Positions 1 through 64,000 of a stretch of DNA of 64,000 nt are shown one piece after another; within the stretch, counting starts at the first letter, position 1; each line of letters opens with the position of its first letter. The position numbers and the translations under genes are program-made. The stretch is from the NCBI GenBank assembly GCA_964291215.2, contig OZ219790.1, positions 1,280,001 through 1,344,000 on the forward strand. The letters are read 5' to 3'. The DNA comes from Alphaproteobacteria bacterium (GTDB lineage Bacteria; Pseudomonadota; Alphaproteobacteria; MPNO01; UBA830). A model generated the notes under the pieces. That model made no database searches. It saw only the letters and a list, made by a program, of their open reading frames with translations, and was not told the DNA's origin.

Positions 1-567
1 GTCAAGAGCGCCCGAAACCTTCGACGGCATCGACCGGGAGACGGATGGCCGCTTCAAGGAGGCAAGGCCCGCCTCGAGCAGCGCGTGCCGCTTGAGGGCC
101 TGATCAACTACCCCGGCAGATCGCCCGCATGCTGCCGCAAGCCGCCGGGAAAGAGCGCCAGCGGTGCAGCGAGCGGCAACGACCACACCGGTACATCAGC
201 TCGATGCGCAACACGCGTCGCCAGAGGAACTGCTGCGGCCGCGGGCCGTGGAAAACATGAACCACCGAGACTGCGTCTTCGGCGAGGACGCCTGCCTGAC
301 CCGCAAACCGCGCCAGCCTCGACAACATCGCGCTCGCGGTGATCTTCGCCAACCGACGCGAGAGCCTCGCCGAAACACGGCGGCGGCTCGACCGCCGGGA
401 AGCCGTCGCAGCCCTGAGCGCCAATGGTGCCCGGCCGATTCCCGGACGCCGCCCACAACCCGCCCACGCGCCGATAACGCCGCCGGCAACGACTGCGGAC
501 GGCCCCGAAAACCCGGCACGCCGTGAAACCTCCGGACAGCAGAAGACAGCAAAATTGAATGCAGCGT
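1..567 (+). mobile_element. Decayed ISAs1-family element, 3' part (copy A; starts before the window)
   Basis: Frame-broken ISAs1 motifs (AVENMNHRDCVFGEDACLTR, NIALAVIFAN); homologous to 40198-40848 but 84 bp shorter through many small deletions. Confidence 0.8.
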
Positions 568-662
568 GGGAAACTCTTGCATACCACGATGGACATCGGG
601 CCGGAGATGTGGAATTGTTGCCCAAGCAAGATCTACGCCGGACTCTGCAGGAGACTTCAGAC

Positions 663-1730
663 ATGACGCGTGAAACCATTCAACCGTTCATTCGCAACGC
701 GTGGTATATAGCCGCTTGGTCGGAAGAACTTGATGACGGGCTCCTTGCCCGCACCATCATGAACGAACCGATCGTACTCTACCGGGATGCCGACGGCACG
801 CCCGGCGGCCTTGAGGACCGTTGCTGTCATCGCGGCGCTCCACTGACCCATGGCACCATAGTCGAGGCCGGACTGGAATGCGGCTACCACGGCCTGACCT
901 TTGATACCAAGGGCAACTGCGTCCGTATTCCTGGCCAGAAAAACATCCCGCCACAAGCGCGCGTACGCAACTATCCCGTGGTCGAACGGGATCAGATCCT
1001 GTGGATATGGATGGGCGACCCGGCACGTGCGGACGAGACGCTGATCGTTGACTATCCCTATCACAATCAGCCCGGGGAGTGGCCGCACCGGAAGGCGATG
1101 TTCCCAATCAAGGCCAACTACATGCTGATGATCGACAACCTGATGGATCTGACCCATCTCGGATATGTGCACCGCCAGACCATAGGCGGCAATCCGGGCC
1201 AGCATGTTGCCGCGGACATGGACACCCGGCAGACCGATCGCGGAGCCTACTTCATCCGCTGGATGCTGGACCACGATCCGCCGCCGACTTATCGCAAGGG
1301 CGGCAAGTTCGATGGCAAGGTCGACCGCTGGCAGGAATTCGAATATGTCGGACCGAGCATCGTGCTGCAGTGGTCCGGGGCGCTAGATGTCGGCAAGGGT
1401 GCACGGGAGGATCGCAACAAGACAGGTTTCCACCTGCGGCTGCTGCATGGTGCAACACCGGAGACCGAAACCTCGTTCCACTATTTCTGGTCCTCCGCCA
1501 ACGGCTATCGTCAGGACGATCCGCAAGCCACCCAGGAGATGTATGACGAGATCTATCCGACGTTCATCGAGGACAAGGAGATCATGGAAGCCCAGCAGAC
1601 GCGGGTAAATCTCGACCCCGAGCGTGCACTGGTGGGAATCCATGCCGACAGCGCCCTCTCGCTGGCCCGGCTCTCGCTCGCAAAGCTGATTGAGGAAGAC
1701 CGCAACATAATGGCGGTGGCGGCCGAGTAG
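663..1730 (+). CDS. Rieske non-heme iron oxygenase alpha subunit (VanA-like O-demethylase family)
   Basis: Rieske motif DRCCHRGAPL...CGYHG; iron site DNLMDLTHLGYVH; GGAG RBS before ATG 663. Confidence 0.9.
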   Translation: MTRETIQPFIRNAWYIAAWSEELDDGLLARTIMNEPIVLYRDADGTPGGLEDRCCHRGAPLTHGTIVEAGLECGYHGLTFDTKGNCVRIPGQKNIPPQARVRNYPVVERDQILWIWMGDPARADETLIVDYPYHNQPGEWPHRKAMFPIKANYMLMIDNLMDLTHLGYVHRQTIGGNPGQHVAADMDTRQTDRGAYFIRWMLDHDPPPTYRKGGKFDGKVDRWQEFEYVGPSIVLQWSGALDVGKGAREDRNKTGFHLRLLHGATPETETSFHYFWSSANGYRQDDPQATQEMYDEIYPTFIEDKEIMEAQQTRVNLDPERALVGIHADSALSLARLSLAKLIEEDRNIMAVAAE

Positions 1731-1885
1731 CGCCAGCAGCTTCCTTCAGAACAGCGGCTCGAAACGATCGGGGCGCACTTGGCGCTGCGCCCCGGTTTTC
1801 GTTTCAGACCTACCCGGTCCGCGCTATCCTGGCGGCCGGACAACCGTCATCGGCATGCCCGGATCAACCACGGGCTTCCGGCATG

Positions 1886-2560
1886 TCAGCTCGCGTGCTG
1901 CGCCATCCATTCCATCGCGCGCGTGTAGGAACGCTCGGTGGCGCCGGGATTGTAGGCATCGCGATCATCGCAGGTGAAGCCGTGCCCCGCGTCGTCGTAG
2001 ACGTAGAGCGGGCAATCCTGCAGCGCATTCTTGATTGTCTGCAGGTCGTCGAGGGGAATCGCGGCATCCTTATCACCAAAATGGAACTGGGTCGGGCACC
2101 TGGGCGCCATTTCACCGACCTTGGCCGCTATGCCGCCACCGTAAAACGGCATTGCGGCCGCAACACCGTCAACCTTGCAGGCCGCGACGTAGGTCGCATA
2201 ACCGCCGAAGCAGAAGCCGATGACGCTGACCTTTCCGGCCGACGAAACCTCGCGCACCGCAGCGCCGATATCCGCTATGATCCATTCGTCGGTGATCTTC
2301 CCGCGGATCTCGCGTCCCTTCGCAAAGTCGTCCTCATTGTAGGTCAGCTCCACCCCTTTCTCGACGCGGTCGAACAGCGCTGGCGCTATCGAAAAATAGC
2401 CTTGCCCGGCAAAATGGTCAGTGGTCCGGCGAATCTGGCCGTTAATGCCGAAAATCTCCTGAATGATGACCAACCCGCCCTTTGCGGGCCCCGAAGGTTC
2501 GGACTTGTAGGCATCGAGCTGATGGCCGTCGGCTGCGGAAAGCGAAATCGTCTGTCCCAT
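1886..2560 (-). CDS. Dienelactone hydrolase family protein
   Basis: QEIFG, GFCFGG nucleophile motif, AGHGF. Confidence 0.9.
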   Translation of the reverse strand: MGQTISLSAADGHQLDAYKSEPSGPAKGGLVIIQEIFGINGQIRRTTDHFAGQGYFSIAPALFDRVEKGVELTYNEDDFAKGREIRGKITDEWIIADIGAAVREVSSAGKVSVIGFCFGGYATYVAACKVDGVAAAMPFYGGGIAAKVGEMAPRCPTQFHFGDKDAAIPLDDLQTIKNALQDCPLYVYDDAGHGFTCDDRDAYNPGATERSYTRAMEWMAQHAS

Positions 2561-2664
2561 AGGTCTTCCTTTCGTTCTGGCTGGGGCTGCCGGGCGCTCG
2601 AGCCGGGCTGACATGACTGGCCAGCCGCTGGTCACGACGGCCCGCCGCAATCTAGCAAAACCGA

Positions 2665-3762
2665 TCATGTATTGAAACGAAAAAGCATGACATCGCCGTC
2701 AGCTACCCTGTATTCGCGGCCTTCCTGGCGCATGCGTCCGGCATCCCGGGCTCCCTGCTCGCCACCGCAGGCGACGAAGTCCTCATAGGACACCGTCTCG
2801 GCACAGATGAAGCCGCGCGCGAAGTCGGTGTGGATGTTGTCTGCCGCCTCGCTTGCAGTCGCGCCAAGCGGCAAAGGCCAAGCCCGGGCTTCCTTCGGGC
2901 CGGCTGTGAAATAGGTGATCAGCCCGAGAAGCCGGTAACCGGCACGGACGAAACGCTCCAGCCCGGCCCGCTCGAGACCGAGGCTGGCGAGGAAATCACC
3001 TCGCTCGTGATCGTCTTCGAGCAGCGCGATCTCTGCCTCGATGGCGGCGGATATGGTCACGCTGGCCGCCCCCTTTGCCACAGCCATCGTCTCGACCCTT
3101 CGTGAAAGGGCGTTTCCCGCAATGTCGCCCTCGCCGACATTGCACACGTAGAGGACAGGTTTGGAGGTCAGCAACTGCATCTGACGATAGAGCGCGCGCT
3201 CATCGTCAGCGAGGGTCATGTCGCGCGCCGGCCGACCCGCCACCAGAAGCTCCATCGCACGGTCAACCAGCAACAGCATCGCGCGGGCCTCGCCATCACC
3301 GCCGCGGACCTTCCGCACGAGTCCATCGCGCCGTCCCTCGAGACTCTGGAGGTCCGCGAGCAGAAACTCGGTCTCCACTACCTCGGCGTCAGCAACGGGA
3401 TCAACACGCCCTGCAACATGGGTAACGCTGTCATCCTCGAAACAGCGCAGCACATGGGCAATGGCATCAACTTCACGGATATGGCCAAGGAACCGGTTGC
3501 CAAGCCCCTCCCCGGTGCTGGCGCCGGCAACAAGGCCGGCGATATCGACGAAATCGAACCGTGACGGAACCGTGGCCGCAGATGCGGCGAGCGAAGCAAT
3601 CCTTGCAAGCCGCGGATCGGGCACTGGCACCACACCCTCATTCGGCTCGATCGTGCTGAAGGGATAGTTGGCCGCACCAGCGGCGGCCGACGCCGTCAAC
3701 GCGTTGAACAGGGTCGACTTGCCAACATTGGGCAGGCCGACAATGCCGCAGCGAAGGCTCAC
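2665..3762 (-). CDS. ychF: Redox-regulated ribosome-binding ATPase YchF
   Basis: GIVGLPNVGKSTLFNALT, ANYPF, DIAGLV, C-terminal TGS domain. Confidence 0.97.
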   Translation of the reverse strand: MSLRCGIVGLPNVGKSTLFNALTASAAAGAANYPFSTIEPNEGVVPVPDPRLARIASLAASAATVPSRFDFVDIAGLVAGASTGEGLGNRFLGHIREVDAIAHVLRCFEDDSVTHVAGRVDPVADAEVVETEFLLADLQSLEGRRDGLVRKVRGGDGEARAMLLLVDRAMELLVAGRPARDMTLADDERALYRQMQLLTSKPVLYVCNVGEGDIAGNALSRRVETMAVAKGAASVTISAAIEAEIALLEDDHERGDFLASLGLERAGLERFVRAGYRLLGLITYFTAGPKEARAWPLPLGATASEAADNIHTDFARGFICAETVSYEDFVACGGEQGARDAGRMRQEGREYRVADGDVMLFRFNT

Positions 3763-4376
3763 CGGGAAGCCTCCGAGCCGTCGGTCTCGCCGCCTCGCTT
3801 GCGTCCCGGCGGCGGTGCCAGCAGGGCGACGCGGGTCATGAAACCGGGATTGTCGCCCGCGACCAGCATCGGCAGGGCCTCGGCAATCGCCGACAGTACG
3901 GGAGCCAGCTGCTCGGTCTCGGCACGGGAAAAATCGGACAGGACGTGGCCGAGCACGCGCCGCCTGTCTCCGGGATGACCGATTCCGACCCGCACCCGCC
4001 GGAAATCCGGACCGATATGGGAGATAATGCTGCGGATACCGTTATGGCCGGCATGCCCTCCGCCGCTTTGCACGCGGACCTTTCCCAGCACGAGATCCAA
4101 CTCGTCATAGACCACGATCACGTCGCGGGCAGCAAGCTTGTAGAAACTCATGCCGGAACGCACCGCCCTGCCGGAATCGTTCATGAACGTGCGTGGCTTG
4201 ATGACCAGCAGCTTCTCGCCGTCGACGTTGCCGTCGGCGACATAGGCGTGGTGCCGCCCCTTGCGCAGGGACAGCCGGTAGCGGCGGATGATCTCGTCCG
4301 CCACCAAGAAACCGATATTGTGACGCTGACGCGCGTGCTTCGAACCGGGATTGCCGAGCCCGGCGACGAGCAGCAT
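3759..4376 (-). CDS. pth: Peptidyl-tRNA hydrolase
   Basis: GLGNPG, RHNIGF, GGHAGHNG; between rplY and ychF. Confidence 0.97.
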   Translation of the reverse strand: MLLVAGLGNPGSKHARQRHNIGFLVADEIIRRYRLSLRKGRHHAYVADGNVDGEKLLVIKPRTFMNDSGRAVRSGMSFYKLAARDVIVVYDELDLVLGKVRVQSGGGHAGHNGIRSIISHIGPDFRRVRVGIGHPGDRRRVLGHVLSDFSRAETEQLAPVLSAIAEALPMLVAGDNPGFMTRVALLAPPPGRKRGGETDGSEASR

Positions 4377-4411
4377 GGCGGGAAACGCGATCCGGCAGGA
4401 AACCGGCGCCG

Positions 4412-5080
4412 TCAGCCGCCAGCAGCCTCCGACGCGTCCTCCGCATCGGCCTCATCCTCGGCGGCAACCGCGCCCTCGTCGGTCTCTTCCTCTTCCGCCG
4501 TAGGCTCGGCCAGCACTGTCGGCGGCGCGATCGTGGCAACGGTGAAGTCTCGATCGGTGATGACGAACCCGATGCCTTCGGGCAGGGAAATGTCGCTTGC
4601 GCGAACCGAATCGCCGATATCCAGCCCCTCAAGGTCGACGGAGAGATCGTCCGGGATCTTGTCGGCCGTGCAGTACACCTCGACCTCGTGACGGACCACG
4701 TTCAGGATTCCCCCGCGCTTAATGCCGATGCTCTCGCGGTCATTCTCGAAGCCCACGGGCACCGCAACGGCAATCTTCCGGTCGGGGTCAAAACGCAGGA
4801 AGTCAACATGCATTGGCTGGTCCGAAACCGGATGAAACTGCACCTCACGAGGCAGCACGCGATGTTTCGTCCCTTCGATTTCCAAGTCGACCAGGCGAAT
4901 GAAAAAGCGTGGGTCGCTGATCACCTGGGAAAGCACACGACGCTCGATCGCCATTGCGACAGGCGCTTCGCTGTTGCCGTAGATAATTCCCGGAACGAAG
5001 CCGTCCCGGCGCAGACGGCGTGCCACGCCCTTGCTGCCCGGCTCGCGCCGGGTGCTGCTGATCGTCTCGAAATCGACCAT
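4412..5080 (-). CDS. rplY: 50S ribosomal protein L25/Ctc
   Basis: ARRLRRDGFVPGIIYG, QFHPV, HVDF, acidic tail. Confidence 0.95.
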   Translation of the reverse strand: MVDFETISSTRREPGSKGVARRLRRDGFVPGIIYGNSEAPVAMAIERRVLSQVISDPRFFIRLVDLEIEGTKHRVLPREVQFHPVSDQPMHVDFLRFDPDRKIAVAVPVGFENDRESIGIKRGGILNVVRHEVEVYCTADKIPDDLSVDLEGLDIGDSVRASDISLPEGIGFVITDRDFTVATIAPPTVLAEPTAEEEETDEGAVAAEDEADAEDASEAAGG

Positions 5081-5223
5081 GAACCTTCTCCTGGAGAGCC
5101 GACGGGACCGAATCGGTGTCCACTGCGCGCTGACGCGCCCTCGGGATCTCTGAATGGCTGGCTACCTGTCCCGCGCCACCGCTATGGGGCAGAGCGGGCC
5201 ACCTTGTAGCGCCCCGAAGCGGG

Positions 5224-6156
5224 CTAGTCAAACAGGCTCGACACCGACCGGGAGCCGCTGATGCGATCGATTGCCTCGCCAATCAGAGGTGCAATCGACA
5301 ACTGCTTGATGTTTCGCGCCACCCGCACGGCCTCCGTGCCCTGGATCGAATCCGTGATTATCAGCGTCTCGAGCGGCGCCGCGGAAATCCTGCTGACGGC
5401 GCCTCCGGAAAGGACGGCATGGGTGATGTAGGCGTGCACCGCCTTGGCACCTTGCCCGATCAGCGCCTCGGCGGCATTGCAGAGCGTTCCGCCAGAATCG
5501 ACGATATCGTCAATCAGGACGCAGGTGCGATCCTTCACGTCGCCGATGATGTGCATGACTTCCGACATGCCGGCCCGCTCCCGCCGCTTGTCGATGATGG
5601 CAAGCACCGTGTCGAGGCGGGCGGCAAAGGCCCGCGCGCGCCCAACGCCCCCGACATCCGGCGACACGATGACCAGATCGCCGTTGTCGAAATTCTCGCT
5701 GATATCGCGAACGAAAACGGGCGCCGCATAGAGGTTGTCGAGCGGAATGTCGAAGAATCCCTGGATCTGTCCGGCATGCAGATCCATGGTCAGCACCCGG
5801 TCGGCCCCGGCCACGGTGATCAGGTTCGCGACGAGCTTTGCCGATATCGGCGTGCGGGGGCCGGACTTGCGATCCTGGCGTGCATATCCGGAATAGGGCA
5901 TGACCGCGGTGATCCGGCTCGCCGATCCCCGGCGGGCGGCGTCGATGGCGACCAGCAGCTCCATGAGGTTGTCATTGGCCGGATAGGAGGTGGACTGGAT
6001 GATGAAGACATCCTCGCCGCGAATGTTCTCGTGAATCTCGACGAAACACTCCATGTCTGAAAAACGCCGGACACTGGCATCGGTAAGCGGCAGATTCAGG
6101 TAGGCGGCAATCGCCTCGGCAAGAGGTCGATTGCTGTTGCCCGCGATGATCTTCAT
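5224..6156 (-). CDS. prs: Ribose-phosphate pyrophosphokinase
   Basis: MKIIAGNSN start, [27 protein letters not shown]. Confidence 0.97.
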
Positions 6157-6438
6157 TTTCGGCAGTTGTCCCTTGTTGTCCGGAAACGGAAATCGCAATC
6201 CGCGCCGGTGCAGGAAAGCCATGCCGGAGATGCCCACGCGAGCCGCCAGCGGCGGCCCAAACTACCAGCACGCCGGCAAAGTGCAAACCTGGCCGGCCGG
6301 AACGAAGCCGGACCGAACACGCGCGCGGCAACTTCACCGCCGACCCCAGGATCATCGGTCTACAGGACACAGCTGACGAGAAGGCTGAGAAACAGGGCCA
6401 GCAGGAAGATGATCATGTAAGGCATGGCACAGGATCTG

Positions 6439-7212
6439 CTAGCGCGAAAGCACGATTGCCGAAAGGCCGCGGCCATAGTCCCTCTCGCCGTGATGGCAGG
6501 CGCGACGATAACTGAAGAAGAGTGTCCGGTCGGCATAGGTGTCGTGAGGCAGCGCGGCTACCTCGCCTATCCCGGCGCGTTCGAGCCTGCTGCGGACGTA
6601 GGCGCGAAGATCGAACAGGTGTCGTTCCGGATCCCTGTCGGGGCGGAAATGGCGCGCACTGTCGGCATCGACGCTGACGAAGCGTTCATGAAGTTCCGGT
6701 CCCACCTGATAGCTCTCCCGAGCGATGCAGGGCCCGGTCGCCGCGACCACGGTTTCCCGCCGCGCTCCCGCCGATACCATTGCCTCCACCGTGTTTTCCA
6801 CTATGCCCGCAAGCGCCCCCTTCCAGCCGGCATGGGAAGCACCGATGATTCCGTTCCCGGTGTCCGCAAGGAGGACCGGAACACAGTCGGCAGTCAGGAT
6901 TCCGAGGACGATGCCAGGCTGGTCCGTAACCATGCCATCAGCCTTCGGTACGGCATCCGGCGAAGCGGGCATGTCCGAGATGCGGACTGCCCGGGCACTG
7001 TGCACCTGATAGAGCGTAACCAAATTTCCCCCGGTCCGACCAAGATGCGCCGCCGCGCGCCGGCGGTTCTCAAGCACCTGCGCCGGCTCGTCGCACGAAC
7101 CCATGCCGCAGTTAAGCGACGCGTAAAGACCTTCGCTCACGCCGCCCTCACGTGTGAAGAAACCGTGGCGCACGCCGTCGACCGCGGAAAGCAGGGGTGC
7201 CGTCAGCATCAT
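6439..7212 (-). CDS. pgeF: YfiH/PgeF family protein (peptidoglycan editing factor / purine nucleoside phosphorylase)
   Basis: HGFFTREGGVS, QVHS, TADCVPVL, HAGWKG, FFSYRR. Confidence 0.92.
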   Translation of the reverse strand: MMLTAPLLSAVDGVRHGFFTREGGVSEGLYASLNCGMGSCDEPAQVLENRRRAAAHLGRTGGNLVTLYQVHSARAVRISDMPASPDAVPKADGMVTDQPGIVLGILTADCVPVLLADTGNGIIGASHAGWKGALAGIVENTVEAMVSAGARRETVVAATGPCIARESYQVGPELHERFVSVDADSARHFRPDRDPERHLFDLRAYVRSRLERAGIGEVAALPHDTYADRTLFFSYRRACHHGERDYGRGLSAIVLSR

Positions 7213-8300
7213 TCGGGCACCGGGTCGAAACCCGGAGGCGGAGGCATCCCCGACGCCGTCGCCGCGATGACCTTGAACAGCGTCCCCATCCCGGCGGGAT
7301 CGATCAGCCGCGCCGTCGCAGCACGGATATCATCCTGCTGGCGCTTCCGGGGAGCGGATCGGGCGAGCCTGCCGGCGCGGGCCTCGATGCCGAGGCTCCT
7401 GAGGAACTGCCGCTGCGTAACCGGGCCGTGCACCACATTCCCGTGTCCCCCAAGACCCCTGGCAATGGCGGAAAAATCGACATGCGCGGTGATGTCGCAT
7501 TCACCGAGATCGACCAACGGATCCACGGGTCGGTGATTGCGCACGGCCTGGAGCGTATCGCCGACAGAGGGGTGATCATGGCCATAATCCACGAACAGGG
7601 CCGCACCGCCGTGGCGTGCCAAGTGGTCCGCCACCGGTAACATGGCCTGCTCCAGCGCCGTGTGTGCTTCGAAGACCGTTCCAGCCGGCGAGTCACGGAG
7701 ATGCACCGGAACCAGATCAGCATGTTTCCTTGCCGGCTGGCCGGACAAAAGGGCCAAGCGGCCGGCTTCGAGCCCGACCTGCCTTTCGGCCCAGCCCCGT
7801 GGTGTGCGGACAAGCTGTTTGGGCGGAATACAGTCCAGATACTCGTTCGCGATCAGGACCAGCGGAGCCTCAGGCAGGCCGGCAAGCCCGTCATGCCAGC
7901 GTGGCGAGAGGTGCAGGAGCGTCTTTTCCTGAATCCTGCGCATGGCCGGACTCTTCTCGATCAGATGGATCTCGGCATGCCGAAGGATGTCGCTCATGGG
8001 CTCCAGGGCGCGGCAGGCATCCGCCATCAGCGTGCCGCGTCCCGGACCGGCCTCGGCCAGCAGCACACGTTTCGGCCATCCCATCTGTTCCCAGACGACA
8101 GCTGCCCAGGCGCCGATCAGTTCGCCGAAGATCTGCGAGATTTCGGGAGCGGTAATGAAATCGCCCGCCGCGCCGAGCGGGTCGCGGGTAGCGTAGTAGC
8201 CATGTCGGGGATGAAGCTGGGCGGATGCAACCAGTTCTTCGACGGCGATCGGGCCGCTGCGGCCGATCCGCTCCCGCACCAGCTCCTCAAGCGGCGTCAT
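7209..8300 (-). CDS. SAM-dependent methyltransferase, NDUFAF7/MidA family
   Basis: GYY...GDFITAPEISQIFGE, EAGPGRGTLM, DYG, DITAHVDF; conserved lgt-MTase-pgeF order. Confidence 0.9.
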   Translation of the reverse strand: MTPLEELVRERIGRSGPIAVEELVASAQLHPRHGYYATRDPLGAAGDFITAPEISQIFGELIGAWAAVVWEQMGWPKRVLLAEAGPGRGTLMADACRALEPMSDILRHAEIHLIEKSPAMRRIQEKTLLHLSPRWHDGLAGLPEAPLVLIANEYLDCIPPKQLVRTPRGWAERQVGLEAGRLALLSGQPARKHADLVPVHLRDSPAGTVFEAHTALEQAMLPVADHLARHGGAALFVDYGHDHPSVGDTLQAVRNHRPVDPLVDLGECDITAHVDFSAIARGLGGHGNVVHGPVTQRQFLRSLGIEARAGRLARSAPRKRQQDDIRAATARLIDPAGMGTLFKVIAATASGMPPPPGFDPVPE

Positions 8301-9084
8301 GTCGCCGCGACATGCTGAGCAGCCAGAGGCCAGCGAACACGAGCGGAACGCAGAGCCACTGGCCCATCGTCGTACCAGCCACGAGGAAGCCAAGATGTGC
8401 GTCTGGCTGGCGGAAGAACTCGGCGATGATGCGCGCGATGCCGTAGCCGATCAGGAAAATGCCCGACAGCCGTCCACGCACGGAGAGGCTGCTGGTCCTG
8501 GCGGCACACCACAGGAGTACGGCAAACAGCACCAGGCCCTCGAGAAAGGCCTCGTAGATCTGGCTGGGATGTCGTGGCAGCGAGCCGGCATGGGGAAACA
8601 CCATGCCGAGTGGCGAGTCCGTCACCCGGCCATAGAGCTCACCGTTGATGAAATTCGCGAGCCGGCCGAGAAACAGACCAATCGGTGCACCACAAACAGT
8701 GATGTCGCCGAGCGCAATCCAGTCAAATCGGCGCCGGCGCGCAAAGAGCCACAGTGCCGCGACAACACCGACCAGCCCGCCGTGAAACGACATCCCGCCC
8801 TGCCACAACGCAAGCGCGGCGAGCGGATGATCAAGATAGTATCCGGGCTTGTAGAACAGCACGTAACCGAGGCGCCCGCCGATCACGACGCCGATCGTCG
8901 CCCAAATCACGAAGTCGTCGATGGCTGCCGGCGAGGGATCACCCGGACGCCGCCGAGCCAGCCACACCATATAGCGCCATGCAAGCAGGATGCCGAACAC
9001 ATAGGATAAGGCATACCAGCGGATCGCAAAGGGACCGACCTCGACGATGACGGGATCTATGACGGGGTAAGTCAGGGTCAGCAT
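8287..9084 (-). CDS. lgt: Prolipoprotein diacylglyceryl transferase
   Basis: IRWYAL, GGRLGYVLFY, GGMSFHGG, GRLANFINGELYGR, RHPSQIYE. Confidence 0.97.
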   Translation of the reverse strand: MLTLTYPVIDPVIVEVGPFAIRWYALSYVFGILLAWRYMVWLARRRPGDPSPAAIDDFVIWATIGVVIGGRLGYVLFYKPGYYLDHPLAALALWQGGMSFHGGLVGVVAALWLFARRRRFDWIALGDITVCGAPIGLFLGRLANFINGELYGRVTDSPLGMVFPHAGSLPRHPSQIYEAFLEGLVLFAVLLWCAARTSSLSVRGRLSGIFLIGYGIARIIAEFFRQPDAHLGFLVAGTTMGQWLCVPLVFAGLWLLSMSRRHDAA

Positions 9085-9246
9085 GTCGCCTTCACGGTTC
9101 GCGACGCGCTTCGGGATTGCGCCCGGAGCGCGTCCTTTATAGGTTTCCGCCGTGCCAGCTTCAAGGTAGAGGCACACAGCGCTGTTGCCAAAATCTCAGC
9201 ATGCCGCGTCAGCAGGTTCGTCCCGCGCGGAGCAAGGAGAATCGAT

Positions 9247-9546
9247 ATGCAGAGTCGCAACAGGATATTTGACGACGCCGCACGGGTTGCCGGCGGTGCG
9301 CTCGAAACCCTGTCCGGGATGCGGCGCGAGATCGAAGATATGATCCGTCATCGCATCGATGTGATCCTGTCGAACCGGGACCTCGTTACCCGGGACGAAT
9401 TCGACGCCGTGAAGGAGATCGCGGTCAGCGCACGGGCCGAACAGCAACGGCTCGAGGGGCGCGTCGTCGAACTCGAGGAGAAGATTGCCCGGCTGGCGCG
9501 GACATCGGCCCGGACAGCCCGTCGCACCGGCTCCGGGCGCCGGTGA
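9247..9546 (+). CDS. UbiK/YqiC (BMFP) family accessory protein
   Basis: DLVTRDEFD motif, coiled coil, AAGGAG RBS, divergent from lgt as in other Alphaproteobacteria. Confidence 0.85.
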   Translation: MQSRNRIFDDAARVAGGALETLSGMRREIEDMIRHRIDVILSNRDLVTRDEFDAVKEIAVSARAEQQRLEGRVVELEEKIARLARTSARTARRTGSGRR

Positions 9547-9558
9547 GGGCCTGACGGC

Positions 9559-9740
9559 CACGACGATCCCATGCTAATTCGGAGACGCGAAATGCGTTGG
9601 GGCTCATCACAGATCGCCTCCTTGATCGCAATTTTCGTGCCAAGAAGGCCTCATCGAGCCTTGGCGGCACGATTGCAGCGCGACGCAAACTGAGAAAATC
9701 TCGCCAGTCGTCACCGGATCAGCAGCGTGGGATCACCGTG
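9559..9740. mobile_element. MITE, about 182 bp (copy 1)
   Basis: Imperfect TIRs CACGACGATCCCA...TGGGATCACCGTG; 10-bp flanking direct repeat GCCTGACGGC (9549-9558, 9741-9750); second copy at 46774-46968. Confidence 0.85.
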
Positions 9741-10028
9741 GCCTGACGGCCGACCCCGACGGCCCTTTCATCTACTGCGAAATCACGCTGTCCCGCCGCA
9801 TTTCGCGTTCAGGCGGAAAACCAGCTATCGGCTCTGCAACAGGCAAATCGTCTGCATCGGAAAAGTGCTCCGATCGGTCACTTGCGGTCCTGACCGGCAT
9901 GAGAGTCCGGCACGGATCCTCATTTTCCGGTTCGGGCGGCATGAGGTTCAGCGGTTGAGCGCCCGCATTCCAGTTCTTCCGGAGCGAGCAGAGCGAGATG
10001 TCCTTGTGCGGATGCGCATTCTCTCGTC

Positions 10029-10505
10029 ATGTATCGTATCGTGCGCCCGCCGGCTTCCCCCCGGGATGGCATGGAGCACTGTATCCCGAAGACGAGACGC
10101 CGTTACTCCTGGACTACTCCATCAATCTGCCCGCCTGCGCACCATCGGGCACTTGACATGATGGTCGGCCGTGACCGCGCCGAGGAACTGTTTCCGCTGG
10201 ACGACGAGGAGATCAGGCGCCAGATGTTGCGCGAGGCGAGACGAAATCCTCCGCCCGGCTCGCCCTCCCCGAGGAGGACGAAGGGCTGTTCAAGCGAGTT
10301 TACCGGTGGAAGGAGGCGGTGTGCATGGCTCACCCCGGCCCGTTCAGGACGATCACGGACATTCGCAGCCAGCTCCGGCGAGAGGTCAGGAATCTGTTCC
10401 TCGCCGGAGACTACATGGGAGGTATCCTCCGTCAACGGCGCCCCGGCAAGCGGCATCGGGACCGCCGACGAGGTTGCGGAAATGCTCCGGTCCCGCACTC
10501 AATAG
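10029..10505 (+). pseudogene. Frameshifted C-terminal remnant of an FAD-dependent oxidoreductase (amine oxidase/protoporphyrinogen oxidase-like)
   Basis: Motifs RVYRWKEAVC, NLFLAGDYM and SVNGA.ASG split across frames; no N-terminal GxGxxG. Confidence 0.55.
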
Positions 10506-10717
10506 CGCTTCGGCGGGGACTCCGGATCCTGTCCATTCCCCCGCGCGAGAGAAGTGCGGGATCGGCACTCTCGCGACATTGCATGCCGCCGCGCGGGCTG
10601 TCGGCGGCATGCCCGGACCCCTTGCCGCGATCGCGCGCGAAGGCCTGATTCGCCGACGCGTCGACATGAATCTCTCAACCCGAAATCTCGCGGCCCTGAA
10701 CGAATTCGGCGCCGTTA

Positions 10718-11860
10718 GGTACCTCGCCAAAATAGATTGTTTTTTGGCGTGGATCTCTCATCGATGATGTCATGGAAGCGATGGTCGATACGCTACGATC
10801 CAAATTTGTGGTGTTGCGTCCGGTTCCGGACGAACGTGCGCGACGCCTGTGGGCGGCGGCCCGTGCCATCGGGCGAGTGGCCGAGGCGACGGGGATAGGT
10901 ACCGTTCACGCCGGAGGAGCTTGATGCGGTCTGCGAGTCTTCGGGCGAGGTTCCTTCAGGACGTTTGCGTCGCCCCGGCGGCGGGCGCAACGGATCCGGG
11001 TTTGGTGGCGGCGCGAGCTTGAACCGATGACGCGCGGCGATCCGGAGAGTCCGCTGCGGTGTCACAGTGCCGCTGGCGGACCGTCTTGCGGTCGAGGGCG
11101 TCAGCGAGCGCACGGTGAACCGGCTGCTCCACGATCCGGGGTACAGCCTCCAGGCCAATCGCAAGACGCTGGAAGGCCGCCAGCCCGGGAGGCGCAGTTC
11201 CGACGCGCCGGGTGCGCGCGTTCCGGAGACTGGGCCAGCCTGTGGTGACACCAAGAAGAAGGAAATCCAGTACCGCAATGGCGGCCGGGCCCCAAGGGCG
11301 ACCCTGAGTCCGTCAACGTGCATGACTTCCCCGATCCGGAGCTCGGATCCCCTACGGGGTCTACGATCTCACCGCCAACGCCGGCCGGGTCAGCGTCGGA
11401 CACGACACGGCGGCATTCGCGGTCGAGGCCGCTGGTGGCGGCAGATGGGCCGGCTGCTCTATGCCAAGCGCCTGCTGATCACCGCCGACGGCTCCAACAA
11501 CAGCCGCAACCGGCTGTGGAAGCTGCAGCACCTCGCCGACGAACTCGGGTTGAAGGTGTCGGTGGCCCACTTCCCACCCGGAAAGTGGAACAAGATCGAG
11601 CACCGGATGTTCTGCCATATCACCCGGAACTGGCGCGGCCGGCCCCTCGTCAGCTACCAGGTGATCGTCAAGCTGATCGCCGCGACCACCACCGGCCTCA
11701 CCATACGCTCGGACCTCGACGAGAACAGCTATCCGCTCGGGGTCAAGGTCAGCGACGATCAGATGGACGGCCTCGCCATCCGCAGAGACTCGTTCCACGG
11801 CGAGTGGAACCATACCCTCACGCCACGGAAATAATGATCAACCTATTCTGGCGAGAATCC
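10718..11860 (+). mobile_element. Decayed ISAzo13-family IS
   Basis: GYSLQANRKTLEG, DTKKKE, LLITADG, KWNKIEHRMF motifs with residues missing; TIRs GGTACCTCGCCAAAATAG / CTATTCTGGCGAGAATCC; TTA duplication. Confidence 0.88.
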
Positions 11861-12169
11861 TTATCGAGGTCGCTGCCAGCACGCGGACCGAGCAGCGCAG
11901 CCCCGAGTCCTGCGCCATTAAGTCCGAGGAGATGGCCGCCCGGCCGGCTCGCACTGCACGTTCATCCGCGGCCAGTTCCCGCCGACCCGTTATCCACTAT
12001 ATTTTGCGTGCCCGCCAGAAAAAGACACTATTTTCTCTTGCCACGATCCCTGCCCTCTGGCACTCTAAATCTGGTAGGCAATGGTCGTCCACCCTCACGA
12101 TTTGGTGGGCAAACTGTGGAAAGCCCGGAAAAAAACCGGGTTTTCGAAGCCGTCGTCAGGGGCACCAGT

Positions 12170-12673
12170 ATGACAGAACTGGTCAGGGACTTCCAAGAAA
12201 CCGGTGTCAACCCTCTTGACATTGTGGAAAGATTCGCGACGCGCCATGATTGGATCTGCGACCGCGCCGGCGAAGCCGAAGTCGTCATTGAACTCAGCGG
12301 CGAATGGTGCGGCTACCGGATCGTCGTCTCCCTGCATCCGGAAGCCGAACTCCTGCTGTTCGCGTTCGCGTTCGACACACGAGTGAAGCACCGCAAGACG
12401 GACAGGCTCTACGCGCTGCTGGCGATCATCAACGAGCGCCTCCTCGTGGGGCATTTCGATCTGTGGGCGGGGGAAGAACTGCCCGTCTTTCGCCATACCG
12501 TTCTGCTGCGGGGGCACGAGAACGTCGGAATCGAGCAATTGGAGGGCATTTTCAGCATCGCTCTTGCTGAATGCGAGCGCTACTATCCCGCTTTCCAGTT
12601 CGTCGTCTGGGCTGGCAAGTCGCCGCATGAGGCGATCGAGGCGGCGATCCTCGAGACCGTCGGTGAAGCCTGA
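12170..12673 (+). CDS. YbjN domain-containing protein
   Basis: NPLDIVE, GHFDLW, CERYYPAFQFVVWAG, ETVGEA end; upstream of proC. Confidence 0.85.
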   Translation: MTELVRDFQETGVNPLDIVERFATRHDWICDRAGEAEVVIELSGEWCGYRIVVSLHPEAELLLFAFAFDTRVKHRKTDRLYALLAIINERLLVGHFDLWAGEELPVFRHTVLLRGHENVGIEQLEGIFSIALAECERYYPAFQFVVWAGKSPHEAIEAAILETVGEA

Positions 12674-12686
12674 AGGGCCTGTTGCC

Positions 12687-13508
12687 ATGAAAAGAGACTC
12701 GCCAATCCTTCTGGTTGGTTGCGGCAAGATGGGAGGTGCGCTGTTGCGCGGCTGGCTGCGCCAGGGCCTTGACCGGACGGAGATACACGTGGTCGAACCT
12801 GCTCCGGAAGCGGCGGAAGCTGTCGGCGAAGAACTGGGGGTCGCGGTGATCGCTTCGCTGGCTCAGGCGCCCGCCGACTTCGTGGCAGATACGGTGGTCT
12901 TTGCCGTCAAGCCGCAGGTGATGGACGGGATCATTCCGCACTATCGCGCAATGGCCGAGCGGGGGGCCGTTTGCCTGTCGATCGCAGCGGGCAAGCCGAT
13001 CGCATTCTTCCGAGGACATCTTGGCAACGACGCCGCAATTGTCCGCGCCATGCCCAACACACCGGCCGCGGTGAGCCGGGGCATCACGGCGGCCTGCGCG
13101 AGCGAGACCGTGACCGCTGCGCAGCGGAGCGTCTGCCAGCACCTGCTCGAAGCCGTCGGCGAAACGGTCTGGCTTGAGGACGAAACGCTGATCGATCCGG
13201 TTACCGCGGTCTCGGGAAGCGGTCCCGCCTATGTATTCCTGCTCATCGAGGTCATGGCGCAAGCCGGAGTCGAACAGGGCCTTCCACCGGATGTCGCGGA
13301 GCGCCTGGCCCGCGCAACGGTCGCCGGGTCCGGCGAGCTGGCACGGCAGTCGCAAGACGCCGCAGACACGCTGCGACGCAACGTCACCAGCCCCGGCGGC
13401 ACCACAGCGGCCGCGCTCGAGGTTCTCATGTCCGAAGACGGGCTTGGTGCGCTGATGTCGCGCGCCGTGGAGGCCGCCACAAGGAGATCCCGGGAACTCG
13501 CAAGTTAA
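12687..13508 (+). CDS. proC: Pyrroline-5-carboxylate reductase
   Basis: GCGKMG, AVKPQ, RAMPNTP, SGSGPAY, VTSPGGTT. Confidence 0.97.
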   Translation: MKRDSPILLVGCGKMGGALLRGWLRQGLDRTEIHVVEPAPEAAEAVGEELGVAVIASLAQAPADFVADTVVFAVKPQVMDGIIPHYRAMAERGAVCLSIAAGKPIAFFRGHLGNDAAIVRAMPNTPAAVSRGITAACASETVTAAQRSVCQHLLEAVGETVWLEDETLIDPVTAVSGSGPAYVFLLIEVMAQAGVEQGLPPDVAERLARATVAGSGELARQSQDAADTLRRNVTSPGGTTAAALEVLMSEDGLGALMSRAVEAATRRSRELAS

Positions 13509-13608
13509 CCGTAATTCCCTGTACCGCTAGCGATACCCCTCGGGCGGATTTTGTCACTGATCCCGCCGTATGGTAATGTCAGCACTGTTTGCGGAAGGGA
13601 GAGGGTTG

Positions 13609-14217
13609 ATGGCCAAGGAGCCTTCCAAGCGCGCTCCGGGAGCCGACCGCATACTTGATGCGGCGCTGCAGCTTGCCGCTGAAATGCCATGGCGCACCAT
13701 TTCAATGGAAATGATTGCCGAACGCGCCGGCACCACCTTGGCGCGGGTGTATGGGTTCTATCCGTCGAAGGCGGCCGTGCTCGGGGCATTCTTCCGCCGC
13801 GTCGACGAACAGGTGCTGAAGGAGCACGATTTCAGCGACCGGGACGAGCCGCCGCGCGAGCGCCTGCTGGACGTGCTGCTCAGGCGTCTGGATGTGCTCG
13901 GGCGGCACCGCGACGCGATGCGCTCGATCTGGCGCGATACCGTCTGCGATCCGATTACCCTGCTGTATCTGGCGCCGAACATGGGCAAGGCCATGGCATG
14001 GTCGCTGGACGCGGCCGGCATCATGGCCTGGGGGCCCGGCGGACTGCTTCGTGTCAAGGGCCTGGCAGCGATCTTCGCGTCCGCACTGCCGGTATGGCTG
14101 CGCGACGAGACCCAGGATCTCGGCCCGACGACGGCGTATCTCGACCGCAACCTGCGGCGGGCGGAATCGTTCGCCAGAGTGATGTGCCCGTCGCCGAAGC
14201 GCGCCGCAGGGAGCTGA
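13609..14217 (+). CDS. TetR/AcrR family transcriptional regulator
   Basis: N-terminal HTH (ILDAALQL...IAERAG...YGFYPSK). Confidence 0.85.
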   Translation: MAKEPSKRAPGADRILDAALQLAAEMPWRTISMEMIAERAGTTLARVYGFYPSKAAVLGAFFRRVDEQVLKEHDFSDRDEPPRERLLDVLLRRLDVLGRHRDAMRSIWRDTVCDPITLLYLAPNMGKAMAWSLDAAGIMAWGPGGLLRVKGLAAIFASALPVWLRDETQDLGPTTAYLDRNLRRAESFARVMCPSPKRAAGS

Positions 14218-14316
14218 TCGACACGCCTGACCGCAGTGTCGCAGCAAGGCCGCGAACCGTCGGAGTTCGCAATCCGGCATGGTGCGTGCATCCCGCACGA
14301 AAGCAAGATGGGCCCG

Positions 14317-14652
14317 ATGACGATCGAATTTAGCGATTTCCTCAAGGTTGACATACGGGCGGGTACGGTCATCCGTGCCGAACCGTTTCCCGAAGCGCAC
14401 AGGCCGGCAATCAAGTTATGGATTGATTTTGGTCCAGAGATCGGGGAGAGGAAAAGTTCGGCACAGATCACACGTCACTACACATCCGAAACCCTGCCCG
14501 GGCGCAAGGTGGCGGCCGTTGTCAATTTCCCGCCCAAGCAGATCGGCAAGTTCATGTCCGAAGTGCTTGTGGTCGGTTTTCCCGACGAAGACGGAGAAGT
14601 TGTGCTGGTCGGCCCGGACCACGAGGTGGAGAACGGAGCGCGACTGTTCTGA
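14317..14652 (+). CDS. csaA: tRNA-binding protein / secretion chaperone CsaA
   Basis: [26 protein letters not shown]. Confidence 0.92.
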
Positions 14653-14795
14653 TTCCGAGCCTGCGGCGAAACGGCACCGGGTTCCGGCTGCAGGGATGAG
14701 ACGATTTCCCACGGTGTTCGAGCTGTAGCCGGACAACGCGTGTCAGCCGGCCATCGACGCGGGCGCTTCGGTCTCGGTCCTGCAGATTCGCACTA

Positions 14796-15915
14796 CTGTT
14801 ATGTCAGCAATGATATGTCGTACATTTGGTGCTAGACTGTCCGTCCATTCGGGATGGAGGTCGGAGTATGAAACGCTACGTGGTGACCTTGGACGAACGG
14901 GCAGAACTTTCGGAGATCAAGGGCTCGCACCTGTCGCAAAAGGTAATCAACGCCCTGCTTAACTGCGACGAGGGCGCGTTCAATGAATGCCAGATGACCG
15001 GGAAGGTCATTGCTGAGATTCTGCGCATCAGCATGCGCAAGGTAGACCGGGTGAAAAAGCGTTTCGAGGGGCTGGAGGCGGCATTGGGTGGCCGGCGCCG
15101 TCCTACCTACATGCGAAAAGCCGACGGCGTCTTCGAGGCGCGCTTGGTGGCCCTGAGTTGTGGTGAACCGCCTGAGGGTTACGCGCAATGGTCGTTGCGG
15201 CTGCTGGCCGACCGCGTTGTCGAGCTTGGTTACATTGATACCGTGTCACACGAGACGGTGCGGCGTGTTCTAAAAAAACTGCCTCAAGCCATGGCAGCGG
15301 GTGGGTGATTCCTCCTCAAGGGAACGCCGACTTCGCCGCAGCGAAGGTGCTCGATGTCTATCGCCGCCCCGCCGCCTTCCCCGTGGTCTGCATGGACGAA
15401 ACGCCCCGACCGGCGAGACATGGCAACCGATCGCCATGGCGCCGGGACGGGCGTAACGACTACGAGTATCGACGTTGCGGTACCTGCAACGTCTTCACGG
15501 AACCCCTAGCCGGCAAGCGCATGACCAAGGTAACCGAGCGCAAGATCGATTGGGCGCAGTTCCTAGCCGACATCGCCGGGCGCTACCAAGATGCCACCAC
15601 CATCACCCTGGTGATGGACAATCTCAACACTCCCCGGCGCCCTCTACGAGGCCTACCCGCCGGACGAGGCCAAGGCCCTGTGGGACCGCTTCGAGTTCGT
15701 CTACACCCCCAAGCACGGCAGTTGGCTGAACGTGGTGGAACTCAACGTCATGATCCGCCTGAACCGCCGCATCGACTGCATCGAGGTGTTACGCCGGGAA
15801 GTCGCCGCCTGGCAGGCGACCGCATCCAGGCCAAGGTGGATTGGCAGTTCACCACCGACGATGCCCGCGTGAAACTCAAACGCCTTTATTCGACATTTGA
15901 CGAATGACAAGACAC
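14796..15915 (+). mobile_element. Decayed IS630-family IS
   Basis: WSLRLLAD, SHETVRRVLKK, VCMDE, LVMDNLNT, YTPKHGSWLN, KLKRLY; TA duplication; frameshifts and missing residues. Confidence 0.88.
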
Positions 15916-16070
15916 TACCCTGTCGAAGCCGCTGACCGTGAACATCCGGGCGAGCGCATGGGAAAGGCGCACCGCGCCGGTCCCTGACCGCTCCCGTTCG
16001 GCATACCGTTTCTTCATCCGACCGGCTGCGCGGTATCGGGACTGGTTCACGGGCAACGCCAGGCCGAAGG

Positions 16071-16973
16071 TCACGACACGCCGATCAGCTCTTGCAGCGC
16101 GTTCGCAAGCCAACGGAATTCTTTTGCTCTCAACGATGTTCGGCGCCATACCAATCCAATCTGTCGCGACGCGGGCGCAGCAAGTCGCGAAAGCGAGATG
16201 TCGGGTTCCGGCGCGATCCCGGCGTCGACCGCGAGCCGAGGTACCAGAGTGACGCCGATTCCTGCCGCCACCATCTGCACCAGCGTGTGCAGGCTGCTAG
16301 CCTCGAACTGGGCCCGCACCCTCCGATCACCCATCCGGCAAACATCAAGCGCATGGCCGCGCATGCAGTGGCCTTCCTCCAGCAGCAGGAGAGGTTCACC
16401 GGCGAGCGCCTCTAGCGACACCTCGCGCACGCCGGCGAGCGTGTGAGTCGAATCACAGGCAAACAGAAACTCGTCCTCAAGGATAACCTCGATGGTAAGG
16501 TCTCCGACTTCGTAGGGCAGTGCGATCAGGGCCACGTCCAGATCCCCGCCTTCCAGCCGGGTGAGTAGCGGCGCCGTCTGATCCTCTCTCAGATAAAGCG
16601 TCAGCTCCGGGAACTTCTCCCGGAGCACCGGCAGGACGCGCGGCAAATAGAACGGGCCGATCGTCGGGATCACGCCAAGACGCATCTCCCCCGTCATCGG
16701 AGAACGGTCCGCCGTGGATATTTCCATGATTTCTTCGGCGTCGCGCAACAGCACCCTTGCTCTCTCGGCAATTTGCATGCCGACACGCGTGATCAGCACG
16801 CGCCGGTTCGAGCGCTCCGCAACCGCCGTCCCAAGTACCGACTCGAGGTCGCGAATACCCGCGCTCAGTGTCGACTGGGTGACGTGACAGCGCTCGGACG
16901 CATGGCCGAAGTGCTGCGCATCGGCCAGCGCCACCAGATACTCGAGTTGCTTCATCGTGGGCAAGCGCTTCAT
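16071..16973 (-). CDS. oxyR: Hydrogen peroxide sensor OxyR (LysR family)
   Basis: LysR HTH; LLEEGHCMRGHALDVC redox cysteine pair; divergent from katG. Confidence 0.92.
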   Translation of the reverse strand: MKRLPTMKQLEYLVALADAQHFGHASERCHVTQSTLSAGIRDLESVLGTAVAERSNRRVLITRVGMQIAERARVLLRDAEEIMEISTADRSPMTGEMRLGVIPTIGPFYLPRVLPVLREKFPELTLYLREDQTAPLLTRLEGGDLDVALIALPYEVGDLTIEVILEDEFLFACDSTHTLAGVREVSLEALAGEPLLLLEEGHCMRGHALDVCRMGDRRVRAQFEASSLHTLVQMVAAGIGVTLVPRLAVDAGIAPEPDISLSRLAAPASRQIGLVWRRTSLRAKEFRWLANALQELIGVS

Positions 16974-16989
16974 CCGGCATCTCCGGGAT

Positions 16990-19425
<2,436 letters not shown>

Positions 19426-20295
19426 ACGCGGGGAACGGGGTCCATGGTAGAGGGGCCGGCGCGGACCTTTCCCCGGACGTGGAAATGAAGCTTCCCGAGA
19501 TTACCTGGGCGGACCCTTGTGGTCCGCCCTTCTCCCCCCAGCCTGGAACGGAGATTCGATGCTCGAAATTACGATGTTCCGGGTAGTCCGGGCCTGCGGA
19601 CGCGGCTGCAGAACCGTCAGGGCAAAGGCCGGAGCAGTCTGGGGACACGCATGCGGCGCATGTCGTGGCACGGCTGACCGCTTCGAAGCTCGGGGCTGAA
19701 GCCATGGAGGTTTCCGCCGGGGGAGAGGCGACGACGGGGATTTACTCCGCCGACATGTATTGCGACCCGGAAACATGCTTCGTGACGGCGGGCGTCGTTA
19801 GTACGCTGCCGGCATCAGGCAGTGTCCACATTTGCCAAAGGGGGGGTAGTCGCTGCTGCTGGTTCGAGACCCGGGGAACCCGCATGACCGGAACGTGATG
19901 CAGGTGCTCGGCTGGCGCACATCTCGCTTTCGTGCCTCACGACATCAAAGCGGGATCGCGGCCTGTCTCGACACCGGCGGACCGGTCGATGCGCTGACCG
20001 GGCCCGGCGCGAGGGCGAGAAAGAAGTACCCTGCCTGGCGGATCGGCCGATGCGCACAGGAAGTGCCCGGGAGTTGGCGCAGCGCCTGTCGCAAGGTACC
20101 CTCCCCAAGCGGGCGACACCGGAGAAAACAGCGGTGCCGCCGGGACCGCGGACCGTCAGCAAAACCGCTCGAGGAGGTATCGCCATGATGCAGGAGAAGT
20201 CGATTCGCCGAAGAGATCGCACGAGGAGCAGCTTTTTCGGAGTGGCTCGTACACCGCCCGACGCCAGCGCGGAACCTCGATCGGGAGGACGCACG

Positions 20296-21105
20296 ATGAA
20301 ACGAAAGTTCGTGGTTTCGTTTCTGGCGCTGCTGTGCGCCCTCATGACCGTTTCGATCGAGGGCCGCGCAGCGAACAGCCCGGCTTCGCCGCCGGCGACC
20401 CTTGTCGAATGGCAGTCCGGTGAGAGCCTGGAGCGCCTTTCCCGCTCATCCCACAAGGCAGATTTCTTCCCGCTCAGCAATCACTTCATCAGCCAGGACA
20501 ACACTATCTTCTGCGGCCCCGTCTCGTCGGCAATCGTCTTGAATGCGTTGCGGCTCGGCAAGAAGGAGGGGCTGCCGCGCGACCGGCATTCCATTGCGCA
20601 GCACGAATTGGCCTGGCTCCCGCCGGGCGCGGACCCGTTCTATGGAAAGTACACACCCAACAATGTCCTGAACGACCGGAGCAAGACGCGACTGGAGGTA
20701 CTGGGCAAGCCCATCCTCATCAACGGCGATGCCAAGAGTGATTTTGGTCTGCAGCTGCACCAGCTCGCACAGGTCCTGAGGAGCCACGGCCTCAAGGTCG
20801 CGGCCCGGGTCGTGGATGATGACACGGACGCCACGGCGATCAGGCGAGAGATCGCAGCCAACCTCGCCTCAAGGGACGATTTCGTGCTGGTCAACTATGC
20901 GCGCCGGGCCCTGGGACAGAAGGGTGGCGGTCATATCTCGCCACTCGGGGCGTATGACGAAGGCAGCGATTCCTTCCTGATCATGGATGTGAACCCCAAC
21001 CGGGCGCCTTGGGTTTGGGCCGGCTCCGACGACTTGATCGCGGCTATGCGTACTTTCGATACGGTTGAAAACCGCGGCTATCTTTTGGTTTCGGACGGAG
21101 AATAA
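20296..21105 (+). CDS. Bacterial phytochelatin synthase-like protein with signal peptide
   Basis: Triad QDNTIFCG (Cys), GGGHISPLGAYD (His), LIMDV (Asp), RGY end; MKRK plus hydrophobic leader. Confidence 0.88.
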   Translation: MKRKFVVSFLALLCALMTVSIEGRAANSPASPPATLVEWQSGESLERLSRSSHKADFFPLSNHFISQDNTIFCGPVSSAIVLNALRLGKKEGLPRDRHSIAQHELAWLPPGADPFYGKYTPNNVLNDRSKTRLEVLGKPILINGDAKSDFGLQLHQLAQVLRSHGLKVAARVVDDDTDATAIRREIAANLASRDDFVLVNYARRALGQKGGGHISPLGAYDEGSDSFLIMDVNPNRAPWVWAGSDDLIAAMRTFDTVENRGYLLVSDGE

Positions 21106-21393
21106 GACGAACCAACCGACGCACCGGAAATCGGCCATCAGCAATCGAAGGCTGCGATGATGCCGCAGGCAACCCGGGCATTGCGGTGATCGAGTCAGGA
21201 GACCGCTCCGGGTTCCTGTCGGGCAGCGATTGTTCGTGGATGCAGCACGGCCGTTCTCAGGGCGTCACCGGATGAGAGCTCCGCTCTCAGGCAGACTGGC
21301 GCCTGGCGAGGCTCGACCAGGTCGGCGGCCGTGACTTACGGTTCCGTGGCCGCCCCACCCTTCCGCGGCGCACAAAACTCTCCGGGGCCGCTA

Positions 21394-22722
21394 TCAGAAG
21401 GGGATGCGTACGGTGGCGCGGAGGCCGCCCATCGGCGAATCGTCCAGGGTCACGTCGCCGCCATGCCCGCGGGCGATGTCACGGGCGATCGAAAGGCCAA
21501 GACCAGCACCGCCGGTCTCCGGGTTTCTTGAGACATCGAGGCGGTAGAAAGGCTTAAAGACATCCTCGCGTCGATCCGCGGGAATGCCGTCGCCGTCATC
21601 TTCCACCACGCACTCGATCTGGGTCCTCCGGTTCCGCACCGAGATGCGGATGTTCTGCGCATGGATCAGGGCATTTTCCACCAGATTTGTCAGGCACCGC
21701 CGAAGCGCGTTCGGCCTCACCAGCATGCGAAGATCCCCGTCGAAGCTGGTCTCGATGCCGCCACAGCCGGTATCGACGCCAACCGCGATCGCCTGCACAA
21801 TCTCGCCGATGTCGGCCTCGACAACGTCTTCACCTCCCTCGCCGCGAGCGAAGGCGAGATATTCGTCGACCATGACCTCCATCTCCCGCACATCGGCCTT
21901 GAGCGCCTCGACTTCCTCGGACTCGTCGAATAGTTCGAGCTGAAGCTTCATTCTGGTCAGCGGTGTGCGCAGGTCGTGGGAAATGCCCGCCAGCATCTCC
22001 GTCCGCTGCGTGAATGCACTCTGGATTCGCTGCTGCATACGTTCGAAGGCCTGGGCCGCCAGCCGAATCTCGGTTGCACCTGACGCCCTGAAACCTGACA
22101 CCGTGCGCCCCTTGCCGAAACTGTCCACGGCAGCGGCCAGACGCTGGATTGGACGCACCTGATTGCGCATGAAGACAGCGGCAACTCCGAACAGCACGAT
22201 CGAGGTTCCGACGGTCCACATGATGAAGATGTATGTGGTCGAGCTAAACAGCCGCTTGCGCGGCACGGAGATCTCCATGACGCCGTCGGAAATCTGGACC
22301 TTCAGGCGGACGAGGCGGTCGTGGCTCCATGTGTCGATTTCGAACGGGCGCCGTACCGCCGAACGCATCGCCTCGGCAAGAATTGCGTTGAGGATGCCAC
22401 CGCCGGAGACCGAAGCCACATCGCGCAGGACCTCTCCCTCGAGAAAGATGAACGTCATTCCTAGACCATGGGCCGAATCGATCATCCGTTCCGCCCCCAG
22501 CGAATTGTCGGCAGCGTTTTTCAGGTTGATGATCAGGCTGATCTCGCTGGCCACGGCGGCGGCAAGCCGGCGAGTGATCGTTGTCCAGTGCCGGTCGTAG
22601 AAGATCCAGACCGACACCAGCTGCACCAGGAGGAGGGGCATGATGATGATCAGGACCGACCTGCCGAAGAAGGATTTCGGCAGATAGCGTTTGAACGCGC
22701 ACAGGACGCGCCTCCCGATCAT
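21394..22722 (-). CDS. EnvZ-like HAMP sensor histidine kinase
   Basis: Two TM helices, SHDLRTPL, NLVENA, DDGDGI, GAGLGL. Confidence 0.93.
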   Translation of the reverse strand: MIGRRVLCAFKRYLPKSFFGRSVLIIIMPLLLVQLVSVWIFYDRHWTTITRRLAAAVASEISLIINLKNAADNSLGAERMIDSAHGLGMTFIFLEGEVLRDVASVSGGGILNAILAEAMRSAVRRPFEIDTWSHDRLVRLKVQISDGVMEISVPRKRLFSSTTYIFIMWTVGTSIVLFGVAAVFMRNQVRPIQRLAAAVDSFGKGRTVSGFRASGATEIRLAAQAFERMQQRIQSAFTQRTEMLAGISHDLRTPLTRMKLQLELFDESEEVEALKADVREMEVMVDEYLAFARGEGGEDVVEADIGEIVQAIAVGVDTGCGGIETSFDGDLRMLVRPNALRRCLTNLVENALIHAQNIRISVRNRRTQIECVVEDDGDGIPADRREDVFKPFYRLDVSRNPETGGAGLGLSIARDIARGHGGDVTLDDSPMGGLRATVRIPF

Positions 22723-23447
22723 CTTTCGCCCGTCATACGGTCGGGACGCAGGACATAGCCACGGCCGCGAACCGTGTGCAGGTATTTCGGTCTGCGGGGA
22801 ACCGGCTCGATCTTGCGGCGCAGCCGCGTCACCTGAACGTCGACGCTCCGCTCGCTGCCCCTGATGTTGCATTCCCGCAGGAGTTCCTCACGCGATACCG
22901 TGTCTCCGGCGCGGCGGGTGAGGACCGAGAGGAGCGTCTGCTCTATTGCGGTAAGGTCGATAACCGCCCCGCCACTGGTAAGCTCCTGGCGCACGGGATC
23001 GTAGGCGCAGGAACCCAGACCGACGGCGGCCGGAGGCTCCTCTGCGACAGCGCGCCGAAGGATTGACCGGATTCGCAGCACCAATTCCATGGGCTCGAAC
23101 GGCTTGGCAAGGTAGTCGTCCGCCCCGAGTTCGAGGCCCCTGACGCGATCCTCCGCCTCCCCCATTGCAGTCAGGAGCAGCACCGGCATGCCTGAATTGC
23201 CGCGAACCCACTGCAGGAGAGACAGGCCGTCTTCCCCTTCCATCATTATATCCACCACTGCCAGGTCGAACAGAAGGCCACGCATGCGTCCGCGAGCCTC
23301 TTCAGCACTGGCTGCGGTGGTGACGCGAAACCCGTTGCGCTCAAGATTCCTCCGGATCAGGTCGCGGGTACGCGTATCGTCGTCGACGACGAGGATATGC
23401 GATTGGCTGTCCATGGCAGTACGCAGTATATCCTCTTCGCTGGCCAT
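22719..23447 (-). CDS. OmpR-family response regulator
   Basis: ILVVDDD, DIMM, GADDYLAKPF, RSVDVQVTRLRRKIE; start may be 23414. Confidence 0.92.
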   Translation of the reverse strand: MASEEDILRTAMDSQSHILVVDDDTRTRDLIRRNLERNGFRVTTAASAEEARGRMRGLLFDLAVVDIMMEGEDGLSLLQWVRGNSGMPVLLLTAMGEAEDRVRGLELGADDYLAKPFEPMELVLRIRSILRRAVAEEPPAAVGLGSCAYDPVRQELTSGGAVIDLTAIEQTLLSVLTRRAGDTVSREELLRECNIRGSERSVDVQVTRLRRKIEPVPRRPKYLHTVRGRGYVLRPDRMTGER

Positions 23448-23652
23448 GTTCAGAACTCGCTCGAACTGTGCTATCCGGTAGGATGGAGCGTGACCGACTG
23501 GACGGGTCTTGCCGCCCGCGCTATCCGGATACGCATCGGCCCGATCCGCACGGACAGGGAAACCCGTAGCCGGGGTTGTTCGTTCCTGCTGGTCCGCCGT
23601 CCGGACCGGCTTCTTCATTTCAACAGACGGCGCCGACGGCGCAAGCGAGACA

Positions 23653-24846
23653 ATGATGACAGGCATTTCCACGAAACCTGCCCGACGGCCGGATGTCGCC
23701 TGCTTCTCCTCCGGTCCCTGCACGAAACGGCCCGGCTGGTCGCCAACAATCTTCGGCAACGCCTTGGTCGGCCGCTCTCACCGCTCGTCTCCGGCGCGCG
23801 CCCGACTGGCGGCAGTGATTGACCGCTCGCGGGCACTCCTCGGCATGCCCTCCGACTACCGCCTCGGCATCGTGCCGGCGTCCGATACCGGCGCGGTGGA
23901 AATGGCGCTCTGGTCGCTTCTCGGCGCACGCGGGGTTGATCTCTTCGCTTGGGAGAGCTTCGGCGCCCAGTGGGTGGCTGACGTCGTAGATCAATTGCAA
24001 CTGGAGGACGCGCGGCGGTTCGTGGCTCCCTACGGCCAGCTACCCGATTTCGACCTCTGGGACCCAACCCGCGACATTGTCTTTACCTGGAACGGGACGA
24101 CATCCGGTGTCCGGGTACCGGACGGCAACTGGATTTCGCCGGCCCGCGAAGGGCTGACCATCTGCGATTCCACATCGGCCGTGTTTGCGATGGAGATTCC
24201 CTGGAGCAAGCTCGATGTCGTCACCTGGTCGTGGCAGAAAGTGCTCGGCGGCGAAGCCGCACATGGCATGCTCGCCCTGTCGCCACGGGCGGTGGAACGC
24301 CTCGAGAGCCATACGCCGCCATGGCCGGTTCCAAAGATATTCCGGCTGGCCACGGCCGGAAGGCTGATCGAGGGGATTTTCCGGGGCGACACCATCAACA
24401 CGCCCTCGATGATCTGCGTCGAGGACGCGCTTGACAGCCTTGCCTGGGCCGAAGGGATCGGCGGGCTTTCTGCTCTCGTCGGACGTAGCGAGAGAAATCT
24501 CGCTGCAATTGCCAAATGGGTTGGCGCCTGCGACTGGATCGACTTCCTCGCGGCCGATCCAGCTGTGCGATCATCCACTTCCGTTTGTCTGACCATGACA
24601 GATCCCTGGTTCGCATCCCTTGACGCGGGTCTGCAGGCTGCTGTGCCGCGCCGCATCGATGCGCTCCTCGAATCGGAAGGCGTGGCTTATGATATCAACG
24701 GCTATCGCGACGCGCCCCCGGGGCTGCGGATCTGGGCAGGCGCAACCGTGGAGACGTCCGATCTCGAAGCGCTTTTTCCGTGGCTGCAATGGGCGTACAC
24801 AGTCGTACAGGCGGAGTTCCGGCAAACCGCCGAGGGTGCCGCCTGA
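23653..24846 (+). CDS. serC: Phosphoserine aminotransferase (alphaproteobacterial/Methanosarcina type)
   Basis: [33 protein letters not shown]; upstream of serA. Confidence 0.93.
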
Positions 24847-24942
24847 CATTCGTCCAGTCCTGTTCCGCCGGGATGCCCTGCGTTCCGCAAGATTCGGCGC
24901 GGACGGACGGGGTGTCATCACCAATCTGGAAGGCTTCCACCG

Positions 24943-26520
24943 ATGCCGAGAGTACTCATCGCCGACAGCCTAAGTCCGAAGGCGGTCGAGATCTTTTCGG
25001 AAAACGGAATAACCGCTGACGTAGCCACCGCGCTGGAGCCGGCGCAATTGCTGGAACGAATCGGCAAGTATGACGGCTTGGCCGTCAGATCGGCCACCAA
25101 GGTGACGGCAGACGTCATCAATGCCGGCAACCGGCTAAGGGTGGTCGGCCGCGCCGGCATCGGCGTCGACAACATCGACATCGATGCCGCGTCGACCCGC
25201 GGCATCGTCGTGATGAACGCCCCGTTCGGCAACTCGATCACGACCGCCGAACATGCAATAGCGATGATGTTTGCGTTGGCCCGTCAGATACCGCTCGCTA
25301 ACCAGTCGACGCAGTCCGGCGGATGGGAGAAGGCGCGCTTCATGGGAACCGAGTTGACCGACAAGGTCCTCGGCATCATCGGCTGCGGCAACATCGGCGC
25401 AATTGTCGCCGAACGCGGCCTCGGCCTCAGGATGAAGGTCATTGCCGCTGACCCCTACCTGACGCCGGAACGCGCGGCTTCTCTGGGTGTCGAGAAAGTC
25501 ACGCTCGATGAGTTGTTCAAGCGCGCCGAGGTCATCACTCTGCACCCCCCCCTGACCGACGACACGAGGAACATGCTGGATGCGGAGAGTTTCGCGAAGA
25601 TGCGCAATGGCGTCTTGATCGTGAACTGCGCGCGTGGCGAACTCGTCGTCGAGAAGGACATGAAGGAGGCAATCGAAAACGGAACGGTGGGAGGGTTCGC
25701 AGTCGACGTCTATCCCGAGGAGCCGCCGTCGAACTACAGCCTCTTCGGAATGGAGCAGGTGGTGGCCACGCCGCATCTCGGCGCCGCCACCGTCGAGGCA
25801 CAGGAGAAGGTAGCCTTGCAGATTGCGCAACAGATGTCCGCCTATCTCAAGACAGGCGCTGTGGTGAACGCGCTGAACATGCCTTCGATCTCGGCCGAAG
25901 AGGCGCCCAGGATCCGGCCCTACATGACGCTGGCGCGTCAGATCGGAGGGCTTGCCGGCCAGGTCATTGACAGTGGACTGAGAACGGTGACGGTGGAATA
26001 TGAAGGCCGTGCTGCGGAACTGAATATGCGCCCCGTGACCGGCTACCTCTTGGAAGGTCTGCTTTCACCGCTGATCAGCGGCGTCAACATGGTGAACGCG
26101 CCGATTCTCGCGCGCGAACGCAGTATCGACGTGTCCGAGACGCGTCATGAACGCTACGGGCAGTTCCAGTCGCTGATCCGCCTCACGTTTCAGACGGAAG
26201 AGCGCAGGCACACCGTGGCCGGAACGCTGTTCGGCGACAACCGGCCGCGAATCGTGGAAATCAACGGAATCCCGCTGGAAGCAGAACTGGGACGAAACAT
26301 GCTCTATTTCGTCAACCACGACAAACCCGGAATCATCGGACGCCTCGGCACGGCGCTCGGCAACGCGGGGATCAACATTGCGACGTTCCAGCTCGGGCGC
26401 ACCGAACCGGGTGGCGACGCGCTGGCACTCATCGAAATCGACGGCGAGCTTCCGGCGGGTATCATCGAGGAACTTCGCCGGCTGCCCGACATCGTCCAGG
26501 TGAGGTCGTTGTCCTTCTGA
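24943..26520 (+). CDS. serA: D-3-phosphoglycerate dehydrogenase
   Basis: GRAGIGVDNID, GCGNIG, TPHLGA, C-terminal ASB and ACT domains. Confidence 0.96.
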   Translation: MPRVLIADSLSPKAVEIFSENGITADVATALEPAQLLERIGKYDGLAVRSATKVTADVINAGNRLRVVGRAGIGVDNIDIDAASTRGIVVMNAPFGNSITTAEHAIAMMFALARQIPLANQSTQSGGWEKARFMGTELTDKVLGIIGCGNIGAIVAERGLGLRMKVIAADPYLTPERAASLGVEKVTLDELFKRAEVITLHPPLTDDTRNMLDAESFAKMRNGVLIVNCARGELVVEKDMKEAIENGTVGGFAVDVYPEEPPSNYSLFGMEQVVATPHLGAATVEAQEKVALQIAQQMSAYLKTGAVVNALNMPSISAEEAPRIRPYMTLARQIGGLAGQVIDSGLRTVTVEYEGRAAELNMRPVTGYLLEGLLSPLISGVNMVNAPILARERSIDVSETRHERYGQFQSLIRLTFQTEERRHTVAGTLFGDNRPRIVEINGIPLEAELGRNMLYFVNHDKPGIIGRLGTALGNAGINIATFQLGRTEPGGDALALIEIDGELPAGIIEELRRLPDIVQVRSLSF

Positions 26521-26603
26521 ATCGCGACCAGCGGCGCGGCTAGCAAGGACCGTCTCATGCAGGGACACGCACCGAAACGGCCATACCGGCAAGGGGACAA
26601 GTC

Positions 26604-27773
26604 ATGAACGAAACCGGACGGAAAGCGCTGCTGCCCGCCGGATTCCGCGATATCCTTCCGCCCGAAGCCGCTTTCGAGGCTGGTATCCGCGAGACCTTGG
26701 CCGCGACTTTCGCAAGCTATGGCTATGAACGCGTGAAGCCGCCGCTCGTCGAGTTCGAGGAAGGCCTGATGAGCGGCGCCGGCGCCGCGATGGCAAACGA
26801 GACTTTCCGCCTGATGGATCCGGTGTCTCAGCGCATGATGGGCCTACGGACCGACATAACGACGCAACTTGCCCGGATCGCGCTGACCAGACTCTCGGAC
26901 GCGCCCAGGCCGCTGCGGCTTGTTTATACCGGCGAAGTACTCCGCGTCCGCAGCGCACAGCTGCGCCCCGAACGGCAGTTCGCCCAGGCCGGCGCAGAGC
27001 TGATCGGCGCAGGCAGCGCCATGGCGGACATCGAGATCATCCAGATGGCCGCCGATTCGCTGCGCGAGATCGGCCTTCCCCGTTTGTCGCTGGATCTGAC
27101 GATACCGCCGCTTGTGCCGCTCCTCCTCGAAGAGACCGACCTGCCGGAAGCGGAGAGACAGGCTCTGCGCGAGGCGCTCGACAGAAAGGATGCCGGCGCC
27201 GTTCGCGATACGGACACCCCGATCACGGAGACCCTCTGCCTCCTGCTCGAAGGCACCGGTCCCGCCCGACAGGCCCTGACGATCCTGGACAGGCTGACGC
27301 TGCCCGCTCCCGCCGCGCAGGAACTGGACCGGCTGCGCACTGTCTTCAACGGTCTCGCCGAACGCAGATCCGATCTCGACATCACGATCGACCCGGTCGA
27401 GAATCGCGGTTTCGAATACCACACCGGGGTCAGTTTCACGTTCTTCTGCAAGAACGAACGCGGCGAGATCGGCTCGGGCGGACGCTACATGGCCTCGATC
27501 GGTGATGATGAGGACGGCGAACCGGCAACCGGTTTCACGCTCTACATCGATAACATATTGCGGGTACTGCCCGATCCCCGGAAGCCGGCCAGAATCCTCG
27601 TCGCAGCCGATGCCGATGCTGCGACGACGGCACAGTTGCGCAGTGACGGCTGGGTGACCATCCTCGATCTCGGGGGCGGCAGCGACATGGAGACGGAGGC
27701 TAGGCGCCTCGGTTGCTGTCACATCCTGCGCGACGGCCAGCCGGTGCCAGTCGACCGGGAACGAGACTCATGA
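26604..27773 (+). CDS. hisZ: ATP phosphoribosyltransferase regulatory subunit
   Basis: [34 protein letters not shown]. Confidence 0.93.
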
Positions 27774-29059
27774 CACACGTGGCCGTTGTCGGGTCCCAAT
27801 GGGGCGACGAGGGGAAAGGCAAGATCGTCGACTGGCTCTCCGAACGTGCCGATCTCGTGGTGCGTTTCCAGGGCGGACACAATGCCGGCCATACGTTGGT
27901 CATTGACCGCAAGACCTACAAGTTGAGTTTGCTGCCGTCAGGAATCGTACGAAAAAAACTGTCGATAATCGGCAACGGCGTCGTGATCGATCCGTGGGCC
28001 CTGCTCGAAGAGATCGACGGAATCAGGAAACAGGGGATCGAGGTTTCACCGGAGATCCTCAAGATCGCCGAGAATGCGGCGCTCATATTGCCGCTCCACG
28101 GTGCGCTTGACCGCGCTCGGGAAACAGCCCGCGGCAACGACAGGATCGGCACCACGGGCCGTGGAATCGGACCCGCCTACGAAGACAAGGTAGGCCGCCG
28201 GGCAATCCGGGTCTGCGATCTGGCCGATCCCGAAATTCTCGGCGAACGCGTCGCCAACCTGCTGTCGCACCACAATGCGCTGATGGCCGGCTATGGGCTG
28301 CCCCTCGTCGATGGCAGCCGACTTGTCGGCGAGCTGCTAGCAATTGCGCCCAGGATTCTCGCGTTCGCCGCGCCCGTATGGCGCCAGCTCGACCGGCACC
28401 ATCGCAGCGGCGACCGGATACTCTTCGAAGGCGCCCAGGGTTTCATGCTCGACATCGACCATGGAACCTACCCTTTCGTCACCTCGTCCAACACAGTCGC
28501 CGGCCAATTGGCCGCCGGCTCCGGCATCGGGGCGGCTGCGGCGGGCCACGTTCTGGGAATTACCAAGGCCTACACGACGAGGGTGGGCGCCGGACCCTTC
28601 CCGACTGAGCAAGACAACGAAATCGGTCTTCGCCTCGGAGAACGGGGCCACGAATTCGGCACCGTAACCGGCAGAAAACGACGCTGCGGCTGGTTCGACG
28701 CAGTACTGGTTCGTCAGGCGGTAACGACCGGGGGGATCGATGGCATTGCGCTTACCAAGCTGGATGTTCTCGACGGCCTGGGCGAGCTGCGCGTCTGCGT
28801 CGCCTACCGGGGCGACGGAAGAACCTACGACTACTTGCCCGCGGGCCACAGCCTCCAGGCCTCCCTCACGCCCGTCTACGAAGCACTGGAGGGCTGGTCC
28901 GAGAGTACACGCGGCGCACGAAGCTGGGCGGATCTGCCGGCGACGGCGGTGAAATACGTGCGCCGGATAGAGGAACTGATCGGTGCACCCGTAACGCTGC
29001 TATCGACTAGCCCGGAGCGCGACGACACGATCCTCGTTCGCGATCCGTTTTCTGCCTGA
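27770..29059 (+). CDS. purA: Adenylosuccinate synthetase
   Basis: [36 protein letters not shown]. Confidence 0.98.
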
Positions 29060-29078
29060 GAGTTTGCGAAACCCAATT

Positions 29079-29610
29079 TCAGACATCCTGACCTCGTCCA
29101 ATGTCAGGTGAGACGATTCTGGAGTGTTGCGCCATCGCCGAGGAGATCACCCTCGCGTCTGCGTGGCCGCTGCGATGCACCAAGGACCGTCTCGCCCCTG
29201 GCCTTCAGGAGCTTCGTCTTACGGTAGACGCCTTCGTGCAAGACATCGAAGGCCTGGTCAGATCGGCACAGCTCAACGCCGGCGACCGTGTAGAACCGGG
29301 CGATGCGCAGGGCCTGTCGACGGGTGTCATGGGCAGCGTGGCAGTCGCAGGGCTCGAGGTGGGTGAAGTACCATGCCTGATTGTCGATGACGGCCCATGA
29401 GGAGGATGCTGCGATGGGTGTGGCATGGGCTCCCTTGGGGTGGCAGGGAGGGTGTCATCTCAGACCAAAAGTGCAACATGCGATATCGGACATGCTTGTT
29501 CGCCACAGGTCAAGCGGAATCTGCGCTGAAACAGCCGGAACCACAGGAAAACAGGGGATTTCCTGACCGGTGCGATAGGCCTCCTCAGAGGGGTAGGTCA
29601 GGATGTCTGA
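29079..29610. repeat. Segment bounded by a perfect 16-bp inverted repeat; possible non-autonomous element with a small broken minus-strand ORF
   Basis: TCAGACATCCTGACCT (29079-29094) / AGGTCAGGATGTCTGA (29595-29610). Confidence 0.5.
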
Positions 29611-31376
29611 TGTTGGCATTTTTGCGTCAGTTGAAGGCAAAATTTATTCGGCTGCCTCACTCGATATACCATATGTTGGCGGTTTTTTAATATTGCCTAC
29701 TATATTTGTGATTTCCCGTCCGGGATGGTCACTGTAGTGCCAGGATGTTGCAGATTCACTCGACCCCGCCGCCAAACCCGGTATATCCGGAGCCTCATCA
29801 ACACAAAAGGCTCCAGACAACATGTTCATCAGGGCAACCAAAACCCACAGCACCGCGGACGGCAAACCCGTCCACCGGCTCGTGCTTTCTCAACGCATCG
29901 GCGACAAGGTCGGACAGCGCACCCTGCCTCGGCACCGATCATCCGGTAGCGCGCAAGAACCGGAAGGAGGTTGCCGCCGAAGCGCTGGCCGCCCGCCGCT
30001 GTTCGAAGCCGCGTGCAGGCCGCAGGACATCGTCAACAGGGGCCCGGAGGTTCCGCGCCGACGCTCCGGAGGAAGACGCACGCAAATTGCGACCGTCAAC
30101 CTCGACAGCCTCGAGAACCCGCGCTCGGTCGGCTGGCCTGTGCCTCGAGGCGCGATCTCGGCTTCACGACCTCGGCATCACGGGCCGCGAGTGCGCTGAT
30201 CGTCGCCAGGATGATCCGCCAGCGAGCGCTGGCTGCGCGATGACAGCGCGGAGCTTCTGGATCTGGAGCGCAAGGCGCGCAAGACGCCGTACCGCATCGG
30301 CGACCTGCGTCACCGGGCCGCCAGGAGCTGTTCAACCACGAGCGCGCGCTGCATCCCCGATACCATCGCTTTTTGCGATCTCACCAATGTTCACGGCCGC
30401 GCCGACGGCAAGCTCCCCCGCTTCGGGCGCTCGAAGCAGAAGCGCAATGATTGCCCCACGCTTGCGCGGCGCCGGCTTTCGGCGCAGTTGCGAGGTCTTG
30501 CCGGGCAACGTGAGCGAACCCGGTACGCTGGAGGACGCGCTGTCGAGGCTGGAGGCGGCCCGGCGGCAAAGCCGACGGTAGTCATGGACGCCGGCACCGA
30601 GGCGAACATCGCGTGGCGAGCACAGCTGGATCGCGGGCGGCGCCGCCCGATGGTGGGCCCGAGGCTGATCACCAGCACCAACCACGAGGTGCAGGCGCCT
30701 TGCCAGCGAGGATGGCGCGGCTCTACATGGTCAGCAAGAGCAGGAAGAGGGCGAGGACGCCATTCCTGGCCGCAGGGCTTCGAAGCGGCAAAGCTCCACC
30801 TCTCGGCCAAGGGCCGGCACCACGACAAAGTGCTGGAGAGCGGTCTCAGGCAGCGCTTCTCCACCGTCGCCCGGCACTACGAGATCACCGTCGAGAAGGC
30901 CGGCGCCAACGCAACGGCTTTCAGCCACAGACGACAAGACAACACGGGCACCTGCGCACCAGCGACTGGGATATCGAGACCGTCCTCAGGACACGGATAT
31001 CGAGGCCACCTTCCGTTCATTGAAATCCGAGCCCGGATTGCGCCCGGCCAGCGCATCGCCGCCCACCTGTTGATCGCCGTGCTCGCCGCGGTGCATCTGA
31101 TCCCCGCGCGGGGCATCGACAAGTGCCGGACATCAATCCGCGAGAGCATGCGGAACCAGGGTCACCACGCGCCTGCGCGCATTGATCGTCAACCGACAGG
31201 ACACGCGCCACCGAGGTCGCCAAAATCTCCTCGGCGGCTGGTGTCGAACCCGCCGCACGAGGAGCCGCCTCACAAGCTGACAGAATTCAACGGAATGTAG
31301 TGCCATGTTGAAATCGGCCGACAAAAAATCGCGCAACGTGATAAAAATTCCAAGTCGCAAAAAGTGCCAACTTGGG
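29607..31376 (+). mobile_element. Heavily decayed IS1634-family IS (ends approximate)
   Basis: MFIRATKT...HRLV, DLTN, FGRSKQKRNDCP, PGNVSE, VVMDAG, IAAHLLIAVLA in shifting frames; IRs GTTGGCATTTTTGCG / CGCAAAAAGTGCCAAC. Confidence 0.8.
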
Positions 31377-31421
31377 GAAAGCGCCTGCAGCGCGTGCGCG
31401 GGAGAGGTTTGGCAAACAGCC

Positions 31422-32312
31422 TTATGCGGCTGCCGTTGCTGCCGGATTGCCGCCGGGGCCGATCATGGCATCCCTCAGCTTTTCGAACGCCCGCGTCTCG
31501 ATCTGCCGTATCCGTTCGCGGGAAACCCCATATTTCTGGCTGAGCTGTTCGAGGGTAAGCGGCCGTTCCTGGAGCCGTCGCGCGATCAGGATCTCACGCT
31601 CGCGCTCGCCGAGTTTCTCCATCGCCCGCACGAGAAGCTGGTGGCGTTCGATCATTTCGTCGTGCGCTAGCAGGGCTTGCTCCTGATTCGGAGCTTGATC
31701 GACGAGCCAATCCTGCCACTCGCCCTCCGCGTCGGGCCGAACCGGTGCGTTGAGCGATGAATCGGGCCCCGCCAGGCGCCGGTTCATGCTGATCACGTCA
31801 TCTTCGCTGAGATCAAGACGTTTTGCGATCTCCCTGACGTTCTTTGGATCGAGATCGCCTTCCTCGATCGCCTTGATCTCACCCTTCAGCCGACGGAGAT
31901 TGAAAAAGAGCTTTTTTTGCGCGGCCGTCGTTCCGATCTTCACGAGAGACCAAGATCTGAGGATGTATTCCTGAATGGAGGCACGAATCCACCACAGGGC
32001 ATAGGTCGCCAGACGGAAACCCATTTCCGGATCGAATCTCTTGACCGCCTGCATCAAGCCTACGTTGCCCTCGGAGATGATCTCGCCAAACGGCAAACCG
32101 TATCCCTGATACCCTCTGGCAATCTTGGCAACGAGCCTCAGATGGCTCGTCACGAGCGCCTCAGCAGCCTCCGCATCGCCATGCTCCTTCCACCGCTTGG
32201 CGAGCATGTATTCCTCTTCCGCTTCGAGCATCGGGAACGTGCGGATATGGCGCAGATACCTCGACAAGCTGTTTTCCGGATCAATCGGTGCCGATGGCAG
32301 TTTCGCGTTCAT
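31422..32312 (-). CDS. rpoH: RNA polymerase heat-shock sigma factor RpoH
   Basis: RpoH box AQKKLFFNLRR, SHLRLVAKIA, GVSRERIRQIE. Confidence 0.96.
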   Translation of the reverse strand: MNAKLPSAPIDPENSLSRYLRHIRTFPMLEAEEEYMLAKRWKEHGDAEAAEALVTSHLRLVAKIARGYQGYGLPFGEIISEGNVGLMQAVKRFDPEMGFRLATYALWWIRASIQEYILRSWSLVKIGTTAAQKKLFFNLRRLKGEIKAIEEGDLDPKNVREIAKRLDLSEDDVISMNRRLAGPDSSLNAPVRPDAEGEWQDWLVDQAPNQEQALLAHDEMIERHQLLVRAMEKLGEREREILIARRLQERPLTLEQLSQKYGVSRERIRQIETRAFEKLRDAMIGPGGNPAATAAA

Positions 32313-32404
32313 GTCGTGGCACCTCTTCCGTGGTGCGGGCGTTCCGGTCCAGAAGATGCCGATATTTGCATGATGGATACAGTGTAGCTCCGCAGTTGTC
32401 GTTT

Positions 32405-33400
32405 TCAAGCGCCATTAAGTGCCTGTTCAAGCTCTTCGAGATCTGCCGGCAATCCGCTTTCAAACAGCATTTCCTCACCGGTCACCGGGTGTCGGAAGCC
32501 CAGAAGTCTGGCATGCAAAGCTTGGCGGCTGAATCCGGCCACGACTTCCCGGATACTGTCGGGCAGTACCGATCGCCGCGCTCGAGTCGCGCCACCGCCA
32601 TAGACGGGATCCCCGATGACGGGATGGCCCCGGGACGCGAGATGCACCCGGATCTGGTGGGTCCTGCCGGTTGCAAGACGGCATTGGAGTTGCGCTGCTG
32701 CTCCGTCGCGATACCGAACCTCGGTGCGATACCGTGTCAGGGCTGGACGTCCGCCGGCCGACAGTACGGCCATCTTCCTGCGATCCTTCCGGTCGCGGCC
32801 GATATTTCTTGCAATCTCTCCTTCTTCGGGGCAAGGAACGCCCCAAACGAATGCCGCGTAGGCTCGGGAAACGGTCCGCTCCGCGAAACCGGCAGAGAGC
32901 CTCTCGTGGGCTGCAGCCGTCTTGGCAGCGACCAAGAGGCCGCTCGTGTCCTTGTCCAGCCGGTGCACGATCCCCGGACGCAACACGCCTCCGATACCCT
33001 TCAGACTCGGCCCGCAATGCGCGATGAGCGCGTTCACCAGCGTCCCCTGAAGATTGCCCGGCGCGGGATGGACCACGAGACTAGGTGGTTTGTCGACGAC
33101 AATGAGATGCTCGTCCTCGAAGACCACGGCAAGCGGGATTTCCTCGCCACCCGGCTCCGCAGGAACTCCCGGTGGGATGCGAAGTACGAAGCGTTCGCCC
33201 GGTTTGACGCGGTAGGAAGCTATGTCTATCGTCCGGTCGCCGTCGTCTCCGATCAGGCATCCGCCGATGATCAGACGCTTCAGTTCGGAACGTGAATGTC
33301 CGGGCGCCAGCGCCGCGAATACTCGGTCGACCCGCTCGCCCGCCATCGTCTCCGGCACGGCAATCCGGATGATTTCTTCGGAAGCGGGATCTTCATTCAT
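32405..33400 (-). CDS. rluD: 23S rRNA pseudouridine synthase RluD (RluA family with S4 domain)
   Basis: VHRLDKDTSG, TGRTHQIRVH, RQALHA; upstream of rpoH. Confidence 0.92.
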   Translation of the reverse strand: MNEDPASEEIIRIAVPETMAGERVDRVFAALAPGHSRSELKRLIIGGCLIGDDGDRTIDIASYRVKPGERFVLRIPPGVPAEPGGEEIPLAVVFEDEHLIVVDKPPSLVVHPAPGNLQGTLVNALIAHCGPSLKGIGGVLRPGIVHRLDKDTSGLLVAAKTAAAHERLSAGFAERTVSRAYAAFVWGVPCPEEGEIARNIGRDRKDRRKMAVLSAGGRPALTRYRTEVRYRDGAAAQLQCRLATGRTHQIRVHLASRGHPVIGDPVYGGGATRARRSVLPDSIREVVAGFSRQALHARLLGFRHPVTGEEMLFESGLPADLEELEQALNGA

Positions 33401-33416
33401 GGTTGGCAACAGACCG

Positions 33417-33740
33417 ATGGCTGATCGTCAGAACACCGATTCCGGCGCGCCGCGCTGGCTCAAGCTGCTGGTCGCAGCGATGGGTGTACTGATCATCTGC
33501 GGAACTGTCGGGATCATTGTCGCCGCCCTTGAGTATTCACCGCGCGCGCAATTTCCCGAACATTCCGTCATAAACCTGCCGCCGGGCGCCGAGATAAAGG
33601 AGGCGCGACTGGAAGACGGGCTAATCGTCGTGCACACCGTGCTTCAGAACAATCAGTCCCAGCTGATTCTTATTGACGCCGAAACGGGAAAGCAACTGGG
33701 CATCGTGGATTTCACGGCGCAAGCCGAGGTCCAGGATTAG
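33417..33740 (+). CDS. Small membrane-anchored hypothetical protein
   Basis: One TM helix (LKLLVAAMGVLIICG); divergent from rluD. Confidence 0.7.
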   Translation: MADRQNTDSGAPRWLKLLVAAMGVLIICGTVGIIVAALEYSPRAQFPEHSVINLPPGAEIKEARLEDGLIVVHTVLQNNQSQLILIDAETGKQLGIVDFTAQAEVQD

Positions 33741-33933
33741 CCGGCAGCCACCTGATTCGACTGTTCAAGAGGCTGGAACCGGTCTGACGTCCCATGCCAC
33801 CATGCGCGCGCTGTAGCCTGATGTGCCGCGACAACGACATCGCGCGATGACTGCCCAGCAAGACGGCAGACGACCAATGCTCGACCTAGCCGGTTGGCTT
33901 CATCGTGCACCCATCATGATTTGAAATTCACCG

Positions 33934-33965
33934 GTAACTGCTCACCCCCTAGTTTCAGACATCCC
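33934..33965 (-). mobile_element. IS66-type terminal remnant
   Basis: GTAACTGCTCACCCCCT identical to the IS66 end at 63243; probably continues at 39412-39500 beyond the inserted IS256. Confidence 0.6.
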
Positions 33966-34410
33966 GATTACGCAACCTGATGTCTGGAAATTGTCGTGAA
34001 GCTGATCGAGCTGTTCCCATTTGATCTTGGTTTCGGTTTCCCATTTTTCGTCGATGAGGACTGCGGTTGAGAGGCGCTCCAACGAGGCGAGGTTCGGAAA
34101 GACCCTGACTTTGGAGGTGCGCCGCTTGAGCTCTTGCTGGATCGGTCGCTCGATGCCGTTCGAGGTTCGCATACGCTTGCGGTGAGCATCGGGCAAGGTG
34201 AAGACAGCGAGCCCCGCATTGTTTTCCAACGGGAATTATATACCAAAGTCCCACTTTCGCTTGACCGTTTCCGCACCATAGCCTAGAACGCCAACGCCCC
34301 GGTGCTTGGAACACCGGGGCGTTGTTGAACCTGCGAGCCGAGGCCGGCCGTGCCCCGTCTGCCGCTCCATGTAGCGCCAGCCGGTTGCGCCGTCAACGGG
34401 CCGCCAAGGC

Positions 34411-34695
34411 ATGGAGGAAGCGCATGACGGAGATCAGATCAGGGCATTCACCGTGTGCATTGCCGTAGCGTTGCGTAGGGCTGAAGCTCGTCCGGCAGAG
34501 GACGCATTCTCTGCCGAGACTGTCCTTGATGAGGCCGGGTATATCTTGGAACTGATATGCGCCGCTCGGCCGCCATTCTCAACTGAGGAAAAGCAGTCTC
34601 AAGCTCTTCGAGCGCTTCACCAGTTGCTTTCGACATCAATTCACGGACGCGCGCACCTGCTTGTCGATCTGGAATCTCTGTATCCGAAGCAGTGA
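34411..34695 (+). CDS. Hypothetical passenger protein (94 aa); antisense ORF 34448-34708 is an alternative
   Basis: Open frame with protein-like helical composition; coding strand unresolved. Confidence 0.4.
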   Translation: MEEAHDGDQIRAFTVCIAVALRRAEARPAEDAFSAETVLDEAGYILELICAARPPFSTEEKQSQALRALHQLLSTSIHGRAHLLVDLESLYPKQ

Positions 34696-34804
34696 TGTTG
34701 CTTGCCATGGCGGAAGCTCCCGGTTAGGTTGGTCGAACCTCCCGGACGTTCCTAAGTCCAGTAGCGCCCCGCGTCGGTCCCCCAACCTGCGGGGCGTTGC
34801 GCTT

Positions 34805-34978
34805 TCAGGCTTCCGGGTCTTCTACCACCTTCACGGGGCGCATGAGCGTCCGCACCGCCTCGCCGACCTTGTATTCGGTCCCGTCGGCCTTGCGCGGCGG
34901 CGTGAACACTTCCTCGATTTCCGCCTTCGTCGGCTGGTAGCGGTTAGACTTCAATCGAACCTCTTGGCGCGCCGTCAT
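34805..34978 (-). CDS. Small hypothetical passenger protein (57 aa, MTARQEVRLKSNRYQPTKAEIEE...)
   Basis: Read by hand, below the ORF-track cutoff; AAGGA just upstream of the ATG. Confidence 0.55.
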   Translation of the reverse strand: MTARQEVRLKSNRYQPTKAEIEEVFTPPRKADGTEYKVGEAVRTLMRPVKVVEDPEA

Positions 34979-35265
34979 ATTCCTTGCCTCACCGCTCGCG
35001 GGATCAGGCTGGCAGCCTGCCCGTTTTTGGCCGGTGATGCAAGGGATAGGAACAGAAAAAACCCCCTGCTATCGTATCCCCGTCAACACTGTGCGCGCCC
35101 GCTCTGTCGGGTCGCCCACCGAATAGAACAGCCTGAACCCGGCAGCGGGCCGATCACCCGCCGCCTGGCGAATAGGTGGGACTCTCACTTCGTGTGCAGT
35201 GTTGACAACGGCCCGACGCCAGCCGGTGGCGCCGGGAACCAGTGCGATAGCGGAGGGAGGGCGGA

Positions 35266-35688
35266 ATGTTCGATTTCAAGCGAGCATCGAAACAGGAGCT
35301 TGAGCAGAAATTCAAGGAGATCGCCAGAGAGTCCGGCGATGATAGGTTCGGGACCAAAAAGGAGTTGAAGCATCTGCCGCAGCTCCTGACGGACGATGAG
35401 CAGGTGCTTGGCTTCGCATCAGGCATCTTGGACGGGAACACATGGCTGATCGCCCTGACGGATCGTCGGGTGCTCTTCCTCGACAAGGGAATGCTGTGGG
35501 GCCTCAAGGAGTCCTCGATACCCCTCGACAGGGTCAACGGCGTCTCCGGGGAGACTGGCCTCATCTTCGGCAAGATCATCATCAACGATGGCTTCGCTGC
35601 ACGGCAGATCAAGAACGTGCCGAAGGGCGCAGTGCGGCCGTTCATCAATCGGCTTCAGCTTGAGATAGACGCCCAGCGCAGGGCATAG
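35266..35688 (+). CDS. Bacterial PH-domain protein (bPH_3/YokE-like)
   Basis: LTDDEQVLGFASG, LIALTDRRVLFLDKG, GLIFGKIII; GGAGG RBS. Confidence 0.75.
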   Translation: MFDFKRASKQELEQKFKEIARESGDDRFGTKKELKHLPQLLTDDEQVLGFASGILDGNTWLIALTDRRVLFLDKGMLWGLKESSIPLDRVNGVSGETGLIFGKIIINDGFAARQIKNVPKGAVRPFINRLQLEIDAQRRA

Positions 35689-35695
35689 GCACCGG

Positions 35696-36112
35696 TCAGC
35701 GGTCGAACAGAAACTCGCCGAGAATACGCTCGCTGATCTGCCAGAGCGGATATGTCGCTTCGTCGATTTGCAGGTCGCATTCCTGCCGTTCGGGGTTCCA
35801 TTGCGGAACGATCGTCAAATGCAGCTTCCCCGAGCGGCAGGCGGTAATGGCTTCATCCGACCGCCGGACGACGACCACATCCTTGCCGTCGTCGGCATCC
35901 ACTTCGTGTGTGCCACGATAGTCCTTCACCAACTCGATGCGGCGGACGACCAGTTCGCCGTCCGCAAACGCAGCCCGAAACTCATGGCTGCCTCTCTTGT
36001 GCGCCGGGAGCCGGTTGAACTCGGCTACATCGTCCTTCACCCGCTTGATGATGGAGTTGAGGCAATCGTCAACGGAGCAGTTCGCCCGTGCCGTCACCCA
36101 CCCGGCTCTCAT
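35696..36112 (-). CDS. Hypothetical protein coupled to the IS1595 transposase
   Basis: 4-bp start/stop overlap with the transposase; 138 aa. Confidence 0.65.
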   Translation of the reverse strand: MRAGWVTARANCSVDDCLNSIIKRVKDDVAEFNRLPAHKRGSHEFRAAFADGELVVRRIELVKDYRGTHEVDADDGKDVVVVRRSDEAITACRSGKLHLTIVPQWNPERQECDLQIDEATYPLWQISERILGEFLFDR

Positions 36113-37107
36113 GCGACTGGCCTTGCGCCGGACGGCAGGCCCTTGTCTGCGATGAGGTCCTGATACCGCAGCCGCTTGCCTCTCATGCCGGCGGCGGTGC
36201 GCCCCATCATGTCCTCGGTGTCCAGGGGCCGGATGTTGTGCCGGCCCGCCGCCTCGGCAACATAGAGGTCGAGATGCTTCTCGCTGAACTTGTGGAAGGT
36301 CCCGACAAAGCTGCGCTTGAGGCCTGCCCAGAAGCTCTCCATGCCATTCGTTGAGGCCATGCCCCGCACGAACTCCTTGGCCGAGTGCTTCACCGCCTCG
36401 TGGGCATATTCGGGCATTCCAGCGTAGGCAGGCGCTTCATCGGTATAGAGGGTCGCGCCGGGCGCTACGTGCTCCCGCACGAAGGACTGGAGCGCGCTGG
36501 CGTCGGTTCCCTCCATGCGGCGAGCGGCTACCTGGTTCGTGTCCCGGTCCTTCACGCCCGCCACGGCGGCTTTCCCAACCGTCCCGCGTCCGGCACCAGC
36601 CTCCGCCAGTGCCTTGCGCTTCGCGTTCGACATGTTCTTACGCTTTCCGCCGATGAAAGTTTCGTCGGCTTCTGCGGGGCCGAGAAACATCGGAACCTCT
36701 CCGTTTTCCAGCGCCTTGCGGAGCCGGTGCGCCAGATGCCACGCGCTCTTCTGCGTAATCTCCAGCTCACGATGCAAGCGCATGGACGAAACGCCCTTGA
36801 GGTTCGTCATGACGAGGTAGAGCGCAATCGCCCAATCCCGGTAGCCGAGCTTCGAGCCCTCCATGACCGAGCCGGTCCTCAGGCTGAACTGCGGCCGCTT
36901 CGGGCAGGACCGGCAGCGGTGCGTCATCGTCTTGTGCCCGATCGGGTGCTGCACATCGTAGGACCCGCAGTGCGGGCAGAACGGACCCTCCGGCCACATG
37001 TGCGACTCGAACCACTCCCGCGCCTTCTCGTCGTCCGGGAACATGGTCATCAGCCGCTTCACGCTGATGCCCTTGCGGAACGCTTTGCCGGGTGCCTTTT
37101 TGACCAT
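36109..37107 (-). CDS. IS1595-family transposase (intact)
   Basis: Zn ribbon CPHCGS...CRSC; EADETFIGG, LYTDE, STNGMESFW. Confidence 0.95.
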   Translation of the reverse strand: MVKKAPGKAFRKGISVKRLMTMFPDDEKAREWFESHMWPEGPFCPHCGSYDVQHPIGHKTMTHRCRSCPKRPQFSLRTGSVMEGSKLGYRDWAIALYLVMTNLKGVSSMRLHRELEITQKSAWHLAHRLRKALENGEVPMFLGPAEADETFIGGKRKNMSNAKRKALAEAGAGRGTVGKAAVAGVKDRDTNQVAARRMEGTDASALQSFVREHVAPGATLYTDEAPAYAGMPEYAHEAVKHSAKEFVRGMASTNGMESFWAGLKRSFVGTFHKFSEKHLDLYVAEAAGRHNIRPLDTEDMMGRTAAGMRGKRLRYQDLIADKGLPSGARPVA

Positions 37108-37144
37108 CGGAACAACCTCTTATGGCGTGTTTCGCCCTATCCTC

Positions 37145-37173
37145 ATCATGGCGGATTACGCCCGGTGCGTCAA
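37145..37173 (-). promoter_or_regulatory. Candidate sigma70 promoter for the IS1595 transposase
   Basis: TTGACG-17 bp-CATGAT just inside the TIR. Confidence 0.45.
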
Positions 37174-38089
37174 GGAAAAATGGGAGTTTGGTATATAATT
37201 TCCTTTCCAACCAGGAAACTTGGATGCTTGTCGCTGGCCACGAGGGCGCCCAGTTCGGCCTCGGCGGTTTGGAGTGAGGAGGCGTGGCTCCGAGCTGTTT
37301 TCCGATACGTTTCCTGATGTCGTTGTTCGGTGCACGGCGTTTTGCGCCAGGTGGAACTGGCAGCGCTGCCACATCGCCGCACCTTGCACCGCGCGTCGTG
37401 CCGCTTTCAGCCCGGCATCCGAAACGATGAAGGTCGTACCATGCAGGGCCTGCAAGCTTTCCAGGAAGGCTCTCCAATGGACCTCGGCCTCGGAGAGCGC
37501 CACAGAGAGCCCCAGAACATGCCTGCAGCCCCTGTTCCGATGGCCGAGAGCACTGCGACATCGCGCACAACGCCGTCATGGCAGGCTTTTTCATGGCGCG
37601 CATCTAGGTATTTCATCAGGGGCCGGTTGCGCGGCGAGTTCTTCGTCGAGCAACCTGGTGGCCCGGCTGACCTGAGAAGAGGACAGGCTCCCGAACTCGC
37701 GCATTACATCCTGCCGTGTGGAAACACCCTTGATGTACATCTCGGCTACGGCGCGAGAAGATCGCTGGCCGCGTTCAAGCGACTGGGGGGTCATCCCCGT
37801 GACCGTTTGGCACCTGAACGGTAACAGTGGGGGTGTCGATCCGCTTGTAGCCGTTGGCATAGCCCTGTCGCTCCGGTGGCCCGCTTTCAAGTACTGCTCG
37901 CGCTCGATTTGCATCGCAAGCTCGAAGAGCTGACCAAAGACCCGCCCCAGATCCGTTGCTCCGTTTGCGATCAGATGTTCCAAAACAGTCCCGATCGTCG
38001 TAGTGTGTCGCAGGTCCATTCGCTTCCTCCATGAAGGTTTTCCAACTCCATGGGATGGCACGATGGCGCCGCGTTTCACTGGGGGGCTA

Positions 38090-39343
38090 GTAGTCTGGCA
38101 TTATTGGATTGAGGGATATAGTGACTTCAGTTTCGTCCGGGCATCCTTCGTCGTGAAACGCCAGTCGACAGTGACATCGGCCGCATTGCGGCGCTCGACC
38201 CACGCCACGGTCTCCCGCAGCATGGTGTCGCGGTCGGGAATGCGTCGCCGAAGGCATTGCCGCGACAGCGCGCCGCTCTCGATCTCGGCCATGTTGAGCC
38301 AGCTTCCATGCTTCGGCGTATAGCGAAACTCGAACCGCTTTCGTACCCGCCTCCTCGGGCTCGAAGGCTTCATACAGTGACTGTGCGTGTTCAGATTGTC
38401 CAGCACGATCTTCCTGTCGGGGAAATGGTCGTCGGCAAGCTCCCGGATGAAGTGCGCCCAGTCCCGCGGCGGTCGGTGACTTTCACCGTGCGCCAGTTCT
38501 CGTTGGGCGCAAAGGCCATGAAGAGGTTGGCCGTACCGTTGCGCTCATATTCATAGTCGACCACCTCCGGCTGACCGGGAGACGGGGGATGCGGGTTTCC
38601 TGCTGCCGGCTGGTTTCATCCATGCACACCAGCACCTCGTCCCTGGCAAAGTCCCGCTGATAAATGTCAAGCACATCCTCCATCGCCGCCACGAACTGTG
38701 CGCTCCGGTGCGGTGGAATGCACCAGTACTGCTTCAGCCACGGCTTGATCTCCTTTTTTTTAGCGTCTTCCTGACCGTCTCTTCCGAAATGCGCTCGACG
38801 ATCTCCATCTCCACCAGACGGCCGGCGAGCAGCTTCAGCGTCCAGCGGGCACAGCCCTCGGGCGGGGATGAGCAGGGCGACCAGCTTCGCCTCCATCGCC
38901 CCCGTTTCGGCCGACGGTTCACCTGCTCCTTGCGGCTGAGGGCGGCGTCCAGCCCCTCCAGGACGCAGCGCAAGCGCTCAATCGTCGCCGTGCCGATGCC
39001 CAGCGCAATGTCGGCATCGACAAGCGCCCCCTCAGCATCAGGACCTGTGCCCGGCGCCAGGCGGCCCCGGTGCCGTCGACGATCGCCTTCAAATCCTGGC
39101 GCTCCTGCGTTGAAAGGGTCACGCGGTAGAGCTTCCTGCCCCGAGAGTTGGCCATATGCGCCGCTCCTGTCATTGCGCCGAAGACCTGCGGGCATGCCCG
39201 TTGTCCGGACCTGCACATGGGGCTGCGGCTGCCTGCCTGTTCGGCATCTGCCCGTGTGGATATCGGCACTGTCCGGATTCCAACGAATGCCGACACGGAA
39301 ATACTACCCACAAAAAACCATCAATACAATGCCGGTGGACTAC
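38090..39343 (-). mobile_element. Decayed IS630-family IS nested in IS256
   Basis: RWTLKLLAGRL, ISEETVRKTLKK plus A-run, VCMDETSRQ, DNLNTH, YTPKHGSWLNMAEIE; TA duplication within CTAG. Confidence 0.88.
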
Positions 39344-39499
39344 TAGCCCCCCAGTGAAACGCCTCAAAGCGCAAACCTCAGACAAATTTCCAGACATCAA
39401 GTTACAGTACCGACATGGGGACATCCTCCCCCTCACCCTCATCTCCTGACCTCGGCTTTGATTTCTTCCAATCAGGGTGCAGTTCGTAGATCATGCGGA

Positions 39500-40146
39500 G
39501 GCCGGTTCGGAGCTTGAGGAAGGCATCCTGAGGAGCCACAGGCTCAAGATCGCCGAACATCGTGCCGATCCTGGCCAGCGCGTCGACGCGGTTGGCCAGA
39601 TGGCCCATCGCCTCGGCGAAGCGCCGGGCCCGCAGCGGGCAAGACAACCTCGAAGCCCCGATCATGAAGACACTGGTAAACCCTGCGGTGATAGCGGCCT
39701 GTCGCCTCCATCACCACACGGGTCACCTCGAGGCTGCGAAGCCACGTGCCCGCCAGCTCGTGGCGTCGTTCGCAAAACAATGCGCCAGATGTTCAGACTG
39801 GCCTTGCTGACATCGATCCCTGCTATTACCTTGACCATCGTCCCTTGCTCCTCGTCTCATGATGATTCGGTTCCAAACCTAGGCATCCATTCAGGACACG
39901 AGGGACGCTAGGGGAGGTTGGCCGACCAAGCTTGCGCACGGCTCTGCAAGGCCAAGACGGAAACGGTCCGACCAACCTCCGCGGAGATCGTTTGATCCCC
40001 GCTCCCCTGTGCGTGTTCGCGCAGGGGAGCGGAATCTCTCTGTAACCATGGACCGGACGCTCTCCCACAGTCAGGGTTGTCCACATTTTCCCGTCCCCGA
40101 CCGCTGTGGATGATTTCATCATCAAGGGGATAAAACCTGATCATAT
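39500..40146 (-). mobile_element. IS110-family fragment (non-coding end plus recombinase N-terminus), copy 1
   Basis: VVMEATGRYHR, ARRFAEAMG; non-coding end homologous to 45171-45451. Confidence 0.78.
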
Positions 40147-40848
40147 AAGACGGCGACGCTGATCACCCGGTGCTGCGGCGCAGACCACATCTTCCCGGTC
40201 AAAGGCAATGCGCTCGAAACCTTCGACATCCTCGACGGCATCGACCGGGAGACGGATGCCAGCGGCCGCTTCAGGGAGGCAAGGCCCACGGACGCCTCGA
40301 GCAGCGCTCGATACGTGCCGCTCGAGGACCTGATCAACTACCCCGGCGTCAGAGCCGGATCGCCCGCATCAAGCGCTACCGCAAGCCGCCGGGAAAGAGC
40401 GCCAGCGGCGCAGCGAGCGGCAACGACTGCACCGGTACATCATCACCTCGCTCAATGCGCAACACGCGTCGCCAGAGGAACTGCTGCGGCTCGGTCGCGG
40501 GCACCGGGCCGTGGAAAGCATGAACCACCGCCAGAGAGACTGCGTCTTCGGCGAGGACGCCTGCCTGACCCGCAAACCGCGCCAGCCTCGACAACATCGC
40601 GCTCGCGGTGATCTTCGCCAACCGACGCGAGAGCCTCGCCGAAACACGGCTGCAGCTCGACCGCCGGGAAGCCGTCGCAGCCCGGCCCTGAGCGCCAATG
40701 GTGTCCGGCCGATTCCCGGGCGCCGCCCACAACCCGCCCACGCGCCGATAACGCCGCCGCCGGCGACCGCGGACGGCCCCGAAGCCAGAAAACCCGGCAC
40801 GCCGTGAAACTTCCGGACAGCAGAAGACAGCAAAATTGAATGCAGCGT
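40147..40848 (+). mobile_element. Decayed ISAs1-family element, 3' part (copy B)
   Basis: GADHIFPVKGNA, GHRAVESMNHRQRDCVFGEDACLTR; homologous to 1-567. Confidence 0.82.
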
Positions 40849-40989
40849 AGGAAAGACCTAGCTTCTACGGTCCGGCCCACCAAGAGATAGCCGGCGTGCT
40901 CAGGGACGACCGGGAGGAGGTCAACCTGCTCGCCGGTTTCGGTGCCAGTACTAACCCGTCCGCCGGGCCGGGAGCGCGCGGGAAGCGGC

Positions 40990-43455
40990 TCAGAAGGCGT
41001 GGCGCCAGCCTGCGAGGATGCTGAGTTCGGCGGCGGCGGCGGCGTCGTGGCCGGGCTGCCGGCTCCAGCCTGCGCCCAGGCGCAATTCGCCGCCATTGTC
41101 GAGCGACCGGCGCCACTCGGCGGCGATGTCGATCTGCCGGCCCAAGGGTTCGAGGTCCGCGGCCATCGACCGGCGCAGGACCCGTCCGTCCCCAGTGCGG
41201 CCGACCGGAACCGAAAGCCGGGCCCAGCCGGCCTCGACGCGCAGGGGCTGGCCCACCGAGAAGGTGAGCGCATCCCGGCCGCCCAGCGCCCGTTGCGCTC
41301 GCAGCGCGAAGGCGCTGGTAACCAGCGGCGACACGTCAGCGAGCATCCCGCCGTGCGTTGCTGTCCTGACGGTGCCGATTTCCGCGTCGGCGCCCAGACG
41401 CCAGGCGCCGGCGCGGAACCCACTCTCGAGGCCGGCGAAGACAGACTGGCCTGCAATCCGTCCGAAGGCACCGCTGGCAGTACTGCCGAGCAAGGTCCGG
41501 CGCTCGGCCACCATGCCGCCTGTGAGGGCGAAGGGCTGTTCCGGGGGCTGCCATGTCAGGGCCGCGCCCGACGCCGGGGGCCGGCTGCGCACCCCTTCGG
41601 TGGAAAAGGCGGTGACGGCGAACCCGTGCGCGCCCGGCACATCCACCGCGAGGCCCGACCCGGCGAGCGCGAGGTGTCCACCACCGCGGAAAGGCGCCGC
41701 GTCCAGAAGGCCCGGGCGGAAGGAGGTGCCCGCCGCATAGGCGCCGCCGATCAGCGGGACGAGGCCGGGCTGCAGGGTTCCGAAAGTCCGGCCGGTCCGT
41801 TGCGGCGCCATGAAGGCGTGCAGCCGGGCGGCGAGGCCGGGGCCGGCCCCTTCGGCAACGAAGTCGCCCAGGGAGAACCAGAACGGCGCCCCCAGCGTGT
41901 CGAACGCCACGACCTCCCTGCCGCCGGAGAGCGCCTGCGCCAACCCGTTGCCCAGCGCGCCGCCGGGGACAAGGCCGGTTTCCGTCACAGGGCTGCCGGG
42001 GCTGTCGATGCGGTCACCCAGAGTGAGCATAGTGGCGCCGACCGGCGCCGTCGCGGCACCCAGGTCCATCAGCCCCTGGCCGTAGATGCTGCTGTCGGCG
42101 TAGATGCCCTGCTTGTTGGCCGTCGCCATCAGCCGGGAGACCAGTTCCGTGTTGGTCATCTGGCCGCGGAAGACATGCTTCATCACGATAAGCCCGCCGG
42201 TCACGAACGGCGCGGCAGCGGAAGTGCCCCTGACATAGGCGGCAACCCCTCGCGTGCCGGGGCCGCTGCCGGAAACAGGGCGGCAATTGGGATTGGATCC
42301 GCAGGGAGGGCCGAAATAGGCCGCCCTGATTGCGTCCCCGGGCGCCGCGATGCACCACTCGGCCGCGATACCGCAACGGTTGGAGAAGTCGGCGATTTCA
42401 TGTTCGCCGTCGCCGTCGTCGTCGGGCGCCACGGCAGCGGCGCCGATCACGTGGCCGCGCAGCTCGGGGAAGTGCACCGGCAGGCCGGGAAGGATCTTGA
42501 CCGACCGGGCATTGACGCGGGCTTGCAATGCGCCCCCCGTGCAAAGGTCGGGATTGTCGGTGAAGTTCGCCGGGTCGCAGGGGGCATTGTGGGCGTTGCC
42601 GGCCGAGAACACGAAGACGGTTTTGTCGGCCGCGCCGGCCTGCGCCAGCGCGGTGATCGTCTGGCGCAGGTTGCGGCGCAGTTCCTGTTTGCCGTACTGC
42701 TCGATCATTCCCTCCGGACCCCAGCTCGCATTGACGAAATCGATCTTCCGCCCATCGTGCGACCAGTCGGCGGCGCGGGCGAACAGTTGCCCCCACCCGT
42801 CTGGCCCGCGGTCGGCGGCGCGCAAGGAGGCCAGTGATGCCGGTTTGTACGGGCGGCTCCCCGATCCGAGATCGATGGCGAGCATCGCAACATCGGCGCC
42901 CGGCGCGATCCCGGGACCGGCGCCCCTGGCGACATAGGTGGTCGGCGGCCGCCCGGCGAGCACGCTCGCGACCGTCGTGCCGTGCGAGGACTCGCTGCCG
43001 TCCCCGGCGCCCGGCCCACTGACGATGCTCTCCCTCACCGTCTTGCCGGCAAACATTGGGTGGCTGGTATCAATACCGTCGTCGATCAGCCCGGCGGTGT
43101 AGCCGGAGCCCGCCTCGACGCCGACGCCGTGCGCCAATTCGACCTGCGCCCAGGCCCGGTCCGCGCGGACCGCGGTCAGCCCCCACTGTTCTCTGAAGTC
43201 TGCCCGGTCGGCATGGCGCGCCGCAAGGATCTGGCGTTGTTGCCGATAGTCCTGCGTGGAGAGGCACCCGAAACCCGCCGTCGGAATGATGTCTTCGAGC
43301 GCGCAAGGGTCCGGCGGCGATAACGGTGACTGCGGTGGCTCTCCTGTGCCTCCGCCACCGCACGCCGAAACGAGCAGGGCCGAGACGAGGCACAGCGCGG
43401 CCGCACCAGTCACGCGGGAAAACCAGAACCGGTAGAGTTCGAGCAAGCGCCTCAT
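40990..43455 (-). CDS. S8 subtilisin-family serine protease; predicted lipoprotein with a C-terminal beta-barrel-like region
   Basis: Lipobox LVSAC; triad LIDDGID / HGTTVAS / GTSAAAP; SAGN; C-terminus ends LAGWRHAF. Confidence 0.85.
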   Translation of the reverse strand: MRRLLELYRFWFSRVTGAAALCLVSALLVSACGGGGTGEPPQSPLSPPDPCALEDIIPTAGFGCLSTQDYRQQRQILAARHADRADFREQWGLTAVRADRAWAQVELAHGVGVEAGSGYTAGLIDDGIDTSHPMFAGKTVRESIVSGPGAGDGSESSHGTTVASVLAGRPPTTYVARGAGPGIAPGADVAMLAIDLGSGSRPYKPASLASLRAADRGPDGWGQLFARAADWSHDGRKIDFVNASWGPEGMIEQYGKQELRRNLRQTITALAQAGAADKTVFVFSAGNAHNAPCDPANFTDNPDLCTGGALQARVNARSVKILPGLPVHFPELRGHVIGAAAVAPDDDGDGEHEIADFSNRCGIAAEWCIAAPGDAIRAAYFGPPCGSNPNCRPVSGSGPGTRGVAAYVRGTSAAAPFVTGGLIVMKHVFRGQMTNTELVSRLMATANKQGIYADSSIYGQGLMDLGAATAPVGATMLTLGDRIDSPGSPVTETGLVPGGALGNGLAQALSGGREVVAFDTLGAPFWFSLGDFVAEGAGPGLAARLHAFMAPQRTGRTFGTLQPGLVPLIGGAYAAGTSFRPGLLDAAPFRGGGHLALAGSGLAVDVPGAHGFAVTAFSTEGVRSRPPASGAALTWQPPEQPFALTGGMVAERRTLLGSTASGAFGRIAGQSVFAGLESGFRAGAWRLGADAEIGTVRTATHGGMLADVSPLVTSAFALRAQRALGGRDALTFSVGQPLRVEAGWARLSVPVGRTGDGRVLRRSMAADLEPLGRQIDIAAEWRRSLDNGGELRLGAGWSRQPGHDAAAAAELSILAGWRHAF

Positions 43456-43596
43456 ATCGCCCTCTATTCACCCGCCCCTGTCCGCCTAGGCAGAATCGAC
43501 ATTCATCACATCCACACGATAGCAGAAGTGATCAGTATGAAGGCCAAGAAGTATATTGCGTGACTATTCGGTTATCACATACACCAAGTTAACGCC

Positions 43597-43693
43597 ATGA
43601 ACGAATTCAAGTCTTGGAACAGCTACTGGAACTTTGCCAACCGAGTACGGTACGAGACCCGCCACATTCAAGCATCCGAGGATGACGATTTCC
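43597..43693 (+). pseudogene. Truncated N-terminus (MNEFKSWNSYWNF...), possibly of a RES-domain protein, cut by the IS end
   Basis: Low-GC ORF start interrupted at the TIR-like sequence at 43694; family from recall only. Confidence 0.3.
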
Positions 43694-46600
43694 CAAGGTG
43701 ATCCCATGCTTGTTGATGTGATGTTATCGGAGTCCTGATCGCGGCGCGGGTCGACGCGTTCGAGGCTGCGATTTTGAGATTTGCTGACGCGCTGTTGCGG
43801 CGCGGGGCGCGATTGGTCGGCGTATCCGGGGCGAGCGAGAGGCCTTGGTTGTCGGGCTCGAAAGCTTGCGGTTTCTGTCGGGCAGAGGGGCGCGGTCAGC
43901 CTGGTCTTGTGATTGCGTGCAGGACCTGCTTGCGCTTGTCCGCATGGTGGGAAGCTGTTGAAGGGTTGGGCAGCTTGCGCTTGTTGTGGATGATGATTGC
44001 GAGGGTGATCGCGTTGTTTGCGGGCGCGTTCGGAGCATGGAGTCGTCTTCGCGGAAGGTGGCGTCGCGGACATGATGATGGCTCTCGACTACCCAGTGTC
44101 CGCGATTCCATGCGAGCAACTGTTGCGGCGAGGCGCGCTCGACCGAGCATCCATGTTTCTTGGCAAGGTTTTTGCGGGTGTCTGTGGTGATGTTTTCTGT
44201 GGTTGTCCACAAGCGGTGTGGGATTTGCTCTGCGAGCGAGGCGACATGAAGCTTGTGGTCCCGGCGGCGGGTTGCCGTCCATTAGTCACGTGAACGCGGC
44301 TACCTTGCCGCCCCCGGGCATGGTAACGTGACCGTCCGGGTTCCAGGTGTCCCAAGGCGGTTCGATCTCCTCGATGTCGGCCTCGACGATGATCTGCAGA
44401 CATTCTCCCCAAGTCGTGTCGTAGTAGGGAGACTGTCGATACAGTCCCGATCGCGCTCTCGGCAGGGCCGTGTCTCCTTCGCTCACTCACCGGTACTTCA
44501 GGCAACGCTGCTGTCGCAGCAAGGTGTTCGCCAGAGCTTGCGCATCACGGCGACAATCGCGACCTTGCTTGCCGGCAGTCTTGAGGCGCACCAAGTCCGC
44601 GTTGAAGCGTGCCGGTCGCGGCCAGGAGATCACGTGGCCTTTGGCGCCCGCCACGGATGTGCCGAGCACCGTGGTCGTTGGCCATCGGCGCCACCCCGAT
44701 CAAGGCTGCCGACGCTGCCGAGTTCGGGCATCCAGAAGGGCCGCGGCGGTCACCGGATCGAGGTCAGGATGGCGTACCTCTGCTCGGGATCACCGGCGAT
44801 CACCGCTTTGATCGCCGCGCCGGCGGTCATCGAGATCGGCCGCCGAGGCCCTTGTGACGGTCTCGCCATCCACCTCATCTGCCACGCGTCGACAAGCGCG
44901 GCACCAGGAGATCCTCCAGGCTCTTGAGGAAGGCGGAGCCACAGGCTCACCGTGCCGATCCTGGCGTCGACGCGGTTGGCCCATCGCCTCGGCGAAGCGC
45001 CCGCAACGGGTTGACGAGAATAACCTCGAAGCCCCGGTCATGAAGACACTGGTAAACCTTGCGGTGATAGCGGCCTGTCGCCCGCCACCCGGCTCACCCC
45101 GAGGCCGCGAAGCCACCTGCCCGTGGCGTCGTTCGCAAAACAATGCGCCAGATGTCCAGACTGGCTGACCCCTGCTACTACCTTGACCATCGCTCCTCGC
45201 CTTGTGATGATACGGGTTCAAACCCAGGCATCCAGCGAGGGATGCCAGGGGAGGTTGCCAAACTCGGACGCGGCTCTGTCAAGGTCGAAACGGCAAACTC
45301 CGCGGAGATCGTTTGATTTCCGCTCCCCTGTGCGTGTTCGCTCAGGGGAGCGGAATCTCTCTGCAACCATAGCTCTCCCACAGATCCACATTTTCCCGCC
45401 CCCAACTGCTGTGGATGATTTCATCATCAAGGGGACAAAACCTGGTCATATGGCGTGTTCGGTTTTCCTGAATTCGACGCGCCGGGTGACGCGGAAGATC
45501 TGCTTGACTAGTTGATCATCTTCGCCAACGGGTTGAAGATGATGCGCTGGCGGCCATGCGCGGGCTTTTCACTATAGCGTCCCGTGCTCGCGGTCTTCCG
45601 GTTGATGCTCTCGAAGGCGCGTTGCCCTTGACCATCAGTCCGCGCGATGGATCTCGACGATCAGCCTCGCGGGTGGTGTGGAGCGCGTCGAGGGTGAGCA
45701 GACGGCCGATGCCGTCGCGGCGTGGACGGCAGCGATCTCCCCGCCGTGACAGTTGAGGACCGAATACCGGCCAGCGAGGCCGTCTCGTAATGATCCTCGC
45801 CGGTGCGGCCGCGCTTGCCGTCGACCGCGTTGCCGACCTGCGGCTGCGCGCCGCATCCTCGATCCATCCCGGGTCGGTAGCACCCGGTGCACGGTGGAGG
45901 CCGGCTTGTCCCTGTTCTTCCACGCTGCTTCAGATCCTTCTGCGTCATCGCGTAGTGCGCCGCCGCGCCGGTTCGCAAGCCGCGCCATCACGCACAGCAC
46001 CGAGGCGATGCCCCTGCGCGCGCCGGAAAGCGCCCCGAAGTGCTGATAAATCGAGCGCAACTCCTGCGCCGACCAGCGGCGCCCGCAACTCCCACGCCGC
46101 AGGAAGCGGCGAACGATCCCGCGTCACGACGCAGCGGAAACACGTAAGGATCCTTCGCCTCCCCGTGCCGGTCGGTATAGCGCCCGCTGGCGCGCGCATG
46201 GCCCCTGCCAACGCACTCCCGGTTCGCCGCCTTGTACATGGCGCCGCTGAACTTCGTCGGCGAGACAAACTTCTACACAACAAGCAACGGATGGCGCGGC
46301 CTCCCATTCGCCGCCGCACCATCCGCGACAACGCAAACGAGGCCCGGAAACACTCGGCGACCACCAGAAACAACAAACCTCGTGTTGTTCCCGGCAACCG
46401 CCTGAACCGTTCCTCGCGGCGCCAGCCAATCCAACGGTCCCGCGGCCGAGGGTGCCCGTCTGCCAGCCCGCAGCGCCAATCCACCGCCCGCGCCAGGTGA
46501 ACACGCAGCGCAGACCTCGACCGGCAAACTGCTTGAAACCAAGATGGTGATGACCGTCAACGACACGATTCCAGCGGCATCAGGCCGCGCAAGGTGCACA

Positions 46601-46763
46601 ACCACATCCCGGAGCGCAAAACCCTCCAGAGTCGTCTCAAAAAAAATCCGCTGTCTCCACGACAACGGATACTGCGCCGCTTCACAAAAAGCCAGCGAAA
46701 ATGCGAATCATCTTGAACAAGCGAAACCGACCCTTCCAACAAACTTGGCGTGGGATCATCGTG
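43694..46763 (-). mobile_element. Decayed ISAs1-family element with an N-terminal DUF4338 (DruA-like) region, interrupted by IS110
   Basis: RDRWIGW, NNTRFVV, FVSPTKFSGAMYKAAN (DUF4338-like); LLTLDALHT, MVKGNAP, RGHWVVESHHHVRDATFREDD (ISAs1); ends resemble the MITE TIR. Confidence 0.7.
44487..45451 (-). mobile_element. Decayed IS110-family element, copy 2
   Basis: RFAEAMG, IAGDPEQRYAILTSI, RFNADL...GK...ALANTLLR fragments; non-coding end shared with copy 1. Confidence 0.75.
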
Positions 46764-46773
46764 TGACCGATTG

Positions 46774-46968
46774 CACGACCATCCCATACTCTAATTCGGA
46801 GACGCGAAATCCGAATGCGTTGGGGCCCGGCTCATCACAGATCGCCTCCTTGATCGCAATTTTCGTGCCAAGAAGGCCCCATCGAGCCTTGACGGCACGG
46901 TTGCAGCGCGACGCAAACTGAGAAAATCTCGCCAGTCGTCGCCAGATTAGCAACGTGGGATCGTCGTG
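46774..46968. mobile_element. MITE, about 195 bp (copy 2)
   Basis: Homologous to 9559-9740; flanking direct repeat GACCGATTG (46765-46773, 46969-46977). Confidence 0.85.
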
Positions 46969-46986
46969 GACCGATTGTGCCAACTG

Positions 46987-47015
46987 TTGCAATCCGATTC
47001 GACTCCGCTTATGCT
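46987..47015 (+). promoter_or_regulatory. Candidate sigma70 promoter of tRNA-Glu
   Basis: TTGCAA-17 bp-TATGCT, 11 bp upstream of the tRNA. Confidence 0.5.
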
Positions 47016-47026
47016 GGCGATAGTGC

Positions 47027-47102
47027 GTCCCCTTCGTCTAGTGGCCTAGGACATCGGCCTCTCACGCCGAAAACAGGGGTTCGAGTCCCCTAGGGGACGC
47101 CA
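47027..47102 (+). tRNA. tRNA-Glu (CTC)
   Basis: 76 nt; acceptor GTCCCCT/AGGGGAC, anticodon arm TCGGC-CTCTCAC-GCCGA, GTTCGAG T-loop, encoded CCA. Confidence 0.97.
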
Positions 47103-47103
47103 G

Positions 47104-49443
47104 CTACTCTTCCTGGCGCCCTTCGCAAAGCACCTGCCACACCTTTTCCGGCGCGGCGGGCATGTCGAGATCGCGTACGCCGTGATCGCGCAGCGCGTCG
47201 CAGACGGCATTCATGAAAGCCGCCGTTCCCGAAACCGTTGCCCCTTCACCCCCACCCTTCACCCCGAGAGGATTGTTGGCGGTCGGCACCTCGTGGAGAA
47301 CGGTCGCAAACGAGGGCAGGTCGGCGGCGCGCGGCAGGCCGTAATCCATGAACGACGCGCTGATCAGCTGGCCGGTCTCGGGATCGAATACCGCGTTTTC
47401 GGTAAGTACCTGGCCGATCGCCTGGGCGATGGCGCCGTGCGCCTGACCGGTCAGGATCAGCGGATTGACGGCCCTGCCCGGATCGTCGACTGCGGCGTGC
47501 GCGACCAGCGTAACCGTTCCGGTTTCGGGGTCTATCTCTATTTCCGATACCGCTGCCCCGTTGGGGAAGGCATGCGACCGCCCACGGAACAGCGAGTCCT
47601 CCGAAAGAACGCCGCCCTCCGAGCGCTTCGCCACCTCGAACAGGGTGACCGACCGGTCCGTGCCTTTGATGCGGTAGGTGCCGTCGGCATAGCTGATGTC
47701 GCTGGCGGCCGCCTCGAGCATTTCAACAGCAATGTCGATGCCCTTGCGGATAACCCGTTCCGAAGCTTCGCCAACCACGATGCCGCCGAGCCGCATCGAT
47801 CTGTCTGAGTGCGATCCACCGCCAGCCGGCACCACGTCCGAATCTCCGGTAACCAGCCGCACGCAATCCGGCTGTACGCCGAGCGTGTCGGCTACCAGTT
47901 GCGCGAAGACGGTTTCATGGCCCTGCCCGCTCGACTGTATGCCCATCATCAGTTCGACAGCATCGTCGGCGATCCTGAGCTCGGCGTACTCGACCGGGGC
48001 GCCAACCGGCGCCTGGATGTAGCTCGCATAACCGATGCCGCGCAACCGATCGCGCAGCCGCGCCTCTTCCCGGCGTTCCGCGAAACACTGCCAGCCTGCA
48101 GCTTCCAGCGCCTTGTCCATGCAGGCCTCGAACTCGCCGCAGTCATAGCCAGTGCCCATGGCGTTGACGGCCGGAAAAGCGTCCGCGGCCACCATGTTGC
48201 GCCGGCGCAGCTCGATGCGGTCGATACCCGTCGCGGCGGCCGCCATGTCGATCAGACGCTCGGTCACATGCATGGCCTCTGGCCGCCCCGCGCCCCTGTA
48301 CGGGCCTGTCGGCATGGTGTTCGTCAGTACCCCGCGAATGCGGGCGTAGGCCGCGTCCATGCGATAGACGGACGGCAGGAGGCGCGGCCCGTTGTAGAGC
48401 GGCACGAACGAGACGGTGTGCGCGCCGATATTTCCGATGATGTCGGCCCTGAGCGCAAGAAATCGCCCGTCTGCGTCGAGCGCAAGCTGCGCATGGGTGA
48501 CCTGATCGCGCGCCTGGTAGTCCGACACAAACGCCTCGGAACGGTCGCCGGACCACTTGACCGGCCGTTTCAGGCGTTTCGCGGCCCAGCAGCAGAGAAC
48601 GAACTCGGGATAGAGCATGTTGCGCGGCCCGAAGCCGCCGCCGACATCCCGGGATACAACGCGCACCTGGTCCGGCGGCACATCGAACACGGCCGCGAGC
48701 ATGCTCTTGTGCCTGTGCACCCCTTGTCCGCCGGCAAGGAGAGTTAACTTGCCGTCTTCGTCGCTCCAGACCCCGATCGCGGCCCGCGGCTCCATCTGGC
48801 AGTTGACGATCCGATTGTTGGAGAAAGTGCCCCCGACGACATGCGCCGCGCGCCCGAACGCCTCATCGGTGGCCGCAGCGTCACCGAGTTCCGCATTGAC
48901 CGGCAGGTTCCCGGGACAGCCGTCCCAGAGTTGAGGCGCATCTGGAAGAATTGCCAGAGTCGCATCGGTCACCGCTGGCAGCAGATCATAGGTTGCCTCG
49001 ACCAAGTCGGCAGCATCGCGGCCCGCCTCCCAGGTTTCGGCGATGATGACGGCAACGATCTCGCCGACATGCCGGACCCGGTCCCCAACGATGGGAGGCT
49101 GCGGGGCGTCGAACGGCTCGCCGCCGTCGAGATTGATGAAACCCGGGGCTTTCCAGTCGACGGCACCCCACGGGTTGGCTGCATGAGCGATGCCGCCAAG
49201 ACCGTCGGCGGCGTAGTCGGCACCGGTCAGGACCGCCGCCACGCCCGGCAACGGCCGCGCCCGCCGGATGTCGACGCCAAGCAGGCGGGCATGGGCATGC
49301 GGACTCCGGACCATGACCGCGCACAGTTCGTCGGCGAGCGAGATGTCGTCGGAATAAGTTCCGCGGCCCGTCAACAGACGCGAGTCCTCGCGTCGCCGGA
49401 CCGAGGCACCGACGCCTGCGCCATCAGCCCGTTCAGGCATCAC
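47104..49443 (-). CDS. Xanthine dehydrogenase-family molybdopterin-binding large subunit (form II CoxL-like)
   Basis: RREDSRLLTGRG, VGGGFG, PYRGAGRPEA, GQGHET, GVKGGGE. Confidence 0.9.
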   Translation of the reverse strand: MMPERADGAGVGASVRRREDSRLLTGRGTYSDDISLADELCAVMVRSPHAHARLLGVDIRRARPLPGVAAVLTGADYAADGLGGIAHAANPWGAVDWKAPGFINLDGGEPFDAPQPPIVGDRVRHVGEIVAVIIAETWEAGRDAADLVEATYDLLPAVTDATLAILPDAPQLWDGCPGNLPVNAELGDAAATDEAFGRAAHVVGGTFSNNRIVNCQMEPRAAIGVWSDEDGKLTLLAGGQGVHRHKSMLAAVFDVPPDQVRVVSRDVGGGFGPRNMLYPEFVLCCWAAKRLKRPVKWSGDRSEAFVSDYQARDQVTHAQLALDADGRFLALRADIIGNIGAHTVSFVPLYNGPRLLPSVYRMDAAYARIRGVLTNTMPTGPYRGAGRPEAMHVTERLIDMAAAATGIDRIELRRRNMVAADAFPAVNAMGTGYDCGEFEACMDKALEAAGWQCFAERREEARLRDRLRGIGYASYIQAPVGAPVEYAELRIADDAVELMMGIQSSGQGHETVFAQLVADTLGVQPDCVRLVTGDSDVVPAGGGSHSDRSMRLGGIVVGEASERVIRKGIDIAVEMLEAAASDISYADGTYRIKGTDRSVTLFEVAKRSEGGVLSEDSLFRGRSHAFPNGAAVSEIEIDPETGTVTLVAHAAVDDPGRAVNPLILTGQAHGAIAQAIGQVLTENAVFDPETGQLISASFMDYGLPRAADLPSFATVLHEVPTANNPLGVKGGGEGATVSGTAAFMNAVCDALRDHGVRDLDMPAAPEKVWQVLCEGRQEE

Positions 49444-49727
49444 GCATCCGCCCCTTCCGGGCGTCGTCGCCGGACAAGGCGCAACCGCAAGTCCACCTGC
49501 TCTTCATCGCAGTGTTCCTTCGGGATCGAAACCGTTTCTCAGCCCGGATCCCTCCATTCAACCATACGGCGGACCGGCATCCTACCGAATTCCACCACGT
49601 GCGGGAGTGAAGCGCACGGGTGCTCCGACCGGATTTCCTGCGATCCCGCTTGCGCCGGTCGCACCGGGGCGCGATGATTGCCGCGCTGCCGGGAAAGCTC
49701 GGCCGCTGTCAGGCAAGGGAGAAACTC

Positions 49728-50522
49728 ATGGCGAATCCGGCACCCGGCTATCGGAAAAACCCCGACCACCACATCCGTCTTGAGTCATCGCCGAGGCGGG
49801 TGCGGGTCAGGTTCGGCGGCGAGTGGATCGCCGACTCCGTGAACATGATGCTGATGTACGAGGCCCACCACCTGCCCGTCTACTATTTCCCCCTGGAAGA
49901 TGTCCGCACGGACCTCCTTGCTCCGACGGACCATTTCACCCACTGCCCTTACAAGGGGGACGCGTCCTACTGGACGATCAATGCTGGCGGCCGGACTTCC
50001 GAAAACGCCGTCTGGGCCTATCCTGCGCCTTATGCCGAAATGACAGCCATCAATCTGGAGAAATACTGCGCCTTCTACTGGGATCGGATCGATCACTGGT
50101 ACGAGGAAGACGAGGAAATCTTCGTTCATCCCCGCGATCCTCACAAGCGGGTCGACGCTATTGCGTCATCCCGTCCCGTGCAGGTCATTGTCGGTAGCGA
50201 GACCGTGGCCGAGACGGCGCGCGCCCATTTTTTGTTCGAGACCAACCTGCCGACACGCTACTATATTCCGCGCGACGATGTCCGCATGGACCTTCTCGAA
50301 CCGACCACCTCATCGTCGCGCTGCCCCTACAAGGGCGTGGCGCGCTACTGGTCGGCGACGGTCGACGGCACGACGCACGAGAACATAGCGTGGTGCTACG
50401 AGGATCCGGTTCCCGAGTGCCCGAAGATCAAGGACCTGATCTGCTTCTACAACGAGAATGTTGACGCCATTCTCGTCGACGGCAGGGAGCTGGAAAAGCC
50501 GGTGACGAAATGGTCGCGATGA
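49728..50522 (+). CDS. Tandem DUF427 domain protein
   Basis: Two repeats of YYxP.EDV/DDV...CPYKG.A.YW. Confidence 0.88.
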   Translation: MANPAPGYRKNPDHHIRLESSPRRVRVRFGGEWIADSVNMMLMYEAHHLPVYYFPLEDVRTDLLAPTDHFTHCPYKGDASYWTINAGGRTSENAVWAYPAPYAEMTAINLEKYCAFYWDRIDHWYEEDEEIFVHPRDPHKRVDAIASSRPVQVIVGSETVAETARAHFLFETNLPTRYYIPRDDVRMDLLEPTTSSSRCPYKGVARYWSATVDGTTHENIAWCYEDPVPECPKIKDLICFYNENVDAILVDGRELEKPVTKWSR

Positions 50523-50559
50523 CCCCGACAACGGGGTGGACGGCCGTGTGCGCGTAGGA

Positions 50560-51417
50560 TCAGGGAGTGCCGCGAAGATGCCCGGCGACGGCAAGAACCC
50601 GGAGCATGGAACGCAGAACCGGGCGTTCGATCAGCTCGCCGTCGACAACCAGAAGACCCGTCTCGTCCTTTTCGAATTCGTCGACGATTTGCCGCGCGCG
50701 CTCGACAAGTTCCGGCGATGGCGAGAAGGTCGCGTTGAGCACGGGGATCTGCTTCGGATGTATCGCTGCCTTTCCGGTGAAGCCCAGCGCTGCAGCCTTC
50801 CCCGCTTCCGCTTCCAGCCCTTCCGAATCGTCGAGATCGAGCCACGGCACATCCAGAAGATCATGGCCAAAGCGGGCCGCCGCGTGGACCACCCGAGAAC
50901 GAGCGTAGAGGAGCGTGTCCCACGACTTGGCAGCCCGAAGATCGGCCGCCATGTCGACTGCGCCAAACAGCAGCGAATCGATGCGCGGCGACGCGCCGGC
51001 GATTTCCATGACATTTGCAAGCCCCTCGGCCGATTCGATGATCACATGGAACCGGGTTCCGGCGCAGCTTCCCTGGAGCAGCTCTTCATACAGCCGGATT
51101 TCCGCGGCAGAGCCCGGCTTGGCAAGCATCAGCGCTGGCGGCGGCGCATCACACTCGGCGAGTGCGAGGATGTCCCTGAGACCCTCCGCCGTCGAGAGCG
51201 GGTTCACCCGGACCATGGTTTCGACGCCACGATCGCTTCGGCCCGAAAACAGCGGCAGAGTCATGGTGCGCGCCTCATCCTTGCGCGCGAGCGGCACCGC
51301 ATCCTCAAGATCGACGCAGACGATGTCGGCGCCCGCCCCGAGCGCCTTGGCGAACCGATCGGGGCGCAGTCCTGGCACGAACAGCAGGCTTCGGCGGGGT
51401 CGGAACTGGTTGTCCAT
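50560..51417 (-). CDS. CitE/HpcH-family CoA ester lyase
   Basis: RSLLFVPG, DLEDAV, IESAEG, GFTGKAAIHPKQI. Confidence 0.9.
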   Translation of the reverse strand: MDNQFRPRRSLLFVPGLRPDRFAKALGAGADIVCVDLEDAVPLARKDEARTMTLPLFSGRSDRGVETMVRVNPLSTAEGLRDILALAECDAPPPALMLAKPGSAAEIRLYEELLQGSCAGTRFHVIIESAEGLANVMEIAGASPRIDSLLFGAVDMAADLRAAKSWDTLLYARSRVVHAAARFGHDLLDVPWLDLDDSEGLEAEAGKAAALGFTGKAAIHPKQIPVLNATFSPSPELVERARQIVDEFEKDETGLLVVDGELIERPVLRSMLRVLAVAGHLRGTP

Positions 51418-51641
51418 CGGGCAGATTTCCTTTCTCCGGAAACTATACCATTGGCGCCTGCGGTTGGCATTTTGCCGTTTGTCCGGCATCCTTCGCAATC
51501 CCGCGCGGTTCACGGGCTTCGGAGAATCATCTGCCGACGCCCCCGTGACATCCTTCGTCCATCCGCATGCACGGCAGCGGAAGGGAATAGCCACCACCGG
51601 CAGCGCCCTTCGGCGGCTGGAACTTGCCGAGGAGACCACCC

Positions 51642-52514
51642 ATGAACGTCGATGATCTGGTCGCCATAGACATTCACACACATGCTGACGAACCCTGCCG
51701 CGGCCCACGGGATGACGGCTATGACGTTTTCGTGAAGGGCATGGCGAAGTATTTCGGAAGCGCCGGCAGCTTCGACCGCCTGCCGACGGTCCCGGAGACC
51801 GCCGACTATTTCCGCGAACGCAGGATCGGCTGCGTCATCTTTCCCGTCGACAGCGAGCGGGAAACCGGTTTCCGCCGCTATTCGAACGAAGAAGTTGCCC
51901 GGATCGCCGCGGAAAACAGCGACATCATGATTCCCTTTGCCTCCATCGATCCCGCCAAGGGCCGCGTCGGCGCGCGGGAAGTGCGACGGCTGGTCGAGGA
52001 ATTCGGCGTTCGCGGTTTCAAGTTCCATCCGACGATGCAGGGCTTCTGGCCCAACGATCGTATGGCCTATCCGCTCTACGAGGCGATCGCCGAGCAAGGC
52101 GCCATAATGCTGTTCCACACCGGCCAGACGGGCGTGGGCGCCGGCATGCGCGGCGGCATGGGAATGCGGCTCAAGTTCTCGAATCCGATGGCGATCGACG
52201 ATGTCGCCGTCGATTTCCCCGACACGCCTATCATCCTCGCCCACCCCTCGTTTCCGTGGCAGGAAGAGGCGCTGGCGGTGGCGACCCACAAACCGAACGT
52301 CTGGATCGATCTGTCAGGCTGGTCCCCCAAATATTTCCCGCCGGTCCTCGTGCGCTACTGCAATTCGCTTCTCAAGCACAAGATGCTCTACGGCTCCGAC
52401 TGGCCCGCGATTACACCGGACCGATGGCTCTCGGATTTCGAGGAAATCGCGATCAAGGAAGAGGTTCGCCCGCTGATCCTGAAAGAGAATGCGAGGTGCC
52501 TGCTCGGATTGTGA
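51642..52514 (+). CDS. Amidohydrolase-2 family protein (CouO-like 4-hydroxyphenyl-beta-ketoacyl-CoA hydrolase)
   Basis: IDIHTH, GFKFHP, FHTGQTGVG, AHPSFPW, DLSGWSPKYFP. Confidence 0.82.
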   Translation: MNVDDLVAIDIHTHADEPCRGPRDDGYDVFVKGMAKYFGSAGSFDRLPTVPETADYFRERRIGCVIFPVDSERETGFRRYSNEEVARIAAENSDIMIPFASIDPAKGRVGAREVRRLVEEFGVRGFKFHPTMQGFWPNDRMAYPLYEAIAEQGAIMLFHTGQTGVGAGMRGGMGMRLKFSNPMAIDDVAVDFPDTPIILAHPSFPWQEEALAVATHKPNVWIDLSGWSPKYFPPVLVRYCNSLLKHKMLYGSDWPAITPDRWLSDFEEIAIKEEVRPLILKENARCLLGL

Positions 52515-52570
52515 CGGCGGCCCCGCAGGCACTCCGGCAATCATCGGCGCCGGGTCCGGCATTCTCGCCG

Positions 52571-53452
52571 TCAGTTTCCGAATATCGGTTCCGCCAGGCC
52601 CTTCACTTCGGTGTCTACCGCGAACAGGGATCCCGCCTGCGGTTCACGCTGAAAATCCTCGGGGCCGAAGCGGCTCGACGCGGTGGTCACATAAAGCGTC
52701 GTCATGTCGGGCCCGCCGAACGCTGGACATGTGGTCAGCGAGACGGGAAACCCGATCTCCCGTTCCATCTTCCCGGCTGGATCGTACCGCCGGACTGCCC
52801 CGCCCCGCATGAGGGCGACCCAGAGGAATCCCTCACTGTCGACGACGGCGCCGTCGGGCAGCCCGTCCGCTTCCGGGATCTCGACCAGGACGCGCCTGTT
52901 GCCGATGGCCCCGGTCTCGATGTCGAAATCGTACGCCCAGATGGCCTGACGCAGTGAATCCGCAAAATACATCACGGTGTCGTCGGGGCTCCAGCAGATC
53001 GTGTTTGGTATGGTTATCGGACCTTCCATCCTCTCCACGGAACGGTCGGGATCCAGGCGATAGAGCCATCCGACTTCGGCAAAGACCGGATCCTGCATCG
53101 AACCGCACCACAGACGTCCGCGCCTGTCGACGCGGCCGTCATTGAGGCGCGCCCGGTTGAGCCGGCCGTCGCCCTCGGGATCGGCGAGCAGTTCGAAACC
53201 GTCGCTATCAAGATCGATGAGGGCAAAGCCCATACGGGTGCCGGCGACCAGCCGGTTTCCGGTAGCCAGCCCGATACAGCCTATCTCGGTCTGCACGCGC
53301 CAGTTACGACGCCCCCCGGTCGCCGGATCGAGGCGGTGAATCGTCGGATTTCTGACATCGACCCAGTAGAGGGCCTGATGATCCGGATGCCAGACCGGCG
53401 ATTCACCAAGAAGGCAGGTCCCTGCTGCGGCCACATATGGTCCCGTCATCAA
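52571..53452 (-). CDS. SMP-30/gluconolactonase/LRE family protein
   Basis: LGESPVW, RLNDGRVD, PDGAVVDSEG, TTCPAFGG. Confidence 0.92.
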   Translation of the reverse strand: MMTGPYVAAAGTCLLGESPVWHPDHQALYWVDVRNPTIHRLDPATGGRRNWRVQTEIGCIGLATGNRLVAGTRMGFALIDLDSDGFELLADPEGDGRLNRARLNDGRVDRRGRLWCGSMQDPVFAEVGWLYRLDPDRSVERMEGPITIPNTICWSPDDTVMYFADSLRQAIWAYDFDIETGAIGNRRVLVEIPEADGLPDGAVVDSEGFLWVALMRGGAVRRYDPAGKMEREIGFPVSLTTCPAFGGPDMTTLYVTTASSRFGPEDFQREPQAGSLFAVDTEVKGLAEPIFGN

Positions 53453-53553
53453 CGCCTCCAGACCCTGTATCCTCTCGCGCGCCCGCGGACCCTGATATAT
53501 GCTCGCCCCCGATCAGCAAAGCAACCGGATTACAACATCCACGGGAGAGGAAC

Positions 53554-54312
53554 ATGGGCAGACTTGACGGCAGGGCGGCAATCGTGACGGGCGCGGCCCA
53601 GGGAATCGGCGCAGTCTATGCGCGGGCGCTCGCGGCGGAAGGGGCCAGCGTATGCGTCTCCGACATACTCGATACGGCTGCTATCGTCGAGGAGATCGGC
53701 GCGACCGGTGGCAACGCGATCGCCAACTCGACCGATGTCGGTGATCCGGACGCCTGCGCAGCGATGGTCGCCGAAACCGTCGCCGCCTTCGGATCTGCGG
53801 ATATCCTCGTTACCAACGCCGCCGTGTTCGCCACCTTGGAGCGCCGCAGCTTCCTGGAAATCGGCGCCGCGGAATGGGACCAGGTCATGGCCGTCAACAC
53901 ACGTGGCGTGTTCAACTGCATTAAGGCTGCTGTGCCGGTCATGAAGGAACGGAGCTACGGGAAGATCATCAACATCTCATCCAGCACGATCTATTCCGGT
54001 GTGCCGTTGATGCTGCACTACGTGGCCTCGAAGGGCGCCGTCGACGCCATGACCAAGGCGCTGGCGCGCGAGCTCGGCGATTCGGGAATTCGCATCAACA
54101 CCATCGCGCCGGGCTTCACCATGAGCGACCGCATCGAGGCTCAGCGCCACCAGCTTGAGTTCTATGTCAATCTCAGTCTGAACGCCCGGTCCATCAAGCG
54201 CGAACAGGTTCCCGATGATCTGGTTGGCACACTGGTCTATCTCGCCTCGCCGGATTCGGATTTTGTCACCGGTCAGGCCATCGTCGTCGACGGCGGCATG
54301 GTGGTGCACTGA
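53554..54312 (+). CDS. Short-chain dehydrogenase/reductase
   Basis: TGAAQGIG, YVASK, VTGQAIVVDGG. Confidence 0.93.
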   Translation: MGRLDGRAAIVTGAAQGIGAVYARALAAEGASVCVSDILDTAAIVEEIGATGGNAIANSTDVGDPDACAAMVAETVAAFGSADILVTNAAVFATLERRSFLEIGAAEWDQVMAVNTRGVFNCIKAAVPVMKERSYGKIINISSSTIYSGVPLMLHYVASKGAVDAMTKALARELGDSGIRINTIAPGFTMSDRIEAQRHQLEFYVNLSLNARSIKREQVPDDLVGTLVYLASPDSDFVTGQAIVVDGGMVVH

Positions 54313-54321
54313 GGGCCGGCG

Positions 54322-55353
54322 ATGTCGTTCGTCAGGAATGCCTGGTATGCGGTGTGCTGGTCGGAGGATCTCGCATCCGGCGGGACCTTGGCGAGGACGC
54401 TGCTGTGCCGGCACATCGTGCTGTGGCGCACCACCGACGGCGTCGCCGCACTCGAGGATAGATGTTGCCACCGGTCACTCCCGCTCTCGCTCGGACGGGT
54501 GATCGGAACCACGCTGCAATGCGGATATCACGGTCTCGAGTTCGACCGAGCCGGCCGATGCGTGAAGGTACCGGGCCAGTCGCACATCCCCCCGGGCAGT
54601 ACCGTCCGCGCCTATCCGGTCTGCGAACGCCACGGGCTGATCTGGTTGTGGCCGGGAGATGCCGGGGCTGCCGACACGGCGCTCATTCCCGACCTCCCGT
54701 GGCTCGACGACCCGGGCTGGACCCGGACCGGCGGCTGCATCGACCTTGGGGCCGACTACCGCCTGTTGATCGACAACCTCCTCGACCTGACCCATGTCAG
54801 CTACATTCACAAGAACACTCTCGCCGGCGATCCTGCGGAGGCGCTGGTGCCGGTGACGACGACGCGTGAAGGCGACGCGATTCGCGTCGAGCGGTGGATG
54901 CGGGGCTTCACCGCGCCCCCCATGTACAACCGTGCGAGGAGGTTCGCCGGCAAGGTCGATCGCTGGCAGCTGATCAGATGGCAGGCGCCGTCGACGGTCA
55001 CCCTCGATATTGGCTGCGCGGATGCCGGCACAGGCGCTCCCGAAGGCGATCGCAGCCACGGAATCTCGATGTGGTCGAACCACATCATCACGCCGGAAAC
55101 CGAGACCACGACGCACTATCTGTGGTCGTTCGCCCGCAACTTCAAGCTCGGCGACGAGACCGTGAGCAAAACCATCGCCCAGGACGGGCTTCGAACCTTC
55201 CTGGAGGACACGGCAGTGCTTGAGGCCCAGCAACGGTCCATCTCCACGGTCGGTGATCGCGCCACTGTCGACATCCGAATCGACAATGCACCGATGCAGT
55301 TCAGACGCATTCTCGGCGACATGATTGCAAGGGAAGGCGCGGAAGCCGCCTGA
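54322..55353 (+). CDS. Rieske non-heme iron oxygenase alpha subunit (VanA-like)
   Basis: DRCCHRSLPL...CGYHG; DNLLDLTHVSYIH; paralog of 663-1730. Confidence 0.92.
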   Translation: MSFVRNAWYAVCWSEDLASGGTLARTLLCRHIVLWRTTDGVAALEDRCCHRSLPLSLGRVIGTTLQCGYHGLEFDRAGRCVKVPGQSHIPPGSTVRAYPVCERHGLIWLWPGDAGAADTALIPDLPWLDDPGWTRTGGCIDLGADYRLLIDNLLDLTHVSYIHKNTLAGDPAEALVPVTTTREGDAIRVERWMRGFTAPPMYNRARRFAGKVDRWQLIRWQAPSTVTLDIGCADAGTGAPEGDRSHGISMWSNHIITPETETTTHYLWSFARNFKLGDETVSKTIAQDGLRTFLEDTAVLEAQQRSISTVGDRATVDIRIDNAPMQFRRILGDMIAREGAEAA

Positions 55354-55396
55354 CGGCGCCGGATGCGGACGCCGGATCCTTGTCTGGGCGTAGCGG

Positions 55397-56944
55397 TCAG
55401 TCCGCGCCCTGCAACACCTTCCATTCCTCGGCAAGTGCCCTGCGGTCCATCTTGCCGCGCGCCGTTCGCGGCAGCGCATCGCGGAGGATGATCTCGCCCG
55501 GCACCTTGAAATCCGCGAGGTACCGGACGCAGTGCGCCATCACCGCATCCGGCTCCACCCGAGTATCGGCGGCAGGCACGAAATAGGTGACGACCTTCTC
55601 GCCGTAGGTCGGGTCGGGTACACCGACGGTGGCGACATCGGCGATATCGGGCATCTGCAGGATGACGTTGTCGATCTCCAGCGGCGAGATATTCACCCCG
55701 CCGCGGATGATCAGGTCCTTTTCGCGGCCGGTGACGAAGAGAAAACCGTCGTCGTCGATGTAGCCGAGATCGCCGGTCAGCGCCGATCCTTCAGCATGCA
55801 CGCGAATCGAGCCGTCGCTGTCGACATACCGATAGCGTCCGGCCGGGTTGCCGTTGAGTTGAATCGCCCCGATTTCGCCCGGTGCCAAGGGGTTGCCGTC
55901 ACCATTGACGATCCGCACCTTCTGATACGCCAGCGGCTTTCCGACGGACCCCATCTTGCGGGTGCCTTCATGGCTCCCGGCAATCCACCCAACTTCGCTG
56001 GCCCCGTAACCCTGGCACACGGGAATGCCGAACGTGGTCTCGAATCGGCGCCATTCGGATAACAGAAGCGGTGCCGAACTCGATGTCAGGAAGCGCAGGC
56101 TCAGCGCCGCGCCATGACCCCGATCCGCTTCGCGGTTGACCAGCATGTTGATGATCGTCGGATTTCCGGCGGCGATCGTGGCCTGGTTGTCGTTGACCCA
56201 GTCGAAGAACTTCGACACCGAGAACCTGCGCGCCAGAAGCAATGTCGCCCCCTTCGCGACGGGACCAAGGGCTGACAGCACCTGCGCCGACATCCAGTTC
56301 ATCGAACGGTAATCGAGTATGCGATCATCGGACGTGACCCCAAACGCGTCGGCGATCGGCAGGGTGTTGTCGTGGAGTTCGGCCACCGTGCACAGGACAC
56401 CCTTCGGCCGCGTCGCGGTACCCGACGTGTAGAAAATCGACGCATCGTCGTTCCTCGACGCCACCGGCCAGTCGCCCGGAGTATCCCCGAAATCCGTCAA
56501 TTCAGCGAAAACGCCAGAGGCACCGTCACGACTCCACCTCCCGAGAGGCTTCCATTGTCCACCAACCTTGCCGACGGGAAGATCGATCTCCGGAATCCCG
56601 TCCTCGCAGAGGATCAGCTTCGCCCTGAGGATTCCCAGAATCCCCTTCAGATGAGACGCATTCATCTCCACATGGATCGTGCAGATGGTGCAGCCATAGG
56701 CAAGCGAACCGAGATAGACGATCAGGTGTTCGATGGAATTGTTCGACAACAGCACGACGCGGTCACCGCGGCCGATGCCGTTGGCCTCGTAAAAATGACC
56801 GATCCGGTTGGACAGGCGAAAGAGTTCGCCGTGGGTAATCTCCACGTTCTGGTCGAGAGAACGGATGACCATGCGATCCGGACATTTGCGCGCGTTTCGC
56901 GCCAACCAGAAAAAGAAGCCGCTATCTCGTGTGGTGCCCGTCAT
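55397..56944 (-). CDS. AMP-binding acyl-CoA ligase
   Basis: YTSGTATRPKG, YGASE, TGDLG, GREKDLIIRGG, PRTARGK; start uncertain. Confidence 0.9.
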   Translation of the reverse strand: MTGTTRDSGFFFWLARNARKCPDRMVIRSLDQNVEITHGELFRLSNRIGHFYEANGIGRGDRVVLLSNNSIEHLIVYLGSLAYGCTICTIHVEMNASHLKGILGILRAKLILCEDGIPEIDLPVGKVGGQWKPLGRWSRDGASGVFAELTDFGDTPGDWPVASRNDDASIFYTSGTATRPKGVLCTVAELHDNTLPIADAFGVTSDDRILDYRSMNWMSAQVLSALGPVAKGATLLLARRFSVSKFFDWVNDNQATIAAGNPTIINMLVNREADRGHGAALSLRFLTSSSAPLLLSEWRRFETTFGIPVCQGYGASEVGWIAGSHEGTRKMGSVGKPLAYQKVRIVNGDGNPLAPGEIGAIQLNGNPAGRYRYVDSDGSIRVHAEGSALTGDLGYIDDDGFLFVTGREKDLIIRGGVNISPLEIDNVILQMPDIADVATVGVPDPTYGEKVVTYFVPAADTRVEPDAVMAHCVRYLADFKVPGEIILRDALPRTARGKMDRRALAEEWKVLQGAD

Positions 56945-57121
56945 ATACGATCCCGCTTTCCCGTCCGCCCCGGCTCTCGAAGGAGCCATTTCAGACCAAC
57001 GTTCAGGCCGCAAGGGACCGTCGGCCGCCAGCCCTTTCGAAAGCATCCGCCTGCCTCTCCCATGCCAATCCGCGCCATTCCTGTCAAGACGCCGATACTT
57101 CCAAGCCCAACCTTTCCCACA

Positions 57122-60119
57122 CTTACCCCCTGGTTCCGGCTTGATGTCGGGGTAGAGCAACGAACGGGTTTTCGTGGAGATTTGACATTGCAGCCCGATT
57201 CGTTCAGTGACGGTCATCGAGAACGACGGGGACCGCCAGTGGGCTACTTTGGATCGAAGGCGACGAGCGGGCTGTGCCAGCTGCTTCCGGGGCTCCAGCC
57301 TCCGCATGATCTGTATGTGAAAACGCATCTCGGAGGCGGCGCGCTGATGAAGCGCAAGGCCGGGTGATGGCGACGGGCGGCGCGCGAGGAGTTCGAAGCG
57401 GCCAAGGCGCTGCGTGCGGCCGGCAAGGTGGCGGAAGAGGCCGTGATCCGCGTCTTCGTCATCCTGCTCGACATCATCATCGTCGTCCTTCTGGAGAAGA
57501 CTACGCACGAGCCGGAACTCCGGTCTGCCGCCGTCACAGACGGACAAGAGCGTGCCGGGAGCAACGGCCCGAAGCCGAACCGGCAGATGGGCGACAACCT
57601 GCGCAAGACCATCGTCGAGGAAACGGTCGCGGCCTGCGACGCCTGCGGCGCCGACATGGACGGCCCCGTCGATCGGGAGCGCCGCACGACATCGTGTTCG
57701 AGGTCGTCGAGCGCCGCGCCGAGATCAAGGAATGCCCGAAGTGCAAGGCCCGGACCAAGGGCCGGTTCCCCGACAACATCCCGTGCAGTACGGCATCGGC
57801 ATTCAGGCCCTCGTCATCAACCTGCTGGTTGCCCAGATGCTGTCCCTGCGCCGTGCCGTCGCGTTCGTGCAGGCGATATCAAGCTCTCCGAGGCCTCGGC
57901 TATGCTTTCACGATGCGTCATGGGAGGAGGCCGCCGTGGCGCACCTCCTGCAACGCCCGATGTCGACGATTTCGGATCAACAGTAAGTGGCTCCATGTCG
58001 TGGGACCCTGACGTGCAAGTTCCCGCACCGCAAGCGCGGCCGGGAGGCAAGAGATCGGCCCGTGCTACAAGGGCGTCCTGGGCCTCGTACATGGGCCAGT
58101 GTAGCCACCAGTTGTGCGGCAGCCACCTGCTGCGCGAACTGACCTTTGTCGTCGAGGCTACCGCGCGACTGATGAAGAGCCTGCTCCCTGCCACAAGGTC
58201 AACAAGAGCGCATCCAAAACCCTGAACGACGCCGGGCGCTACCGCACCATCAGGGCGCCAGGGAACTGCCCGACATCCCGCCGAAAGGAAAACGTGGACG
58301 CAAACGCGCACAACCTGCACGAACGTCTCGTGAAACACGAAAACCTGCGCTTCACAGACGACCATCGCGGTAGGGAACCGGGTTACCCCCCGCACAGAAC
58401 CGGACGTGCGCTGTTCGCTCCTCCCCTGACGACAAGGCGCTGGTTTGGCCACGGGCTCAGTGGGCAGCGGTGAGGGTGTCTATGTCCCCGGTGAAGTCCT
58501 TTTGGGAGCGTCGCCGAAGGGCACGCAGCTGTTTGCATTGGTGTATGAACTTCTGCAGGCTGCTTCCTGGAACGGCGTAGTAGCAGCCGTTGATAACTCA
58601 CCACTTGGCCGTTTCGTGCCGGTTATCGTGCCACCGCCTGCGCAAGGCCTCCTTGATCCGCCGCAGGGTGCCCGTTTGCGACCGACCCTGAACCTGCCTT
58701 TCCTCGTCTGTTCGCAGAAGTGCGTCATGCCGAGGAAGTCGAACGTCTTGCCCTGTCCACGCTTCCGGCGGTTCGCTCTGGCAAACCGACCGAACTCGAT
58801 GATTTTCCGGGTGCAGTTCAAGTGGGCCAGTCTCTCCCCAAGGTCTCAGCGCCGCCCAGATGCTGAAAGCCGCACACGAAGTCGTCCGCATAATGATCGT
58901 GTCGCCTCCAGCCATCCGCTTGCGCCAGTGGTTCTGGAACCAGTCGTACGTAGTGCAGGTTCGCAAGGCATGGCGCCGCCCCTTGCGGCGTTACCTTGCC
59001 AGTCGGTCCCTTCCATGACGCCGGCGTCACTTGATGATCAGACCCCCCGATCCGTTTCCCGAGCATCGCGACCAGATGGTCGCGGTTGTCGAAGGGGCGT
59101 CAACGATCCAGTTGACCTTCCGCCGTTCCACCGTGACGGCGCATGATGCGCCCCGGCCGGAAGCCGTAACTAAACCCGAGGAACTCCGTCTCGCGGCACC
59201 AGAATCACACCGCCCGCTGAAGAATCTTGTCCGAGGCAAGTTGCCCTCCATCCTCCTTGGGTATGTAAACCCCGGAGGCGCCCGGTACGCACCCCTGTGC
59301 ACACGGGCGTGCAGCAGTTCCACACCCTCCGCGTACGCTTGCCACACAACGCCCCGCCGCCGCGTCCTTCCTCAAGGAATGGAACGCATCGTGTAGAACG
59401 TCGACCGTCACGTGGTGGAGTAAAGACGCTCTTCCGGGTTCCTCTTCGCTACCTGCGTTCAGCCGCCTGTGACCCCCGCTTCTGCGCGCGGCGCGGGCCA
59501 ACCGCATTGCCCTTCCCTCCAACAACTCCGCAGGCTCCGAAGAACCCTTGTTCGCCGCCTTCAGCGGTACTATGGCCGAATCTGACTTCTCGTTCATCAT
59601 CGGTTTACGGATTAGTTCCTTTCCTCTGCGGCCCCTCCACGACAGAGGGGCAAGACCTCCCAGGTCCCTGCTTCGGCCCTGGTTCTCGGACCCCGCGGAG
59701 CCCCCCTCACCAACGCGGCTCGTTGCCTTCGGCCACGACCTCGGCACTCCGGTTTCAAAGCATCTCGTGGCTCAATAGCCTGCCGCTCCCCAACGCTTCG
59801 CCTGGCGACGCATGGTTCACGGAGAAATTAGCCTCTCTCGGGACTTGCACCCGGCCACATTTCACCAGTTTGCCTGGCGCACCCAATGTCAGCTTCACCA
59901 ACAATGCCGGAGAACAGAAGATCAGGATGGCAAAGGTCAAGGTGCCCGGATGCTTCCGCTCCACGCAAAAGCATGGTGCCGGAGCTCAAGCTACCTCACC
60001 TCCATGGCCGCACTCGGCTACAACCCACTCGTCGCCACCCAGATCGCCCTCGACGGAAAAGCCGCAGACATCATCAACGAGCACTATGAATCAGAACCCA
60101 ACAAGGGGTGAGTAGATAC
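57122..60119 (+). mobile_element. Decayed single-ORF IS66-family element (copy C) interrupted by a group II intron
   Basis: CDACG and CPKCK Zn finger, HQLCGSHLLREL, FTDDPNVSFTNNAGEQKIRMAKVK; right end GGGGTGAGTAGATAC; left TIR eroded. Confidence 0.85.
58364..59882 (-). mobile_element. Decayed group II intron with frameshifted reverse transcriptase/maturase
   Basis: 5' GTGCG at 59882; 3' domain V/VI ...GCACGTCCGGTTCTGTGCGGGGGG...CCCTACCGCGAT; RT fragments VYIPKEDG, TPQGA, YADDFV, FDFLG; removal rejoins the IS66 frame exactly. Confidence 0.9.
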
Positions 60120-60617
60120 GGTTTGCGCTTCAATAAGCTCTATCCATCCTTGCTGCTCAAGATAGTTATCAAAGAAACCAATCTCTCTATCGCCCTCCGG
60201 AATTAATGCGGATGAGGAAGCCTCGATCCACGACAGAGCTAGGAAAAAATTTTCGGGACTGGATTGATGGCCAATCGCGTGAAAGCCAGAACCTGGATAT
60301 GATTCGAGACCAGCCATAAATCGTAGAAGCCGGTCGGCCCGCTCGCGAACGTGCAATGGGCGGCTTCTCTCGGCATCTTTGATCGTATTCGTGTTCACTT
60401 CTGGGCAATCAATGCCTAAGCGCCGTTGGTTGTTCAGCCATGTGGTCAGACGACCCTTTAAAGAATTATCGCTTTCTCTAATTGTCGCTGTTGCGGATCC
60501 GCTTATGAAATAGAAGCCACCGGCGCGGGGCGAATTGACTTTACATCCATCTCGGTCACCGACGCTGTGGTCAGTTGCTGGCGTTCCCCAGATTGGGCAG
60601 GCAAAATTTTCAGTCAT
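60120..60617 (-). pseudogene. Low-GC hypothetical protein (CPIWGTPA...SPRAGG), 3'-truncated by IS66
   Basis: Start overlaps the stop of the upstream RM fragment; frame runs into the IS66 end. Confidence 0.6.
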
Positions 60618-61320
60618 GCGTTTGTCCTCGCATGGATCATGGTCAATATCGCTGCGATCCGACGAGCCGTATCGGCAAAGTGCTGCACTTCCTCGGGAAA
60701 AAGGGGTCGGCCGAGGACGGCGCGCTCGCGGTAAGACAGCCATTTCTTGAGCACTTGATAGCCGCCCAAGCGGTAAGCCCAGACGGCGGCGGGGACGTTG
60801 CGCCAGAACGCCTCGTCGTTGAGGTGGATGTCGAAGGTCGTGCTGCCGAGGGCGGGTAGGGAATCGTCCAGGCCGGCGCGTTCGGCGGGGGTCAAGGCGC
60901 GCTCGACAGCGTGGCCCTGGCCGGGCATCACGGCGTCGCCTTGGCCGTGGTGGCCCCAGCCCGCCGTTACCGCGAAGTCGGCACCCGTCATGTTGCGCCC
61001 GCCGACAGTGGCGGGGACGGCGAGGGCGGCAATCTCCGAGCGCAGGGGTGCTTGCGTCACGCCGGGAACCGGGGTGTCGGGATCGAGCAGCACGGCGAGT
61101 TCGCGCCCGCGCGCCGCCGACCGAGCGAGTTCCTCCGCCGCGTCCTCGTCGCTACCGTTCGGCCAGCCCGGCAGCGGGATGCGCGGCCACTCCATGCGCA
61201 ATGCCCCAGCATTGGCCTCGCGCCAAGCGGGATCGTGCAGCGTGGCGAGGACGTGGTGGAACAGGTCCTCGACGCCAAGGCCGAGATGTCGGAGGTAACA
61301 GTGCGCCGCCTCGCTCAGAT
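60614..61320 (-). pseudogene. C-terminal fragment of a Type ISP-like restriction-modification enzyme, 5' part lost at IS5
   Basis: EDLFHHVLATLHDP, WPRIPL, WRNVPAAVWAYRLGGYQVLKKWLSYR; the frame does not continue on the far side of IS5. Confidence 0.7.
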
Positions 61321-61322
61321 TA

Positions 61323-62159
61323 GGTCGTGTACCCATAAGGGGTTTCTTCTTCAGCGAAGCTGTGATTCAAGCTCCCAACTTCAGGGAGCGAGGACATGGG
61401 CCGGTACGATCTGACAGACTTCGAATGGCGGGTGATCAAGCCGTTGCTGCCGAACAAGACCCGTGGGGTGCCGCGGGTTGACGACCGGCGGGTGTTGAAC
61501 GGCATTCTGTGGGTGCTTCGCGCGGGGGCGCCGTGGCGAGACCTGCCGGAGCACTACGGGCCTTATACGACCTGCTACAACCGGTTCAACCGCTGGCGCA
61601 AGAAGGGCATCTGGGATCAGTTGATGGATGCGGTGGTGGAGGCTCACGACGGCAATGTGCAAATGATCGACAGTTCGAGCGTCCGGGTTCACCAGCATGC
61701 GGCGGGATCAAAAAAGGGGGTCCGGATCGTTGCATGGGCCGTTCCCGTGGCGGACTGACCACGAAGATCCACGCCGTGTCGGACGTGAGCGGCCTGCCGG
61801 TCCGCTATGACCTCAGCCCCGGCCAGGCGCACGACACCACGGCCGCCGGTGCCATGCTGGCGACCCTGCCGCCCGACAGTTTCCTCGTCGCCGACAAGGC
61901 CTATGACGCCAAATGGATCCGTGACCTGATCGAGCAACACGATGCCGTCCCGATCATCCCCGACCGCGAAGGCGCGAAGACCAGGCACGCTTTCTCCAAA
62001 CCCTTGTATAAATTGCGAAACCGGATCGAACGCGCCTTCAACAAACTCAAGCAGTTCCGCCGCATCGCCACCCGATACGAAAAGCTCGCGGCCAACTTCC
62101 TCGCCATGATCAAGATCGCTACTGTCAGGCTCTGGCTACGCGCTTATGAGTCCACGGCC
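61323..62159 (+). mobile_element. Intact IS5-family IS (IS427-like); two ORFs joined by a programmed -1 frameshift
   Basis: TIRs GGTCGTGTACCCATAA / TTATGAGTCCACGGCC flanked by TA; orfA 61396-61758, A6G at 61710-61716; IDSS, GRSRGG, ADKAYD, RNRIER...RRIATRYEK. Confidence 0.93.
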
Positions 62160-62185
62160 TAACACCGGGCGGCATCCTTTCTGAG

Positions 62186-63160
62186 CTATTTCAGATGTTT
62201 GGCGAAGAACGCAACGGCACGCTCCACCGAGTCTAGGGCTGCCGCTTCATTGCGGCCATAGGTGACACCCCGCCTCATGCAGTCGAGCTTGTATGCTTTT
62301 CGGAGGAATTCTTTGTAGGTAAGGCCCTCGGAAGAGAGGGTTCCAAACTCTACTTCGCCGTCGAGGCGTTGAACGCCGATTGGGCAGTCGGCAAGGGAGC
62401 GTATGTCGCTCCGATAGAGCGATCTGTGGCTTATAAAGTTGTGATGTGCGCCCGGATAGACGACTGTTTCGACTTTGCCGCCTGCTTTCCGCATTTTGTC
62501 CGCCTGCGTCAAGCAGGCATCGTGAGGAGTGACGTTATCGGCTTCGCCAAGCAGCATTAACAGCGGCGCACCTGTCGGCATGTATTGTTCGAAATCGGAG
62601 CCGCACCAAGGATAGAGCGCGACGCCGGCGGCGTAACGGGTCTTGGTTGTTAGAACCGCATCAGCCCACGGCTTATGAGTAGAGCGGATAGTCATCGTGC
62701 CGCCTGCGCTGAGGCCAGAAATGCCGATCCGGTCGGGATCGACACGCGGATGCTTCGCGAGTGATTCCAGCGCCCGCAGGGCGTCTGTGAGGCGCGAGGC
62801 GAAGGATAACTGACCCTGATTTCCGGAGGTGCCTTCGATGTTCCGCGCGGTGAAACTGTCGGCAATGAACAGGCCGATACCTTCTGCGGCCAGCCCGTCA
62901 CGGAGTGCGGCGCGAAACCCCCTTGAGTGCTTGCCATAGGCTGGGCCGCTGCCATGCTGAAAGACAACGACCGGGAACGGTCCTTTGCCTTCGGGAAGCA
63001 TTAACCTTCCTTCCAGAGTTACCGGCTTACCCCATTTGCCGGCGAAGGCGTCTCGCCAAAAGTCGAAATTGGAAGAAGTGTATTTCACAGTTTCCCCGGT
63101 CATTCCTCCACCGCAAGCGGCAAGCAGCATGACGGCGGCTATAGCGAACACAATGCGCAT
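62186..63160 (-). CDS. Dienelactone hydrolase-like alpha/beta hydrolase, predicted lipoprotein
   Basis: Lipobox LAAC; HGSG, GLSAGG, GEADN, YPGAHHNF; lower GC than backbone genes. Confidence 0.85.
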   Translation of the reverse strand: MRIVFAIAAVMLLAACGGGMTGETVKYTSSNFDFWRDAFAGKWGKPVTLEGRLMLPEGKGPFPVVVFQHGSGPAYGKHSRGFRAALRDGLAAEGIGLFIADSFTARNIEGTSGNQGQLSFASRLTDALRALESLAKHPRVDPDRIGISGLSAGGTMTIRSTHKPWADAVLTTKTRYAAGVALYPWCGSDFEQYMPTGAPLLMLLGEADNVTPHDACLTQADKMRKAGGKVETVVYPGAHHNFISHRSLYRSDIRSLADCPIGVQRLDGEVEFGTLSSEGLTYKEFLRKAYKLDCMRRGVTYGRNEAAALDSVERAVAFFAKHLK

Positions 63161-63242
63161 TGGAATCCCTCCCGGTTACCGCCCGGCCGGAATAGCCGGG
63201 CCGTTGTCACTGCTTCCAGTGTATATTTACCAGTGTATATTT

Positions 63243-64000
63243 GTAACTGCTCACCCCCTGGTTCCGGCTTGATGTCGGGGTAGAGTAACGAACGGGTTTT
63301 CGTGAAGATTTGACACTGCAGGCCGATTCGTTTAGTGGTGGTAATCGAGAACGACGGGGACCGCCAGTGGGCTACTTTGGATCGAAGGCGACGAGCGGGC
63401 TGTGCCAGCTGCTTCCGGGGCTCCAGCCCCCGCATGATCTGTATGTGAAAACGCATCTCGGAGGCGGCGCGCTGATGAAGCGCAAGGCCGGGTGATGGCG
63501 ACGGGCGGCGCGCGAGGAGTTCGAAGCGGCCAAGACCGCGGCGCTGCCGGCAAGGTGGCGGAAGAGGCCGTGATCCGCGTCTTCGTCATCCTCATCGTCG
63601 TCCTTCTGGAGAAGACCACGCACGAGCCGGAACTCCGGTCTGCCGCCGTCACAGACGGACAAGGACGAGAGTGTGCCGGGAGCAACGGCGAGGGCCCGAA
63701 GCCGAACCGGCAGATGGGCGACAACCTGCGCAAGATCATCGTCGAGGAAACGGTTGCGGCCTGCGACGCCTGCGGCGCCGACATCGACGGCCCCGTCGAT
63801 CGGGAGCGCCGCACGACATCGTGTTCGAGGTCGTCGAGCGCCGCGCCGAGATCAAGGAATGCCCGAAGTGCAAGGCCCGGGGCCGGTTCCCCGACAACAT
63901 CCCGTGCAGTACGGCATCGGCATCCAGGCCCTCGTTATCAACCTGCTGGTCGCCCAGATGCTGTCCCTGCGCCGTGCCGTCGCGCTCGTGCAGGCGATAT
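63243..64000 (+). mobile_element. Decayed IS66-family element (copy D), runs off the window
   Basis: Intact left end GTAACTGCTCACCCC; homologous to 57122-57879. Confidence 0.88.

Follow-up and report, generated by a model that had tools for sequence, protein, structure and literature searches.

Mobile DNA in the genome of a sponge-associated alphaproteobacterium (G000; 6.15 Mb, 64% GC, approximately 28% repeated) is eroded by deletions of 5-7 bp, with a mode of 6 bp, and these deletions exist in sequencing reads at four junctions of one element copy. We analyzed a stretch of 64,000 nucleotides of this genome, referred to here as the window, together with four congeners: a sister genome (G001, 92% identical), a more distant genome (G002), G003, and G004. 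We favor, with moderate confidence, a lineage-specific, sequence-blind process that removes segments of fixed size from all DNA at a low rate and is amplified in multi-copy dead DNA. Erosion by short deletions had been noticed in the window sequence, and the size spectrum is the new point of our analysis, sharpening that observation. We found no account in the literature of fixed-size 5-7 bp decay for bacteria.

Size spectrum of deletions in window repeats

Repeats of the window aligned to G000 in 1,720 HSPs, in which we counted 12,808 gaps and 46,565 mismatches (0.28 gaps per mismatch). Of these gaps 65% measure 5-7 bp, and sizes of 3-4 bp and of more than 8 bp form troughs (152 gaps of 4 bp, 2,078 of 5 bp, 3,759 of 6 bp, 2,492 of 7 bp, and 476 of 8 bp). 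Within the first 400 kb of G000, gaps of 1 to 8 bp numbered 269, 71, 48, 23, 265, 739, 241, and 23, respectively. The 6-bp peak is not made by the pipeline, since old paralogues of G002 passed through the identical pipeline gave a falling size curve with bumps at multiples of three. The same spectrum recurs across families of differing transposition chemistry, at approximately 430 distinct deletion sites over 11 families. The gap-to-mismatch ratio is 0.18-0.32 by family in eroded repeats versus 0.05-0.08 in host paralogues and an intact IS5, and unique indel events per substitution range from 0.2 to 0.38 in each eroded IS family tested. Individual window copies have lost between 7 and 53 of the scored segments, up to one per 28 bp. 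The elements are as follows.

1..581: family F1 copy A, an eroded 3' fragment (originally labelled ISAs1); approximately 36-47 genomic copies; 11 gap openings against copy B
9559..9741: MITE-like repeat; approximately 113 copies; gap/mismatch 0.23; flanking direct repeat GGCCTGACGGCC
10706..11882, plus strand: eroded ISAzo13 copy; Pfam PF07592, 132 residues on 142 profile positions; 17 of 27 scored 4-9 bp segments lost
14784..15924, plus strand: eroded IS630-type copy (F4); Pfam HTH_32 and DDE_3 on split ORFs; 13 of 22 segments lost
29600..31400: eroded family F5 (originally labelled IS1634); 17 of 31 segments lost
36112..37119, minus strand: intact IS1595-type transposase, an uneroded control; full Pfam DDE_Tnp_IS1595 and zinc ribbon; in a segment with three identical copies
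37200..38100, minus strand: eroded IS256 fragment (F6); Pfam Transposase_mut, profile positions 184-265 only; 18 of 27 segments lost
38101..39300, minus strand: eroded IS630-type copy (F7); partial Pfam DDE_3; 12 of 46 segments lost
39513..40100: unlabelled repeat family F8; approximately 63 copies; 7 of 31 segments lost
40198..40848: copy B of family F1, longer than its sister copy A; 7 of 26 segments lost
44101..45400: unlabelled IS, repeat family F9b; 40 of 61 segments lost; no Pfam match among ORFs of at least 130 aa
45500..46800: unlabelled IS, repeat family F9c; 35 of 50 segments lost
57121..58400: F10a, the family with the most copies (approximately 190-226); 38 of 61 segments lost; split here by F10n, beyond which it continues from about 59882
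58401..59900: family F10n, nested in F10a; 53 of 69 segments lost, approximately one per 28 bp
61366..62159, plus strand: IS5/IS427-type element, an uneroded control; Pfam DUF4096 and DDE_Tnp_1 ORFs; 4 HSPs, gap/mismatch 0.05, mean gap 1.3 bp
63231..64000: second copy of F10a, cut off by the window end; gap/mismatch 0.29, mean gap 6.6 bp

At E<=1e-5, Pfam gave no match in the stretches labelled ISAs1, IS1634, IS110, IS66, and group II intron. Two longer copies of F5 elsewhere in the genome lie 28-34 gaps apart from the window copy. The main IS family, F10a, is missing from G001-G004, weak matches aside, and its copies are therefore young.

Comparison with an intact outgroup indicates that the gaps in IS copies are deletions rather than insertions. 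The window ISAzo13 copy reads HFPPGKWNKIEHR (PPGKWNK) where an intact ISAzo13-family transposase of a Streptomyces plasmid reads HMPPGTSKWNKIEHR (PPGTSKWNK), which bears out the truncation of this motif that had been recognized from the window. Against the outgroup transposase, gap positions number 16 for a consensus retaining all segments but 78 for the majority consensus; deletions exceed insertions, as is usual in bacterial deletional bias.

Sharing among copies and deletions in single-copy DNA

Most deletions are not independent events but are common to many copies in mosaic combinations, and few are private, a pattern that is assembly-based and may be partly assembler-made. Deletion sites recur among copies with identical boundaries, and at 70% of 428 sites the gap allele is carried by at least half of the copies. 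Singleton characters comprise 88 indels versus 1,395 substitutions (0.063), while shared characters comprise 379 versus 1,235 (0.31). On a tree built from substitutions, indels require 7.05 steps per character and substitutions 3.66. Linkage decays within tens of bases (SNP-SNP r2 of 0.49, then 0.29, then 0.22). These mosaic variants and falling linkage resemble concerted evolution by gene conversion; unlike in that process, deletions here are more homoplastic than substitutions and move without neighboring base changes, so that tracts would have to be very short or loop-specific.

We asked whether deletions also occur outside mobile DNA. Across 217 kb of aligned single-copy DNA, 33 gaps of 5-9 bp fall in G000 versus 2 in G001 (binomial p = 3.7e-8), a density in G000 of 0.15 per kb. 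Host genes had been described as intact, yet two outside the window, an AMP-binding and an MFS gene, are split in G000 at gaps of 7-8 bp and are whole in G001 by Pfam. For the single-copy events polarity is weak; just two of seven allowed outgroups to be aligned, and at both G004 is without the segment, like G000. Repeats of G002 show a 5-6 bp peak, and single-copy DNA of the closer G001 lacks the signature, so two origins or one loss are needed. The high deletion load of IS DNA relative to single-copy DNA, the weak polarity, and this awkward phylogenetic pattern all count against the explanation we favor.

The strongest competitor, which we consider possible though doubtful, is a process linked to mobile or repeated DNA as such, for example error-prone transposition copying, repair of donor gaps, or a homology-dependent reaction of diverged copies, with the single-copy events as spill-over. 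IS deletion density is at least 10 times that of single-copy DNA, and the signature is found in the IS-rich G000 and G002. DNA within 300 bp of IS insertions looks unconstrained, with 1-2 bp indels enriched approximately 5-fold (2.4 per kb), but contains only one gap of 5-9 bp in 16 kb. Because IS DNA so far exceeds this neighboring DNA in deletions, the process may be partly specific to DNA that is mobile or repeated. Gaps of 4-9 bp are also not clock-like: pairs less than 0.25% diverged in substitutions carry 4.3 per kb, while gaps of 1-3 bp track substitutions, and in one pair 1,354 bp contain 9 indels against 2 substitutions. However, in five of six near-identical pairs most of the gaps that tell the two apart also occur in most other copies, so almost none of them are new. 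Copying can also be clean, as three genomic copies of window positions 34250-36100 (1.85 kb) are 100% identical with zero deletions, an IS630 pair has no differences over 1,103 bp, and long ISAzo13 copies are near-identical to each other. Deleted segments are no more polymorphic than other positions (0.101 versus 0.127), which argues against a reaction triggered by mismatches. The single spectrum across transposition chemistries and the breakage of two host genes by the same size class likewise speak against a process confined to mobile DNA.

Deletion junctions in reads

Copy A (1-573) and copy B (40224-40854) align over 631 columns, which contain 23 mismatches and 70 gap bases in 11 gap openings, and in a MAFFT alignment all internal gaps fall in copy A (1-567). 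Approximately a dozen deletions of 3-9 bp had been proposed for copy A; deletion sizes in fact cluster at 5-7 bp. Copy A is missing from the orthologous site of G001. We searched read-derived Logan unitigs of three runs (X12, X13, and X14) for ungapped matches across the copy A junctions, a check for read support that had accompanied the original prediction. Junctions 46/47 and 70 are spanned ungapped in all three runs (X12 record 27-84, depth 375; X13, depth 158; X14 record 1-84, depth 668), and junctions 117/118 and 130/131 by X12 record 101-160. The deletions at these four junctions are thus present in reads.

Given these matches, we think it quite unlikely that the deletions, or their spread among copies, are a technical product of sequencing, assembling, or polishing repeats. 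Several observations are in keeping with an artefact. The signature is strongest in repeats and occurs in near-complete assemblies of one or two contigs (G000 and G002) but not in the 220-contig G001. Unitig depth exceeds assembly copy number 1.3 to 7 fold; the two-deletion haplotype 27-84, for instance, has six assembly copies and 8.3-9.3x single-copy depth in reads. Junction 198 is without coverage in X12, and the runs in which the window is best represented may be the very ones it came from. On the other side, the unitigs are built straight from reads, and X12 matches the unique flank at 545-4200 without a difference across 3,656 bases. Of copies with the same local sequence, some have a deletion and others do not, so context-driven error is ruled out. 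Substitution singletons persist in the same copies, and the 33 events in single-copy DNA lie outside repeats.

Sequence context, repair genes, and known systems

The deletions had been placed at microhomologies, a description that holds for part of them. Across 431 events mean microhomology is 1.54 versus 0.84 in the null, and 21% have at least 3 bp versus 8%, as in slipped-strand mispairing or microhomology-mediated end joining, both of which are treated in PMC6054270; 35% have none, so slippage cannot be the whole origin, and the narrow size window is unexpected from either mechanism. Deletion sites show no preference for tandem repeats or hairpins. No positional motif was found within +-45 bp of 368 sites, with relative entropy at or below 0.02 bits everywhere except a normalisation artefact at +1. 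Alignment columns 1 to 110-250 contain no deletion site in three families, an observation weakened by lower coverage at the ends.

We next considered genes for repair and defence. Ku (PF02735) and the LigD polymerase domain (TIGR02778) were found in none of the five genomes, nor was a Piwi domain, and NucS was not found in G000. MutS and MutL of G000 are full length without stops, and RecJ and XseA are intact; G000 thus has neither the mutS or mutL loss of a mismatch-repair-deficient mutator nor the recJ or xseA loss of an ssDNA-exonuclease-deficient one. The ExoI domain is missing in G000-G003 and likewise in a Caulobacter control. None of nine repair and defence families tested separates G000-G004 by signature. 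In Danneels et al. 2018, Ku and LigD are missing in most of the symbionts studied and microhomology occurs at some sites (PMC6054270). A genome-wide microdeletion mutator filtered by selection, as originally proposed, remains the best fit to the 33 versus 2 single-copy gaps and the two broken genes; the causes named for it (slippage, end joining, and loss of ssDNA exonucleases) find no support in these genes or in the events without microhomology.

Under the low-rate, sequence-blind process that we favor, selection would purge 5-7 bp deletions from working genes. IS families would gather them, since dead copies are neutral, still being copied, and likely swapping short patches. A deletion may be inherited by the daughters of trans-mobilised dead elements and may spread from one copy to another by short-patch gene conversion. 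Loops that E. coli MutS can process measure at most four nucleotides (PMC5427490). If loops of at least 5 nt were invisible to the intact MutS of this bacterium, as we suppose for bacterial MutS, both the lack of sizes below 5 bp in the peak and the movement of deletions without neighboring base changes would follow. As a guess, the 6+-1 bp loss might originate from a two-strand break with ends staggered by roughly half a helical turn, whose overhang is lost and which is rejoined without Ku.

A guided nuclease defence of CRISPR, TnpB, or Argonaute type that cuts IS DNA with imprecise rejoining, in effect a deletion-based silencing system, is very improbable. Identical boundaries among copies are consistent with guided cutting, and 5-7 nt would fit the staggered cuts of such nucleases. 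However, the five genomes lack Piwi, as well as Ku or a LigD polymerase domain for end joining, and the low relative entropy around deletion sites leaves no PAM-like signal. Each of the approximately 430 sites would also require its own guide, and young identical copies are untouched. A silencing system or a process like fungal RIP, both suggested earlier, is therefore unsupported by the missing Piwi domain, the missing motif, and the untouched 1.85-kb copies. Fungal RIP introduces C-to-T transitions into newly duplicated sequence and leaves single-copy DNA alone. The likeness is that repeated mobile DNA suffers much heavier damage than single-copy genes; here, by contrast, segments of 5-7 bp are deleted, young identical copies escape, and single-copy DNA is hit. 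Among singleton substitutions 60% are C>T/G>A, a share that does not stand out in a genome of 64% GC.

As in bacterial deletional bias, which together with pseudogene decay was reportedly described by Mira, Ochman and Moran in 2001, non-functional DNA here loses bases by small deletions while selection keeps working genes clean. Ordinary decay of old IS copies under this bias is the least credible explanation: the excess of deletions and the unremarkable substitution bias agree with it, but the spectrum is peaked rather than a power law (cf. PMC6054270), indels reach 0.2-0.38 per substitution, and the main IS family is young. Danneels et al. 2018 describe pseudogene indels with power-law sizes and an excess at multiples of three that are approximately 10 times rarer than substitutions (PMC6054270). 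Relative to that account, 5 and 7 bp are favored here as much as one would expect of a multiple of three, and the predicted departure of the indel-to-substitution ratio from other bacteria is upheld by the window repeats.

In G000 dead shortened copies are commoner than long ones and seem to have gone on multiplying, as MITEs and other non-autonomous derivatives do. Such derivatives arise from IS elements by one or a few large internal deletions, whereas the copies here have been shortened by dozens of 6-bp losses.

Size and polarity of deletions in mobile DNA

The genome studied here, G000 (GCA_964291215.2), comprises 6.15 Mb in two contigs with a GC content of 64%, and the window corresponds to G000:C1:1280001-1344000. 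Repeats were analyzed by k-mer counting, family alignments, and 400-kb genome samples. K-mer counting placed approximately 1.75 of the 6.15 Mb of G000 in 18-mers with two or more occurrences, and the load of mobile DNA is therefore extreme. The housekeeping genes of the window (pth, rplY, prs, ychF, lgt, proC, katG, serA, and purA, among others) gave full-length Pfam matches, and PurA shares no more than 74% identity with that of named alphaproteobacteria. DNA of the window is present in sponge and marine metagenome runs.

The original prediction held that unrelated mobile elements in the window are eroded by short deletions, that sister copies display these events, and that indels are common relative to substitutions, and our data bear out all three points. 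Alignment of copy A (window 1-573, an eroded member of repeat family F1) with its longer sister, copy B (40224-40854), contains 11 gap openings, 70 gap bases, and 23 mismatches, with all internal gaps in copy A. The ISAzo13 motif given in the original prediction is correct: the window copy reads PPGKWNK and an intact family member PPGTSKWNK. Repeat families of the window have 0.18-0.32 gap openings per mismatch, compared to 0.05-0.08 for host paralogues and intact IS5. In alignments of 11 families with 8-144 copies each, we counted 0.2-0.38 unique indel events per unique substitution.

We found that 65% of the 12,808 gaps in all window repeats are 5-7 bp long (5 bp, 2,078; 6 bp, 3,759; 7 bp, 2,492). 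Shorter gaps number 1,722 (1 bp), 623 (2 bp), 339 (3 bp), and 152 (4 bp), and longer ones 476 (8 bp) and 162 (9 bp). The family alignments contain 991 indel blocks, of which 135 are 5 bp, 197 are 6 bp, and 99 are 7 bp, with just 22 of 8 bp and 6 of 9 bp, and the spectrum has the same shape in the first 400 kb of G000. Old paralogues of a relative, taken through the same pipeline, gave a curve that declines with size apart from bumps at multiples of three; the 5-7 bp peak is therefore not a product of the method. Bacterial indel spectra are usually taken as smooth power laws, and PMC6054270 describes indel sizes in bacterial pseudogenes in this way. Among the papers listed by keyword searches of the literature, none was on fixed-size 5-7 bp deletions. 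A spectrum with two thirds of its gaps at 5-7 bases speaks for a distinct biochemical step, so far unnamed.

The deletions in the window repeats are real, and they are losses. The copy A junctions at 46/47, 70, 117/118, and 130/131 have gapless matches in raw-read unitigs from three runs of one study, at depths of 158-668; the source sample may be among these runs, and the support covers these four junctions. Unique flanking DNA beside copy A is identical in the reads over 3,656 bases. The two-deletion haplotype of copy A has 6 copies in the assembly compared to 8.3-9.3 times single-copy depth in reads. Bins 177-242 and 485-506 of copy A are without cover in metagenome run X12 at 97% likeness, and contigs neither bridge whole IS copies nor phase the deletions. 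With an intact outgroup transposase as reference, a consensus retaining all segments needs 16 gap positions and a majority consensus 78. Unitig depths for IS segments (window 1-581, runs X12-X14) were 1.3-7 times the number of exact assembly copies, which reflects either more copies or strains in the samples or the presence of these IS in other community members.

Sequence context and sharing among copies

The deletions are blind to sequence. The deletions have a mean microhomology of 1.54 bp, compared to 0.84 bp when placed at random, and 35% of 431 events lack it. No base, dinucleotide, 3-mer, or 4-mer is conspicuous at deletion sites: the best of 256 4-mers tested, GCCA, was observed 44 times versus 26 (z = 3.7), TCGA 24 times versus 24.9 expected, and ATC 64 times versus 56.9 expected, while the deleted span includes AT in 0.24 of events versus 0.19. 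Within 45 bp of the deletions there is no positional signal, and neither GANTC nor T-rich PAM-like patterns form a positional peak. Hairpins closing the deleted segment were not seen (mean stem 0.80, null 0.80), and the spacing of deletion sites lacks periodicity.

Each deletion in the F1 alignment recurs in many copies, and all combinations occur. Of 428 sites, 70% have the gap allele in half or more of the copies, and window copies have lost between 7 and 53 scored segments each. When placed on substitution trees, 88 indels of 4-9 bp are private and 379 shared, compared to 1,395 private and 1,235 shared substitutions, and indels require 7.05 steps per character versus 3.66 for substitutions. 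Copy pairs less than 0.25% diverged are already 4.3 such gaps per kb apart, while gaps of 1-3 bp rise with substitutions; in five of six near-identical pairs, almost all distinguishing gaps are also carried by most other copies. Linkage between SNPs in genome-wide IS family alignments has an r2 of 0.49 at distances up to 10 bp and of 0.22 at more than 30 bp, and deletion-to-SNP linkage is approximately half of this at every distance. The fall over tens of bases indicates that IS copies are mosaics on that scale, which is unusual for IS families. In the longest F1 and ISAzo13 copies (loci L130, G000:C2:3333837-3335932, and L131), the reading frames are split into 2-4 pieces, and no obviously intact master copy of F1 or ISAzo13 was seen.

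Single-copy DNA, relatives, and gene inventory

Single-copy DNA is also affected, lightly. Across 217 kb of aligned single-copy DNA, 5-9 bp gaps number 33 in G000 versus 2 in G001, a sister genome approximately 92% identical (p = 3.7e-8). Genes for an AMP-binding enzyme and an MFS transporter are whole in G001 and split in G000 at 7- and 8-bp gaps. Outgroup alignment was possible at two of seven other single-copy events and both were ambiguous, with the congener G004 siding with G000; polarity in single-copy DNA is thus secure only for the broken genes. The density of the deletions in single-copy DNA is 0.15 per kb, whereas IS copies reach 35 per kb. Indels of 1-2 bp abound close to IS insertions (within 300 bp), but 16 kb of this DNA contain just one 5-9 bp gap.

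Copy A is absent at the orthologous site of G001. It also seems to be absent from an approximately 96% identical relative in runs X1 and X2 (two other studies), judging from contigs that diverge from the window upstream of 578. The most abundant IS family is absent from four congeners, which dates the IS expansion to after the split from G001. A peak at 5-6 bp also occurs in the young repeats of G002, a complete 6.1-Mb congeneric genome (approximately 72% identity): in loci L110-L129 (C1:1-400000) we counted 56 gaps of 5 bp, 65 of 6 bp, and 7 of 7 bp, a mode slightly shorter than that of G000.

The original prediction had proposed a mutator acting through slippage, end joining, or loss of single-strand exonucleases, or a repeat-targeted system; the gene inventory gave no support for end joining, exonuclease loss, or a targeted system. 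MutS, MutL, RecJ, and XseA are intact in G000, and Ku, the LigD polymerase domain, and Piwi (for Argonaute) are absent from G000 and the four congeners G001-G004. ExoI is missing in G000-G003, as it is in a Caulobacter control. None of nine tested gene families separates the genomes with the signature from G001.

Possible origins of the deletions

In the simplest account, a lineage-specific process would make deletions of 6±1 bp anywhere in the genome; neutral, still-mobilized multi-copy IS families would inherit, shuffle, and accumulate them, and selection would clear them from genes. Bacterial MutS recognizes loops of up to four nucleotides only, as described for the E. coli protein (PMC5427490). 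This limit would explain the lower edge of the size peak, and escape of larger loops from MutS would explain how deletions pass between copies without neighboring base changes. Mosaic sharing of the deletions is also a natural experiment on whether loops beyond the reach of MutS move freely from repeat to repeat.

This account does not cover how the 6-bp lesion originates, why its size is capped, or why IS copies exceed nearby unconstrained DNA in deletions, and a process specific to mobile DNA is thus a serious alternative. We consider it rather doubtful that sponge-associated bacteria have an undescribed, sequence-independent activity that removes approximately half a helical turn (6±1 bp) and prefers multi-copy mobile DNA. 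Such an activity would be a counterpart of fungal RIP, differing in that RIP disables transposons by point mutations and the bacterial activity by fixed-length deletions. We regard a fast, RIP-like, or guided system as unlikely, given the absence of a motif and of a candidate gene among the families tested, and because the following segment is untouched:

Window 34250-36100, G000:C2:3514744-3516594, and C1:79680-81530: segment of at least 1.85 kb with a bPH_3-domain ORF, three copies at 100% identity.

The segment adjoins an intact IS1595-type transposase (36112-37119) and resembles a composite or cargo-carrying element with recent activity. These clean young copies contradict a model of mutagenesis at every transposition. 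Mismatch-triggered cutting was rejected, with polymorphism of 0.101 inside deleted segments versus 0.127 elsewhere and NucS absent from G000.

If genome-wide, the deletions would constitute a new mutational signature that could be dated on a phylogeny and linked to gene gain or loss; if mobile DNA is preferred, they would represent a new bacterial way to disarm transposons. Erosion makes transposases unrecognizable, with several window families lacking a Pfam match; annotation, pseudogene counts, and the dating of repeats in sponge symbiont genomes are distorted as a result.

Three further observations concern individual loci. A class I aminoacyl-tRNA synthetase gene has 5-bp and 7-bp gaps 36 bp apart relative to G001 (G000:C2:2621012 and 2621048), which together restore the frame and leave an open ORF of 3,498 nt; the two gaps in this essential gene arose either as a pair or in a single complex event. 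The second is a short repeat:

Window 9547-9752: MITE-like repeat of approximately 183 bp, approximately 113 copies, with GGCCTGACGGCC at both flanks.

These flanks form a direct repeat of 12 bp, not 6 bp, and GGCCTGACGGCC is either a target duplication or part of the element. Lastly, a 250-aa ORF at window 60617-61366 matches only profile positions 167-317 of PF18135, the Type ISP restriction-enzyme C-terminal domain, and is a remnant of a large restriction-modification gene between IS copies.
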